Assembly: GCA_965644265.1 (NCBI GenBank)
Contig: OZ286459.1
Coordinates: 92,752,001 to 92,816,000 of the forward strand
DNA length: 64,000 bases
DNA from: Glycera tridactyla
Lineage: Eukaryota
Direction: 5' to 3'
The notes beneath the pieces are model-generated. The model searched no databases, had not been told where the DNA came from, and saw only the letters and a list, made by a program, of their open reading frames with translations. How positions within the stretch are numbered: position 1 is the stretch's first letter; every line of letters begins with the position of its first letter. Positions 1 through 64,000 of this stretch are shown one piece after another. Made by a program: the position numbers and the translations under genes.

Positions 1-48
1 CTCCAAACTTGTCACCAGTATGGATCTTCACCTTGTAATTCTTCTTAG
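1..48 (-). CDS. R40 exon A (partial, PLAT N-half, G-type)
   Basis: Acceptor tttcag at 49-51; [15 protein letters not shown]; truncated by window edge. Confidence 0.85.
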
Positions 49-3000
49 CTGAAAAAAAAGCAATGATGACGATGATAATGATGATGATGATAATGATCAT
101 AGTAAAATCATATGACAGTAAGATTTCATGGGTACATTAGTTTAAAGGTGGAACCAGAAGAGCTTGCAAGGATGCTCGTGGCCTCGCTGACTGGAAAGAG
201 TTGAATCTGACAGAATATCCTCAACTGAAATCAAATATTTATTCCTGTTAAGGCTTTATTTACAATGATGTTCTGAGGTATGTTTGTCACGCGTGTAGTT
301 ATATCCTGACCTTGTGTTGCGTGTCTGCAGTGTGAACGTAAATAAAAGTTTTTGAATCTGAATTTGAATTTGAATAGTATGGTGTGTTGATAATAGGCAA
401 AACAATGAGTGCGTACATACAATTGTACTGGCGAGAACATTCCAATGTGGACTGTATTACCTATTCGATTCAGTGTGAGTACTTACGTTCTGGTGATGTA
501 GGAGTTTCAGGTTCTTCCACTTTTGAGACATCATGTGGCTTCTTTTCCTTCTTCTCTCTCTTCAAGCTGAATGTTGGCATGGTTGGCATGGTGATAGATA
601 ATCCATGCTTGCCCTCATCATCACTAGAATCTCCATCTTTGTCTTTCTTCTCCTTTGGTGTTTTCTCCTTCTTCGCCTTGTCTTTGGCACCAAATGAGAA
701 CTTGTGTTTGGGCTTCTTGACCTTAGGTGCCTTGACGTCAAGCTCAGCTTCTGGTACCACAATATCTCCCGCCAAAACGACCTCCGGGGGTCCAGAGCAG
801 CTGAGGTCAAGCTCAATTGCCCCGTCATCCTTACTCTTGTCCAACCATCGCTGGCATGGGAATTCATAAAGGTGGCCATTTGGAATGTCTTGGATTGTTA
901 CTTTCTCGAGGTACCAGGCAGGTCCCAGTCCGGTGTCATCATGACCAATGTTTATCCTCTCAACCGGACCCACATGTGGACAGTCAACATCGAAGGAATC
1001 CACTCTGAAAAAGGAGGTTGATTGATCGATCAATGCTTAACGTCTCTACAAGCCAGGCAGGATTGTGTTGGCTTACTAACAAATTGTTTAGAATATACTT
1101 CGACTTTGAAGAAAAGATAAGATCATACAGAAATGACCCAGTAGCAACTCCACTAGAATAACCTGGCTGATGTATTAGGAATTATGGAGTCCTTATATCA
1201 AAAATGCAAATTTCTCATTACATCGCCTGGATCGCTGGACAAAAGGTGAGAAAGATCGGAAAATTTAAACAATTTGCATTTCTCACCTCGAAACCATCTA
1301 AGATTGATGTAGATAGACTTTCTTTGGCGGGCAACAGTGAGAAAAAATACGTATTGTGGTGCAGTCACAGTTTAAATTGCAAAGAACCCCAGCATATACT
1401 CACTTTCCTCTCTCGAAGTTGTTCTTCTTGTTGTCTAGTCTGTGCAGATCGGAGTCACCCTCGGGTCCGAAGAATTTGAAGAAAACATTCGCATCAGTGC
1501 CTGCTCCAAACTTGTCACCCGTGTGCACATTGACTTTGTAATTACCTGTAAAAGGCAGAATAATACATCAATTGTACGACATTGAACATTTCCATATCAG
1601 ACTGAACAAATAAGGTATATTTTTGTCTGGTTCATGATCGTCATCTCGACATAATATGAGCTATAGCTCGGTCTGATTGAGCCAGATGGTTGAAAGCCAG
1701 GTGTTCTGTCCCCTACCGGCTTCACTTGAACAAACCCTGAACATAAGATGATGGGGAATCCGAGAGATCGTTCAGTGGGAGAAACTGACAGTCCAGACAC
1801 ACCTCTAAGTATATTTCATGGACACGGTGAACCTAAAGATGGTATATCTAGATATGTAAGTTGCTGGGAGCTGTCACACCATATTTATGTACCATTTATG
1901 TGCCATTACTGGACTTCCAATGTGAGGTATCATCCTATGGTCTATTTATATAAGTACTTGATGGCATGATGTGTATCTATGATATATCCCTCTTGAATAT
2001 ATTTTCAAGATACCATGAGATTGATCGATTGATTGAGTGATAATTGATGTCTCATTAAGCCAAATGTCATGAGACACTATGGAGAGGTGATGTGTATATC
2101 TACCTGCTGGGGTGGTTGGAGATTCAGGCTCGTCCTCCTCTTTCGATGTATCATGGACCTTCTCCTTCTTCTGTCCCTTCTTCATGTGGAATGATGGCAG
2201 ATTGAAGGAGAACCTATGTTTGCTGTCATCCTCATCTTCACTCTCATCATCCTTCTCTTTCTTGTCCTTCGGCTTCTTGTCCTTCTTGCGCTTCTCGACA
2301 GATATCTTCGGCGCCTTCACATCCGGGGTTTCGACGACAATGTCGGTTCCACCCACCACGAGTTCACCAGATGCATCAATCTCCGGAGGATTTGGACAGG
2401 ACAGGTCGCATTCGACCGCACCATCCTCACGCTCTTTGTCCAACCATTTCTGGCATGGGAATTCGAACAGGTGACCTCGGTTTGTATCTTCGATGCTCAG
2501 TCTGTCGAGAAACCATGCTGGTGTGCTGCCGGAGTTGTCATGCTCGATGTGGACCTTGTAGATGGGACCGACGTCTGGGCACTTTATATGGAAATCATCA
2601 ACCCTAAAACAACAAAGAATTGACTTATTGATAAACAGTAAAACCTGCTATAGTGAAATCCTGTCCACAGTAAAATCCTGCCTACAGTGAAGAGAAAAAT
2701 CTGGCCCGAACGTTTTCTTTCAATATAATTGACCTGTATATAGTGAAATCCTGTCTACAGTGAAAAGAAAAATCTGGCCCGTGACTTTTCACTACAGACA
2801 GGTTATACTGTACTTGTGATATATGATTCACTTTCACTACCTTTCTAAACTGTAGCATAGTTGGTGACCCACATCAGCAGTGCATGATTTATAGAAAGGA
2901 AGAGCCACAAGCAGTAAATTTCTCGATACTGCTGCACACATATTGCATTGGATCTTAATGATGATCTAATTCGATCGCGAAGAGAGTGTATACTCGGATT

Positions 3001-6000
3001 ATTGGCAAGCGATGGGAAAACTGCAAACTTATTTGATTTTCTGAAATATATGTGGTTGATTTGATATCTGCAACCAGTGCATTAACACAATGATGAAAGG
3101 GTAGCACAGGTGCTTCCCATTGGTATCTTCGAAGGAATTTGTACAGGGAAATGTCAAAAAACATGATTTTCCACGGAAGAAATGACAAAATTACTTACTT
3201 TCCTCTCTCGAAGTTATCTTTGATGTTGTCCAACTTCTGCTTAGAGGAATCCCCAAGCAACCCAAAGAATGTCAAGAAGACGTTGGCATCTGTTCCAGCT
3301 CCTTCAACATCACCGGTATGGACCTTGACATGGTAGTCAGTCTCTGTAAAAGAAATATGGATCCCACTCGTGAGTTTAAGAAGCAGCATACTCTGGATAT
3401 ATTTGCATCTATTAAGATAGACATTTATGCTAAATGCTGAAATGGTTGACATTGCTAGAAATGATTGAAGTTTGTTGTCCAGAAAATCGTTATTATATTC
3501 AATTTGCCACTCGATCTGGATTAGGATGGTCCCCTATCGTGAGTTTACAACCCTAATCGCACCAAATGTATAGAAATATCTCAATAGATTGAAAATATGC
3601 CAGGATTATCTTGTAGGTATATCATAATTTTCAAAACTGTATATGATCATCCAAGTGTGTTCGATGTTCCCCATACATATTCACACTACTGGAGCTGCTC
3701 AGTTCACGGTGCCCAGTGGATAGTAGTCATGTACACATGGTCAAGTGTGGAGTAGAGGATGGATAGTTCATAAAGTAAGCATTACCTTTTGGTGTGGTTG
3801 GAGTCTTGACTTTCTTGTCTCCTCCCTTCATGCTGAACGAGGGAAGGTTGAGTGACATGCTGACCTTCTTGCCATCCTCATCATCAGATTCATCATCGTC
3901 TTTCTTCTTCTTCTCTTTGGGCCTCTTCTCCTTCTTCGCCTTGTCTTTCGAGCCAAATGAGAATTTATGTCTGGGTTTCTTCACTTTAGGTGCCTTAACG
4001 TCAATATCAGCATCGGGTATATCAACATCACTAGCAACAACGACTTCTGGTGGGCCACTCAGGTTGAGGTCAAGCTCAATGGCACCATCGTCCTTGTCCT
4101 TGGATAGCCATCGCTGGCATGGGAATGTGTAGAGTTTCGCATTTGGAATGTCCTGAATGGTGACTTTGTCAAGGTACCACGCAGGTCCAGGACCTGAGTT
4201 GTCATGTCCAATGTGCATGCGTTCAACATCACCAACATGTGGACATTTGATGTGGAATGTATCGACCCTGAGAGAGAGAAGAGGACACAAGTGTGACTAC
4301 ATGGCTAGCAGTGTGCCCAATACAATACATGTGTTTTATATAAACATTTATAGGAATATGAGATTGTACTAGAACAGGTCTCGGCTTACTTCTCAACTGG
4401 CATTTGTGATGCAGTTGATTGATTGATTGATTGATTGATCAAATATTTTTTTTTGTGAAATGCCCGGGAGGAAACTTAATTACTCACTGATCAAATGTAT
4501 AACTACCATACTGGTTTGACAAGCGGATATAATTGAAATCTTGAACCTTTACCATACAATTGAGGAATAATTGGGTGGAACTTTCATGTGCACATGCCAT
4601 GAAAAGGCACTCAGGATTAAGATTTTCTTCAAGCGGTAATATCATTATCTCCCTAGCTAAAATAGAGCTCAGCTGTCAACTTTTCGCCAGCCGAGAAACC
4701 AGTGCTGGCAAATGCCTGTGAGCACACATCCAGCACTCGGGGTCCAGCACCAAATATCTCCTGAAATGTTATCATGCTTTCCCATTGTACTTTTACTCAC
4801 TTTCCTGTTTCGAAGTTGTTCTTGATGTTATCGAGTTTATGCTGACCAGATTCACCAAGTGGACCAAAGAATTTCATGAAAACATTGGCGTCAGTTCCAG
4901 CTCCAAATTTGTCACCAGTGTAGACTTTCACCTTGTAGTTGGCATCTGAAATAAAGATTGTACTTTTTGCATGAGGTCACTTTAGAAGTATCGTGGGTGG
5001 TCCAAGATGAATAGCATGCTCCACATATAATATCTACTGACGTGCAAATGCATGCTGTTTGATATACGAGGTCAAATTAAATCAAACGATATTGGGAATA
5101 CAACAGTGAAAGGTATTATGATTTCCGTGTACATTTGGGACCACAAGTTCGACACAACTACTGCTAACACAGATCTACAGCAAGTTTAAGAGCACCTACC
5201 CCAACTCTGAATCCACCCTAATCTTGCCAATCAAGCTCAGAGAGATGTGGGAGTGATATCTCCAGGAACGAACTAGCAACTTCGTGTGGAAAAATACAAA
5301 CACTTGATCAATATAATTGTAATCAATTAAAATTCCATGCAAAAATTACCTGCATCTGGGAGACTGACATCAACTTCTTCCTCATCCTTTGATGTATCAT
5401 GAGTCTTCTCCTTCTTCTGTCCTTTCTTTAGGTGGAACGATGGTAGATTGAACGAGAATCCGTGTCGCTTGCCATCACTCTCATCTTCCGATTCGTCATC
5501 TTTCTCTTTCTTATCCTTTGGTTTCTTCTCTTTCTTTCCTAATTCTATTTTTCCGGAGGGAAGTTTGGGAGCTTTCAGCTCTCCTCCTTCACCGTCCAGG
5601 ACAATATCACCCCCAAGGATAATGTCTGGTAGATCAGAGCAGACTAAGTCACACGAAAGTTCGCCATCGCCCTCATCTTTGGACAGCCACTTCTGACATG
5701 GGAAGTTATATGAATGTCCACTTTGGAGATCTGTTATTATGACTTTGTCGAGGTACCAGTTTGGTCCGGGTCCAGAGTTGTCATGCTCGATGCACAAACG
5801 ATCAGGTGGACCAACACACGGACACTCCAACTCGAACTCATCCACACTGCAAGGTCAAACCAGAAGAGGAAACTGTTAGTACCTGCTTTTCACCGAACCA
5901 ACTAGACAGACATATAAACAGACAGAAAGAAGGTGAGACACACGATGGGTTGCACAGGTGAGTAGGGAAGACGGTNNNNNNNNNNNNNNNNNNNNNNNNN

Positions 6001-9000
6001 NNNNNNNNNNNNNNNNNNNNNNNNNNNNNNNNNNNNNNNNNNNNNNNNNNNNNNNNNNNNNNNNNNNNNNNNNNNNNNNNNNNNNNNNNNNNNNNNNNNN
6101 NNNNNNNNNNNNNNNNNNNNNNNNNNNNNNNNTGATGAATGGTCGAGAGAAAACATGGACGGATGGATGGATGGATGGATGAATGGGTGGTTGGATGAAT
6201 AGGTGTATGAATGGCTGGATGGCTGGATGGATGAGTGGGTGGGTGTATGAATGTATGAATGCATGCATGCATGGCCGACCGATGGAATGCTGCAGATATA
6301 TAGGGTGCGATAGACACACACTGTTTGAAGCCAAACAAATACAATCTGCAGATTATTTGAAACTAAACCGTGTTGGCTAAGGCAAATGGATGATCAAACT
6401 GTCGAAAATGTAAGACAAATGCTATGCGGTGTAAAGCTTGAATACGAACTCAACAGATTAAGAAAGATTATCTTGGAAGACTGTGCACCACAAAACAGTG
6501 CAAATCATTCAGGTAGCCCGATTCACCATTGTCAATAGACTCAATATTGGAAAGCTGTTCTAAGTCATCATGCCAGCGATTTTAGGAAGCTGCTCCAATT
6601 TGAGTCATCATACAAGATAGTGGAACGGACTACAGGCCGGCACAGTCAAGGGCATAGAAAAAGAGCATGACATAAAGGGTATGGAGTGCAGTGAAGTTGA
6701 GGCCAGTCATGAAAATGGCTGCCACAAAGTGAGGTCAGCGTTTGTTGTGTTATATTAAAACTTCGTTTAATATATATCATGAATTGTGTGATCATAATTC
6801 ATGATATATATTACATATTTATTAAACTATCCGATCAGGCCACAGAATCACAATATGATTAAACGGTTAATGAATCATGCCATTTCAAACGACTGAAATA
6901 CTCCAATGAACCTATCATTCCAGTCAGCAATCCTGGCTTCTTCTATATAGACTTGATGTCTAGTAACTGTTACAGAGATCGCAGCCAAATGCTGAGTGAT
7001 ATGGTTTACTTGAATAGAGTGAATAAAGATATGAAAACGTGTTTTACTACTTATTGGAAAGAGTATAAGAAGGTATGGGATAAGCTTCAGATTCGAATAC
7101 TGGGACACCAGTTGCAAAAAGCAAAAATATAACCACTACCACTCCATGGTATGAAGATGAAATCGCCTACCTGTGTGTGAATGAATGCATGCAAAAATCC
7201 TAATCCAGTACTGAATGAGATTAGATTAAAATAAATCTGAAAGAGAGCTGTACAGATTTTGACATGATGGAACCATATCAAAATAGGGGAGGGTTTCAGA
7301 TGGTTAGTACCCTCAAGAGTATATGCGTCAAGTGATTTGTCCAAGTTTGTGTCATTTATATTGGGTATGAAATGTCGCCAACTTACTCTCCAGCTTCGAA
7401 GTTCTTCTTGCCGTTGTCCAGCTTCTGCTTGCCAGAGTCGCCGAACGGTCCGTAGAATTTGGTAAATACATTGGCGTTTGTACCTGCTCCGATTTTATCA
7501 CCAGTATAGACGCTCATCTTATATTTAGTAGCTGCAATAGAGACAATCATCCACCCATCAGTTAGATATCAGTTCTCAAGTTTGGGATGTGTTTATTAGC
7601 CTATATCTATTTATTTATTCACCTATTGGAGCAGCGGTCTAAAATGATACTGGTTCGGTTTGTTCTGGTTTAACGACACGTCAGCTCCATTTGTGCTATA
7701 TTGCGACGCCCATGCAATGGGCATGGGCGGAATCATTCGAGACTCCTGCTCCTGGGTCCCCAACAGAAGGCGAATATCTATGAAATTTACAGACACCCAC
7801 GGTCTCATTTCTAGTAAGGAGCAAGCAGTATCTGTACAATAGCTCAGGGTGAGCTTCTTATTTTCATATAAGCTGTTTTGATTTCATTTACGTGGGTAAC
7901 TGAATGTCAATAGATATATATAGAAAAATATGGAATGGAAATATTTCTTCAATATATCAGAAGAAACAGATGGTAGTATCTAATATGTGGCTATTTCAAT
8001 AATTCGACTATCGCTTATTATCCTCCCACTTATCCTGAATATTCTAATTTGTGATAGCAAACCCTCCAAGGTAGAAAATGGCAGTATATTTCAAGAAGAT
8101 TTTTGACTGATCTACACACTTGAGGAACACCATATAGAAGCAATATCTCCCCAACGAAAAAAAAACAGTACTGATGATTCTTCGATACAGCAAACTCCTC
8201 TCTTAATTTTGAATACCAGAACAGTTTTACTATGTCAAATCTACATGAAACTGTGACACGGAGAGAAGCGATGAGAATTCTGGTTTAAACTAGAGGTGCA
8301 TATAACTTCGATTTCGAAAACTTACAGGGTCTAAGAGCGAAGGAATCATCTTCTTCATCCTTGGAAGTGTCATGTACTTTCTTATCATCCTTCTTCATGC
8401 CCTTCTTGAGATGGAAGGACGGCAAGTTGAAAGAGAAATCATGACGTTTACGATCACCATCATCATCCGATTCTTCATCCTTCTCTTTGGGTTCCTTTTC
8501 CTTCTTGTGCTTGCCGAATGAGAACTTGGGTGCCTTCACGTTGGGTCCCTGTACGACCACCTCGGTCTCTCCGATAACGATCTCACCGCCAACATCCGGT
8601 GGGTGAGGACAGGCGAGGTCAAGAGCGATAGCTCCGTCGTCCTTGTCCTTGGCCAGCCAGCGGTTGACGGGGAACTCGTAGAGATGACCTCGCGGCAGAT
8701 CCTCGATGGTCAGTTTGTCCAGGTACCAGGCAGGTCCAGGACCTGAGTTGTCGTGCTCAATGTGTGCCAACTGGATAGGACCAACGTAGCTTCCGGTCAG
8801 GTCGAACTCATCCACCCTGCAAACACAGGACAAATTGATTGATTGATTGATTGATTATCATTCAACGTCCTATCGACACCGTACAGGACAAAGCATGTAG
8901 CTCATATGCACTGTAATATAGTCAAACCTCTCTATGAAGACCGCCTCCTGTCGCATCAAATAGTGACCTTTATGTGGAGGTGGTCTTTATAGTGAAGTCA

Positions 9001-12000
9001 TTTATTGTTGAAAATAGTACCATGGTCGCAACTCAGGGTGACTTTTATAGAGAGGTGGTATTTAGAGAGGAGATCTTTATACGAGGTTCGACTCTACGTG
9101 CTTGCATGATCGAAGGCACATTGACACCCACACGCACGTACACACATATACACACGCGCGCACAGACATACACAAACACTCATCCATACGACCATCAACA
9201 TCCGTGCATATATTCATAAACCACGGGCCCACAAAACCTTCTTGTTGTGGAAGGTATTTGTGATATCTTACAGACACTGCTTGCAACGTCACAGCGTTTC
9301 ATATAGCAATGGTGCAAATGTGACGTCAGGTGAGCATCAAGGACTAGGTATTTACAGTCGAACCTGCTCTGGAGACCACCTCTCTATAGAGCCCACCTCT
9401 CTATAAAGACCACCCTGAGCTGCGACCGTGGTAGTATTTTCAACAGTAAATGACCCCTCTATAAAAACCATCTGCCTATAAAGACCACTTTTTGATGCGA
9501 CCGAAGGCGGTCTTTATAGAGAGGTTCGACTGTATCTTCATGAAAGAGTCTCTGTCATCGGTGCCTGGATGCGAAATAGTACACCACGCTAGGAGACTGG
9601 ACTGACAGGGCGATAGCTCCAAGTTAGAGATATGTAGCTGCTATGAGTGGCTAATCCAGACAATTTCTACTTACTTTCCTGTCTCGAAGTTATTTTTGGC
9701 GTTGTCCAGCTTGTGTTTGATGGAGTCACCGAGCAGCCCAGTGAACGTCAGGAAGACGTTGGAATCGGTACCCGAGCCCAGCTTGTCACCCGTGTATGTT
9801 TTCACCTTGTACTTGTAGTCTGCAATAAAGACAGCATCAGATGCTAATTTACTGATGGAAACCAGGGCGGAAAAGGGATGTTCTGACAAATAGGTATTCC
9901 AGTTTATTGAAAATAACCGAGATGAAAGAAAAACAACAGGACTTTGTGAGTTGACCTCTGACCTCTATTAGATGAAGGGGTTGAACTCACGTGTCTTATT
10001 GACCCCCCCCCCCACCCCCGCCACTCTCGGCATGTGCGATGGCACGACATCCCCTATGTCTGAAGTATCGCAACAATGCTGAGTCTGGTAAGAGCCGACA
10101 AACTGAGAAAAAATGGTTATTTCTTTTCAGAGATGGCAGAGTAATTGAAACTCTATTGAGAATGATGAAGGCTGTCAGGTGAAGGTAGGTGACAGTTCAG
10201 ACACACCTCTTCACACCTCACATGAACCTGATGCACCTGACGTTGGCATATCTGTAAATATGTAAATGACGAAAAGATTAGCTCACCAGTGGATGGGATT
10301 TCTGGCATCTCGATCTCTGCCGTGCCGGACACATCAGGGGCGTCCTTCCCTCTCTTGGCTCCCTTCTTCAGGTGGAACGATGGCAGATTGAATGAGAAAC
10401 CACCACTGCGTCGTTTGCCCTCATCATCAGACTCGTCCTTCTCCTTCTTCGTCTTGGGCTTCTTCTCCTTCTTCTTCTTGTCGATGGAGATCGATGGAGC
10501 CTTGACTTCGATCTGTTGCTCAAGGGAGATATCGGCGCCACCACCGCTGATGTCCAACTCGGGTAGAGATGGGGCGGTAAGGTCCAGGGCGATGGCTCCG
10601 TCCTCCTTGTCCTTGGCGAGCCATCGGTTCACCGGGAACTCGTAGATGTGTTCGCGTGCGATGTCCTCGATTGTGACCTTGTCAAGGAACCAAGCAGGTC
10701 CTGGACCGGAGTTGTCATGCTCAATGTGCATGCCAGTCAGAGCACCAAGATAGGGACAGTCGATGTCAAACTCGTCAACCCTGGGAGGAATAGAGCAATC
10801 AAGTGATAAGTGTTCAGCTATCAGGAATGGCGATAAACGTAGAAGTAAACCTTCCTAAAAGACAGTGTCATTTTCTGAAAATAGCCGCGAACTAATCAAC
10901 CGTGTGGAGCCTATGGAAAGTGAAAATGGCGATAGAATGAGAAGTAAAACTGAGTAAATTAGAATACAACTGACGAAAAATATCGCAAACACAAAATATC
11001 TCACTTGATGTGCTAAGATAAATTCCAGCACAGTTTATCAAAATTAAGTAACATCTCGGCATCTTCCATTGGGGATCCGGGGGGAGGCCCGAGTGGAGGA
11101 AATTTGAGTGACCCCCACAGAGCTGCAGAACATGGTCGTCTCGATATAGCCCAGAGAATGCTGATGAGATGAAAATCAACACACCGACCAGCAATCAATC
11201 CCCCTGCCCAAAGACGTAGATACTCACTTTCCATTCTCGAAGTTATTCTTCGCGTTGTCCAGTTTATGTCTGGCTGATTCGCCGAGAGGTCCAAAGAAAT
11301 TGATGAAGACATTAGAATCAGTTCCTGAGCCAAATTTGGATCCAGTAAATGTTCGCACCTTGTATTTGTACTCTGCTGAAACAAACAAAATTGAATTATC
11401 TTCGGAAAACCGTCTTCACTTCCTAATATTGTAAGTTACTTATCCTGCCAAACAGCCACCCCAATGTCAGTCAGATCGGTCAGATCAATCCAATCATATA
11501 GTCTGTCAGTCCGTCCGCCAGTCAATGTGGCAGTCTGTCAGTCAATCAATCTGTCAGTCCATCAGTCAGTCAGCCAGCTGGCCAGCTAGCCGGCCAGCCA
11601 TGTGATCAATATTTTTAGTGGAATACAATCTCAACCAAATATATGTCTATCTGCATGCTTTCTCCTCAAATTTGGTGGGAGATATAAAAACAATAGTTAC
11701 CCACCTCAGTCTTATAGATACCAGCATTTATTAGTATTCTGTATATCAACACTGCGAAGTCTTTACTTTTCAAAAGTTCCTTTCATATTGATCTATGTCT
11801 GTAAACCAGAAATACCAACGACAACCGGGAACAAATATTCGACATTCACCGCATTCTCGGCCAAAGAAATATTACCCATATATTGGGTGCTTCTAGGTAG
11901 ATCTTTGATGACGAATTCCTTGTCTCACAACAAATACATAAAGCAAATACATGAAGCAAATTCAATTCAGATGCATAAACATTCAAATGTCGTACCTGGT

Positions 12001-13363
12001 TTTGCACCAGCTTCCAGCCCGATGGCCACCTCTGGTTTCTCAACCTCCGGTGACTTCTTGTCCTTCTTTGCGCCCTTCTTCATTCCAAACGAGGGCAGGT
12101 TGAATGAGAAGCCACTACGCCGTTTGCCCTCATCGTCCGACTCCTCTCCTTTATCCTTCTTCGTCTTTGGTTTCTTCTCTTTCTTCCTCTTCTCAAGCTC
12201 GATCTTAGGTCCTTTGACGTCGATCTGTACGTCACTCTTGATCTCGGGAAGGTCAAACTCGCCATCAACATCGGGTTTGTCAAGGGCGAAGAGTGTACGT
12301 GTGATTTCCTTGTCGTCCTTGTCCTTGGAAAGCCATCGCTGGCATGGGAAGACGTAGGTCAGGCCGGTCTTGATGTCCTTGATAGTGACTTTATCGAGGA
12401 ACCAGGCTGGCCCCGCGCCAGTGTTGTCATGCTCGATGTTCAAACGCTGTACGGCGCCCACGTAGGTCGGGCATTCAAGGTCAAACTCGTCCATCCTGCA
12501 ATCAGAATCAACTTGTTCAGATTTCTCAATAATTTGACCTGGAATATAATACTGGGGAGTCTAACCCCTATCCTGTCACTGTGCTAAAAGTGATTTGATG
12601 ATGAAAACCCGCTACAATTATGGTGAGATCGATTAGGTGGTTTGCCTTATACTGTCCTCAAGTGATGGGGTGATAAATCTGGAAAAAGCATACATCTTTC
12701 CTGAGACAGGTAAATCACATCGCCACACACACACACGTACGCATACGTGCACGCACAAACGCACACATACACAGGCGGGCGAGTAGGCTGACAAGCAAGA
12801 ATACCAACGAGNNNNNNNNNNNNNNNNNNNNNNNNNNNNNNNNNNNNNNNNNNNNNNNNNNNNNNNNNNNNNNNNNNNNNNNNNNNNNNNNNNNNNNNNN
12901 NNNNNNNNNNNNNNNNNNNNNNNNNNNNNNNNNNNNNNNNNNNNNNNNNNNNNNNNNNNNNNNNNNNNNNNNNNNNNNNNNNNNNNNNNNNNCATGCATC
13001 TGATTGAACCCACTCATTCCGACGTAGATGTTGACTTTTGTATCCGTGTACTCACTTTCCAGTCTCGAAGTTGTTCTTCTTATTATCCAACCTGTGGAGA
13101 CCAGACTCGCCAAATTCACCGAAGAACTTGAGGAAGACGTTCGCATCCGTGCCTGACCCGAATTTGTCGCCTGTATACACCTTTGCCTTGTACTTGTGCT
13201 CTGCAACATAACCAAATGAAGAGTGAGCCATGAAATACCAAAACATATTTTCATAATCATTTTCAGTCGAATATTTTCCAGACTAACTGTTGTGAACCAG
13301 TCATGACTTCAGTCTCAAATAAGACCACCTTGACTGAAGGGTCGTTGTCACGTTAAGTCCTAC

Positions 13364-13418
<55 letters not shown>

Positions 13419-16400
13419 GTCAATATGATGCCCTCCAGCATCTCGACTTATCTCAACTTGCAAAATATAATTATGGTTGGTAAGTATACACGAGAATATG
13501 ATTACAAAAGAGTGGATGAAGAAGCTGGCTATCCTCATAGCAAACTGCCGATGATACTTTTTCATGAAAAAAGATCTAATAGTCATGCCATATGATGGTC
13601 AATATTTAAGGACAAGATATTTGAGATTCGACCAATTTCTTCGATGTCTAATAATCCTGCCTGGATTGAAGTGACTGAATATTTCTTTATCAGTCGAGTA
13701 ATATATCCCAGACGGAAATAGCAAACTGAGCCCTGACGCAGAGTTCTTACCTCCCCTGGGCAGATCCTCCATCTCCACGTCAACGCCATTCACGTCTTTC
13801 TTTGCTCCCGACTTGAGGTGGAATGATGGTAGTGAGATGTGTGGCCTGGAGAATTCAAGACCTTTGCCATCACCCTTAGGGGTCTTCCCCTTGGACGTTT
13901 CTATGACGTATTCGGTTTCACCCACGATAATCTCTCCACCGAGGTTAGTAGCGGGTGGGTTAGGGCAAGAAAGATCAACGTCAATTGCACCGCCATCTTT
14001 ATCCTTCGACAACCATCGGTTGCAGGGGAACTCGTACACATGACTTCGTGGAACATCTTCAATTGTGACCTTGTCTAGTTTCCAGTCTGGGGCAGGACCT
14101 GAGTTGTCATGCTCGATGTGACATCGGTTGATAGGACCTATGTATGGCAGCTTGAAGTTGAACTTGTCAACTCTGAAAGATACGAAAAATAATTACTCGC
14201 TGGAATCTGTGATGGTGAGCGTTTGGATTCCACATGGGTAATTCAATCTACCGTATTTGAAGCGGTTCGATAATATAACAATATAATTATAATGATTGAT
14301 CAAAGATATCGATAGTGATGATGATAATGTCAATAAGTCCAGCTGCGATAATGGTAATAATGATGATTACCAGAACGATGTCAACAATGATATAATCACA
14401 ATAATCATAATCATGATGAACTTATGAAATATTAACAATAGTTATAAATGAGGAATACTATCACAATGATGGACACACATTTATTCACACATTTTTGACT
14501 GAGTCTAAATCTAGGGATACTCGTGAACAAACTTAGCTTTATAAAAAGTGTTCACTTACTTTCCTGGCTCGAAGTTGTCTTTGAGGAGGTTGTCCAGTTT
14601 CACCTTTCCTGAGTCACCCAGGAGACCGAAGAATGTAAGGAAGACATTCGCGTCAGTTCCTGCATTACGTTCATCAGCTGTGTGGACCTTGACTTGGTAT
14701 TTGGTGTCTACAATGTAAAAGGAAGCTGTGTGATAGGGGCTGCCCACAAAAATGAAAATCATGACGGACCTGGGGTGAAAGAAGAAAAGCAAAATTCCCC
14801 ACAGATTTTATAAGATACTCCCGCTTTTGTAACCAGAATATAGACGAAGGTGTTGATCTCTTGCTCTCTGGTGAATACACTGCAGCTTTACGATTACCAG
14901 ACTGATGAATGACAGGATATCAAGAGAATATCTTAGGAGTGTTTGAGGGAAATTGTAACCCAACTCAATGTACAGTAAAACAATCATACAGAAGTTTGTT
15001 TCTCGCAGAAGTTGGTAGCTGATTGATCGAATGAGAGACAGCCATGGTCAAGGACTGAAACCCGAGAGGGACTGAAGGGAGGGGTTAATTCTCAAATAAA
15101 TTTGCTACATAATACTCGGAATGTAAAAATAATCATCACTAGGGTATGCATGGCTACCCATTTACTTGGTGAAAAAAAAATAATGGGCTAAGATATATGC
15201 ACTTCCGCTTGGACCCATACTCCTTCAAAATATAACTCCGGCAAATCTAGATAAGTATCCAAAGTTCTCATCATCTCAGTCATTTATATCCTATGAGTAA
15301 TCCTGCTTGTGGGACAAATGAAAGGTATGCATTACAAAATACCATGATTATATAAAGTGCTTCATCAGAGCCCAGAATACTTAAGTAGCAAGCTTTGTTA
15401 CACCCATAGTAAGCTGTCAACATACCTGGTCTGGGATAATCATTGAGATCGATTTCACCAGAAGCATCGATGTCTGCCTTGGGTTTCTTTCCTTTGCCCT
15501 TGAAGCCAAATGATGGCATGGAGATGTGCGGCATATTGATGTCAAATCCTCTTCGGTGACCTTCATCATCAGAATCATCATCTTTGTCTTTCTTGTCCTT
15601 AGGTTTCTTCTCCTTCTTATGCCTGCCTAGTGAGAACTTGGGGCCTTTGAATTTAGGACCTTTGAAGTCGAAGTCAGCATCGAAGTCAAATGATGGTGGG
15701 TCTGGGCATGACAGGTCAAAATCAATTGCACCATCATCCTTGTCCTTTGACAACCATTTGAGACAGGGAAACTCGTACACGTGGCCTCGTGGAACATCCT
15801 CGATGGTCACCTTTTCTGGTTTCCAGTCTGGTGCTGCACCAGAGTTGTCATGCTCGATGTGACATTTACCGATTGGGCCAACACATGGAAGCTCGAAGTC
15901 GAACTTATCAGTCCTAAAACAAAGTATGTCATCAATGGCAGAAAATTTGTACATTCACCATTTCAAAGTTTGGAGTCAAAATAGTATTTGGCGGCATTTT
16001 GCGAACATGGTCAAGCAGCCTCTCAATTGCACATCGCTTTAGACTTGGAACTGTAGCACTACGTTATGGTGTGGTGAGAAAGACTCCTGCTTAGACGTGT
16101 GACAAACTTAGACCAGGCTCTTCTTGAATACACACTTGTATAGATACACTGATCTGTATATGTGCTTACCACATGGCAAACACCTGTACTTGAGAGGTGA
16201 CCTGCCTACTCCAAAACTGAAGTGGAACTGGTATGAGTCAGTTCTCGAATATACAGTCTACTGAATACTGTACATGGAAGTTGGGACAGTCGAAACATAA
16301 AAAGGCCTACCAAGTCTGGTGAGCTTGAAAACAACTATGTTTACATCAATGTTCTTCTCACTGCAGGTCTTTCATGTTGGGACTGCATTTGATTTGAAAG

Positions 16401-19400
16401 CACACAAAATACAAAAAAAATCTCCCTGTACAAATATAGGCATATGACAAGTGTCAACTTACTTTCCTGGCTTGAAGTTGTCCTTGAGAAGGTTATCCAG
16501 TTTCAACTTTCCAGAGTCTCCCAGAAGACCGAAGAATGTAAGGAAGACATTGGCATCAGTTCCAGCATCCGGCTCATCAGCGGTGAGGACTTTCACCTTG
16601 TACTTTGTATCTGCAATGACAGAATAATTAGCCGCCTTGTCCTAAGAAGCATTGTATTTGATCCAATATGAGACGATGAAACATATTCACTTCATGTGTG
16701 CTCACTCCTAGCCATCATATTTGTAGTTTCATCATATCAGAATTTGATTCTCATCGAACTTTTCGGATATTCCCGATGAGTCCAGGTTTGCAATACCTTG
16801 ACTACTACAAGGGGATAGGTGGTTGTAGTTCAGGCATTCTTTAGACATATGATAAGCAGATGGTAGGCGCTTCGTTAAAAAATCATAAAACAACAGGCCT
16901 CCTTCCAGTCAGCACCAACGGGTTTCAGAAATGATTATGACATAAGATACACAATGACATACCTGGTCTGGGGTGATCACCAAGATCAAGCTCTGCAGAA
17001 GCATCAAGATCACCTTCGGGTTTCTTTCCTCGGCCCTTGAAGCCCCATGAGGGCATTGAGAACTTGGGGCCCTTGAAATGTGGCCACTTTATGCCGAAAT
17101 CAGTATCAAAATCGAATGATGGTGGATCTGGGCATGACAGGTCAAAATCGATTGCACCATCATCCTTGTCCTTTGACAACCACTTGAGACAAGGGAACTC
17201 GTATACATGTCCTCGTGGAACATCTTCAATGGTCACCTTTTCCATCTTCCAATCAGGTGCAGCACCAGAGTTGTCATGCTCGATATGACATTTGCTGATG
17301 GGACCTACGCATGGCAACTCAAAGTCGAATTTATCAGTCCTGAAACAAAGTACATGATAAAGGTAAAATTCATCTCAATTGAGTAACCTCAACACAAAAA
17401 TATTAGAACAGACAACATTCACACACGTTCTGAAAAATGAATGGATGAACTGTCGCTCTCAATTGCAATATAATTTTCACTCAGCATGGTTATGAAGGGA
17501 TTCACATGCTCACATGTTTGGTACATGAAATGACACCTAGTGTGCCAATCCGATGAATTATCACCTCCCGTCTTTGATGATCACACCAATTCTCATTGCA
17601 TGGGCAGCATAATATAGCTCATATGCTGTTGATGTGATAGAAATCCAAACCAGCTGACCAAGTGACAATGTCCGGCATTTTTTCCTGAGGCGGATATACT
17701 ACATGCATGTTCTAAATGGTGCAGGTATTTTTGAATATATATGAGGTGTGGTCATGTTCATAATCATCTGCATGAATAATGTATTCACTTACTTTCCTGG
17801 CTTGAAATTATCCTTCAGAAGGTTATCAAGCTTCAACTTTCCAGAGTCACCAAGAAGACCAAAGAATGTGAGGAATACATTGGCATCAGTTCCGGCATCT
17901 GGCTCATCAGCTGTGTGGACTTTCACTTTGTATTTGGTATCTGCAACGATTGAAAGAATACCAGATTCATGCACTGTGTACTTGGTAATTCTCTTGGAAG
18001 ATTCCCCGATCCGTACTTGATACTCAGAATGATAAAATGATAAATGGGACAATACACATAGTTTCGATCATCAGATGTGTTTCAAATGAGTATGGATGAA
18101 ATAAATGCAAGCATTTATTGTATTTGTAGTAGCAAGAGTTACCAGGATTAGATCGCTGTTAAGATGAGAGCTACGATTAAAGGGGGCACTCCAGATGAGG
18201 ATGCTGGTGAATCATGGCATGTGGATGTCAAATGCATAAAAGCATCTTATACCCCAGCTTGAAAACGTGCTTGCCATTTGAGCATGACAGATGCTTCAGT
18301 CTGATAATGGATAAATTGCTTGGGACTTTAAATCCGGCAAGTCAGTAGCACTGAACTAGCAAACAAAGCCCAACAGACCAGTAAGTTGGATCATGTGATC
18401 AAGATGTTTTACTTCACTGGACGAACATGAAATATGATTATGATACACACAGAGCACAGAAAGCATACCTGGTCTCGGGTGATCATCAAGATCAAGCTCT
18501 GCAGACGCATCAATATCTCCATGTGGTTTCTTTCCTCGTCCCTTGAAGCCCCATGATGGCATTGAGAACTTGGGGCCCTTGAAGTGAGGTCCTTTCAAGC
18601 CAAAGTCGGCATCAAAATCAAATGATGGTGGATCTGGACATGATAGATCAAAATCAATTGCACCATCATCCTTGTCCTTCGACAACCACTTGAGACAGGG
18701 GAACTCGTACACATGTCCTCGTGGAACATCTTCGATGGTCACCTTCTCCAGTTTCCAGTCTGGATCTGGTCCAGAGTTGTCATGCTCGATGTGACATCCG
18801 CCAATAGGACCAACACACGGCAGCTCAAAGTCAAATTTATCGGTTCTGCAACAAATCACAAGATCAATGAAGAATGTTCTTTCAATGAATAGTGCATAGA
18901 TAAATTTTCAAAGGTAAAGGGTATTGGTTGTATCTAGGACTGTGTGTCTGAAGTTTTTCTGTCTGATGAAGAGAATATTCATTGCATACTTGAGATTAAG
19001 GAGTGTTTGAGTGACATGTCAGGAGTAAACAAACCATCAATAAACTTGCATGTCATGTCCATGGAGTGGGTCCTGCAGATTGGTATTCTCGCAAAGTCGA
19101 TATGGACTGTGGTGATTTTAATAATCTTCAGAAAAAACATTGGCATGAGAAGGTGTCTACTTACTTTCCTGGCCTGAAGTTGTCCTTGAGGAGATTGTCT
19201 AGCTTCAACTTTCCAGAATCACCGAGAAGACCGAAGAATGTGAGGAATACATTGGCATCAGTTCCAGCATCTGGCTCATCAGCGGTGTGGACTTTCACTT
19301 TGTATTTGGTATCTACAATAAGAAAATGCAATTGAGGATGACGAAACTTATGATTCCGACCAAATTTGCTCAACTGGTAAATGGAAGACGTCAGTGTAAT

Positions 19401-22400
19401 TAATTTTGGGAATTCTTGTATAGATCATTTAAATGATATACATGGAGCCTTGAAGTATTCACTGGAACTGGTTTCTGGATAGGATTGAATGAACGCAGTA
19501 ATATAGTAAACTCATTGTAATAGATACTTCATAACTATCTCTCCCATATCCATCACGAATAATCCTGCCTCGGTTGAATAGATATTAAGCCCTGTGCAAT
19601 CAATCTCCTATATCCATATTCAAACAACTGGGGTTGGGCAGACTTTCTGTATAATTCAGAAATCATGGTAAAAGTATTAGTTGGACTTCCAAGTTAGGAC
19701 TGCCACTTGATACTGATACTTACCCAAGTACTCGGTGCCAGACTAAATGATGATTTGTGTGGTAACATTTCTAACAGGTGAGATATGATTACCACACAGA
19801 TATTACTATACAACACAAAAAGACATACCTGGTCTCGGGTGATCACCAAGATCAAGCTCTGCAGACGCATCAATATCTCCATGTGGTTTCTTTCCTCGTC
19901 CTTTGAATCCCCACGATGGCATTGAGAACTTAGGTCCCTTGAAATGAGGTCCTTTCAAGCCAAAGTCGGCATCAAAATCAAACGATGGTGGATCTGGGCA
20001 TGATAGATCAAAATCAATTGCACCATCATCCTTGTCCTTCGACAACCACTTGAGACAGGGGAACTCGTATACATGTCCTCGTGGAACATCTTCGATGGTG
20101 ACCTTGTCTAGTTTCCAATCTGGATCTGGTCCAGAGTTGTCATGCTCGATGTGACATCCGCCAATAGGACCAACACACGGCAGCTCAAAGTCAAATTTAT
20201 CGGTTCTGCAACAAATTACATGATCGATGAAAATTGTTCTTTCAATGAATAATGCATGAAGAAAGTTTGGAAGGAAATGAGTATTGGTTGTATCTGGAAA
20301 TGTGCTTCTGATGTCTGTCTGCCCGATAAAGAGAATGTATGTTGCATACTTGAGATCAAGGAGTTTTGGAGTGGCATGTCTGGAGATTGGAATAAACAAA
20401 CCATTTACAAAAGCTACATGCTGTGTACATAATAGTGTGGGTCCTGGCTATTTTTGGAGACTGGTATTCTCTCAAAGCTGATATGAGCTGGGATGATTTC
20501 AAAAATCTTCAGAAAAAACATTGGTCGGAATAAGTGTCGACTTACTTTCCTGGCCTGAAGTTGTCCTTGAGAAGATTGTCCAGCTTCAGCTTTCCAGAAT
20601 CACCGAGAAGACCGAAGAATGTAAGGAATACATTGGCATCAGTTCCAGCATCTGGCTCATCAGCGGTGTGGACTTTCACTTTGTATTTGGTATCTACAAT
20701 GAAAAAGCATCAATATCATCTGCTCTATTCACTCTGTATTTGTCAACATTCCAAGGGAATTATCGATTCCACACTATAAGTGTATTTGGTAATTAAGATC
20801 ACGGATTTTGGCAACTATTCGTTTGATCAACCAAATCTGCTCAACTGGTGAATGGAAGACGTCAGTGTAATGATTTTTTGTTTTTTTTGTATAGATGACA
20901 TACATGAAGCCTTAAATTATTCCCTGAAATTAGTTTCCGAAGAGTATCAAATGAACATAGTAACATAGTAAACCCATTGTAATATATATTTCATAGCTGT
21001 CTCCTATATCCACGTCCAAACAACTTGGGTCAGGTAGACTTTTTGTATAGTGCAGACATCAAGGTAAATGTATTACTTTGACCTCCAAGTTAGGACTGCC
21101 TCTTGATACTGATAATTCTGTGCCAGACTGAAAGAAGATGTATGATAACTACACAGAAATCACAATAAATCACAAACAGACATACCTGGTCTTGGGTGAT
21201 CGCCAAGATCGAGCTCTGCAGAAGCATCAAGATCACCTTTCGGTTTCTTTCCGCGACCCTTGAAGCCCCATGATGGCATTGAGAACTTGGGGCCCTTGAA
21301 GTGAGGTCCCTTCAGGCCAAAATCGGCATCAAAATCGAATGATGGTGGATCTGGGCATGATAGATCAAAATCAATTGCACCATCATCCTTGTCCTTTGAC
21401 AACCATTTGAGACAGGGGAATTTGTACACATGTCCTCGTGGAACATCTTCAATGGTGACCTTGTCCAGTTTCCAGTCTGGTGCAGCACCTGAGTTGTCAT
21501 GCTCGATGTGACATCCGCCAATAGGACCAACACATGGGAGTTCAAAGTCGAATTTATCGGTTCTGTAACAAAGTGCATAATGAATGAAAAATGGAGGCAG
21601 AAAGTTGGATGCAGCAGAGTACTGGTCTCCTTTGGTGCTTCTCTTCTTTACTCAAGTTTGATGCTTATAATACCTGCCCCAAACTTTTGTAGAAGAGAGC
21701 TACTATGACATGTTATTGACAAATGAATGCATAAATAGTGAAGGTCCACTGTCGGAGCAATTGTGCTGTGTATGTTGTTTTCACTGTATATACGTTATGA
21801 TGAAGTAAAATAAAGAAAGTCTTATCTTTCAACATGATATGAGGTATAGTTATGCTAGTGATTTTCTGGATAAACACGGTCATAGAGATGCGTTGACTTA
21901 CTTTCCTGGCCTGAAGTTGTCCTTGAGGAGATTGTCCAGCTTTAACTTTCCAGAATCACCAAGAAGACCAAAGAACGTCAAGAACACATTGGCATCAGTT
22001 CCAGCATCTGGCTCATCAGCGGTGTGGACTTTCACTTTGTATTTGGTATCTACAAAAAAAACCAATCACATACTTTGAAATCTTAGCATCGTAAGAACTT
22101 ATCAAAGGCAAGTTAGAGGAGATGAGATCTTCCATGCATCATTAAATTGTGAGTTTCGACATAAGTTCTGACTTCGCAGTGGCAGAGATCACACTGGGCC
22201 CTATTCTGTGTTTTCACTGTCCATATTATGTGAGTTGAATCACTCTCTAAATTCCTTGTCTATCGATGAAATGTCGTGGTCGATAGGTAAAGGACTTCAA
22301 TATGATTTGATGATGTTGTTAAATTGTCTGAATCCTACCGAATAAATTCGAATTTGAGCGAGCAACACCTTGAAGGTACGTGTGAGAGCTTGGAAGTTGT

Positions 22401-25400
22401 TGAAAGTTAGTTTTAGTTATGAGTGATGAAAATCAAGTCTTTCTTTCATTTATCTGCAATAAGCTCTCACTCCTTTTATGAACAACAAGGGTTGATTACA
22501 ATGCTCTCTCTGTGTAGGGCTTCCCACTAGAACCGTGAAAGTCCATAATATCTTGGTAATTATGGGGATCCTTTTTCCAAATTGCTATAATACAATGAAT
22601 GACCAAGGTATTTTTCTGAAGAGAAACTGATGATGAATCATGAAGTCATACCTGGTCTGGGGTGATCATGGAGGTCCAACTCAGCAGAAGCATCAAGATC
22701 TCCTTTCGGCTTCTTTCCTTGGCCCTTGAAACCCCAGGATGGCATTGAAAATTTAGGGCCCTTGAAATCAGGTCCCTTGAAGTTGAAATCAGTATCAAAG
22801 TCGAATGATGGAGGATCTGGACACGATAGATCAAAATCGATTGCGCCATCATCCTTGTCCTTTGACAACCATTTGAGACAGGGAAACTCATACACATGTC
22901 CTCGTGGAACATCCTCGATGGTCACCTTTTCCGGTTTCCAGTCTGGTGCTGCACCAGAGTTGTCATGCTCGATGTGACATTTACTGATGGGACCAACACA
23001 TGGCAGCTCAAAGTCGAATTTGTCAGTCCTGTAAAAGACATGATCACAATTGTTGTCTTAGTTACGTCAAGGTAGGAAACGTATAGATGATACCATATTT
23101 GTTGGTATTCTAAAAAAGAAAATTGACTGAAACCTATACTACACTATGGTGTGAATAAGACTATAATTGATCAAAATGAGATCCAGAACAATCAAATAAT
23201 TATGTAGGCATAACTTCAATCCCCAAAGAATATGACATGAGGTTTAGTAATGTTTGTGCCCATATAGGCAAATGGAGATACTTACTTTCCTGGCTTGAAG
23301 TTGTCCTTCAGGAGATTGTCCAGCTTTAACTTTCCAGAATCACCAAGAAGACCAAAGAACGTCAAGAACACATTGGCATCAGTTCCAGCATCTGGCTCAT
23401 CAGCGGTGTGGACTTTCACTTTGTATTTGGTATCTACAATATCAAAACTAACTGATCAGTATAGTATAGGAATTCGAATGATACAAAAGCATATGTTATC
23501 TCAACAGTACAACCCTGGAAGCCACACAGGTTCTGTGGATTATGATGATGACTGAAGTATATCATGGAATAGGGAAGCAATTCAGAAAACCAACCATAAC
23601 ACCAAGTCGGAGTAGGATTGCTTTCATAATTATGTTCTGTTTTCTCACAATAGTCAATGTACCGGCAGTATCAGATACTCAACCAATGGGGCCGGTGTTA
23701 TATATGCTCCATATTGCCCACTTTCCCAAAATAATCAGTAAAATGAGATTACATTCAAATTCAAGATGACATAGTCAACAGAAGGGGATTGATGTTGTAC
23801 GTACCTGGTCTGGGGTAATCATGAAGGTCAATTTCAGCAGAAGCATCGATGTCTCCCTTGGGTTTCTTTCCTTTGCCCTTGAAGCCAAATGATGGCATTG
23901 AGATATGTGGCATATTGATGTTGAATCCTCTACGGTGACCTTCATCATCAGATTCCTCATGTTCTTTTTTCTTTGGTGTCTTCTTTTGTTTATCTTTAGA
24001 CCCAAAAGAAAATTTCTTCTTCGGTTTTTTAATTTTAGGTCCCTTCAACTCAATGTCGACTTCAGGTGATTTGGCATCAAGCTCAATGTCACCATCGAAG
24101 TCCAGATCGAACTCGCCACCAAGTGAAAGGTCGCGATTGATTGCACCATCCTCCTTGTCTTTGGCCAACCATTTCTGACATGGGAAGACATACTTCTTCT
24201 TGTGAGGGATGTCATCAATGACAATCTTGTCGAGGAACCAAGCAGGTCCAGGCCCAGTGTTGTCATGCTCAATGTTGACTCGGTCAACAGGTCCGACAAA
24301 GTCACAGTCGATATCGAATGAATCCACCCTACAATGAAAATAATGTGAAATATCATTATGCCCTATCCGATCATCAATTACATCAATCGCACACATCAGG
24401 AATTTTCGATATCACTAATCATGAGAAAGAAGGGAAGCAATCTGAATTGCAGTCAACCGTATAGAAACAACTGAGAAATGTGCGTCCAAACGGCTAATCA
24501 AAGCACCTGAAGTGTGTACCTGCTATCTACAGCATGTAACAATCATGAAGCTAAGAACCTTACTGTTGGTTACAGTACAGCTTCATTGACTGACTATTTG
24601 TGATAACAGTCACATAGATCGTAAATTCTATAACCGAAGTAAAAAATCCTATATATCTCCGAAACACTGAACAAGAACACTATTTGATAGAGTCTGGGTG
24701 ACTCAGCTCATGATCGCACAAGTGAACAATTTCTCCATACTCATACCAGCTGTCATATGACATATACTACTCACTTTCCTGTTTCGAAGTTGTTCTTCTT
24801 GTTGTCCAGTTTATGTAGGCCAGAATCTCCCAAAGCACCAAAGAACTTTAGGAATACATTGGCATCTGTCCCTGATCCGAATTTATCACCAGTGTGGACA
24901 TGGACCTTGTAGTCTCCTCCTGTGCAGAAAGAGCAACCACAAATATACATCCTATTTGAAACAAAGGACACTTTCGAAAGACACTTTCACACAGTCAGGG
25001 ATGAAAGTCACAGTCATGTGAAACATCCTAAATGCATCTTTTTCTGAATTTTCAAAATGATCAAAATTTTCAAATTGGAATTGTTGATCCGGAAGTATCT
25101 GACTTTTCATCGATGATCATTATTCATGGTTTTTCATAGAGAACACATGTTGGTGCGTACCCTAGACTTCCACGACATCAGGCTCACTCCTGTTATTGGG
25201 GAACAAAACTCGAGCTATCAAATAGGTACCTATTTTCTCAATGAGATCCCACCTTTCCATTGAAGGAAGGTGAAGGCAAGTTCCTATTGCCAGCGAGTAA
25301 ATTGAAGTTTTGGGTCCGATAGTATAAGTGCCATCGATACACCTCATATTCCATGTCTTGAGGAATGCAAGAAACATGATGAGTATCTTGAATATTCCAA

Positions 25401-28400
25401 ATATGTATCACTTGAAATGTGTAATACACTCTTGGTCAATCATCAAATCAATCCATTTTTTAGCATACATACCTGGTTTACCGATTTTGCCACTGACATC
25501 GAGGTCCCCTTTCACCTTTGGCTCTTTATGGCCGCCCTTCATGCTGAATGATGGCAAGGAAACGGAGGGAAGATTGATGTCAAAGCCTCTGCGGCGCCCT
25601 TCATCATCTGAGTCTTCATCATGTTCTTTCTTTTTGTGCACCTTCTCTTTCTTCTTGTCCTTTGATCCAAAAGAGAATTTCTTCTTGGGCTTCTTCACTT
25701 TTGGACCTTTCAGTTCAATGTCGACTTCAGGAGCAGCGATATCGAGATCGCCTCCCAAATCGAGATCAAATTCACCACCAAGGGAAAGATCACGTAAGAT
25801 TGCACCATCATCTTTGTCTTTAGCCAACCACTTGCGACATGGGAACTCGTACTTCTTCTTGTGCTTCAGATCATCGATGACAACCTTCTCGAGGAACCAT
25901 GCGGGTCCAGCTCCTGAATTGTCATGGTCAATACTGACACGTTCAACAGGTCCCACAAAGTCGCAGTCCATATCGAATGTATCCACCCTGAAAAAAATCC
26001 GATAAATGATTCTATTGCATACTCCTGGAAACGGTGAAAAATCAGTGTCATATCATTATGGCAGCTTTTATCTTTTACATGTGGAAACAAATGAAAAGGT
26101 AAGTGTACCTTTCATGGAACATATATTGTAGCATTCTTGCAAAGACAGTCATCATCGAGTGGTGATGAAAAGAATACGAGTGTTTTTAAAACGACCAGAG
26201 ACATATCAATCGCACTATAAATCCCATATCAGACATCAATCACTGTATTTCACGAGGAAGATAGATGGAAGAACTCACTTTCCAGTCTCGAAGTTGTTCT
26301 TCTTGTTATCAAGTTTGTGGCGGCCAGAATCTCCAAGAGCGCCAAAGAACTGAAGGAACACATTGGCATCGGTTCCAGATCCGAACTCGTCCCCAGTGTG
26401 GACGTGCACCTTATAGTCCCCATCTGTGAAGTCAAAATTAATCATTTGTCAGATTGCTAATTCATTGAGACGATTGAATAGATCAAGATCATCTTATTCC
26501 GTGGATGGATAGGGTCTGGAACATGAAAGACAACAAAGCACCATGGAGGTATATGATAGAGGAGCAATCTATTCAAAATTATATAGTAAAATTCAATAAA
26601 ATAATCAAGGGTTTCTGATCGAAATCGGGGGAATGAGGATGTACGTCGATTCAAGTTTCCGGGATACACGGTGGCCAGAAAATTGAAACTGGATGCGAAA
26701 TTGGGAGAAAAAAAATTCAGGGGATAGGTGGGTAAGAATTTCTTCCAGTCTGTCCACTTATTTTTCAATGGCACAACACCTAAAAAAGGAATACAAATCA
26801 TACCTCGTCACACTGAGAAGAAACCCATGATATTATCGACTAGAAATGTCACTGGAGTATAGAGAAGCATATGCATGGATGGGGTTTCAGTGCAATCTTT
26901 AAAATCCAGCAAGCAAGATGATTGATTGGTTGATTACTAGAGCATATATCTATCTATCAATAAGATTGCTTAACAGAGAAACCTGGCCGTTGTGAAATGC
27001 CTGTGGATTGGCAAATTTATCCCCCATGATAAAATCAATCTAAAGACAAAAGCACTTGTCTTGCAGAACTTCTGTCATTGAAGATGACGTGATTTTGGAT
27101 TGTCACCGTGGTTTTGACTGGTATCCCTAGTACACTGCACAAGACAGTTGATATGCAATTACCTGGTTTATCTAAGTGTCCATTGAGGTCCACATCTCCC
27201 TTGACCTTTGGTTCCTTATGTCCACCTTTCATGCTGAATGAGGGCAGGGAGATGGATGGCAGGTTGATATCAATACCTCTTCGGCGACTCTCGTCATCCG
27301 AGTCCTCATCTGATTTCTTCTTCTTTGGCTCCTTCTCCTTTTTCTTCTTATCTTTTGAGCCAAATGAAAACTTCTTCTTTGGTTTCTTGACTTTGGGGCC
27401 TTTCACTTCGATGTCAACCGCTGGAGCTTTAGCACCAATGTCAATATCACCATCAAAGTCGAGATCAAATTCGCCGCCAAGTGAAAGTTCACGTGAGATC
27501 TTTCCATCATCTTTCTTCTTGTCTAGCCATTGCTGGCACGGGAAGACATACTTCCGCTTGTGAGGGAGGTCATCAATGACAATCTTGTCGAGGAACCAAG
27601 CTGGCGCAAATCCACTATTGTCATGCTCCACCTCAACACGACTAACAGGTCCAACAAAGTCACAGTCAACATCGAATGTATCTACCCTGCAGACAAATTG
27701 AGTGAAGAGATATTTAGTTACAGTCCACTGATGGGTCATTTCAGATCAGAGTGAACGCCCCACTTTGGCCCATGCAAAGTCAAGTATGTCAACACATACA
27801 TACATGCACACAAGTCATCGGAGCATTGAGAATCCAAACATGAAGCTAAAGCTAAAGTATGATAATCCATGGCAATTGTTTTCATGGAGTACGTTTTAAA
27901 TGTCATATGACAGACAGAAAAGAGAACCATTCACCTTCACAAGCCAGGTAAATTTTCTGGTTGGATGGATCTAAATTCAGGCTCTCGAATTCAAGGAAAA
28001 CAATCCTACTCATATAAAAACACGGCCAGTTGAATTCCTCCGATTTGCAGGGAATTTCAGACCAACTACTTATAGTGCAGAAAATTATTTCTCTGTCGTA
28101 ATGAGTAGACAAATTGTAACGTCAAAATTTATAAAGTAACTATCTCAGTATGTTTTCTCTCTACTTGAGAATCATGAATTATTTCATTGAATGAAATATC
28201 TGGTGATCACGGTACTTACTTTCCTGCTTCAAAGTTCTTCTTTTTGTTGTGGAGGTTTTGAAGCCCAGAATCACCCAGTTCTCCGAAGAATTTGAGTAAG
28301 ACATTGGCATCTGTTCCTGCACCAAACTTGTCACCAGTGTAGAAATGCACCTTGTAATTTCCTTCTGCAAATGTATAAATCATGAATTCAAGGAAAAATT

Positions 28401-31400
28401 CTGAGCTACATACATCATACGAAATGCAATGGCAGCACATGGTGCATCCACAAAATATCGATAACTAGTCAAAGCATCAATTGGACTTTGCCAATGAAGA
28501 CTTTGAAGGTAATTTCATATTCGCCAGAGATGTTTCATCATATGTGACTGTTACAAAAGCTCAACTCCTTCGGTTTTTCTAGATAGTGAGTGAGTAATTT
28601 TGTATTATACAGAATGTTGTTGTTGTTATAGTATCTTTATTCACGATCAAAAGAGAACATCAAAGACATAACAGGTCTGATTTCCAATAATATCATGAGT
28701 CATCTTCCGCATTATCTTGTTGGTTAGTAGTGCAGGGCAATAACTTGATGACTTATCAGTTTTGCCATTATTGGGCACGTTAAAAATAACATCAACAGTG
28801 TGCTGCTCCTTTGACGGAGCACCTTCTATTGTCATATATTTGGAACAGTATTACTAGAGAGAGTTTGGAAGATTTATGTATCTGTCTATATCATGTAAAT
28901 ATTTATAAAGTTTCTATTTTCACACTGTAAATTATCGAAAGTTTGCCATCAGTGTAGTCAGTACAGAAGACTTTGGGAGGTCACATCAGACTGGAGATGA
29001 GTGCCTAGGTGAGTATCTCATATGATGGAGTATTGAATCTTATTTCAATTACCTGGTTTCTCAAGATGAGCATCAACATCGATGTCACCTTTGACCTTAG
29101 GATCCTTGTGTCCTCCTTTCATACTGAACGATGGCAATGACACAGATGGAAGATTGATGTCAAAACCACGTCGACGGTGCTCATCATCCGAATCGTCATC
29201 TTCCTTCTTTTGTTTGGCTTCCTTATCTTTCAAACCAAAGGAGAATTTTCCTTTCGGTGATTTCACTTTTGGAGCCTTCAAGTCGAGGTCAGCATCTGGC
29301 GTTTCGATGACAATATCACCATCAAAGTCAAGATCCAGTTCTCCACCACATGACAGGTCACGTGAGATCGCACCATCATCCTTATCCTTATCCAACCATC
29401 GCTGACAGGGGAATACATATTTCTTCTTGTGTGGAATGTCGTCAATGACTATTTTGTCAAGGAACCACGCTGGCCCAGCACCCGAGTTGTCGTGCTCGAT
29501 GTTAACACGATCAACAGGTCCCACAAAAGAGCAGTCGATATCAAATGTATCCATCCTGTGAAAAATCATGAAGATTCCATGACAATCAATCATTGTGATT
29601 CATACAATTGATATGAGTAATAAATTGTTAATGTCTAGTGTGTGTTGGTTTTCTCTACAAATCATCTGATCATACAATGGATTAATTCCATGTCTCAATA
29701 CAGTCTCCCATTAAGAGGAAAACTTCATTTTGCTGGGAATGTCAACTCAGAAAAACCCCAGTGAATATCATGTTACATGTCTGATCACTATATCATTGAC
29801 CAACTATATAACTGTAACTGTAAACATGAATATACCCATCCATCCTCCCATCTATTCATCCATCTTATCACACATATAACAGCCACAACAGGATCATAAG
29901 TAGTGTGTTTAAATCCAAACTTACTTTCCAGTTTCAAAGTTGTTCTTCTTGTTGTCCAATTCATGTCGGCCAGAATCACCCAGTGGTCCAAAGAACTGCA
30001 TAAACACGTTGGCATCGGTTCCAGACCCAAACTTATCACCAGTGAACACATGAACCTTGTAATTGTCTTCTGCAAATAAACAATCATCAGGCCATCTGTA
30101 GCACGTATCTTGAGTGCATCGATATACATCAACTCATATCATGTTATTATTAACATGAATGTGAACATTCAAGAAAAAAAAACATCATACTACACAGCAC
30201 CATATTCTCGAAGCATGGTTCATGAACAAATAGAGTATAGAATAGGCTCATCCTGAACTATCTTTCGAGCCCCATGAAGATGAGAATGACTGAGCAAACT
30301 GCAATGAGTTTGATATTGCCCCCCCCCCCCCATTCAAGCGCGATTACAACTTGGTAATAGTAAGAAATTACCAGTAGAAATGATAAATATATATAGAATA
30401 TATGGATGAAAGTCATTTCCTTTCATTTAGCTCTAACCCTGTATTATCATATTCATTGCAATTTGGTCAGACACAATGGGGACGGACGTCGCTATCTGAA
30501 AGTAGGAGAAATCACAATCAACTGACTACTGACTTGATAATTGGCTACTAGTATTTGGCAGAAAAGGTACCGTCTGTTAGATGATTTTGGTCAACCTCGA
30601 GCCCTACACAAATATAGTTTTGTTATGGCACAATCAATTCTTTTCAAATTCAAAATATCAATATCCCACAGCTGCCCCATTTGTCGTGTCAGTAGAGATG
30701 TAAGCAGATTATGGAATACAAAAGTATTTGAGGTAATTACCTGGTTTTTCAAGATGGGCATCAACATCCAAATCTCCTTTGACTTTAGGTTCTTTGTGAC
30801 CACCTTTCATGCTGAACGATGGCAATGAAACAGATGGCAGGTTGATATCAAAACCTTTGCCCTTTGGTTTCTTCACCTTTGGTCCATCTATATCTATGTC
30901 AAGGTCACCATCAAAGTCAAGATCGAATTCACCACCAAGTGAGAGGTCACGGTTGATGTCACCATCATCTTTGTCCTTGGCCAACCATCGCTGACATGGG
31001 AATACATATTTCTTCTTGTGCTCAATGTCATCAATGACAATTTTGTCAAGGAACCAGGCTGGTCCAGCTCCACTGTTGTCGTGCTCAATATTAACACGTT
31101 CAACAGGTCCCACAAAATCACAGTCGATATCAAATGTATCCACCCTGCAGAAAAAAGGTCACATGTGATTATGTTATGAAAATACCGACTTTTGCATTAA
31201 TTATAAACGTAACAGTGAACTGTTACATAGTTGGGATGGAGTCAATCCTCGCAAGTTTATAGGGAATATTGTTCAACAAATCTTCATTTTTCATTTACTT
31301 TTCATGAGAATGAAGCCTTAAGAATAGGATAAGGATATTTGGGGGCGAGTAACAAATACGTTCGGCAGTGAAGAAAAATCAAGCCAGGAAATGTATGAGT

Positions 31401-34400
31401 AGGTCTAACTGATAGGTCTGTACGCTCCAAGGTTTTCATCGAATCGTTACTGCTGGGCATCATTCAAACTATACTAGCAACGATTATGGTCCAACAACTT
31501 GCCTCGAAAGAGTTGACACCTAAAGAATGGAATAATAGCTAGGTCGATTCTACTTACTTTCCAGTTTCAAAGTTGTTCTTCTTGTTGTCCAGTTTATGGA
31601 GACCAGAATCTAGCAATGTTCCAAAGAACTTGATGAAGACATTGGCATCTGTTCCTGATCCGAACTTGTCACCAGTATGTACGTGCACTTTGTAGTTACC
31701 TCCTACAAATGATTTCAAAGAAAATATTGGGATGTATTGCACAGAGCTCTTTCACTACAAGTTGTATGTATTGTGATGCCTTTTGAAATATGACTATTTA
31801 GATTGATATATAATTTCGATAGATATCTGACGTTGTTAGCAGTTATTCTAATTGACTCATTTGTCACCTGCACAATATCTCGATGCAGTGAGCTCATTTT
31901 TTACATGATTTTCATAGGCTTTACTTCATTTATAGTGTGTCAAGCCAACTTCCATCAGATTCATAACGTGAACCACACCCATTGGCAGTTGAAATCATCA
32001 ATCAGTCATTACAATACTGATATGATAATGGATGGTAGCTTTCAGACTTCACCCACCTGGTGTTGATACATCTGGAGTCTTGACCTCAAGTTCACCCTCA
32101 GCCTTGACCTTGGGCTCCTTGTGTTTACCCTTCATACTGAATGATGGCATTGAAACAGACGGAAGGTTGATATCAAAACCTCTTCGACGACTCTCATCAT
32201 CTGAATCCTCATCCTCCTTCTTCTTCTTTGGTTCCTTCTCCTTTTTCTTCTTGTCTTTTGAACCAAATGAGAACCTGCCCTTTGGCTTCTTCACCTTTGG
32301 TCCTTTCAGTTCAACATCAACTTCAGGTGCTTTAATGTCAATATCACCATCAAAGTCCAGATCAAACTCGCCACCAAGTGAGAGGTCGCGATTGATTGCA
32401 CCATCTTCCTTGTCTTTGGCCAACCATCGCTGACATGGGAAGACATACTTCTTCTTGTGCGGGATGTCATCAATGACAATCTTGTCGAGGAACCAAGCTG
32501 GTCCAGGCCCAGTGTTGTCATGCTCAATGTTGACGCTCTCAACAGGTCCGACAAAGTCACAGTCGATATCAAATGAATCCACCCTACAAATATGATGTGC
32601 ACAGGTTTGATGAGAAAGCCCGCAACAATCCAATAAATATCAAATGATAGCATAAGTGATGGTTTTACTTGTGATAGTATAATCCTGAGACATATAGGAT
32701 AGAGATTAAGAGGAATATTATATCTGCAGTAGGTAGGATCGAACCAAGGATGGATACATGATCTTGAGACTTGTGTGATCCTATCTGTACTGAGCAGAGA
32801 GTATTGCATGGTTGCACCAATTCGACATGCATGAGCGTCCAAATATAGCAAGGGTGATCATGATCTTATCAACCAACAAAACCACCCATTCAATATACTA
32901 CATAATACTTCCTGGGAGGCAAGTTACATGCAGGAATCAAACATTTCAAGAGTATTCATACTCACTTTCCAGTTTCGAAGTTGTTCTTCTTGTTGTCCAA
33001 TTTATGAAGTCCAGAATCACCTAGCGCTCCCAAGAATTTGATGAATACATTGGCATCTGTCCCTGATCCAAATTTATCACCAGTATGGACATGGACCTTG
33101 TAGTTTCCACCTGGAAAATAATGAAATATTTGATGTTAACATTGTATGGATTGCATTCAAAGGGATCATACAATGTATGACTAATGAAAGCATCGCGGCG
33201 ATAGAGCGACCAGTATTATATCATTACAACATGGTATCACTGGACAAATAAAGCAATTCTCACAGTATGTCAATTTTTTTGTTATGCTTCGTATATACCT
33301 ACAAATCCTCAAAGTTGTGAAATGAAATCCACAGGTTGAAACATCCCACGGAGGGTGCCATCGGCAGGAATGAAAGATGTTTGAATCTGAACCTGAATCC
33401 AGTTATTTGCTCGGAAACGGCATCAATGCTATCAAAATATTGTTGCTCCTTTCATGAAATATGGGATCGTGAAGCTAGTTCTTCAACTCATCAAAGTGTC
33501 AGATGTTTTTGATATCAGATCTTTTCATAAAATAAAGCTGAAAAAGCTCTCATGTTAAGAGTGTAAATGTGACTTGGGTATTAAAGTGACAGATGTTTTT
33601 GATATAAGATCTTTTCATAAAATAAAGCTGAAAAAGCTCTCGTGTTAAGAGTGTAAATGTGACTTGGGTATGAAAGGAATCACGTCAATGAGCAGCAGAT
33701 TCAAAAGAATCCACGAAAATATGTTTCAATCTCATGCCTCGAGGCTGTAAGAGATTAGGAAGTGGTCAGGCTAGTATATAGATTGCAGAACAACTCTTAC
33801 CCTTGATATCTGCATCCGGGGTAGTAACATCAATATCTCCCTTGACCTTGGGTTCCTTGTGTCCTCCCTTCATACTGAATGATGGTAATGACAAAGATGG
33901 CAAGTTGATGTCAAAACCTCGGCGATGACCTTCATCATCAGAGTCCTCATCCTCCTTCTTCTTCTTTGGCTCCTTCTTCTTCTTGTCCTTCGAACCAAAT
34001 GAGAACTTCTTCTTTGGTTTCTTGACCTTGGGAGATTTAGCATCAAAGTCGAGGCCGCCTCCAAAGTCGAAGTCGAACTCGCCACCAAGTGAGAGATCAC
34101 GGTTGATCTCCCCGTCGTCCTTGTCATTGTCAAACCAACGTTTGCATGGGAATTCATACTTCTTGTTGTGAAGAATGTCGTCTATAACAACCTTGTCGAG
34201 GAACCAAGATGGTGCTGATCCTGAGTTGTCATGTTCGATGTTAAGACGGTTGATTGGTCCCACAAAGTCACAGTCAATGTCAAATGTATCCACCCTACAA
34301 TGCAAAACATTTCAATTGTAGGAATACATCTAGTGAAATATTTCAATCCATTTTCACGAACACTTTTATTCCTTAGGAATATTCAATTGACACAGGGTAT

Positions 34401-36593
34401 AATGAATGAGATAAATATTCACCCAAGACCATTTCAATATGCCTGAACTTTGCGAACCAAAGCCTCACTCCACAAGGACACCGATCCCCACTAACGGATT
34501 CTGACTCCCCCAGTCACTATCCCTGGGTTGTAAATTACCTCCCACTTCACCCTTATTCCAAATGAAATGCATGATTTCAAATTGGATTTCTCTTGCATTG
34601 ATACATTTCATTCAACATCATCTCAAATCTCCCTGTATAATTTTTCCTGTCAAATGGAGTATTATTCAAACGTTACATCATGGACGACCACAAATATTGC
34701 TTGTGCTAATATGAAAAAGTAATGATTGTGGTATTTTCCCTGGGCTAAGAATCTTCCTGGACCGAAATAGCGAATTCGATTAAGAAAACTAGCATTTTGG
34801 ACGTCAGAAATAGACCATACTACTGGCTGGTACTGAAAGAACATAGCACCATATGGAATGCTTGGTGGGCTTGCTGCAGAGGCTCAATAGTTGTCAGATC
34901 GTAAATGACTGACGAAAACGAACACTCACTTTCCAGTTTCAAAATTGTCCATCGCATTATCGAGTTTGTGCTTGCCAGAGTCTCCCAGAGCACCAAAGAA
35001 CTGCATGAAGACATTGGCATCTGTTCCAGATCCGAACTCGTCACCAGTGTGGACATTCACCTTGTAGTTACCTCCTGCAACATGACAACATGAAAAACAT
35101 GAATAGAAAGGATAATCACTAACTCGGAAGTACTGATGTGGGAGCCATTTCTATTCACCCACATGATGCCATAATCCTGAAACATTATCATAACTGCTCA
35201 AAGTCGTAAGAAGTATGCCAGAATACCCCACATATCCAGTTCAGCATGCATACAATCCCCTCTAACATATTGATGAATGTATGTATGTTAGCTACGATGC
35301 CTTGCGAACTGAACAGTGGCTATTGCCACATGACTACAGTGAATGGGATGAGTAGAAGGGCTTTAGACTTCATCATCATCACCATCGCCATCACCCTCAC
35401 CATCACCATCACCTCCACCATCACTATATGAGCAAATATAATAGGACAGACAGGAAAGAACTCAACCCGCAAAATCAGATGAGTAAACAAAATCATTCAG
35501 AATATCACTTGAACTGAGCAATTCTCACCTGGAACTTTGGGTGCTTCAGCTGACACATCAAGTTCACCCTCCGCTTTCACCTTGGGCTCCTTGTGTCCAC
35601 CCTTGAAACTGAATGATGGTAGTGACACCGATGGTAGGTTGATGTCAAATCCTCGCCGGTGACCTTCATCATCAGAGTCCTCATCCGACTTCTTAGGTGA
35701 CTTTTCCTTCCTCTTCTTATCTTTGGAACCAAAGGAGAATTTCTTCTTCGGCTTCTTCACTTTGGGGCCCTTCAGTTCAATGTCAACATCCGGGGAGTCG
35801 AGGTCAAGGTCAAATGTACCACCGAGAGAGAGATCGCGGCAGATGGCGCCATCATCTTTGTCCTTTGACAGCCATTTCTGGCAGATGAATTCATACTTCT
35901 TCTTGAGCTCGAGGTCGTCAATCACGATCTTTTCAAGGTACCATGCAGGTCCTGGGCCGGAATTGTCATGCTCGATCTGCACACGCTCAACTGGACCAAC
36001 GTTTGGACAGGTCAATCCAAAGTGATCCACCCTGCAAACAGACACGTCCTTAGTTATATTCCGACATAGTAGCTGATGGATTGATCGATTGAGTTATCAT
36101 CAACATCATTTCAACCATTACCATATTACCATATACGTTGGTTGAATATACAGTCAAACATGTCTACACAGAGCCACAATCCAACACTTTGCAAAGAGCT
36201 TATTCACTGTACAAAATACTTTTGCGGATACTGGTCAGGGTGCACTATATAGTCAGGCGATCTCTGCAGCAAATTTGAAAGTTTGATTGTGTCCCAAGAA
36301 TCTCAAATTCGCAAATTTTGGAATATGCTTCATAGAAATACTCTCTTTCTGGGAAAAGTTGAGTATGTAATGAAAGTTATCACAAATGGGGGAGGAATAT
36401 GTTCAGGTTCTCAAAGGACACTGATGACATGGCGTGCCTTACCTTCCAGTTTCGAAGTTATTCTTGGCGTTGTCGAGCTTATGCTTGCCAGAGTCAAGCA
36501 TGGCACCAAAGAAAGTGAGGAAGACATTGGCATCAGTGCCCGATCCAAACTTGTCACCCGTGTGAACGTGAACGTTGTAATTCCCTCCTACAA

Positions 36594-36624
<31 letters not shown>

Positions 36625-39600
36625 CATCATGCTCAATCAATCATCGAAGTATTATAACTACTATTATCATTTCATCGTAATGATTGGCCTGGGATATAAG
36701 GACTCCGATTCAAACACAGCGCTTCAGTATTTGCAATGGTAAAATAGCGAGAGCTGCAATTCCTGGAGTCAAGTTGTGCGTCAAGTGCAAAAGTTCTGGG
36801 CAAAACGGGGTAATAATTACTCCAAGGTCGTAATATGTTAGCATCTCTGCATTTGGCTGACAACTTATCAAATCTCACCTGGTTTGCCAGCAACTGGTAT
36901 CTTAGCCTCAGGGCTGGCCTTGACCTTGGGATCCTTGTGTCCACCCTTCATACTGAACGAGGGCATCGACATAGACGGCAGATTGATATCCAGCCCGCGC
37001 CGTTTGCGATCATCGTCGTCATCTTTCTTCTTGGGCGTCTTCTCTTTCTTATCCTTTCCACCAAATCCGAACTTGAACCTCGGTGATCGCGGGCCTTTCA
37101 CGTCTAGGTCGACATCCGGGGCCTTGGCATCGAGGTCAAAATCGAGATCGTACTCGCCTCCAACGCCGAGAATGCGAGAGATTTCGCCATCGTCCTTGTC
37201 CTTGGAGAGCCATCGTTTGCAGGGGAACTCGTACTTCCGCTTGCCCTCAAAGTCGTCGATGACGACCTTGTCGAGGTACCATGCAGGCCCTGGCCCGGAG
37301 TTATCGTGGTGAATGTTGAGTCGGTCGAGCTGACCTAGTGACGGGCAGTCAATGTCGAAGTGATCCACTCTGAAACAAACAATGTACACAATGAAGGTCG
37401 CTTCACCATGACATGCACGTGCATCAGGTTCAAATCCGGACCCCCCCCCCCCCCCTCCCACACACACATACGTACGTGCCACTATATGCGAGCTCAGTTG
37501 GCTCCCAAATGGTGTTTGTCGAATACATAAGGGAACTAGACACCATAAACTAATAGCACGAGTACGCTGATGTTCGTTTGTTTGTTCATTCGTTCGCTGG
37601 TTTGTTTCATAAGCTTTTTATTTTACTGCATATTAAAAATATTGAGGTAAATGTGGAAGAAAATAGGCATGGGGCAGGGAATGACCCCATCACTGCGAAA
37701 TACCAATGGTTAGTGGCGGGCACTCTACACTGGCTTAGTATGCATATGATTCGTATTTATCTGAACGGTTTTTGGTAGTTCTCTACGCTTGTTAGGATAT
37801 GTTCAAATATAACATAACGTGTGCATGCAAATCACAGAGATAAATCTCTGTAGCTTTTTTGAGCTAAGGAGGGCATGGTACTGTATTGGTTTCACAATCC
37901 CTCTCCCTTCACTAGCGATCAAGAAGGAGCCCTTCTGATGCCCATTGCATGAACGTCTCAATATAGCACATAGAGCCGATGGGACGTTGAACCATAACCA
38001 ATCCACTAATTGTATCCACCCACTGCTGCCGCTATTGGCGCTGTTGCCTCCAACGACTGATGTTATTGTCCAACTTCTGATGCATATGTATAACAAATTT
38101 CAAGAATGTAGGTGCATTATCAATCGAATGAGGCTTCGAAGAAAAAACCTGACCGAAATCTTAAAAAAGACTCCAACCAATGTTAACGCTGACGACGTCG
38201 ACCCGTCGACGGAAGGTGACAATTATGTCCCACCACTGCTAAAGCAGGCTGGACAAAAATAATGATCAAAATGTCAGCTGCCGATTTTCAAAGTTGAACG
38301 GCACTTACTTTCCGGTCTCGAAGTTGTTCTTTTTGTTGTTCAATTTATGCAGACCAGAATCCGCATCTGCCGAGAAGAACTTGAGGAAGACATTGGCATC
38401 TGTTCCAGATCCGAGCTTATCACCCGTGTAGACATGTACCTTGTAGTTACCACCTGCAACAAGACCCAACCATCAGATATATATACAACCACCATGTTAA
38501 ACCTAGCACTCTTTCCCAGTCCAACTGATACCCGCGTATCTGACGAGGAAACCAAGTTATGTTAAACCGCGCGAAAGTCATAACAGCAGAAAACACGAGA
38601 TGGCGCTTCTGGCGCGAGATGCCGCGTGCAATGACACTTCCGCTTTACGCATCTCGCGTGATGCTCTCTATCGAGTCATGTGGTGATGAAAGTAACTACC
38701 TAGAAGCCACGGCTGCGGAAAAGGTGTGAAGCCACGGCTGCGGAAAAGGTGTGAAGCCACGGCTACTGAAAAGGTGTGAAGCCACGACTGCGGAAAAGGT
38801 GTGAACAACAACGTTGAGAGAGAGTGGGAGAGAGGGGGGGGGGGGGGGGGGGAGGAGGCAGGCGGTTGAGTGGGAGACCCCCTTCAACCGTGGCCCCTCT
38901 TCTAATCTTTTGATTATCACTTCCGAGAGGGTTCAAAGAAACCCTTTCTGTGCCAGATANNNNNNNNNNNNNNNNNNNNNNNNNNNNNNNNNNNNNNNNN
39001 NNNNNNNNNNNNNNNNNNNNNNNNNNNNNNNNNNNNNNNNNNNNNNNNNNNNNNNNNNNNNNNNNNNNNNNNNNNNNNNNNNNNNNNNNNNNNNNNNNNN
39101 NNNNNNNNNNNNNNNNNNNNNNNNNNNNNNNNNNNNNAAAGTCAGCACCAAGTGTATACATAGACCACTGACGGTCATAATAAAAAGCGGCTTCTTGATA
39201 CACGTGACTTTGTTAGAGAGTTGGTCCACCAACACTCTGAGTTGTCTTTATAGGCAGGTGGTCTTCGTAAGCAGCACCGCCTATTATTTTCTCTGAAATG
39301 AATTAAGATAATTTTGATTGTGTTCCGAATCAACTTCTCGACTCTCCAATCGAGTAGCTACCTAACAAATTTGTTGAATAGCTCGAAACAGTTCTAAGCA
39401 GACTAGAATTGAAAGAAGACTGAGGGCGAATACATAACCGGGTTCAAGGATCGCCGGAAGACCTATACAATACGTTCGTGGCGTCGAAATTGAAATCGGA
39501 CGAGAAATGGCGATTTTTGAGTCTGAAACGTACCCGCCACATTTGGATTTGACAGAGTTCAACTAACCTTTGGCGGACGCATCAGGAAGGTCAACGTCCA

Positions 39601-42600
39601 TGTCGTGGTCCTTCTTGGATTTGCCACCTTTCATGCTGAAGGAGGGCAGCGAGAAGGAGGGCATGTTGATATCAAAGTGCCGCCGGTCGTGATCACCGCC
39701 TTTCTTCTGTTTCTCCATGACGATATCAGCTCCGTCGAACACTATCTCACCGCCAAGATCGATCTCCGGAGGGTTGGGACAGTTGAGGTCCAGGCCGATC
39801 TCGCCGTCGCCCTTGTCCTTGCCCAGCCAGCGGTTACATGGGAACTCCCACTCATGCGACCTCTCCACGTCCTTGACGACGACCTTGTCCAGCTTCCAGT
39901 CCGGTGCCGACCCTGAGTTGTCGTGCTCGATGTTGATATGCTTCAGTGGACCGACGTATGGACATTTGATGTTGAAGTCATCCACTCTGCAAGAAAATCA
40001 CCGTTTATTTCACAGGTCATATACGGGTGCACAACTAATCTCGGGGGGGGGGGGGGATAATCAGGCAAAGACAGGCGGACAGACAGACACAGGGACNNNN
40101 NNNNNNNNNNNNNNNNNNNNNNNNNNNNNNNNNNNNNNNNNNNNNNNNNNNNNNNNNNNNNNNNNNNNNNNNNNNNNNNNNNNNNNNNNNNNNNNNNNNN
40201 NNNNNNNNNNNNNNNNNNNNNNNNNNNNNNNNNNNNNNNNNNNNNNNNNNNNNNNNNNNNNNNNNNNNNNNNNNNNNNNNNNNNNNNNNNNNNNNNNNNN
40301 NNNNNNNNNNNNNNNNNNNNNNNNNNNNNNNNNNNNNNNNNNNNNNNNNNNNNNNNNNNNNNNNNNNNNNNNNNNNNNNNNNNNNNNNNNNNNNNNNNNN
40401 NNNNNNNNNNNNNNNNNNNNNNNNNNNNNNNNNNNNNNNNNNNNNNNNNNNNNNNNNNNNNNNNNNNNNNNNNNNNNNNNNNNNNNNNNNNNNNNNNNNN
40501 NNNNNNAGACAGACAGAGCATGCTGGGCTGCCCAGATGGGCAGTGCTTCCTGGTAAAAACAACCACTCACTTTCCTGCCTCGAAGTTATCCTTGATATTG
40601 TCCAATTTGTGTTTGCCTGAATCGCCGAACAAACCGAATAAGGTCAGGAATACATTGGCGTCAGTTCCAGCATCTTTCTCTGCACCAGTGTGAACTTTCA
40701 CGTTATACTTCGTGTCTGAAAATAGGAAAATATATCGACGATGAACCAACAGGATAATGTCCTTACATGATTTATAAACCATGCAAAAAATAGAATTACG
40801 GTGTAAGAGCAATCATTGTCTACTTTGAGCTTTGGCGAATTAAACATGGAAGATGAACTGTTTCTCGTAGTCAGTGAGGTTGGTTGTACAACATTACCTC
40901 AGGACCATCGGATGGCTAGAATATGGGTTGTTTGATTATTGTTTGTTTATTTGTTCGTGTTTAACGTCCTTTCAACCACATTTGGTTATATCAGAATGCA
41001 AAACTGAAAATGCTGGAGAAAAGCTGCACCCTTGCCGGCGCCCATCCCTACTCTCTGCAAAAGACAGCAGTGGTTCTTTCATGTGCATACAGGAAAAGAC
41101 TCCTATATACACGGCCGGCCTTTGATATCCTAGAGGGCATGTACTGGGTTGAGAACAGATATTCTACGGAGTGGACTGACCTGGCCGTGAAGGAAGTTGA
41201 AGGTCCACATCATCCACATCTGCTGACACGTCCAACTTTCCCTTTGGTTTCTTTCCTCGACCCTTGAAGCCCCATGATGGCATTGAGAATTTGGGGCCCT
41301 TGAAATGAGGTCCTTTGAAGTTGAAGTCAGTATCAAAATCAAATGATGGTGGATCTGGGCATGATAGATCAAAATCAATTCCGTCACCCTTGTCCTTTGA
41401 CAACCACTTGAGACAGGGGAACTCGTACACGTGGCCTCGTGGAACATCCTCGATGGTCACCTTTTCCGGTTTCCAGTCTGGTGCAGCACCTGAGTTGTCA
41501 TGCTCAATGTGACATCCGCCGATAGGACCAACACATGGAAGCTCGAAGTCGAATTTATCAGTCCTAAAACAGACCATAAGGAAATGGACAATGGTACAAA
41601 GTATAAGTGAATATATAAACCTGTTAACGAAAGGCTGGTATGACCGAGTGGATTGGAGGAATTACTCCCCTGAAGTGAATTTCACTCTCCTGAATTGGTG
41701 CAGATTCACAAAAGTAAACAAGCTCGATAACAATTCTGTCGAGAGGGAGATATTTGTGCAAATAGTTTGCTTTTGGATCATATATGTGCAGATATATACA
41801 AAAACACCTCGGAGAGAATAGTTAGTGATGGTGATGTAGTCAAAATGACATTCTATCTTTTGTGTGAATCCAACCTTTTCTCATTAAAATATAGAAATAT
41901 TCTCCATTGGAGAGAGTGTGTTACGTCTTTTCACTCTCCCGAAATTACATTCACTCTCCCCAGTGTTCAGCCGAGTGGCCGAATCCGAGGACTGACTTTG
42001 TACATAGTGGCTGATACATTTGTATATTTCACTCACTTTCCAGCTTCGAAGTTATCCTTCAGGTTGTCCAACTTCAACTTGCCCGAGTCACCAAGAAGTC
42101 CAAAGAATGTAAGGAAGACATTCGCATCAGTCCCTGCATCTGGCTCATCAGCTGTGAGCACTTTCACCTTGTACTTAGTATCTGAAAAAAGAAGGGAGGA
42201 CATTTTACTCAATTCGACATGACAGATCACTTAAGGGTATTCGAGATGAAAGTAGTAGGATGAGCATAAAAAATTCTGACACCACCCACAAATCCGGGAA
42301 TATTTGGCACCCCCTAAATCAGATTTTCTCAATAGACATATGTTATATCCTGCAAATTCTGAATGACCCATTGGAACCCATATAGTATTTGACACCTGGG
42401 ACTGGGATATCAGCATTCCCTCACTATTCCAGACAGCTCAATTTCTCAAATCTCTGCTTACTGCTGGGGGTTGATGACCCTGCCCGATGCCAAATCCTGA
42501 ATTTCAAACTTCTGATTCACCTTTTTGTCAGACCACCCCACCTTCATTCTAATGGAATAGCTTCTAGCAAACTGTTTGAGGATATGCTGGCTGGTGAGCA

Positions 42601-45600
42601 GACGGTCAGTTATCACACAATACACTTGAATTATTATTTATAAATCATATATAAATGTTGTTCTGTAGCATTCTGGAGATGAAGAATCATTGATAGTTAA
42701 TGTTTCGTGGATAAAAACACAATTCACCACTAGAAAACAACTGACATTCGTGCAAGTCATCTACTTGACTCACCTGGTCTAGGATAATCATGAAGGTCGA
42801 GCTCAGCAGAGGCATCGATGTCTCCTTCGGGTTTCTTTCCTTTACCCTTGAAGCCCCATGATGGCATGGAGATGTGTGGCATATTGATGTCAAACCCTCT
42901 TCTGTGGTCCTCATCGTGAGATTCATCATCTTTCTCTTTCTTTTCTTTGGGTTTCCTCTTCCAATCAAAGCCAAATTTGGGACCCTTGAAATGAGGTCCT
43001 TTGAAGCCGAAATCAGCATCGAAATCAAATGATGGTGGATCTGGGCATGACAGATCAAAATCAATTGCACCATCATCTTTGTCCTTAGAGAGCCACTTGA
43101 GACAGGGGAACTCGTACACGTGTCCTCTTGGAACATCTTCAATGGTCACCTTTTCCGGTTTCCAGTCTGGTGCAGCACCAGAATTGTCATGCTCGATGTG
43201 GCACTTACCGATGGGACCAACACATGGTAGCTCAAAGTCGAATTTATCAGTTCTGAAACAAGGGTTTGTATCATTAGTTGAGATAATGCACAAATGATTT
43301 TAAAGCTCCAACTATTTTGAGGAAATCAGATAGATATGGTACAGCATATCATTTAGATCTACGAGTCTCTGAAATTTAAGGAGCGAAGCCCAATGAAATA
43401 CAATATTATATGCTTGATCAAGATATGTTGTAGACATACTTTGCACACTGCACTATCTGCATTCACAGACGGGATTACAAATTTCCAGAGAATATGAAAC
43501 GAGTTCTTTGGTATACAATCATGATGTGCTTGCAAATTGGTCACTTACTGTCCTGGCTTGAAGTTGTCCTTGAGGAGGTTGTCCAGCTTCAACTTGCCAG
43601 AGTCACCAAGAAGACCAAAGAATGTCAGGAAGACATTGGCGTCAGTTCCAGCATCTGGTTCATCAGCTGTGTGGACTTTCACTTTGTACTTCGTATCTGC
43701 ATTGAGAAAATCATTACTATTGATCTCCAATTTACGATCACCATTAAAATGTTTTGTATATTGCGTAACAAAACCGACTTCACTGTATACACTGTATTCA
43801 CAATCCATATGTTTGACATTATCAAAGGTGCTCGGTTAGTGTGTGATGGGAATCACCTTGATACTTGGTGCCCTTTCAATCACACCCAATGTCACAAGAC
43901 TGGTGACCCAGCATAAACAATATTCATGAGTGAGCTGAAGTGTGGTATTCATTGGCTTGTTATGACTGAAATACATGTAACATGGGCTTCCTTAGAAACC
44001 ATCTATCGCATATCCCGAACTAATGCAACATGTTTTCATCATGGTATGACTTAGGACTTGGATAGAAGTGATATCTTGTGGACATACACTGGGTACCCTC
44101 TGACCCACAACGTACCTGGTCTGGGGTGATCATCAAGATCAATCTCAGCAGAAGCATCAAGATCTCCTTTTGGCTTTTTTCCTCGGCCCTTGAAGCCCCA
44201 TGATGGCATTGAGAACTTGGGGCCCTTGAAATGTGGCCACTTTATGCCGAAATCGGAGTCAAAATCAAATGATGGTGGATCTGGGCATGATAGATCAAAA
44301 TCAATTTCACCATCACCCTTGTCCTTTGACAACCACTTGAGACAGGGGAACTCGTACACGTGTCCACGTGGAACATCTTCGATGGTCACCTTCTCCAGTT
44401 TCCAGTCTGGATCTGGTCCAGAGTTGTCATGCTCAATATGACATCCACCGATGGGACCAACACATGGTAGCTCAAAGTCAAATTTATCTGTCCTGAAACA
44501 AAACAGCCAATCAATTGATCATTTGGCACTAGTTAGCATGAGCTGATGGACAAATAAATATCAATGATGCCATTGATTACCTCTTGGCATTTCCAAGATC
44601 ATGTTCAAAATCGTCGGATTCAGGGGTCTTGGATATATTGCCATGAGACAGAAGAGAGGGGGAACTACATGCTTGAGACAGACACAATCTTGCTTATTCA
44701 TGCTATGATATGGACATCTCTAACATATTGCTGTTTTTGCCAGTAAAGCTTGGACTGCATATTTGTGAAGAATTCGATTTTAGGCATACTGATCTTCATG
44801 ATGTAACATTCTGTAAAATTCGGAACATGTTGGAGGTGTTTACTTACTTTCCTGGCTTGAAGTTGTCCTTGAGGAGGTTGTCCAGCTTTAATTTTCCGGA
44901 GTCACCCAAGAGACCGACAAATGTGAGGAAGACATTGGCATCAGTTCCAGCATCTGGCTCATCAGCGGTATGGACTTTCACTTTGTACCTCGTATCTGCA
45001 TTGAAATAACAATAAACATTGTTAATTTTGTAAACATAAATTTCATGGTATAATCAGTAATCTCGACGGATGGTAATTGGTAAACTGAGAAACAAAAGTG
45101 ACTGTTATATAAACTGCATTCATTATCCACATATTCAAGATCATTAAAGTGATCAAGCAGTGTGTGGCAGATATCAGTCTTATTTTGAATTCACAGTTGA
45201 ATTCATTTTAGCAGAGAATGAGTTATTAAACAGTCAGTACTTATGAGATTTTGTGCTCAACGCAGGAAGTGAGTGTAAGTGAAAGATGATAAAACTTGAT
45301 CCTTCTCCCTCAGCAACAGGAATGAAATTCCAATAAAATTCCATTAATATGAGTGCGTTGGATGAATATACTCGAATGCTTTAAGGCATCCCTACTTGTA
45401 GGTGACATTTTTGGTGTCACTCAATACAGGGCTGATGGTAAATGAATTCCACACTCCAGAATGACGAGACATACCTGGTCTGGGATGATCACCAAGATCA
45501 AGCTCAGCAGAGGCATCGACGTCTCCTTTTGGCTTCTTTCCTCGACCTTTGAAGTTCCATGATGGCATTGAGAACTTGGGACCCTTGAAATGTGGCCACT

Positions 45601-48600
45601 TTATGCCGAAATCGGAGTCAAAATCAAATGATGGTGGATCTGGGCATGATAGATCAAAATCAATTTCACCATCACCCTTGTCCTTTGACAACCACTTGAG
45701 ACAGGGGAACTCGTACACGTGTCCTCGTGGAACATCCTCGATGGTCACCTTCTCCAGCTTCCAGTCTGGATCTGGTCCAGAGTTGTCATGCTCAATATGA
45801 CATCCACCGATAGGACCAACACATGGTAGCTCAAAGTCGAATTTATCAGTCCTGAAATTAAACATTTGATGATTAGGAGTTGCTTCAATCTGAATCATTA
45901 CCATATCCGCAAATAAGCCGAGATGTGAAAGCATTTCGTTACACATGACGAAAATGGCCATTCATGGTTCATAGGTCAGTCTCACATGAGTTGGAAATGG
46001 GAAAATACACGTGAATGCATGTTGATAACAGATAATATTGCTCGAGTTATTCTGTGTAGATGTTTCACATATTACCGATTCAAGCTGCACACATTGTATG
46101 CATATCTGCTGAGGATATGAAACGAGCTTCAGTCATATTCGCGATCTCCACTGGAAGATAGTTGTAACTTGCTTTGCTGGCATGAAGTTGTCCTGGGGAA
46201 AAGTTGGACTGCATATTTTTGAATTTGAATTTGAATTTGAAGCATACTTATGCACATGGTTTTCTGTTAAAATCAAAACATGTGGAAGGTGTTGACATAC
46301 TTTCCTGGCTTGAAGTTGTCTTTGAGGAGGTTGTCCAGCTTCAACTTTCCGGAGTCACCCAAGAGACCGAAGAATGTCAGGTAGACATTAGCATCAGTTC
46401 CAGCATCTGGTTCATCTGCTGTGTGGACTTTCACTTTGTACTTCGTATCTGCATTGAGAAAACCATGAACATCGTTGACTTAGCAAACGAAAATTATTAT
46501 GGTATTTTTGAACAATCTTGAACCCTGTTAATTGGCAAACTGCGCTACTGAAGTAACGTTAGAATGTACTGTAGATATATTGTCTCTGTCCATATAATTG
46601 TGATCATATCAATTGGAGTGTGGCCGTGATCAGTCTAATTCAGAGATGCATTAAGGGTTTGATTCATACAAGCAAAGACTCAGTTATTTCAATCTCATCT
46701 GTCATGCGAAATCCCGCGTCAAGCAAGAAATGATTATATGTGAAAGATGATAAAATTGTATCCTTCTTTCTTAGCAACGGCAATGATATTCCAGATAATT
46801 CACCTGAGATGGACGTGTTCTGACAACTGTGGATGCGTATAATTGTGAGTGAATGCATTAGGGCATCACATTTCCTTAGCAACAGGAATGGAATTCCAAA
46901 AGAATTCCAATCATATGAGAATGCTCCAAAAAGTTTGGATGGATATACTTGTGACTGGATTCATTAGAGAATCCTATTTGTAGGCGACATATTTTTTGTC
47001 ATTCAATTCTTAACTGATGGTAAATGAATTCCATGCCCCTTGATGGCATGACATACCTGGTCTGGGGTGATCATCAAGATCGAGCTCAGCAGAGGCATCA
47101 ATGTCTCCTTTCGGCTTCTTTCCTCGACCCTTGAAGCCCCATGATGGCATTGAGAACTTGGGGCCCTTGAAATGAGGTCCTTTCAAACCGAAATCAGCAT
47201 CAAAATCAAATGACGGAGGGTCTGGGCATGATAGATCAAAATCAATTCCACCATCACCCTTGTCTTTTGACAACCACTTGAGACAGGGGAACTCGTACAC
47301 GTGTCCTCGTGGAACATCTTCGATGGTCACCTTCTCCAGTTTCCAGTCTGGATCTGGTCCAGAGTTGTCATGCTCAATATGACATCCACCGATAGGACCA
47401 ACACATGGTAGCTCAAAGTCGAATTTATCAGTCCTGAAACCAAACATTTGATGATTAAGAAATTTTGCATCGATTTGTACAACCTGATGCATTAGCATAA
47501 CCACAAATACGCAACAATGTGGTAACATTTCGATACCCATGGTGAACATGGCCATTCATGACTCATAGGTCACACCACAAACATATTAGAATTGGGCCAA
47601 TAACCATAAATGCATTCTGGGAACAAACAATATTTCGCGAAAAATATGATGCAAGCTTCTGTCATATTTGTGATATTCTCTGGGAGATGATGGTAACTTA
47701 CTTTCCTGGCCTGAAGTTGTCCTTGAGAAGATTGTCCAGCTTCAGCTTTCCAGAGTCACCGAGAAGACCGAAGAATGTTAGGAAGACATTGGCATCAGTG
47801 CCAGCATCTGGCTCATCAGCGGTGTGGACTTTCACCTTGTATTTGGTATCTACAATTGAAAAAACATCAATGTCATCTGCTCTATCCATTCCACACTATG
47901 TATATTTGGTACTTAGAATTACAGAACTTATGAATTGGGCCACTGTTCATTTGATCAATCAAATTTGCTCAACTGGGGAATGGAAGACATCAGTGTAATC
48001 ATTTTTTTGTATTTCTTGTATGGATGATAGATGATTCACTGGATTTGGTTTTTGAATAGAATTGAATGGACATAGTAACATAGTAAACCCGTTGTATTAT
48101 ATATTTCATAACTGTCTCCTATATACACATCCTAACAACTGGGGTCGAGTAGGCAAATGTATTACTTTGAACTCCAAGTTAGGAGTGCCTCTTGATACTG
48201 ATAATTCTGTGCCAGACTGAATGAAGATGTCTGTGGTTACATCCTGGATGCGTGAGATAGAAATCACAATAAATCACAAAAAGATATACCTGGTCTTGGG
48301 TGGTCACCAAGATCGAGCTCAGCAGAAGCATCAAGGTCTCCTTTTGGTGTCTTTCCTCGGCCCTTGAAGCCCCATGACGGCATCGAGAACTTGGGGCCCT
48401 TGAAGTGAGGTCCTTTGAAGTTGAAGTCAGTATCGAAATCAAATGATGGTGGATCCGGGCATGATAGATCATAATCAATGGCACCATCATCCTTGTCCTT
48501 TGACAACCACTTGAGACAGGGGAACTCATACACATGTCCTCGTGGAACATCTTCGATGGTGACCTTTTCCAGTTTCCAGTCTGGTGCAGCACCTGAGTTG

Positions 48601-48797
48601 TCATGCTCGATGTGACATCCGCCGATAGGACCAACACATGGCAGTTCGAAGTCGAACTTATCAGTCCTGGAAAGTGCAATATATTCATATCAGTGTATCA
48701 GAGTTCTGTTCGGGCATTCCAAAATCTGTCTGACATCCATTATGAGCCTCATGAATCTGTCTTCTCATGATGAATCTGTGTGGCAGAGTAGGTATGG

Positions 48798-48872
<75 letters not shown>

Positions 48873-51800
48873 TGTGTGTGTGGGGGGTACAATTATAGGA
48901 AACAATTTGTCAATTGCTTGGATTTGCTCGCTAACTTCACAACACAAGAATTCAAAATTAGATTTTCCTGTCAAGATCAACAAGACTGCTATTTCTTTTC
49001 TGATTATTCCAAATAGACAAGACACGATGGCCTTCGTATAGGCACATCTATAAGCATGCAAAAAGTTATCCAGGTCAATCATGTGAGGACATTGAATCAT
49101 AAAGGTCTTGCATTGTCATATTACGCATTTTTCTCTCCTGACATCACATTGCCAAAATGAATTGCCAAAGGATCCATAGAATTATTATTCAGAAATAGAT
49201 GAACCCAGCTGTCTGTCATCACATGAAGCAATCCCTGTAATCTGGATGGATTCTGGATTTGGCAATGCAGTAGATAGTGGCAGATCTTTTGAAATATTCC
49301 CCTAAAGTACTTACTTTCCACGTTCGAAGTTATCTTTCAGGTTGTCCAACTTCAACTTGCCGGAGTCACCAAGAAGGCCAAAGAATGTGAGGAAGACATT
49401 AGCATCAGTTCCAGCATCTGGTTCGTCAGCTGTGTGCACTTTCACCTTGTATTTCGTATCTGTGGAAATAAATAGTATTGAAGGCAATTCATTGAGGAGG
49501 CGATGAATGTTGAAATGGTTGCTCCGTTGGTTCAGTTTGGTAATCAACACCTAAAACAGGATGATCAGTGGATTGGATTACTCTAAATGCCCATTTGCTT
49601 AATTCCCATGATGTAGAGAATTGCCTTAATGCATCAGATTAGAGACAAGTACCATGAGGATATTTCAATCAGTGAAAAGTTCTTGACAGTGCGCATATGG
49701 TGGCAATTTTTTGAAGGATAGATTTGATGGTCATGGCATATCAAAGAGACTTTGCAAGCACATTCTCAAAAAACCAGCAATGTAATTTCAGTCATACACC
49801 CAATTTACATACCTGGTCTGGGATAATCATCAAGGTCAAGCTCAGCAGAGGCATCAAGGTCTCCTTTCGGTTTCTTTCCTCGACCTTTGAATCCAAATGA
49901 AGGCATTGAGATATGAGGCATGTTAATGTCAAATCCTCTTCTGTGACCCTCATCATCAGATTCTTCATCTTTCTCTTTCTTCTCTTTTGGTTTCCTCTGC
50001 TTTTTATCCCAACCAAATTTGGGGCCTTTGAAGTGAGGTCCTTTGAAGCCAAAGTCAACATCAAAATCAAATGATGGTGGATCGGGGCATGATATATCAA
50101 AATCTATAGCCCCGTCATCTTTGTCCTTTGACAACCATTTGAGACAGGGGAACTCGTATGAATGCCCTCGTGGAACATCTTCGATGGTCACCTTGTCCAG
50201 TTTCCAGTCTGGAGCAGCACCAGAGTTGTCATGCTCAATATGACATTTACTAATTGGACCGACACATGGCAATTCGAAGTCGAACTCATCAATCCTACAA
50301 AAAGCAAACACATACTTGTTCAATAAATAGGCAGGTGCAATTCTGTCATTGTTGAATTTTCTTTACACGAAAGGATAGATTATTCTGAATAATACTTCAT
50401 GATTAGAGGATAGGAATGTAGGCATCCAATATGCAGATCACCCTGTAGCCAATGAATATATAGTTTGTGGACTGCCTTTATCGAAGGTGACTTGGCAGGG
50501 CTCCATGTTGATGCCTGCCTTTACTGGCAGACGGATTGATTAATAGGACACATACTTTTATCAGTCTACCTGCCTGATGGGCAAGTACATAATCATTATC
50601 TAGTTCATGATTATATGCAAAAGGGCAGGTGAAAATCACAGTTGAGGAAAAAAATTAATGGACATATCTGTGAAGTGCATTACTCACTTTCCTGGCTCGA
50701 AGTTATTCTTGATATTGTCCAGTTTCAGCTTGCCTGAGTCGCCCAAGAGACCAAAGAATGTAAGGAATACATTAGCATCTGTTCCGGCATCAGGTTGATC
50801 AGCAGTGTGGACCTTAACGTGGTATTTCGTATCTGAAAAGAAAGGGGAAAGTTCAGGAAGGATACATGAAAATGAAAGATTCACAGTTTGGTATCCTCTG
50901 CAGGTCTCATCTTGAATGGTGAACCTTGTTCATTTCATTCACCGATCTGAGCAGGAGCTCTGTTCTCATTTGCAAACTATGTTGTCCGCTTGAGAACCAG
51001 GGTGACTGCACCTAACTTGCTCTCTACATACTAATCAAAATCCAGATTATTGATTATTCCTTTATGACATTGTCTCAGAAGATTAAAAACATTTCAAGGC
51101 AGGTAGGTGATAATTTACATCTGTATATGCTCACCTGCGATTGATACTGAAGAGGGGGAGGAGCATGATCCACTCCATCCGATTGTTTACCAGCAGATTT
51201 GCACCACAGTCTTGTGTAGAAGAATGAATGATAGTGATACAAGCACATTTCATATTGACACTGCGCCCACACAACATACCTGGTCTGGGGTGATCCTTAA
51301 GGTCTAGCTCAGCAGAGGCATCAATGTCTCCTTTCGGTTTCTTTCCTCGGCCTTTGAAACCAAATGATGGCATCGAGAAATGTGGCATGTTGAAGTCGAA
51401 TCCTCTGCGACGACCTTCGTCATCAGACTCCTCGTCTTTCCCTTTCTTTGCCTTGGATTTCTTATCGAGGGAGAACTTCGGTCCTCTGACATCGATGCTC
51501 GGAGCTTCAACTTCAATTTGACCCTCAAGTCCAGTAGCTGGTAGGTCACAGGTGAGTTCTCGACCAATTGAACCATCTTCTTTATCCTTTGCAAACCATC
51601 GCTGACAGATGAACTCGTACAAATTCCCTTTTGCCATGTCGAGAATGACAACTTTGTCAAGGAACCATGCTGGTCCAGCACCAGAGTTGTCATGCTCAAT
51701 GAAGACTTTGTTGACGGGGCCAACATATGGAGATTTGATCTTGAATTTGTCGACACTGCAATCAGATGAACTTGAATGAGAGACAGCTGGAAGACTTCCC

Positions 51801-54800
51801 ACAATCATTTTATATCATCCATAACCAGAGAATCTCCCATCAGTCTAGAAAGCTGGTCATGATGCTCCCGGGATCAGTATTTGTACAGGCAAGTCGAGAA
51901 ACGAGGGAGGCAAAATCTTCCAGTCAGATGAGAAATTTATTGCATGTAAATCTTTTCTAGTGGATCTAAGGTTTGAAAACAGCACGAAAGACATGAGAAA
52001 TCATATTCTCACGTAACGCAATTGATGAAAGGTGTATATGACATAGGAATTCATGAGTAACTACCATTCAGATAAACTCTCAGCATGTAATTCCTTCCTC
52101 GATGAATATTCACCAAATTGAATATTTATCATGCAATGTATTTTTACCTGCATATAATCACCCTGAACTGTTGAATTTGTTCTTGTCTTTTATCAATAAG
52201 AACTACTTTTATAGTATTCAAGCTGCTGCTACTTGACAAGAACTCGTATATTGGCATGTGTAGACTCGAAACAATTCAACTTATTCTGGGAAAACTGTAC
52301 CTGATCCCAATATCAAGCATCCCTTTCAGATTAATGTGAAATGTATAGTTTGTTATGGCTGTAGTATTTTCATCGACTAATGCTGTTCCCTTCTACTCAC
52401 CTTCCAGTCTCAAAGTTATTCTTTGCATTGTCCAACTTGTGTTTACCAGAATCTCCATGGAGCCCGAAGAATGTCATGAACACATTAGCATCAGTGCCAG
52501 AACCAAACTTATCACCAGTATGAACAGTGACCTCATAATCATGCTCTGTAAGAAAGGCCAGACAAACAGAAATGAATGTTTATTCAATAAGCCAAACTGA
52601 TGGCACCAAAATTGCATCCAACAAAAACGCAACATGCAAACCAGGGAGTGCAGCACAGCTAGGAGTTTCCATGCGAGTTACTTTTTAGTTCAAGGATATA
52701 TGGATTAAGTGAGTGACCAAAAACATTCACAAAGTACAGTACCTAGTTATTTTCTGGTATTTACTACAGAAAGAAATTTCCTTAATCTCCTTTGAACAGA
52801 GTGTTTCAAAGGGAAGCGCTAGATATTCTATCAGTTGAAATTGAAGGTGCCAAGGTTTCACCATACAGATACATACTCTTCTAGAGGACACAATAGCTAA
52901 TCGTCCAAATTCCAAGCTCTGATCAGGAGCAGCACTAAGTTACTTCTTGACAGTTTTTTTTAGCAAATGAGATTTTGTTCATAAATACGGTAGTCAGATA
53001 AATAGTTTCACTCATCCACGCTGTGCCCTATATATCTCCAAACAATATCAGTGGCATCATAGCAGTTCAGTATCCATAATCTACTTGAGAGAATACTCAC
53101 CTCCATCAGGCAGAGATGGTACACTCACTCCACCCTCGAACGAGGCATCAAGGTCTTTCTTTCCCTTGACTTTTTTGTCACCCTTCTTGAAACCAAAGCT
53201 TGGCAGATTGAAGGAGAAGCCTCTACTCTTGCGATCACCTTCATCTCCAGATTCATCACCCTTCTTTTTCTTCTCTTTAGGTTTCTTCTCCTTCCCACCA
53301 AATCCGAATTTGCCTTTCGGTTTTTTCACTTTAGGCCCAGTCAAGTCTATACTGACTCCAGGTGCTTTGCCACCAATGTCAAGTTCTCCATCAAAATCTA
53401 GGTCAAATTCGCCACCCAGTGAGAGATCACGAGATATTGCACCATCCTCTTTGTCTTTGTCAAACCATCGTTGACATGGGAACACATATTTCTTTTCATG
53501 CTCAAGGTCATCAATCACAATCTTGTCCAAGAACCATGCAGGTCCAGGTCCAGTGTTGTCATGTTCGATATTGACACGCTCCACTGGTCCAACGAATGGA
53601 CAGTCAATGTCAAATGTATCCACCCTGCAAACAAATCATACCCAAATTAATGCATTTGAAAAAGTTAATAAGTGTGCTGGGTCGCAGACATGTGAAAGTC
53701 ATTATATGATTATTTCGTTGTGTCCATAGAATGAAGTTGAAATGATCATTGATTAATTGATCAAGTAGGATTTACTGTCTCTTCAAGTCAGGCAGGTTCA
53801 CTCAAGACGGGAAATTGGATGGCCTTGGTATATTTTTCTCTGCATATGATTCATAAGGTACATTACTTTTTATCTGCATCACTGTGCTCAGTTGAGTACA
53901 CAGAGAGAATGGCATAGCTTTATGTGTAAATGAAATAATATGAAGTTCACTCCAGCTCATATCGGGGATGGAATTATCCTGTTCTACTTGGAACTACATG
54001 CTTTCGAGTGAGAGTATTTTCAATTCCTCCCCACACAAATGCTTTTATGGATGGCCCTGATAAGATTGATTGGTTGGGTAGGGCTAATTGAGTAGAAATT
54101 ATGTAAATAAACATTTTGGAAACTCTGTCAAGACATGCGATCTCCAGGTAATATTACAGAAGTGCAGAAAATTCAATACTGCATAACGTCCACTTACTTT
54201 CCAGTTTCAAAGTTGTTCTTGGCATTATCAAGCTTATGTAATCCAGAATCACCGAGAGCACCAAAGAACTTCATGAACACATTGGCATCAGTACCGGATC
54301 CAAACTTGTCACCAGTATGGACATGGACTTTGTAGTTGCCTCCTGAAAAAAATAAACCGATTTGGTCTATCTCTCATATATATGACACAGGCTAGAGAAT
54401 GCCCATGTAGACAAAACTGCTTAATACATCAAATACCCAATCCCAATTATTCTTATATTACTAAATGCAGTTCTTGATACAACCAATAATTTTACACACT
54501 CCATAACTCAGCATTCTGCCTTCCATTGCTACTGAGATGGATGGATGAATAATGAACATGAGTACCATAGTATGATGCGTCCATTTATCAAGATATCCAT
54601 TTCATGTAGGACTCACCTGGATGCAACTACTTGGAAGTGACATATTCGTAATCACAATCACCAGAAAATCTACCATGTTAATGACAATTTTTCAAATGTT
54701 TGCGGGCCAACTGAACCTCGAAAATGACAATTGGAGGTTACTATCACTATTTGCTCCAACATCAGTATGACCAGCATAGGATACACTTTTCTCTCATTTG

Positions 54801-57800
54801 CCTGCAGAAACACAGACACCCACTGATCTGCAGAGACAACTCGAGGAGCAGATTTGCACCCCTATAAAATACACAGACATCACTTACACAATCAAGCATA
54901 TGTTTTCAACTCAAAAGACAACTTCCACTAGCCGTGCTGGTTCTTAATGAAGGTTATTTGTTAAGCATCTATGTGTCTGGTTGAGGCAAACCATTGTGTC
55001 TCAATGTGCGCCGATTGAGTTTGCCTACCTGGTGTTGGTACATCTGGAGTCTTGACCTTGATGTCACCCTCAGCTTTGACCTTAGGCTCCTTGTGTCCAC
55101 CTTTCATACTGAATGATGGCAATGTCACAGATGGGAGGTTGATATCAAAACCTCGACGACGGCCTTCATCATCAGATTCTTCCTCTTCCTTCTTTTTTGG
55201 TTCTCTCTCCTTCTTTTTCTTGTCTTTCGACCCAAATGAAAATTTCTTCTTGGGTTTCTTGACCTTTGGTCCTGTCAAATCAATACTAACACCTGGTGCC
55301 TTTGCATCAATGTCAAGATCTCCGTCAAAATCAAGATCAAATTCACCACCGAGGGAAAGATCACGAGATATTTCACCATCGTCCTTATCTTTGTCCAACC
55401 ATCGCTGACATGGGAAGACATACTTCTTCTTGTGCTCAATGTCATCGATGACAATCTTGTCAAGGAACCAGGCAGGTCCAGGTCCTGTGTTGTCATGCTC
55501 GATGTTGACACGCTCCACTGGTCCAACAAATGGACAATCAATCCCAAATGTATCCACCCTGGAAGGAGATATAATGAGGTCAGAACTAACATAGCAGTGT
55601 TAACAAAGAGCATAGATCATATTGACTGATTTCATTCATGATGTTGATGTGTATGCCTCATGCATGTACCTTTGGAATTGGTGCAGTCACATAATTGATA
55701 TGCCAGGACCAATCGATAACATTCAAAACCAAAGCATTGATGTGTGTAGTGATAATTACATTTCAGTGAGCAAACATTTCGAAGATGATCAAGTGCCCAT
55801 GACTGAGAAAATACCGAATTAAAAACAATTTTTCATCAGGACAACAAATTGATGAATGCAGGATAGGGCATAGATTACTTACTTTCCAGTCTCGAAGTTG
55901 TTCTTGGCATTGTCAAGCTTGTGTAGTCCGGAATCACCAAGGTCACCAAAGAACTTCAGGAACACATTGGCATCAGTACCCGAACCGAATTTGTCACCAG
56001 TATGTACATGTACTTTGTAGTTGCCATCTGCAAAAAACACAAGATTTGTGTCGAATGTTGAGCCATGAATACATAAGGATGTTGTCAATTCGAAGTAGAC
56101 ATAGGCGTTTTGCTCTTGAGTGGCTAATGACGACAGATACGTGATAACTGACATGAGAATGATTTGCATTTCCAATCAAAAAGTTCATTGATAGTTGTGT
56201 ATTGTTCAGCTTCTCACATCAATATCGGATTACCACGCAATAATTTATATCACATCATCAAGAGATATTTGCCACTGCAAATCATGTCTTCAGACATCAG
56301 GACATGTCAATAATGAACTTTATGGGATGAAATGTCACTGCAAATCATGTCTTCAGACATCAGGACATGTCAATAATGAACTTTATGGGATGAAATGTCA
56401 CTGAAATTTGTATGAAATGAAGTGATGTTGATGAGACATTGACCTCAGCTGACAACATTGACCTACCTGCTTTTGGTACATCTGGAGTCTTGACCTTGAG
56501 CTCACCCTCAGCTTTGACTTTAGGTTCTTTATGTCCTCCTTTCATACTGAATGATGGCAGTGACATAGATGGAAGGTTGATATCAAAGCCTCGACGACGG
56601 CCTTCATCATCAGAGTCCTCGTCCTCTTTTTTCTTCTTTGGTTCTTTCTCCTTCTTTTTCTTGTCTTTTGATCCAAATGAGAACTTCTTCTTTGGTTTCT
56701 TGACTTTGGGACCTTTCAACTCAATGTCAACCTCGGGACCTTCAGCATCAATGTCAATGTCACCGAGATCTAAATCGAATGCTCCACCAAGAGATCGATC
56801 TCGACTGATTTCTCCATCATCCTTCTTCTTGTCAAACCATCGTTGACAGGGGAACACATATTTCTTTTTATTCTCGAGATCGTCGATGATGACTTGCTCC
56901 AGGTACCAGGCAGGTCCAGCTCCCGAATTATCATGCTCAATCTGAACACGATCAACTGGACCAACATTCGGGCAGTTGATATTAAACGTATCCTTCCTGT
57001 GGAAAGATTCCCCATATTTGATGAAAATTTCAAATATGCAAAAACTAGGAAGTTGCCATGTTACTTCGATAATCCCTTACACACAACATCAATAATCTAT
57101 ATACTCGACCAAATTAAGAGGGTATCACATCACTTGTTAAAATTATGCTCATCTTCGTGGTATTCGAAAGGTTTTTTGTAGTTTGTTTGAGGTTTAACGG
57201 CATGTATCAACCTTAGGGTTATGTATGCAGTGTGTTCCTGGATAATGAAAGCTAGATGTTCGCAGACATCTCTCTCGCATACCCTGAACATAAGATGATG
57301 GAGAACCTGTAAGGTTTTCAAGTGGGAGTAGCTGACAGTTCAGACACACCTCTACCTGATCTGAACATACATAATAAACCTATGGTGGTGAAGAATTGAT
57401 ATGAATTGCATTGAAACACCATGAAAGTTCTTATCGCTGTTCACCTAAATGGTGACACTGAGTATGAATCACACTCACCTTCCAGTTTCAAAGTTATTTT
57501 TCGCGTTGTCAAGCTTGTATTTCCCTGAATCACCCAAGGGTCCAAAGAACGTCATGAAGACATTGGCGTCAGTGCCAGACCCGAATTTATCTCCAGTGTC
57601 GACATGTACCTTGTAGTTCCCTGAAAGAAGAAATGATCTATATCTGACAAAGCGTTCACTTTGCTATCATTATTTCTATGCATGTGGTCATACCCGGTGC
57701 ATGAGATATTCCATTAATCCTTGCACTTTCATAACTGAAAAAGTGGAAACTTTCACTGACACCGCTCATGATGTAAATTGTGTGAGCTTAATTCACACCC

Positions 57801-60800
57801 ATTGCCAGCTCTCTGATAAGAGTATTTTTGAATATTTCTTTACAACACCATCTGGTTCCATTACTGAAGTGATGATAACTTTTAGAACGCGACCCTTCTC
57901 CATCTTGGGGATGCATATTATTGGTTACTTCAATATCAATAGCTCTTTCTGTGTGAGAAGAAATTACATTACTTCGGTCAGCGACATTGATGGAATCTTA
58001 CTTTGCCTTCCCAGACATTGGAAAGAACATCACAAAAATTTTCAAATTTCATCCAAAATAGTGGTTTTCAGTGTCCTTGAGTGAACAGCCCTAGTTATAT
58101 TCAAGAGGAGTGGAAGTCTCCCAGCCATATAAGAGGGAGCGATTTTCAAGGATGTAACTTCGGATAACCAAATCAGTAATTATGCCAATTGTCTAGAGTA
58201 ATGAAGACAGTATTTGCAATGATCAAATGGGAGGATTCTGAATGTATTTGCGTAGAAGAATCTGGCTAAGAAAGTAATTATCACTCCAAAATTGTGAAGG
58301 TCTCCAGGTTTTGAATTACCTTTCTTGCCAGAGGCTTTGGGGATGTCCAAACCGGCATCAGCTTTGACCTTTCCTTTCTTGTCTCCACCTTTCATACTGA
58401 ATGGTGGTAGTGAGAAGTGGGGCATATTGATATCAAAATCACCCTTTCGACCTTTTGGTGATTTGATCTTCGGCCCTTGAACAACGACCTCAGTTTCTCC
58501 AATAACGATTTCACCACCAATGTCTGGTGGGTTGGGGCATGATAGGTCAAGATCGATTGCACCATCGCCCTTGTTCTTTGACAACCAACGATTACACGGG
58601 AATTCAAATACATTGCTGTTTGGAACATCTTCTATTGTCAGCTTGTCCAGCTTCCAGTCAGGTCCAGAACCTGAGTTGTCATGTTCGATATGGACCCGGT
58701 CGATAGCCGGACCAACACAGGGGACTTTAAAGTCAAATTCATCCACCCTGAAAACGGAAAAAGTGCAAAAACGATTAGCAATTGTTCAGACACACACGAT
58801 TTATTTGTTCAAATTATCTGCAAATCTGACGCTGTGCATTCAGTATATGTGAAGTCATAATATATGTGACTGACCAATATTTCTGGCATATACAAATTAC
58901 CACAGAAGAGTACATTTTCTTCGCCAGGGACAGTGGGTTCGATATCAGTACATACAAATATTGAAGGAGATATGCATAACATGAATGAATATTATATTTT
59001 TATGAATTGATCAGTATATGCCTGTAAGATACTTCCTGCAGGTAAAATTATCTTTACTTACTTTCCAGCTTCAAAGTTGTTCCTGATGTTGTCCAGCTTG
59101 AGTTTATCAGAACCCCCGAACATACCAAAGAAGGTGAGGAAAACGTTCGCATCAGTTCCAGCATCAGGTTCATCTGCTGTGTGAACCTTGACCTTATACT
59201 CGGTATCTGAAAAAGAAAGTTGATTAAAAAATATAACAAGCCAATTGGATGCTTCAATAACTGTCTAATTATAACGCATTAATGATTTGAATCAAAATTG
59301 AATAAATGTTCTTTCTGTGGTGAAATTAAGTTGCCATCGTTTTTTTGGCCCATGATCACAATCAGTTGAATTGATCATTAGGAGTAGTTGTGAGTAGATG
59401 ACAGCATTTCCCCAGTCATAGGATCCTCGAGAGATTCAAGAGCCATCCTATCAAATCAAGGTAAATGTTCATATTCTAATAATTGAAATCTTACCTGGCC
59501 TGGTTGGTGGCAGGAAGTCCATGTCAGCAGAATCTCCTTTGCCTTTCTTCTTAAGCTTGAATGATGGTATTGATATATGCGGTAGGTTGATATCGAATCC
59601 ATGGCGCCGACCTTCATCATCTGACTCGTCATCTTTCTCTTTCTTCTCTTTGGGTTTCCTCTCCTTCTTATGCCGGTCTAATGAGAACTTTGGTCCTTTG
59701 AATTTTGGTCCCTTGAAATCGGGACCTTTGAAGTTGAAGTCAACATCAAAGTCAAAAGATGGTGGATCGGGACATGATAGATCAAAATCGATCTCACCAT
59801 CACCTTTGTCCTTCGACAGCCATTTGTGGCAGGGGAACTCGTATACATGTCCTCGTGGAACATCCTCGATGGTGACTTTGTCCATTTTCCAGTCTGGTGC
59901 AGCACCAGAGTTGTCATGTTCGATGTGACATCCGCCGATAGGACCAACACATGGGAGCTCAAAGTCAAATTCATCAAGTCTGAAAGGTGCATAATGCATT
60001 GTCAAGTATCTCATTATATATATCCTATCATGCAAATACTAAAGAATTACACAAAATTGAGTGATGAGACTAGTTTGCATTTAACGACATATATATGACA
60101 TATATTTGAGACAATGTATGCTATGTGGATGCTACACAATTGAAAAGAGGTTGATAAAAGCGATTGAAATCAATATTGTAGTTTGTGGGTAGAACATATA
60201 AGACAACTTTTGGTTGAAGGTCAGCATTGACACGAAACAGATTAGAAATTTGTCGAAAGTTAGGGTTGTCTTCACATCAGCCAGTCTGCCCATTGCAAGC
60301 CATTCTGTATAGCCTAAGTCACCCACTCTGTATAGCCTCTGTCCAGTTCATCTTCAGTCTGGCCTACCGCCCAATCTACTGAATTGGGTTTAAAAGACAT
60401 TTTCAGCTGATTACCCGTGATTATGTGAACACAGAATGGGCCTGTGATTTTTATGCTTCAGAAAATTAGCAGAGGGAACTCCCTATGAATCGCCCCCTCC
60501 CATTCTGAATCTTTGGGAAACTGATTCAGTGTCAATATACACAGTTATACGAAGCTGAGCAAATGCAGACAGGAATGACCACGTGTACTTACTTTCCAGC
60601 TTCAAAGTTATCCTTCAAGTTGTCTAACTTCAACTTGCCAGAGTCACCCAGAAGACCAAAGAATGTGAGAAAGACATTGGCATCTGTTCCTGCATCTGGT
60701 TCATCAGCTGTTTGTACTTTCACTTTGTACTTTGTATCTGGAAAAGAAAGAGTTCACCAATCTAAAAAATCTATTTCACATGATATTACAAGCTGACAAA

Positions 60801-63665
60801 GGAATGGTATTAACTGCAGAATAAAAAATTACTGATTCTCCTTGAAAAGGTAGGACATGTTTCTGTTTATGGCCAGTATGGGCTAGCTTTCATAAGCCAT
60901 TCAACATTGCGATGACGATCTTTAGGATTCCATGTCCTAGATCATGTCTCCAAATCAGTATTGAAGACGTGTAGCAATTGAAAGAGTGAAACAGCAGTGT
61001 TAGTGATTCTGATACATACATGAACAATCAGATGTATCTTAAGTACTGTTGAGACACACCATGATAGATATGGAACGCATATTGCTGAAAATCCACTCAA
61101 CATACCTGGTCTAGGATAATCATGAAGGTCGAACTCAGCAGAGGCATCGATGTCTCCTTTTGGTTTCTTTCCTCGGCCCTTGAAGCCCCATGATGGCATG
61201 GAGATGTGTGGCATATTGATGTCAAAACCTCTTCTGTGGTCCTCATCGTCAGATTCCTCATCTTTCTCTTTCTTTTCTTTGGGTTTCTTCTGTTTCCTAT
61301 CCCAGCCGAACTTGGGGCCCTTGAAATGAGGTCCTTTGAGACCGAAATCTGCATCAAAGTCGAATGATGGAGGATCTGGGCATGATAGATCAAAATCGAT
61401 TGCACCATCGTCCTTGTCCTTTGACAACCATTTGAGACAGGGGAACTCATACACATGTCCTCGTGGAACATCTTCAATGGTAACCTTGTCCAGTTTCCAG
61501 TCTGGGGCAGCTCCAGAGTTGTCATGCTCGATGTGACATCCACTGATAGGACCAACACATGGCAGCTTGAAGTCGAATTTGTCAACCCTGAAAGAGGATT
61601 CATTTATGATGAGAAATCATCTTGCTGAATGAAGATATCCATATGAAGGACACGCTTCTAAACAGCTGATTTGAAAAAAATGTGGACATCTGTGCATGCC
61701 ACAAAACATTACACATATCCAAGATCATGGTATCTGGTGCAATTATTATGTCACTTTAGTGTTCAATCTTTAGCTTTCAAGTAGGCAAACTGATATCCAT
61801 TACAACTATGCCCTAGTGGGAACATTATGGCAGGAATTGTGAATCATGTTGCAGATTTGTATTTTTTTCCCTGAAAATTTCCTTAGATTCATTGACAAAA
61901 TCCACCGAGATGTGTCTACTTACTTTCCTGGCTCGAAGTCATCCTTCAGAAGATTGTCCAACTTCAACTTGCCAGAGTCACCAAGCAGACCAAAGAATGT
62001 GAGGAAGACATTGGCATCAGTTCCAGCATCTGGTTCGTCAGCTGTATGTACTTTAACTTTGTATTTCGTGTCTGCAAAAATGAAACCTCAGCATCATTTA
62101 TATGGTGATGATCAATGATAAGATGGCATTGCCGATTCTATATTAATGTATTTGCTACAAAACACTACAAATGTTGGCCAATAATTACCATTCAGACTGT
62201 TGCGATCCTTGGACATTGACTGTCAACCTATGTGTAAAGTCAGGCTGTAGCATATTCTACAGAATAGATGCACTGTCAGATTGGCAATCATCTACGAGTA
62301 GAGTGTGATTCGAGAAAGAAATTCTCAGTCTAAGTTCGCCAATTCTCAGATAGTGGTATTGCATTAAGAGATACCTGTACCTAACAATCGATGCCGAAAA
62401 TATAGCAATGGTGTAATGGGATCACCTGGTAGTGATTTGTGAAGAGACATGGGCACACATTCACGTGGGATTGTTATCTTTGGCTTGAATAAGGAGGGGC
62501 TTTTTGATAAAGCTTACAATGATATTCATCAGAATATGGCATTTATAGCTTTATTTGTATGAGCAGCACATTTCATAGTTCGATGGAGAAATAGTATATT
62601 GGAAGGTCATGATTTATGGACTCGGTAGTCCGTTTTGAGAATAGAGAGAGTGCTGCCCTGTCATGGCAAAAACGTCTCTTGGATGCTGACACTAGCAGGA
62701 AAAGGAAGTGTTTGCACATGCTCCATGGGGAAGCCTGATGATTAAAGCCTGGCGACGCAAAATTCACCTTAGATTCATTACTGGTAAAATCTGATAGTTA
62801 TAAAAATGAAGCAAAAATACATACCTGGTCTCGGGTGATCACCAAGATCAAGCTCAGCAGAAGCATCAAGATCTCCTTTTGGTTTCTTGCCTCGACCCTT
62901 GAAACCCCATGATGGCATTGAGAACTTGGGGCCCTTGAAGTGAGGTCCTTTCAAGCCAAAATCAGCATCAAAGTCGAATGATGGTGGATCTGGGCATGAT
63001 AGATCAAAATCAATTTCACCATCATCTTTGTCCTTCGACAACCACTTGAGACATGGGAACTCATACAAGTGTCCTCGTGGAACATCTTCGATGGTGACCT
63101 TGTCCAGTTTCCAGTCTGGTGCAGCACCAGAATTGTCATGCTCAATGTGACATCCATCAATAGGACCAACACATGGCAGCTCGAAGTCAAATTTATCGGT
63201 CCTGAAAGAAAGTATATCATCAATGGCAAATGTTGCAACAGTTAACAAGGTGAGTAATGCAAAACAATAGATTTGACAATAGTTGATAGCATTTTCATGA
63301 ACATGTGCCAAGACCGCCTCTCAATTGCCCATACCTCTGCTGCCTGGAATACTGACTCCAAGCTGCACAACGACAGATAGAAAACAAACAAGATCATTTT
63401 CATTCAGGAAATGTTCATGTACTGCAATGTTGAGGTCCCCTGTATTTCTAATAGACAGAATAGGAGGTCAAGTGATTGCTCGTGACTTGCTTTAATGATG
63501 TAGAAGTGATCACTTACTTTCCAGGCTTGAAGTTGTCCTTGAGGAGATTGTCCAACTTCAACTTCCCAGAGTCACCAAGAAGACCAAAGAATGTGAGGAA
63601 GACATTGGCATCAGTCCCAGCATCTGGCTCATCAGCGGTGTGGACTTTAATCTTGTATTCTGTAT
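1..63665 (-). CDS. LOXHD1: Internal part (79 exons, ~7,870 aa, open at both ends) of a giant tandem PLAT/LH2-repeat protein, LOXHD1-like
   Basis: Strict A/B exon alternation over the whole window, all GT-AG, phases chain into one frame; PLAT motifs GTDANV, NFExG, HDNSG, PxW, FPCxxW. Symbol means 'LOXHD1-like architecture' only; orthology is not established. Confidence 0.85.
63..97. repeat. Degenerate (ATG)n microsatellite
   Basis: atgatgacgatgataatgatgatgatgataatgat. Confidence 0.7.
487..1004 (-). CDS. R39 exon B (PLAT C-half + linker)
   Basis: AG/GT, 518 nt; [31 protein letters not shown]. Confidence 0.9.
1404..1545 (-). CDS. R39 exon A (G-type)
   Basis: AG/GT, 142 nt; [26 protein letters not shown]. 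Confidence 0.9.
1735..1807. repeat. 73-bp dispersed repeat fragment (copy at 57282-57354; partial at 10190-10210)
   Basis: Shared ccctgaacataagatgatgg...agtggga...ctgacagt.cagacacacctcta. Confidence 0.75.
2104..2603 (-). CDS. R38 exon B
   Basis: AG/GT, 500 nt; [29 protein letters not shown]. Confidence 0.9.
2636..2810. mobile_element. MITE-like element (CAGT termini, Tc1/mariner-pogo-like)
   Basis: Termini cagtaaaacctg / caggttatactg (11 of 12 inverted match), TA at right flank, internal direct repeats (gtgaaatcctgtc, aaaaatctggccc), non-coding. Confidence 0.7.
3199..3343 (-). CDS. R38 exon A (mixed type)
   Basis: AG/GT, 145 nt; [27 protein letters not shown]. Confidence 0.9.
3786..4267 (-). 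CDS. R37 exon B
   Basis: AG/GT, 482 nt; [23 protein letters not shown]. Confidence 0.9.
4801..4945 (-). CDS. R37 exon A (G-type)
   Basis: AG/GT, 145 nt; [22 protein letters not shown]. Confidence 0.9.
5350..5846 (-). CDS. R36 exon B
   Basis: AG/GT, 497 nt; [22 protein letters not shown]. Confidence 0.9.
5976..6132. other. Assembly gap (intronic)
   Basis: N run. Confidence 0.99.
6158..6270. repeat. Degenerate (TGGA/TGAA)n microsatellite beside gap
   Basis: ggatggatggatggatggatgaatgg... Confidence 0.75.
7387..7531 (-). CDS. R36 exon A (G-type)
   Basis: AG/GT, 145 nt; [27 protein letters not shown]. Confidence 0.9.
8326..8816 (-). CDS. R35 exon B
   Basis: AG/GT, 491 nt; [22 protein letters not shown]. 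Confidence 0.9.
8919..9094. mobile_element. MITE copy 1 (degenerate), inverted relative to copy 2
   Basis: ta|tagtcaaacct...aggttcgactc|ta; internal tcgcatcaaa is the reverse complement of tttgatgcga in copy 2. Confidence 0.75.
9355..9532. mobile_element. MITE copy 2 (intact TIRs, TA target-site duplication)
   Basis: Perfect 11-bp TIR cagtcgaacct / aggttcgactg flanked by TA at 9353-54 and 9533-34; 178 bp, non-coding. Confidence 0.85.
9675..9819 (-). CDS. R35 exon A (G-type)
   Basis: AG/GT, 145 nt; [27 protein letters not shown]. Confidence 0.9.
10287..10780 (-). CDS. R34 exon B
   Basis: AG/GT, 494 nt; [22 protein letters not shown]. Confidence 0.9.
11228..11375 (-). CDS. R34 exon A (G-type)
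   Basis: AG/GT, 148 nt (or 145 nt from the second AG of a CAGCAG acceptor, end 11372); [22 protein letters not shown]. Confidence 0.88.
11996..12495 (-). CDS. R33 exon B
   Basis: AG/GT, 500 nt; [23 protein letters not shown]. Confidence 0.9.
12812..12992. other. Assembly gap (intronic)
   Basis: N run. Confidence 0.99.
13056..13200 (-). CDS. R33 exon A (G-type)
   Basis: AG/GT, 145 nt; [22 protein letters not shown]. Confidence 0.9.
13365..13416. repeat. (CAAT)n microsatellite, ~13 units
   Basis: Direct reading; shorter CAAT/ATTG runs at ~4416-4440, ~8836-8856 and ~36596-36620. Confidence 0.9.
13751..14172 (-). CDS. R32 exon B (last of P block)
   Basis: AG/GT, 422 nt; [33 protein letters not shown]. 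Confidence 0.9.
14560..14707 (-). CDS. R32 exon A (P-type)
   Basis: AG/GT, 148 nt; [22 protein letters not shown]. Confidence 0.9.
15426..15913 (-). CDS. R31 exon B (P-type, long linker)
   Basis: AG/GT, 488 nt; [23 protein letters not shown]. Confidence 0.9.
16463..16610 (-). CDS. R31 exon A (P-type)
   Basis: AG/GT, 148 nt; [22 protein letters not shown]. Confidence 0.9.
16963..17339 (-). CDS. R30 exon B (P-type, short linker)
   Basis: AG/GT, 377 nt; [27 protein letters not shown]. Confidence 0.9.
17793..17940 (-). CDS. R30 exon A (P-type)
   Basis: AG/GT, 148 nt; [22 protein letters not shown]. Confidence 0.9.
18469..18845 (-). CDS. R29 exon B (P-type, short)
   Basis: AG/GT, 377 nt; [14 protein letters not shown]. 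Confidence 0.9.
19165..19312 (-). CDS. R29 exon A (P-type)
   Basis: AG/GT, 148 nt; [15 protein letters not shown]. Confidence 0.9.
19829..20205 (-). CDS. R28 exon B (P-type, short)
   Basis: AG/GT, 377 nt; [14 protein letters not shown]. Confidence 0.9.
20546..20693 (-). CDS. R28 exon A (P-type)
   Basis: AG/GT, 148 nt; [15 protein letters not shown]. Confidence 0.9.
21186..21562 (-). CDS. R27 exon B (P-type, short)
   Basis: AG/GT, 377 nt; [19 protein letters not shown]. Confidence 0.9.
21902..22049 (-). CDS. R27 exon A (P-type)
   Basis: AG/GT, 148 nt; [15 protein letters not shown]. Confidence 0.9.
22652..23028 (-). CDS. R26 exon B (P-type, short)
   Basis: AG/GT, 377 nt; PDWKPE..DHPRP. 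Confidence 0.9.
23286..23433 (-). CDS. R26 exon A (P-type)
   Basis: AG/GT, 148 nt; [15 protein letters not shown]. Confidence 0.9.
23805..24328 (-). CDS. R25 exon B (G-type PLAT, P-type linker tail)
   Basis: AG/GT, 524 nt; [22 protein letters not shown]. Confidence 0.9.
24775..24919 (-). CDS. R25 exon A (G-type)
   Basis: AG/GT, 145 nt; [22 protein letters not shown]. Confidence 0.9.
25473..25987 (-). CDS. R24 exon B (G-type)
   Basis: AG/GT, 515 nt; [17 protein letters not shown]. Confidence 0.9.
26279..26423 (-). CDS. R24 exon A (G-type)
   Basis: AG/GT, 145 nt; [22 protein letters not shown]. Confidence 0.9.
27163..27686 (-). CDS. R23 exon B (G-type)
   Basis: AG/GT, 524 nt; [17 protein letters not shown]. 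Confidence 0.9.
28220..28364 (-). CDS. R23 exon A (G-type)
   Basis: AG/GT, 145 nt; [22 protein letters not shown]. Confidence 0.9.
29053..29555 (-). CDS. R22 exon B (G-type)
   Basis: AG/GT, 503 nt; [17 protein letters not shown]. Confidence 0.9.
29925..30069 (-). CDS. R22 exon A (G-type)
   Basis: AG/GT, 145 nt; [22 protein letters not shown]. Confidence 0.9.
30741..31144 (-). CDS. R21 exon B (G-type, short linker)
   Basis: AG/GT, 404 nt; [29 protein letters not shown]. Confidence 0.9.
31558..31702 (-). CDS. R21 exon A (G-type)
   Basis: AG/GT, 145 nt; [22 protein letters not shown]. Confidence 0.9.
32057..32583 (-). CDS. R20 exon B (G-type)
   Basis: AG/GT, 527 nt; [17 protein letters not shown]. 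Confidence 0.9.
32966..33110 (-). CDS. R20 exon A (G-type)
   Basis: AG/GT, 145 nt; [22 protein letters not shown]. Confidence 0.9.
33493..33671. repeat. 90-bp tandem duplication (2 copies)
   Basis: agatgttttt at 33501 and 33591; near-identical units. Confidence 0.9.
33801..34294 (-). CDS. R19 exon B (G-type)
   Basis: AG/GT, 494 nt; [22 protein letters not shown]. Confidence 0.9.
34930..35074 (-). CDS. R19 exon A (G-type)
   Basis: AG/GT, 145 nt; [22 protein letters not shown]. Confidence 0.9.
35369..35425. repeat. Degenerate (CAT/CAC)n microsatellite
   Basis: catcatcatcaccatcgccatcacc... Confidence 0.7.
35529..36031 (-). CDS. R18 exon B (G-type)
   Basis: AG/GT, 503 nt; [17 protein letters not shown]. 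Confidence 0.9.
36443..36587 (-). CDS. R18 exon A (G-type)
   Basis: AG/GT, 145 nt; [22 protein letters not shown]. Confidence 0.9.
36879..37369 (-). CDS. R17 exon B (G-type)
   Basis: AG/GT, 491 nt; [17 protein letters not shown]. Confidence 0.9.
38309..38453 (-). CDS. R17 exon A (G-type)
   Basis: AG/GT, 145 nt; [30 protein letters not shown]. Confidence 0.9.
38704..38803. repeat. 25-bp minisatellite x4 (aagccacggctgcggaaaaggtgtg)
   Basis: Four head-to-tail copies, no spacers, small variants in copies 3 and 4. Confidence 0.9.
38960..39137. other. Assembly gap (intronic)
   Basis: N run. Confidence 0.99.
39568..39986 (-). CDS. R16 exon B (last of P block)
   Basis: AG/GT, 419 nt; [33 protein letters not shown]. 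Confidence 0.9.
40097..40506. other. Assembly gap (intronic)
   Basis: N run. Confidence 0.99.
40571..40715 (-). CDS. R16 exon A (P-like)
   Basis: AG/GT, 145 nt; [22 protein letters not shown]. Confidence 0.9.
41181..41563 (-). CDS. R15 exon B (P-type, short)
   Basis: AG/GT, 383 nt; PDWKPE..LPSRP. Confidence 0.9.
42037..42181 (-). CDS. R15 exon A (P-type)
   Basis: AG/GT, 145 nt; [22 protein letters not shown]. Confidence 0.9.
42774..43252 (-). CDS. R14 exon B (P-type, long)
   Basis: AG/GT, 479 nt; PDWKPE..DYPRP. Confidence 0.9.
43549..43696 (-). CDS. R14 exon A (P-type)
   Basis: AG/GT, 148 nt; [15 protein letters not shown]. Confidence 0.9.
44116..44492 (-). CDS. R13 exon B (P-type, short)
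   Basis: AG/GT, 377 nt; [21 protein letters not shown]. Confidence 0.9.
44848..44995 (-). CDS. R13 exon A (P-type)
   Basis: AG/GT, 148 nt; [22 protein letters not shown]. Confidence 0.9.
45475..45851 (-). CDS. R12 exon B (P-type, short)
   Basis: AG/GT, 377 nt; [21 protein letters not shown]. Confidence 0.9.
46301..46448 (-). CDS. R12 exon A (P-type)
   Basis: AG/GT, 148 nt; [21 protein letters not shown]. Confidence 0.9.
47057..47433 (-). CDS. R11 exon B (P-type, short)
   Basis: AG/GT, 377 nt; [14 protein letters not shown]. Confidence 0.9.
47702..47849 (-). CDS. R11 exon A (P-type)
   Basis: AG/GT, 148 nt; [15 protein letters not shown]. Confidence 0.9.
48290..48666 (-). CDS. R10 exon B (P-type, short)
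   Basis: AG/GT, 377 nt; [14 protein letters not shown]. Confidence 0.9.
48800..48882. repeat. (GT)n microsatellite, ~41 units
   Basis: Direct reading, one g>a interruption. Confidence 0.95.
49315..49459 (-). CDS. R10 exon A (P-type)
   Basis: AG/GT, 145 nt; [15 protein letters not shown]. Confidence 0.9.
49813..50294 (-). CDS. R9 exon B (P-type, long)
   Basis: AG/GT, 482 nt; [17 protein letters not shown]. Confidence 0.9.
50688..50832 (-). CDS. R9 exon A (P-type)
   Basis: AG/GT, 145 nt; [22 protein letters not shown]. Confidence 0.9.
51280..51755 (-). CDS. R8 exon B (G-type PLAT, P-type linker tail)
   Basis: AG/GT, 476 nt; [22 protein letters not shown]. Confidence 0.9.
52401..52545 (-). 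CDS. R8 exon A (G-type)
   Basis: AG/GT, 145 nt; [22 protein letters not shown]. Confidence 0.9.
53101..53624 (-). CDS. R7 exon B (G-type)
   Basis: AG/GT, 524 nt; [17 protein letters not shown]. Confidence 0.9.
54198..54342 (-). CDS. R7 exon A (G-type)
   Basis: AG/GT, 145 nt; [22 protein letters not shown]. Confidence 0.9.
55029..55558 (-). CDS. R6 exon B (G-type)
   Basis: AG/GT, 530 nt; [17 protein letters not shown]. Confidence 0.9.
55883..56027 (-). CDS. R6 exon A (G-type)
   Basis: AG/GT, 145 nt; [22 protein letters not shown]. Confidence 0.9.
56273..56403. repeat. 63-bp tandem duplication (2 copies)
   Basis: cactg at 56273, 56336 and 56399; identical units. Confidence 0.9.
56467..56996 (-). 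CDS. R5 exon B (G-type)
   Basis: AG/GT, 530 nt; [22 protein letters not shown]. Confidence 0.9.
57282..57354. repeat. 73-bp dispersed repeat fragment (second copy)
   Basis: Same-orientation match to 1735-1807. Confidence 0.75.
57479..57620 (-). CDS. R5 exon A (G-type)
   Basis: AG/GT, 142 nt; [21 protein letters not shown]. Confidence 0.9.
58320..58747 (-). CDS. R4 exon B (last of P block)
   Basis: AG/GT, 428 nt; [31 protein letters not shown]. Confidence 0.9.
59062..59206 (-). CDS. R4 exon A (P-type)
   Basis: AG/GT, 145 nt; [22 protein letters not shown]. Confidence 0.9.
59495..59979 (-). CDS. R3 exon B (P-type, long)
   Basis: AG/GT, 485 nt; [22 protein letters not shown]. Confidence 0.9.
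60593..60737 (-). CDS. R3 exon A (P-type)
   Basis: AG/GT, 145 nt; [22 protein letters not shown]. Confidence 0.9.
61106..61587 (-). CDS. R2 exon B (P-type, long)
   Basis: AG/GT, 482 nt; [17 protein letters not shown]. Confidence 0.9.
61924..62071 (-). CDS. R2 exon A (P-type)
   Basis: AG/GT, 148 nt; [15 protein letters not shown]. Confidence 0.9.
62825..63201 (-). CDS. R1 exon B (P-type, short)
   Basis: AG/GT, 377 nt; [17 protein letters not shown]. Confidence 0.9.
63518..63665 (-). CDS. R1 exon A (P-type)
   Basis: AG/GT, 148 nt; [22 protein letters not shown]. Confidence 0.9.
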
Positions 63666-64000
63666 CTGCAATAGAATTGTTAATTGAAGCTATCAACACT
63701 GAAATCAACAAAATATAATATGGTGTGGACCTCGAAGCAAATTAAAATCAAATGTTAAAGAAAACATGATATCAACCACATAATTTCTACTCCTCCACCA
63801 TCATTGCATGCTGTATGTGTGAGGTCTGGTGTGGCCATCAAAGTTTGGCGGTATGCCCAGCTTTATTCGCTGGTGATATATACTTCGGGGGCACTGACGA
63901 TTGAAGTCAACATGAATGTGGTCTGTACATTCGATCTGATACATACTGCAAGCACATCCAGCTGATCGACAACAGGTTGATCACTCTCCATCTGAACTCA

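What the first reader, a model, noticed from the sequence alone, without database searches (positions are those of the whole stretch)
1..63665. Two PLAT subtypes arranged in alternating blocks
Seen: P-type ([13 protein letters not shown][L/M/P], LSCPDPP) versus G-type (HTGDKFG[S/A]G, PAW[F/Y]L, often LSLGG). Order in transcription direction: P x4+ (R1-4), G x4 (R5-8), P x8 (R9-16), G x9 (R17-25), P x7 (R26-32), G x8+ (R33-40). The differences lie in the beta1-beta2 loop and next to the conserved Trp; the equivalent beta1-beta2 region carries Ca2+/membrane-contact residues in 5-lipoxygenase PLAT. An acidic DEPD loop replaces a basic/aromatic DKF loop. Inference: the protein is banded into segments with different binding chemistry.
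Basis: partly seen in the sequence, partly recalled or inferred. Interest (0 to 1): 0.7.

Follow-up and report, generated by a model that had tools for sequence, protein, structure and literature searches.

The report
Giant PLAT-repeat gene with banded subtypes
One transcribed animal gene encodes at least 40 lipid-binding-type PLAT domains in a row, and these fall into two old, selectively kept flavours that sit in alternating blocks, which suggests, but does not prove, two different binding surfaces along one huge scaffold protein.

Summary
The minus strand carries one gene that runs off both window ends. It has 40 two-exon PLAT+linker cassettes and a 7,867-aa open spliced model. All four N gaps lie in introns. 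Public spliced contigs confirm six junctions, including the P-to-G boundary R4/R5.

By motif, the order is exactly as reported: P4, G4, P8, G9, P7, G8.

The trees refine this. P is a supported clade. "G" splits into a tight G-core (R5-7, R17-25) and mosaic, canonical-looking units (R8, R33-39).

P-core and G-core differ at 29 fixed PLAT columns plus linker type, not only at two loops. Block borders lie inside linkers, and each linker tail matches the next PLAT.

The copies are old: introns are mostly unalignable and dS is about 0.75-1.6. They are under strong purifying selection (dN/dS 0.05-0.1).

One metagenome-derived relative has both types with the same loops, so the split predates that divergence. 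Generic PLATs resemble G, so P is the derived type.

P has an acidic loop 1, and its Leu-Leu aligns with the Trp-Phe insertion loop of coral 8R-lipoxygenase. G has Lys-Phe and Lys-Lys there.

Different binding chemistry is plausible but untested.

Other first-stage notes cover this same stretch; none covers other DNA.

The parts
58320..63665 (-). P block 1: units R1-R4 (R1-3 P-core; R4 is a divergent P' unit that closes the block). The gene continues upstream beyond 64000.
   Evidence: Gene model; motifs; trees; spliced contigs confirm the R3 and R4 junctions.
51280..57620 (-). G block 1: units R5-R8 (R5-7 G-core; R8 is a mosaic unit with a P-type linker tail).
   Evidence: Junctions R4B/R5A, R5A/B and R5B/R6A are seen in spliced contigs.
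39568..50832 (-). P block 2: units R9-R16 (R9-15 P-core; R16 is a hybrid P' unit with HTGAEKDAG and PDWKL). The N gap at 40097-40506 lies in the R16 A/B intron.
23805..38453 (-). G block 2: units R17-R25, all G-core. R25 has a chimeric linker (G head, P tail). The N gap at 38960-39137 lies in the intron just upstream, between R16B and R17A.
13751..23433 (-). P block 3: units R26-R32 (R26-31 P-core; R32 is a P' unit).
1..13200 (-). Heterogeneous C-terminal block: units R33-R39 plus partial R40 (exon A at 48-1). These have G-like motifs but mosaic, long-branched domains. N gaps at 12812-12992 (R33 A/B intron) and 5976-6132 (R36 A/B intron). The gene continues past position 1.
61924..62071 (-). 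Example P-type exon A (R2). It encodes beta1, loop 1 (HTADEPDAG), beta2-3 and the NLLKD loop. Acceptor cAG|, donor AA|GTAAGT. It begins with 2 nt and ends with 2 nt of split codons.
   Evidence: Pfam PLAT profile positions 1-47; alignment to coral 8R-LOX 2fnq.
61106..61587 (-). Example P-type exon B (R2). It encodes the rest of PLAT (PDWKL, VPRGHV, LSCPDPP) plus a long P linker ending DYPRP. It begins with 1 nt and ends with 1 nt of split codons.
   Evidence: Pfam PLAT profile positions 50-110.
32966..33110 (-). Example G-type exon A (R20): HTGDKFGSG loop and NKKNNFETG loop.
32057..32583 (-). Example G-type exon B (R20): PAWFL, IPHKKK, LSLGG, then a G linker ([47 protein letters not shown]).
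58320..58747 (-). Block border inside a linker: R4 exon B (P' PLAT, CPNPP..GGEIV head, G-type tail LPPFSMKGG). R16 exon B (39568-39986) has the same layout; R32 exon B (13751-14172) has the same P' PLAT and head but a third kind of tail (PSFHLK).
   Evidence: table; sequences.
23805..24328 (-). Block border inside a linker: R25 exon B (G-core PLAT, G head, P-type tail [21 protein letters not shown]). R8 exon B (51280-51755) also ends in a P tail before P block 2.
   Evidence: table; sequences.

Best explanation
SHOWN
- The window is the middle of one giant, transcribed animal gene on the minus strand.
- The gene is built from at least 40 two-exon cassettes. Each cassette encodes one PLAT/LH2 domain plus an AHNAK-like K/E-rich linker.
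- The cassettes fall into three groups. One is a derived P class of 19 units: 16 are near-identical at protein level and 3 are divergent P' units, each of which ends a P block. The second is a G-core class of 12 units. The third is 8 mosaic, canonical-looking units (R8, R33-39).
- Module borders lie in the middle of the linkers, so nearly every PLAT is flanked by the linker tail and head that go with its kind.

INFERRED FROM TREES AND DIVERGENCE
- The blocks arose by local tandem duplication of cassettes.
- The alternation comes from old duplication of a P'-to-G junction.
- Later the P-core expanded or exchanged sequence between blocks.
- Purifying selection has since held both classes. The P/G split predates the divergence from at least one other organism.

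INFERRED MECHANISM (about one chance in three)
- The two classes present different surfaces at the end of the beta-sandwich that binds Ca2+ and membrane in lipoxygenase PLAT domains.
- P has an acidic cluster (D-E-x-D in loop 1, and Asp before the Trp) plus Leu-Leu in the insertion loop. It would bind membranes or partners in a Ca2+-dependent, C2-like way.
- G has Lys-Phe in loop 1, Lys-Lys in the insertion loop and an HKKK turn. It would bind anionic lipids directly.
- The protein would then be a long membrane-associated scaffold with stretches of switchable and constitutive attachment.

The confidence figure is for the whole statement. The anatomy and evolutionary reading alone I hold at about 0.85, and the binding mechanism at about 0.35.
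For: Gene model: 79 exons, 23,604 nt, 7,867 codons and no stop. PLAT (PF01477) matches both exon halves. Contigs from 4 runs in 2 studies are spliced exactly at six model junctions, with no depth in the introns.

Classes: the P|G split has support 98/88. Without the diagnostic columns, P18 has 96/95 and G-core 95/95. G-core has 99/99 on DNA. There are 29 fixed P-core/G-core columns, and the linker classes co-vary with the PLAT class.

Age and selection: introns are mostly unalignable. Within P-core, dS is 0.75 and dN 0.036. Within G-core, dS is 1.6 and dN 0.155. Synonymous variants occur inside the invariant loops.

Conservation elsewhere: a metagenome-derived relative has P-like exon B followed by an exon A with HTADEPDAG, and G units with HTGDKFGSG. 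Its units nest in the P clade and in G-core. They keep 13-16 of 20 P states and 17-19 of 20 G states in exon B.

Direction of change: generic PLAT domains score higher against the G HMM than the P HMM.

Loops: the P residues 'NLLKD' align with 8R-LOX 'KWFHN', the loop deleted in the Delta413-417 crystal form. G has 'N-KKN' there. Strand and loop limits come from a pLDDT-97 model of a canonical relative, which matches 8R-LOX PLAT at TM 0.86. That lipoxygenase PLAT domains show Ca2+-dependent membrane binding through such loops is from PMC9682198 and PMC7436259.
Against: No binding test was done, and there is no structure model of the window's own domains, because a spliced sequence has no reference to hand in.

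Which residues would ligate Ca2+ is not established by alignment alone. Loop 1 of the Ca2+-activated 8R-LOX (GDREHAG) looks like neither type. The Glu of 'NFE.G' is kept in all G units but is Lys or Arg in most P units, which cuts against P being the Ca2+ binder.

The P-core DNA tree is star-like. Exon and intron similarities disagree for some pairs: R28/29 have dS 0.13 but introns only 75% identical, while R10/27 have dS 0.65 and introns 75% identical. The duplication or conversion history is therefore unresolved.

Evidence from other species rests on short contigs that come from effectively one sample. Only one P-to-G border is confirmed in RNA.
Confidence: 0.55

Rival explanations
1. The two classes differ in protein-protein or intramolecular contacts, not in lipid or Ca2+ chemistry. 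Examples would be each PLAT packing against its own linker tail and head, or recruiting different partners.
For: The linker tail always matches the following PLAT and the head matches the preceding one, so tail-PLAT-head behaves as the conserved module. The fixed differences are spread over the whole domain (29 columns), including a P-specific Cys pair and the beta6-beta7 turn at the opposite end of the fold. PLAT domains are known to bind proteins as well as lipids (PMC8051682). The closest solved sequence match to exon B is the Rab6-binding PLAT of Rab6IP1.
Against: The only columns that separate all P units from all G units sit in loop 1 and beside the Trp, at the membrane end of lipoxygenase PLAT domains. 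No partner is known.
Confidence: 0.3
2. The bands only record duplication history. Two cassette lineages were amplified locally, and the differences have no functional meaning beyond keeping a folded PLAT domain.
For: Neighbouring units are often closest relatives (R11-13, R28/29, R6/7). Clustering of like units is what tandem duplication predicts. The P-core tree is star-like.
Against: dN/dS is 0.05-0.1 at high dS. Type-specific residues in surface loops are invariant despite synonymous change and are kept in another organism for both types. Fold maintenance alone would not fix alternative residues in exposed loops.
Confidence: 0.2
3. The blocks are alternative-splicing cassettes. Because all units share exon phases, isoforms could contain only P or only G stretches, and the 'banded protein' may never exist as such.
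For: Every unit starts and ends in the same phase, so any whole-unit skip keeps the frame. One contig variant joins 59976 to 60619 with 32 other letters.
Against: Single contigs run R3B-R4A-R4B-R5A-R5B and R5B-R6A without skipping, which joins P to G. No skipping joint was seen in the 5.9 kb tested.
Confidence: 0.1
4. Assembly artefact: collapsed or mis-joined repeats around the four gaps create the apparent blocks.
For: There are four N gaps in a repetitive locus. Two of them flank R16, the hybrid unit at a block border.
Against: All units differ at synonymous sites and have unique introns. The reading frame is open through 79 exons. Independent RNA-derived contigs match the R3-R6 stretch, including one border. 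Three of the five borders have no gap nearby.
Confidence: 0.03

Closest known systems
LOXHD1 and LOXHD1-like multi-PLAT proteins
   Same: These proteins are made of tandem PLAT/LH2 repeats. Generic multi-PLAT proteins are the top hits of the profile search. Their repeats also differ among themselves, for example TSD../WHL against TGD../WFL flavours. LOXHD1 is a membrane-associated protein of hair-cell stereocilia (PMC8051682).
   Different: LOXHD1 has 15 repeats (PMC8051682), whereas this gene has at least 40. Here each repeat is followed by a 55-106 aa AHNAK-like linker. The repeats form long homogeneous runs of two conserved classes. The P class (ADEPDAG loop, Trp-Lys) was not found in any of the 150 best representatives except exon-sized fragments. 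Orthology was not tested.
Lipoxygenase N-terminal PLAT (C2-like) domains: coral 8R-LOX, 11R-LOX, 5-LOX, 15-LOX-2
   Same: These are the best solved sequence matches to exon A. They are also the best fold matches of a canonical relative's model (TM 0.86, rmsd 1.4 A). They bind Ca2+ and membranes through loops at one end of the sandwich (PMC9682198, PMC7436259). The diagnostic P/G positions align with those loops.
   Different: Lipoxygenases have a single PLAT fused to a catalytic domain. Neither P nor G reproduces the lipoxygenase loop sequences, and Ca2+ binding here is untested.
AHNAK / AHNAK-like repeat proteins
   Same: The linker part of the profile alone hits PLAT-less repeat proteins. 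One of them (P0143) has an N-terminal PDZ followed by repeats, which is the AHNAK layout. The G linker matches P0073 repeats at E = 2e-9 around RRGFDIxLPxVSxPxFxxKG. The P linker matches P0140 at E = 7e-6 around KGPHFKGPK.
   Different: In this gene a folded PLAT domain sits between every repeat. The similarity is short and of low complexity. The N-terminus lies outside the window, so a PDZ domain cannot be checked.
Polycystin-1 and Rab6IP1 (DENND5A) PLAT domains
   Same: These are the top solved sequence matches to the G-type exon B. Polycystin-1 shares HDNxGxxPAWFL.
   Different: They are single PLAT domains in unrelated architectures.

Membership tests
PLAT/LH2 domain (Pfam PF01477) | Match to the family HMM above the curated cut-off | tested here: met
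   Exon A scores 30.6 bits (profile positions 1-47). Exon B scores 35.6-46.6 bits (profile positions 50-110). The cut-off is 23.
PLAT/LH2 domain (Pfam PF01477) | Conserved core residues (GTD after loop 1, His-Asp before the invariant Trp, second Trp in beta7) | tested here: met
   These residues are invariant or nearly so in the 39 units. The same columns are invariant in 60 generic PLAT domains.
PLAT/LH2 domain (Pfam PF01477) | Eight-stranded beta-sandwich fold | tested here: inconclusive
   Only a canonical relative (P0007:440-557) was folded. It gave pLDDT 97.1, eight strands and TM 0.86 to 8R-LOX PLAT. The window's own spliced domains have no reference and were not folded.
LOXHD1-like multi-PLAT proteins | Protein made of tandem PLAT repeats | tested here: met
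   40 units in one open spliced frame. The best database hits are multi-PLAT proteins.
LOXHD1-like multi-PLAT proteins | About 15 repeats joined by short plain linkers; orthology to LOXHD1 | tested here: not met
   There are at least 40 repeats with 55-106 aa AHNAK-like linkers. Orthology itself was not tested.
AHNAK-like repeat proteins | Repeated GPK../..MP.F..KG.. modules | tested here: met
   The linker profile hits P0073, P0112, P0140 and P0143. Pairwise E-values are 2e-9 and 7e-6. The match is at motif level only.
AHNAK-like repeat proteins | N-terminal PDZ domain followed by an uninterrupted repeat array | not testable with these tools
   The N-terminus is outside the window. The array here is interrupted by a PLAT domain in every unit.
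Ca2+-dependent membrane-binding PLAT (lipoxygenase C2-like type) | Acidic Ca2+ ligands and hydrophobic insertion residues in the loops at one end of the sandwich | tested here: inconclusive
   P has D-E-P-D in loop 1, Asp before the Trp, and LL at the 8R-LOX WF position. G has K-F and K-K at those positions. However, the NFE Glu is kept in G and is often K or R in P.
Ca2+-dependent membrane-binding PLAT (lipoxygenase C2-like type) | Ca2+-dependent binding to membranes | not testable with these tools
   This needs recombinant domains and liposome or Ca2+ assays.

The most novel reading that the evidence does not exclude
P-type PLAT would be a previously undescribed Ca2+-switchable PLAT variant, and G-type a constitutive anionic-lipid binder. 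Interleaved with AHNAK-like linkers, they would make a protein of more than 8,000 aa that attaches to membranes in alternating constitutive and Ca2+-triggered stretches. That would be a graded, zipper-like membrane scaffold, for example for membrane repair or cortical support.
Probability: 0.15. Interest if true: 0.75.

Novelty: new variant of a known kind. Interest (0 to 1): 0.5.

Why it matters
PLAT repeats in proteins such as LOXHD1 are usually treated as equivalent beads.

This locus shows long runs of two sharply different repeat classes within a single gene. Each class is conserved across species. Each has stayed almost unchanged at protein level while synonymous sites and introns diverged.

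That makes it a natural experiment on what individual PLAT repeats do. One P domain and one G domain can be expressed and compared directly for Ca2+, lipid and partner binding.

The finding also defines a derived PLAT subtype, with an acidic loop 1 and Trp-Lys, that the profile and word searches found only as exon-sized fragments. It shows that the conserved module is linker tail-PLAT-linker head rather than the exon pair.

If the two classes do differ in membrane binding, the protein would be a new kind of patterned membrane scaffold.

Tried and rejected
1. Recent amplification as the cause of the near-identical P units. Rejected: introns are mostly unalignable and dS is about 0.75.

2. A simple super-repeat, in which one P+G block was duplicated with a fixed shift such as 17 units. 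It is partly suggested by R14/R31, R11-13 with R28/29, R10/R27 intron 2 and R3/R15. It is not supported as one event. The P-core DNA tree is star-like. Cross-block synonymous distances are lower for P (about 20-35% of same-residue codons differ) than for G (about 38-56%). R33-39 do not match R17-25.

3. Structure prediction of the window's own P and G domains. Not run. A canonical relative was folded instead.

4. Identifying the organism. Run names are coded. A paper search for the assembly and sample accessions found nothing.

5. Word-based protein search with exon B. It returned only six exon-sized fragments.

6. Metagenome scan for more relatives. Only contigs of the same assembly series were close; the rest were generic PLAT domains at under 50% identity. 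Block order in another species could therefore not be tested. Only one G-G and one P-P adjacency were seen.

7. Rfam scan of the window. No match.

8. Papers on a PLAT-AHNAK hybrid. None found.

Full report
**What is in the window.**
The window has 64,000 bases at about 41% G+C, with four N runs at 5976-6132, 12812-12992, 38960-39137 and 40097-40506. Motif and HMM scans of the six frames place every PLAT piece on the minus strand. There are 40 'exon A' pieces and 39 'exon B' pieces in strict alternation.

Each PLAT unit is split into two exons:
- Exon A is 142-148 nt. Its acceptor is cAG| and its donor AA|GTAAGT. It begins with 2 nt and ends with 2 nt of split codons.
- Exon B is 377-530 nt. 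It begins with 1 nt and ends with 1 nt of split codons, with donor G|GT.

Splice sites chosen by phase and consensus give 79 exons, 23,604 nt and a 7,867-codon frame without a stop. The gene runs off both ends of the window. Pfam PLAT (PF01477) matches exon A at profile positions 1-47 and exon B at 50-110, above the curated cut-off.

**Gaps.**
All four N runs lie in introns of this model: R36 A/B, R33 A/B, between R16B and R17A, and R16 A/B. All units share the same phases, so the frame is kept whatever the gaps hide. This means continuity cannot be proved from frame. Unit counts around R16/R17, R33 and R36 are minima, and the pairing of the exons on either side of three gaps is unverified.

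**Transcription.**
Contigs of four public runs from two studies hold only the exonic parts of 55000-60900, with zero depth in the introns. They are joined exactly at six predicted junctions: 59979/60593, 59206/59495, 58746/59061, 57619/58319, 56995/57478 and 56027/56467. All have CT..AC ends, which is GT..AG on the minus strand. One contig runs R3B-R4A-R4B-R5A-R5B. The P-to-G border R4/R5 is therefore present in one spliced molecule.

**The observation.**

| Motif | P units | G units |
|---|---|---|
| PDWK[LMP] | 19/19 | 0/20 |
| PAW[FY]L | 0/19 | 18/20 |
| TADEPDAG | 16/19 | 0/20 |
| LSCPDPP | 15/19 | 0/20 |
| LSLGG | 0/19 | 9/20 |

Six runs among 39 labels against 20.5 expected gives P = 8.6e-7. 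Tandem duplication alone would cluster like units, so this test says little.

**Trees.**
- With all columns, P and G are the two sides of one branch (98/88).
- With the diagnostic columns removed, 18 P units (96/95) and a G-core of 12 units, R5-7 and R17-25 (95/95), remain clades. R8, R16 and R33-39 lie between them on long branches.
- On DNA the G-core has 99/99 support.
- P-core and G-core differ at 29 fixed columns of about 118. Only five columns separate all P from all G: two in loop 1, two beside the Trp and one in beta6.
- R8 and R33-39 are mosaics, with 4-12 P states, 10-20 G states and 5-10 neither.
- Generic PLAT domains from the database score higher against the G HMM than the P HMM.

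So the G motifs are the canonical state, P is derived, and the last 'G block' is not one subtype.

**Linkers and borders.**
Linker type co-varies with PLAT type:
- P units have a [10 protein letters not shown] head and a tail [17 protein letters not shown][HY]PRP.
- G-core units have an [12 protein letters not shown] head, a K-rich then acidic middle, and a tail [21 protein letters not shown].
- A third head (CPNPP..GGEIV..) occurs in R4, R16, R32 and several mosaic units.

At block borders the switch falls inside exon B:
- R4 and R16 (P') end in a G tail before a G block.
- R8 and R25 end in a P tail before a P block.

The conserved module is therefore linker tail-PLAT-linker head, offset from the exon pair. 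Each of the three P blocks ends with a divergent P' unit.

The linker part of a profile of all 39 exon B translations hits PLAT-less repeat proteins. One of them has an N-terminal PDZ, which is the AHNAK layout. Pairwise E-values are 2e-9 for the G linker against P0073 and 7e-6 for the P linker against P0140.

**Age and selection.**
Introns of different units are almost never alignable. The exceptions are R11/12/13, R28/29 and R10/27/28, at 68-80% identity.

| Comparison | Median dS | Median dN | dN/dS |
|---|---|---|---|
| Within P-core | 0.75 | 0.036 | 0.05 |
| Within G-core | 1.6 | 0.155 | 0.10 |
| P-core against G-core | about 2 | 0.36 | about 0.17 |

These are Nei-Gojobori estimates. Codons inside the invariant loops vary synonymously. 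The near-identity of P domains (median 93% amino-acid identity) is therefore held by purifying selection. It is not a sign of recent copying or of assembly duplication.

The history is not simple. The P-core DNA tree is star-like. Cross-block synonymous distances are smaller for P than for G. Exon and intron similarities disagree for some pairs. I read this as an old alternating scaffold, with P' units marking the borders, followed by later expansion or exchange of P-core cassettes. This is inference.

**Other organisms.**
Short contigs of one metagenome (an NCBI assembly and an ENA assembly of what appears to be the same sample) carry the same two-exon architecture.
- One contig has a P-like exon B followed by an exon A with the identical HTADEPDAG loop.
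- Another contig has G exon B, G exon A (HTGDKFGSG) and G exon B.
- In a tree, the foreign P-like pieces nest inside the P clade (99/91) as sister to the window's 16 P-core units. The foreign G-like pieces sit in G-core.
- At the 29 class-defining columns, the foreign P pieces keep 8 of 9 P states in exon A and 13-16 of 20 in exon B. The foreign G pieces keep 9 of 9 and 17-19 of 20 G states.

Both states are conserved in their own class. This is the pattern expected for functional divergence. It rests on one other source.

**Where the differences sit.**
A canonical relative (P0007:440-557) folds with pLDDT 97.1 into eight strands. It matches coral 8R-lipoxygenase PLAT at TM 0.86 and rmsd 1.4 A, and also Stable-5-LOX.

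By alignment to this model:
- The DEPD/DKF motif is in the beta1-beta2 loop.
- 'NLLKDNF' (P) against 'N-KKNNF' (G) is in the beta3-beta4 loop.
- The Asp or Ala before the Trp ends the beta5-beta6 loop.
- The Lys or Phe/Tyr after the Trp opens beta6.

In an up-down sandwich these loops lie at the same end. This is topological inference, because no coordinates were available.

The P residues Leu-Leu align with the Trp-Phe of 8R-LOX in the loop that is deleted in the Delta413-417 crystal form. Lipoxygenase PLAT domains bind Ca2+ and membranes through such loops (PMC9682198, PMC7436259). My own recollection, which is not a tool result, is that 5-LOX uses W13/F14, residues 40-46 and W75 at the equivalent places.

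Charges:

| Region | P | G |
|---|---|---|
| Loop 1 | -3.9 | -1.3 |
| Whole domain | -8.7 | -5.2 |
| beta6-beta7 turn | VPRGHV | IPHKKK |

The beta6-beta7 turn is at the other end of the fold. P also has a class-specific Cys pair (PCVGP..GCH) that G lacks.

**Interpretation.**
The evolutionary and anatomical reading is well supported. The functional reading is P as a Ca2+-dependent, C2-like binder and G as a direct binder of anionic lipids. I hold it at about one in three. One point cuts against it: the Glu of NFE.G, which lies in the beta3-beta4 loop, is kept in G but is often Lys or Arg in P.

The rivals, in order of weight:
- The classes differ in protein or intramolecular contacts.
- The bands record only duplication history.
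- The blocks are splicing cassettes.
- The blocks are an assembly artefact (very unlikely).

**Comparison with known systems.**
This is a multi-PLAT protein in the broad LOXHD1-like sense. It differs in having at least 40 units, AHNAK-like linkers, and long runs of two conserved classes. No paper describing such a hybrid or such banding was found. I rate it a new variant of a known kind, of moderate interest.

**Limits.**
- The organism is not identified.
- The window's own domains were not folded.
- Only one block border was checked in RNA.
- Cross-species evidence comes from one sample.
- The ends of the gene lie outside the window. An earlier first-stage note proposes a downstream winged-helix plus phosphorylase-like module; this was not tested here.

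Noticed in passing
window 57181-57358 (intron between R5 exon A and exon B): A dispersed element of about 177 nt has summed contig depth of about 30,000-84,000 in all four runs, with many different flanks. Partial copies at 82-84% identity lie at 1731-1807 and 10168-10210. It looks like a highly expressed SINE-like repeat. There is no Rfam match.
   Followed up: partly
window, all exon B linkers (e.g. 32058-32381, 61107-61385): The inter-PLAT linkers match PLAT-less repeat proteins from other organisms (P0073, P0112, P0140). They also match a PDZ-plus-repeat protein with the AHNAK layout (P0143). The shared motifs are RRGFDIxLPxVSxPxFxxKG and KGPHFKGPK.
   Followed up: partly
window, P-type exon B, e.g. 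61500-61587 (R2): P units carry a class-specific Cys pair and His (LPCVGPIxGCHIEH). G units have a single Cys three residues earlier ([13 protein letters not shown]). The pattern is kept in the foreign P-like and G-like pieces. Its meaning is unknown; it could be a disulfide or a metal site.
   Followed up: no
window 59976-60619: In runs X2 and X6 a contig joins 59976 to 60619 with 32 other letters in between, instead of using the normal R3 A/B junction. It may come from a paralogous unit, be an assembly chimera, or be an alternative splice.
   Followed up: no
window 36588-36630 (just upstream of R18 exon A): The polypyrimidine tract of this acceptor is a (TGAT)n microsatellite.
   Followed up: no
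L036 (metagenome contig Ga0170475_128605569): This contig holds an intron-less open frame with at least eight consecutive canonical PLAT domains joined by short linkers. It shows that multi-PLAT arrays without AHNAK-like linkers occur in other sampled organisms.
   Followed up: no

Follow-up and report, generated by a model that had tools for sequence, protein, structure and literature searches.

The window, the 64,000-nt stretch of DNA analysed here, lies within one expressed giant gene that probably (we put it at about 0.7) encodes some 65 PLAT domains, each followed by a disordered spacer of the repeat family found in AHNAK, AHNAK2 and PLAT-less AHNAK-like proteins, an architecture that would be new. 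The combination of PLAT with an AHNAK-type repeat was not seen in any searchable annotated protein.

The gene runs on the minus strand through the whole window and spans about 108 kb (about G000:C1:92744200-92852000). In its entire length 64–65 PLAT+linker units were counted, and its total is estimated at >12,000 codons; 39 of the ~65 units are located in the window. Each unit comprises one PLAT/LH2 domain and one linker, encoded by two exons, with the linker lying 3' of the C-terminal half of the PLAT domain in the same exon. All 39 exon pairs have canonical AG/GT sites and phases 1-2-1, and each pair is divisible by 3. Four N gaps interrupt the window, all of them intronic and between recognised exons; the alternation of A and B exons and the frame are preserved over all four, but an extra unit could hide in a gap. 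The main features are as follows.

1..64000, minus strand: inner part of the giant gene, contributing 23,553 nt of coding sequence for 7,851 aa, exon A plus exon B divisible by 3 in every unit
52401..52545, minus strand: exon A of unit 8, as an example; exon A is 145-148 nt, has acceptor phase 1 and donor phase 2, and encodes the N-terminal half of PLAT; both borders supported by transcripts
53101..53624, minus strand: exon B of unit 7, as an example; C-terminal half of PLAT and the whole linker, unbroken in spliced contigs from 4 runs
5976-6132: N gap inside unit 36
12812-12992: N gap inside unit 33
38960-39137: N gap between units 16 and 17
40097-40506: N gap inside unit 16

The gene is expressed and spliced as modelled. 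Transcript contigs from four runs of two studies cover exons only, exon B being present whole and unbroken, linker included, and their joints fall at exactly 51755/52401, 52545/53101 and 56027/56467, the predicted exon borders. Three other read joints (51700>54198, 54235>55090 and 56997>54199), with short flanks and ends that are not splice sites, were taken as mis-joins between similar repeats.

The exon-B ORFs match the Pfam PLAT family (PF01477) with E-values of 1e-8 to 1e-11, and the PDB sequences matched by the PLAT domain of a unit are the PLAT domains of Rab6IP1, polycystin-1 and lipoxygenase. The gene thus has the tandem PLAT/LH2 organization of multi-PLAT (LOXHD1-like) proteins. LOXHD1 carries 15 PLAT domains and functions in the stereocilia of hair cells. 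Tandem PLAT/LH2 arrays are common to both, but the worm gene has ~65 domains instead of 15, and its linkers are long, conserved and of AHNAK type. A gene of ~65 domains represents a new and extreme multi-PLAT architecture.

The linkers of the window (n = 39, from 487/488 to 62999/63201) are all on the minus strand and measure 58-109 aa; over the whole gene the spacers range from 58 to 120 residues.

62826..62999, minus: linker 1, short, 58 aa
61107..61385, minus: linker 2, medium with charged insert, 93 aa
59496..59777, minus: linker 3, medium, 94 aa
58321..58542, minus: linker 4, variant without charged insert, 74 aa
56468..56794, minus: linker 5, long, 109 aa; structure predicted; first row of profile alignments A1/A2
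55030..55356, minus: linker 6, long, 109 aa
53102..53422, minus: linker 7, long, 107 aa; within a transcript contig
51281..51553, minus: linker 8, medium, 91 aa; fish AHNAK-type queries score as high as 29.5 bits
49814..50092, minus: linker 9, medium, 93 aa
48291..48464, minus: linker 10, short, 58 aa
47058..47231, minus: linker 11, short, 58 aa
45476..45649, minus: linker 12, short, 58 aa
44117..44290, minus: linker 13, short, 58 aa
42775..43050, minus: linker 14, medium, 92 aa
41182..41361, minus: linker 15, short, 60 aa
39569..39784, minus: linker 16, variant, 72 aa
36880..37167, minus: linker 17, long, 96 aa
35530..35829, minus: linker 18, long, 100 aa
33802..34092, minus: linker 19, long, 97 aa
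32058..32381, minus: linker 20, long, 108 aa
30742..30942, minus: linker 21, long without charged insert, 67 aa
29054..29353, minus: linker 22, long, 100 aa
27164..27484, minus: linker 23, long, 107 aa
25474..25785, minus: linker 24, long, 104 aa; carries two of the five strings quoted in the sequence-only reading
23806..24126, minus: linker 25, long, 107 aa; top match genome-wide to the vertebrate AHNAK unit profile (E 2.9e-5, 34.6 bits; 35.5 bits in the linker-level test)
22653..22826, minus: linker 26, short, 58 aa
21187..21360, minus: linker 27, short, 58 aa
19830..20003, minus: linker 28, short, 58 aa
18470..18643, minus: linker 29, short, 58 aa
16964..17137, minus: linker 30, short, 58 aa
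15427..15711, minus: linker 31, medium, 95 aa
13752..13970, minus: linker 32, variant, 73 aa
11997..12290, minus: linker 33, divergent 3'-side, 98 aa
10288..10578, minus: linker 34, divergent 3'-side, 97 aa
8327..8614, minus: linker 35, divergent 3'-side, 96 aa
5351..5644, minus: linker 36, divergent 3'-side, 98 aa
3787..4065, minus: linker 37, divergent 3'-side, 93 aa
2105..2401, minus: linker 38, divergent 3'-side, 99 aa
488..802, minus: linker 39, divergent 3'-side, 105 aa

Two anchor motifs are shared by the linkers and AHNAK units, in identical order and at similar spacing: (D/E)-hydrophobic-x-hydrophobic-LKGPK-hydrophobic-K and, about 30 residues on, (K/R)GGF-hydrophobic-x-(M/L)P-x-hydrophobic-x-(M/L)PSF-x-hydrophobic-KG. 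Between the anchors the worm linker has a cassette running from polybasic through acidic (SDDE) to Arg in place of further AHNAK heptads. The five linker strings quoted in the sequence-only reading all occur in the window: the 19-letter string in units 1, 10, 11, 15, 27, 28 and 29, the 15-letter and 11-letter strings in unit 24, the 12-letter string in units 9 and 31, and KPKGDIDAS in units 2, 8, 11 and 25. The AHNAK motifs cited in the same reading were not found as exact 10-13-mers in the non-human AHNAK sequences returned; their cores, however, are present there (KGPKFKMP, PKISMPD, LKGPKVKGD, KGPKVK, MPSFG, PKFSMP, GPEVDI and KGDVDVS).

Three profiles were used for comparison, built from 37 linkers (A2), from vertebrate AHNAK units (A3) and from PLAT-less invertebrate arrays (A4). 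The search with A2 returned 51 matches among 1.84 billion proteins, nearly all of them AHNAK, AHNAK2 or AHNAK-like, including AHNAK of Mustelus (1.7e-42), the 'AHNAK nucleoprotein' of Schistosoma (P0006, 1.2e-32), AHNAK of Liparis (1.8e-28), AHNAK2 of Condylura (3.6e-19) and an AHNAK-like protein of Petromyzon (6e-18); such large totals are not independent evidence, because they are summed over repeats that are copies of one another. Of 52 sequences compared, 46 are recognised by the profile of vertebrate AHNAK units, and an AHNAK-type PDZ is present in 19. Periaxin, a protein with a PDZ domain and short PEV/LPK-type repeats that was also proposed at the outset, was absent by name among the 20 A2 matches looked up by name. 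In the reverse direction, A3 searched against the six-frame translation of the worm's own 2.04-Gb genome gave 10 matches, every one a linker encoded by the PLAT gene. Profile–profile alignment with hhalign, whose probabilities are calibrated on globular domains, gave 93% for A2 with A3 (E 3e-7, 65 columns), 98% for A2 with A4 (E 5e-13) and 95% for A4 with A3. The linkers therefore carry the signature of AHNAK-family central repeats as seen by profiles, hhalign and the reciprocal genome search, and this sequence relation is specific and reciprocal; the resemblance noticed in the sequence-only reading holds at the level of profiles. No Pfam model was found to cover the linkers or the AHNAK repeat. 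A word-indexed search with one linker, limited by its length window, gave two matches, one of them a catfish AHNAK fragment. In the ESM-Atlas feature search, which provides a lead only, chordate clusters were nearest (0.77-0.81), including an 'AHNK protein (Fragment)'.

The linkers contain 17% K, 13% D, 10% P and 10% G, and the AHNAK matches carry large HMMER bias terms, as would be the case if any low-complexity sequence rich in K, D, G and P matched AHNAK equally well. The sequence-only reading had named shuffled-composition controls as the decisive comparison. Against the linker profile real AHNAKs score 69-160 bits, while global shuffles, local 20-residue shuffles and reversals do not exceed 10.5 bits. 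The other direction agrees: with vertebrate AHNAK queries, 44-49 of 52 linkers score above the 99th percentile of shuffled linkers, and with A3 36 of 39 score higher than the best of 3,900 shuffles. Nor was the library search flooded by K/E-rich proteins. Shuffle and reversal controls in both directions thus rule out a composition artefact, which is hardly credible any longer.

Convergence is a more serious alternative. Linkers and AHNAK repeats could have reached the same short motifs (KGPK-hydrophobic-K, MPSFG-hydrophobic-KG, acidic alternating with hydrophobic residues) independently, with no common ancestor, since both would be spacers in scaffolds beneath the membrane, flexible, charged and prone to form beta structure. 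Single stretches score a modest 8-23 bits against vertebrate AHNAK, and the likeness is restricted to the two motifs of ~11 and 20 residues; the intervening 30 residues do not resemble those of AHNAK, and exon structure and flanking domains differ as well. Moreover, the C29 repeat protein of the same genome has a related motif, KFKLPGF..KGRGPKGDVDV, but otherwise shares little with either AHNAK or the linkers, which indicates that such motifs recur. On the other hand, the two motifs are colinear and similarly spaced, the linker profile is highly specific in a database of 1.84e9 proteins, the AHNAK profile recovers nothing but these linkers from the genome, and PLAT-less invertebrate arrays score high on both sides. 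Convergence is therefore considered unlikely, and the evidence leans towards shared ancestry, through which the linkers and AHNAK repeats are probably related. The C29 giant ORF itself was also considered as a source or paralogue of the linkers and was rejected because the relation is weak: it scores 17.6 bits with A2, and its hhalign probability is 36% against the linkers and 57% against AHNAK units.

The closest relatives of the linkers, P0003 and P0004, are PLAT-less invertebrate AHNAK-like arrays, which match the linker profile with E-values of 4.9e-67 and 3e-50 and the vertebrate AHNAK unit profile with 117-171 bits. They have the linker cassette in full, with its basic and Ser/acidic spacer and RRGFDIHLPKVSLPKFGGKGK, but lack PLAT, and P0003 is a single uninterrupted 6.4-kb ORF. 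Scoring high on both sides, these arrays bridge the linkers and vertebrate AHNAK. The Schistosoma protein P0006 was grouped with the same PLAT-less tandem arrays. The sequence-only reading knew of no PLAT domains interleaved with such repeats, and no long protein of this kind came to light: screening with a local PLAT HMM made from the 39 units found no PLAT domain in the long A2 matches (of the 51 among 1.84 billion proteins), and elsewhere PLAT joined to a linker was matched only in short fragments from few samples. No paper containing both 'AHNAK' and 'PLAT domain' was found, and the literature on AHNAK, its evolution and its occurrence in annelids or Schistosoma yielded nothing on a PLAT-AHNAK architecture.

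This distribution could also be explained by recent capture, with the cassette taken from a P0003-type PLAT-less array in this worm lineage only and co-amplified with PLAT, making the gene a young oddity. It would fit the absence of PLAT from P0003 and P0004, the scarcity of PLAT+linker fragments elsewhere, and the failure of the linker profile to find a second cassette-bearing locus in the worm's own genome. However, the units diverge strongly from one another in PLAT as well as in the linker, and the array is evidently old, because synonymous sites are saturated both between paralogous units and relative to a related species (pS 0.55-0.8). A young origin is accordingly rather doubtful.

The linkers are under purifying selection, with a constraint about equal to that of the PLAT fold. 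In comparison with the contig of the related species, which has the same B-A-B exon layout and ~79% nucleotide identity, pN is 0.11-0.14 for linkers and 0.12-0.13 for PLAT at the pS given above; in 153 pairs of paralogues, where pS is 0.75, linkers reach a pN of 0.30 and PLAT domains one of 0.24. The AF2 model of linker 5, obtained with a 37-row alignment, has pLDDT of 56, pTM of 0.11 and no secondary structure, suggesting that the linkers are probably disordered.

AHNAK and AHNAK2 are among the largest vertebrate proteins, AHNAK having 600 kDa, and consist mostly of central repeats, which are not known to have a solved structure and on whose origin and molecular role there is no consensus. 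The AHNAK family also has a C-terminal region that binds S100A10/annexin A2 and carries nuclear localisation signals; the 3' end of the worm gene falls beyond the window. The worm product resembles them in being giant, rich in K, D, P and G and low in predicted order, and in the passage from alternating acidic/hydrophobic residues to LKGPK-hydrophobic-K and, ~30 residues later, GGF..MP...MPSFG-hydrophobic-KG. Vertebrate AHNAK, however, has an N-terminal PDZ domain and one giant exon with directly abutting repeats (PMC8833689), while the worm gene has two exons per unit, separated by transcript-confirmed introns, a PLAT domain between consecutive repeats, a polybasic/acidic spacer between the motifs and no detected PDZ. 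A fish AHNAK PDZ searched against the worm's whole genome had its best match on another chromosome with an E-value of 2.96, although a PDZ split over small exons could escape such a search, and Pfam revealed no PDZ and nothing meaningful in three candidate 5' ORFs, the true 5' end of the gene being undefined. With no PDZ found, every unit split over two exons where AHNAK has a single giant one, and PLAT standing between all repeats, the worm gene is not a member of the AHNAK family.

It is possible, as a tentative view, that the AHNAK-type repeat served as a scaffold module in early bilaterians, before vertebrate AHNAK, which would then be a PLAT-less array with an added PDZ, and that the worm gene keeps, or independently built, a form in which each repeat is coupled to a lipid-binding PLAT domain. 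If so, the inner face of the membrane would be the original workplace of the repeat. An AHNAK repeat type outside vertebrates, constrained like a folded domain and paired 1:1 with a membrane-binding domain, is a natural experiment. A single PLAT+linker unit, unlike the 600-kDa AHNAK, is small enough to be expressed and assayed for membrane binding, phosphorylation switching and partners.

The ancestral unit may have been a PLAT domain joined to an AHNAK-type repeat, which would then have multiplied as a two-exon block. The product could be a cytoplasmic, membrane-apposed scaffold making many weak contacts of PLAT with the membrane or with partners, set apart by flexible charged linkers. The basic FSFGSK stretch, the SDDE site and the MPSF motif are candidate docking sites for membrane, kinase or partner. 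In the effector domain of MARCKS an FSF/Ser motif lies within a polybasic stretch. The worm linker likewise has a polybasic stretch holding an FSF/Ser motif, and this mechanistic analogy suggests that the stretch may make an electrostatic membrane contact switchable by phosphorylation.

The window, eukaryotic DNA within a 2.04-Gb assembly (G000:C1:92752001-92816000), is filled by a single minus-strand gene. Motif scans combined with splice-site logic divide it into 39 tandem units of 1.4–1.9 kb, each coding for one PLAT/LH2 domain and one linker by means of two exons:

Exon A, 142–148 nt, minus strand: starts cag/AT in phase 1 and ends AA/GTAAGT in phase 2; codes for the N-terminal half of PLAT.
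Exon B, 377–530 nt, minus strand: ends CCAG/GT in phase 1; codes for the C-terminal PLAT half and the linker in one open frame.

The combined length of A and B is divisible by three in every pair, the linkers comprise 58–109 residues, and the coding total in the window is 7,851 residues. The exon-B ORFs match PLAT (PF01477) at E values of 1e-8 to 1e-11 in Pfam, and sequence matches of the unit PLAT in the PDB are the PLAT domains of Rab6IP1, polycystin-1 and lipoxygenases. All four N runs are intronic, three of them between exons A and B (units 36, 33, and 16) and the fourth in the stretch separating unit 16 from unit 17; the reading frame and the alternation of exons are kept across them, and a gap might still conceal one whole extra unit. 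The sequence-only reading had proposed that the inter-PLAT linkers at window 487–63201 resemble AHNAK/periaxin repeats. Exon B39 ends at 487 and exon B1 begins at 63201, and all five protein strings quoted there were found in the linkers.

In the same genome, matches to a profile of the linkers are confined to C1:92749341-92850988 on the minus strand. Over about 92744200–92852000, comprising the window and its flanks, 64–65 units were counted. Near-identical short-linker blocks (units 1, 10–13, 15, and 26–30; e.g., window 16964–23433 and 44116–49459) alternate with strongly diverged long-linker blocks, a pattern suggesting that, within an old array, one unit type was recently amplified or spread by gene conversion.

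Lysine makes up 17% of the linker residues, aspartate 13%, and proline and glycine 10% each. Long forms comprise, in this order, an alternating acidic/hydrophobic run, an (A/G)-initial stretch, a further stretch, an acidic block with SDDE and a stretch ending in hydrophobic-D, while short forms retain one 32-residue stretch. No structure was predicted for the linker by AlphaFold2 with a 37-row alignment (pLDDT 56, pTM 0.11).

Searching 1.84 billion representative proteins with a profile of 37 linkers (A2) yielded only 51 matches at E ≤ 0.001, with no flood of K/E-rich proteins. Named matches include AHNAK of Mustelus (1.7e-42), Liparis (1.8e-28), Scyliorhinus and Oreochromis, AHNAK2 of Condylura (3.6e-19), AHNAK-like proteins of Petromyzon (6e-18) and Geotrypetes, and the "AHNAK nucleoprotein" of Schistosoma (1.2e-32). 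Nineteen of the 52 retrieved sequences carry an AHNAK-type PDZ domain, and 46 match a vertebrate AHNAK unit profile at E < 1e-5. The comparisons drew on non-human AHNAK proteins, from sharks, teleosts, a lamprey, a caecilian and a mole. A word-indexed search with a linker independently matched a catfish AHNAK fragment.

An artefact of composition was excluded by shuffling in both search directions and by reversal in the forward one. Real AHNAKs score 69–160 bits with A2, and their controls (for each AHNAK, 100 global shuffles, 100 local 20-residue shuffles, and one reversal) do not exceed 10.5 bits. In the reverse direction, with eight vertebrate AHNAK-type queries, five of them name-checked, single linkers reach a median of 9–16 and a maximum of 29.5 bits, and 44–49 of 52 linkers lie above the 99th percentile of shuffled linkers. 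The profile of 17 vertebrate AHNAK units (A3) places 36 of the 39 window linkers above the maximum of 3,900 shuffles; in a six-frame search of the own genome, all ten of its matches at E ≤ 1 are linkers of the PLAT gene, the best being unit 25 (E 2.9e-5). With hhalign, linkers and vertebrate AHNAK units align at 93% probability (E 3e-7, 65 columns). Together, these searches, controls and alignments support the proposed likeness to AHNAK.

The similarity is colinear: (P)E-hydrophobic-D-hydrophobic-x-LKGPK-hydrophobic-K is followed, after about 30 residues, by EG-x-(K/R)GGF-x-hydrophobic-P-x-hydrophobic-x-MPSFG-hydrophobic-KG. The spacer between these motifs consists of more D-hydrophobic-x-hydrophobic-K-x-P heptads in vertebrate AHNAK, whereas in the worm linkers it is a polybasic/acidic cassette. 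A single stretch scores just 8–23 bits against vertebrate AHNAK, and the total is high because one modest match recurs in many copies. Because this per-unit signal is small and centred on motifs, convergence of the linkers and AHNAK on short motifs keeps some probability, though a low one.

The two best A2 matches, P0003 (E 4.9e-67), encoded on a metagenome contig by a single ORF that runs for 6.4 kb without a break, and P0004 (E 3e-50), contain no PLAT domain according to a PLAT search of the A2 matches. Their repeat has the whole cassette in common with the linkers, from VEVKAPKVK through a basic and Ser/acidic spacer to RRGFDIHLPKVSLPKFGGKGKVEGDVD, and aligns with them at 98% probability (hhalign). 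With the vertebrate unit profile they score 117–171 bits (shuffles ≤ 14.7; hhalign 95%). Judged by these alignments, P0003 and P0004 appear to bridge the linkers and vertebrate AHNAK units.

P0028 of Mesorhabditis spiculigera (5,419 aa; A2 match at E 1.5e-8) carries an N-terminal FERM domain and scores 234 bits with the P0003/P0004 cassette profile, with no match to the vertebrate AHNAK unit profile. Other membrane-cytoskeleton domains may adjoin the cassette too. The own genome (G000) contains a second AHNAK-like repeat gene, which is PLAT-less: a single-exon open frame of 3,577 residues at G000:C29:45736097-45746827 on the plus strand (loci L033/L034), with tandem repeats of about 88 aa (GSPKGGKKFKLPDFNLPDIHFKGRGPKGDVDVEGGADVELPEGEVEVEG..KKFKLPGFHIKGRGPQGEIV). 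Its repeats resemble vertebrate AHNAK units less than the PLAT linkers do (hhalign probability 57% vs 93%). Pfam found nothing on this frame; its terminus, VIVAIDFGTTYSGYAF, is presumably HSPA12-like.

Strict membership of the worm gene in the AHNAK family was rejected, since three hallmarks fail. An AHNAK-type PDZ was found neither across the own genome (best E 2.96) nor in candidate 5′ ORFs; AHNAK repeats lie in one giant exon and abut, while those of the worm gene are not in one exon and are nowhere contiguous. The gene has AHNAK-type repeats arranged in a new way, which makes its domain architecture a new one made of known kinds. Among the 1.84 billion representatives, A2 matched no long protein with a PLAT domain, and a local check found PLAT absent from every long match; the PLAT-bearing matches (P0009, P0014, P0027, P0042, and P0048) are short exon-sized fragments only. 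A literature search found no paper combining "AHNAK" and "PLAT domain."

The architecture is not private to the Glycera assembly, because the same gene type is carried by L038, a 2.6-kb metagenome contig from a related animal (ENA ERZ23486739 scaffold_32333; also GCA_013332675.1 JAAUYI010141238.1), with the same exon B-A-B layout and about 79% nucleotide identity. The hybrid may be either an old architecture or a lineage-restricted capture. Compared with the best-matching units, synonymous sites of L038 are near saturation (pS 0.55–0.8). Its better-conserved linker (pN 0.11–0.14) equals the PLAT half (pN 0.12–0.13), and the second is more diverged (pN 0.23–0.26). Divergent paralogous units, compared in 153 pairs, have a pN of 0.30 in the linkers and 0.24 in PLAT at pS 0.75. 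The linker sequence itself is under selection and is no passive string.

About a quarter of sampled words of window 51200–57100 are present in eight public runs from two studies, roughly the share expected for exons alone. In contigs from four of the runs, exons are covered while introns have zero depth, and the joints 51755/52401, 52545/53101, and 56027/56467, flanked by CT..AC (read as GT..AG on the minus strand), exactly match the predicted borders. The contigs contain exon B7 (53101–53624) and most of exon B8 without interruption, which places the linkers in the mature RNA. A further joint, 54341–56466, in three of the four runs would remove unit 6 (exon A 55883–56027, exon B 55029–55558) in frame; as one side is only 31 letters long, it may be a mis-join of similar repeats rather than alternative splicing. 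In the same region, contigs labelled as coming from two organisms, A and B, depart from the assembly at the same 30-odd single letters; A and B therefore appear to be very closely similar, and both slightly unlike the individual that was sequenced.

PLAT domains are peripheral beta-sandwiches that bind membrane or partners. AHNAK is a sub-membrane scaffold (PMC8833689) linked to dysferlin and membrane repair (PMC2923515). The product could be a cytoplasmic, membrane-apposed multivalent scaffold, in which flexible linkers would space about 65 weak PLAT contacts. Additional electrostatic membrane contact might come from the polybasic FSFGSK stretch and be switched by phosphorylation at SDDE and Ser sites, and the conserved RRGFDIN-hydrophobic-P..PSF..KG motif might dock a partner common to AHNAK.

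A 263-codon open frame rich in K, E and S (G000:C1:92854219-92855007, minus strand; L016:8219-9007), for which no Pfam family reached the cut-off, precedes the first PLAT unit by about 2.3 kb on the upstream side and may be a 5′ exon of the PLAT gene. Downstream of the last PLAT unit, G000:C1:92732001-92744200 (loci L019/L020) contains more open frames on the minus strand, all lacking PLAT and linker motifs; one of them has the sequence GTFGKVDYVFLVGVGGSVPNF...
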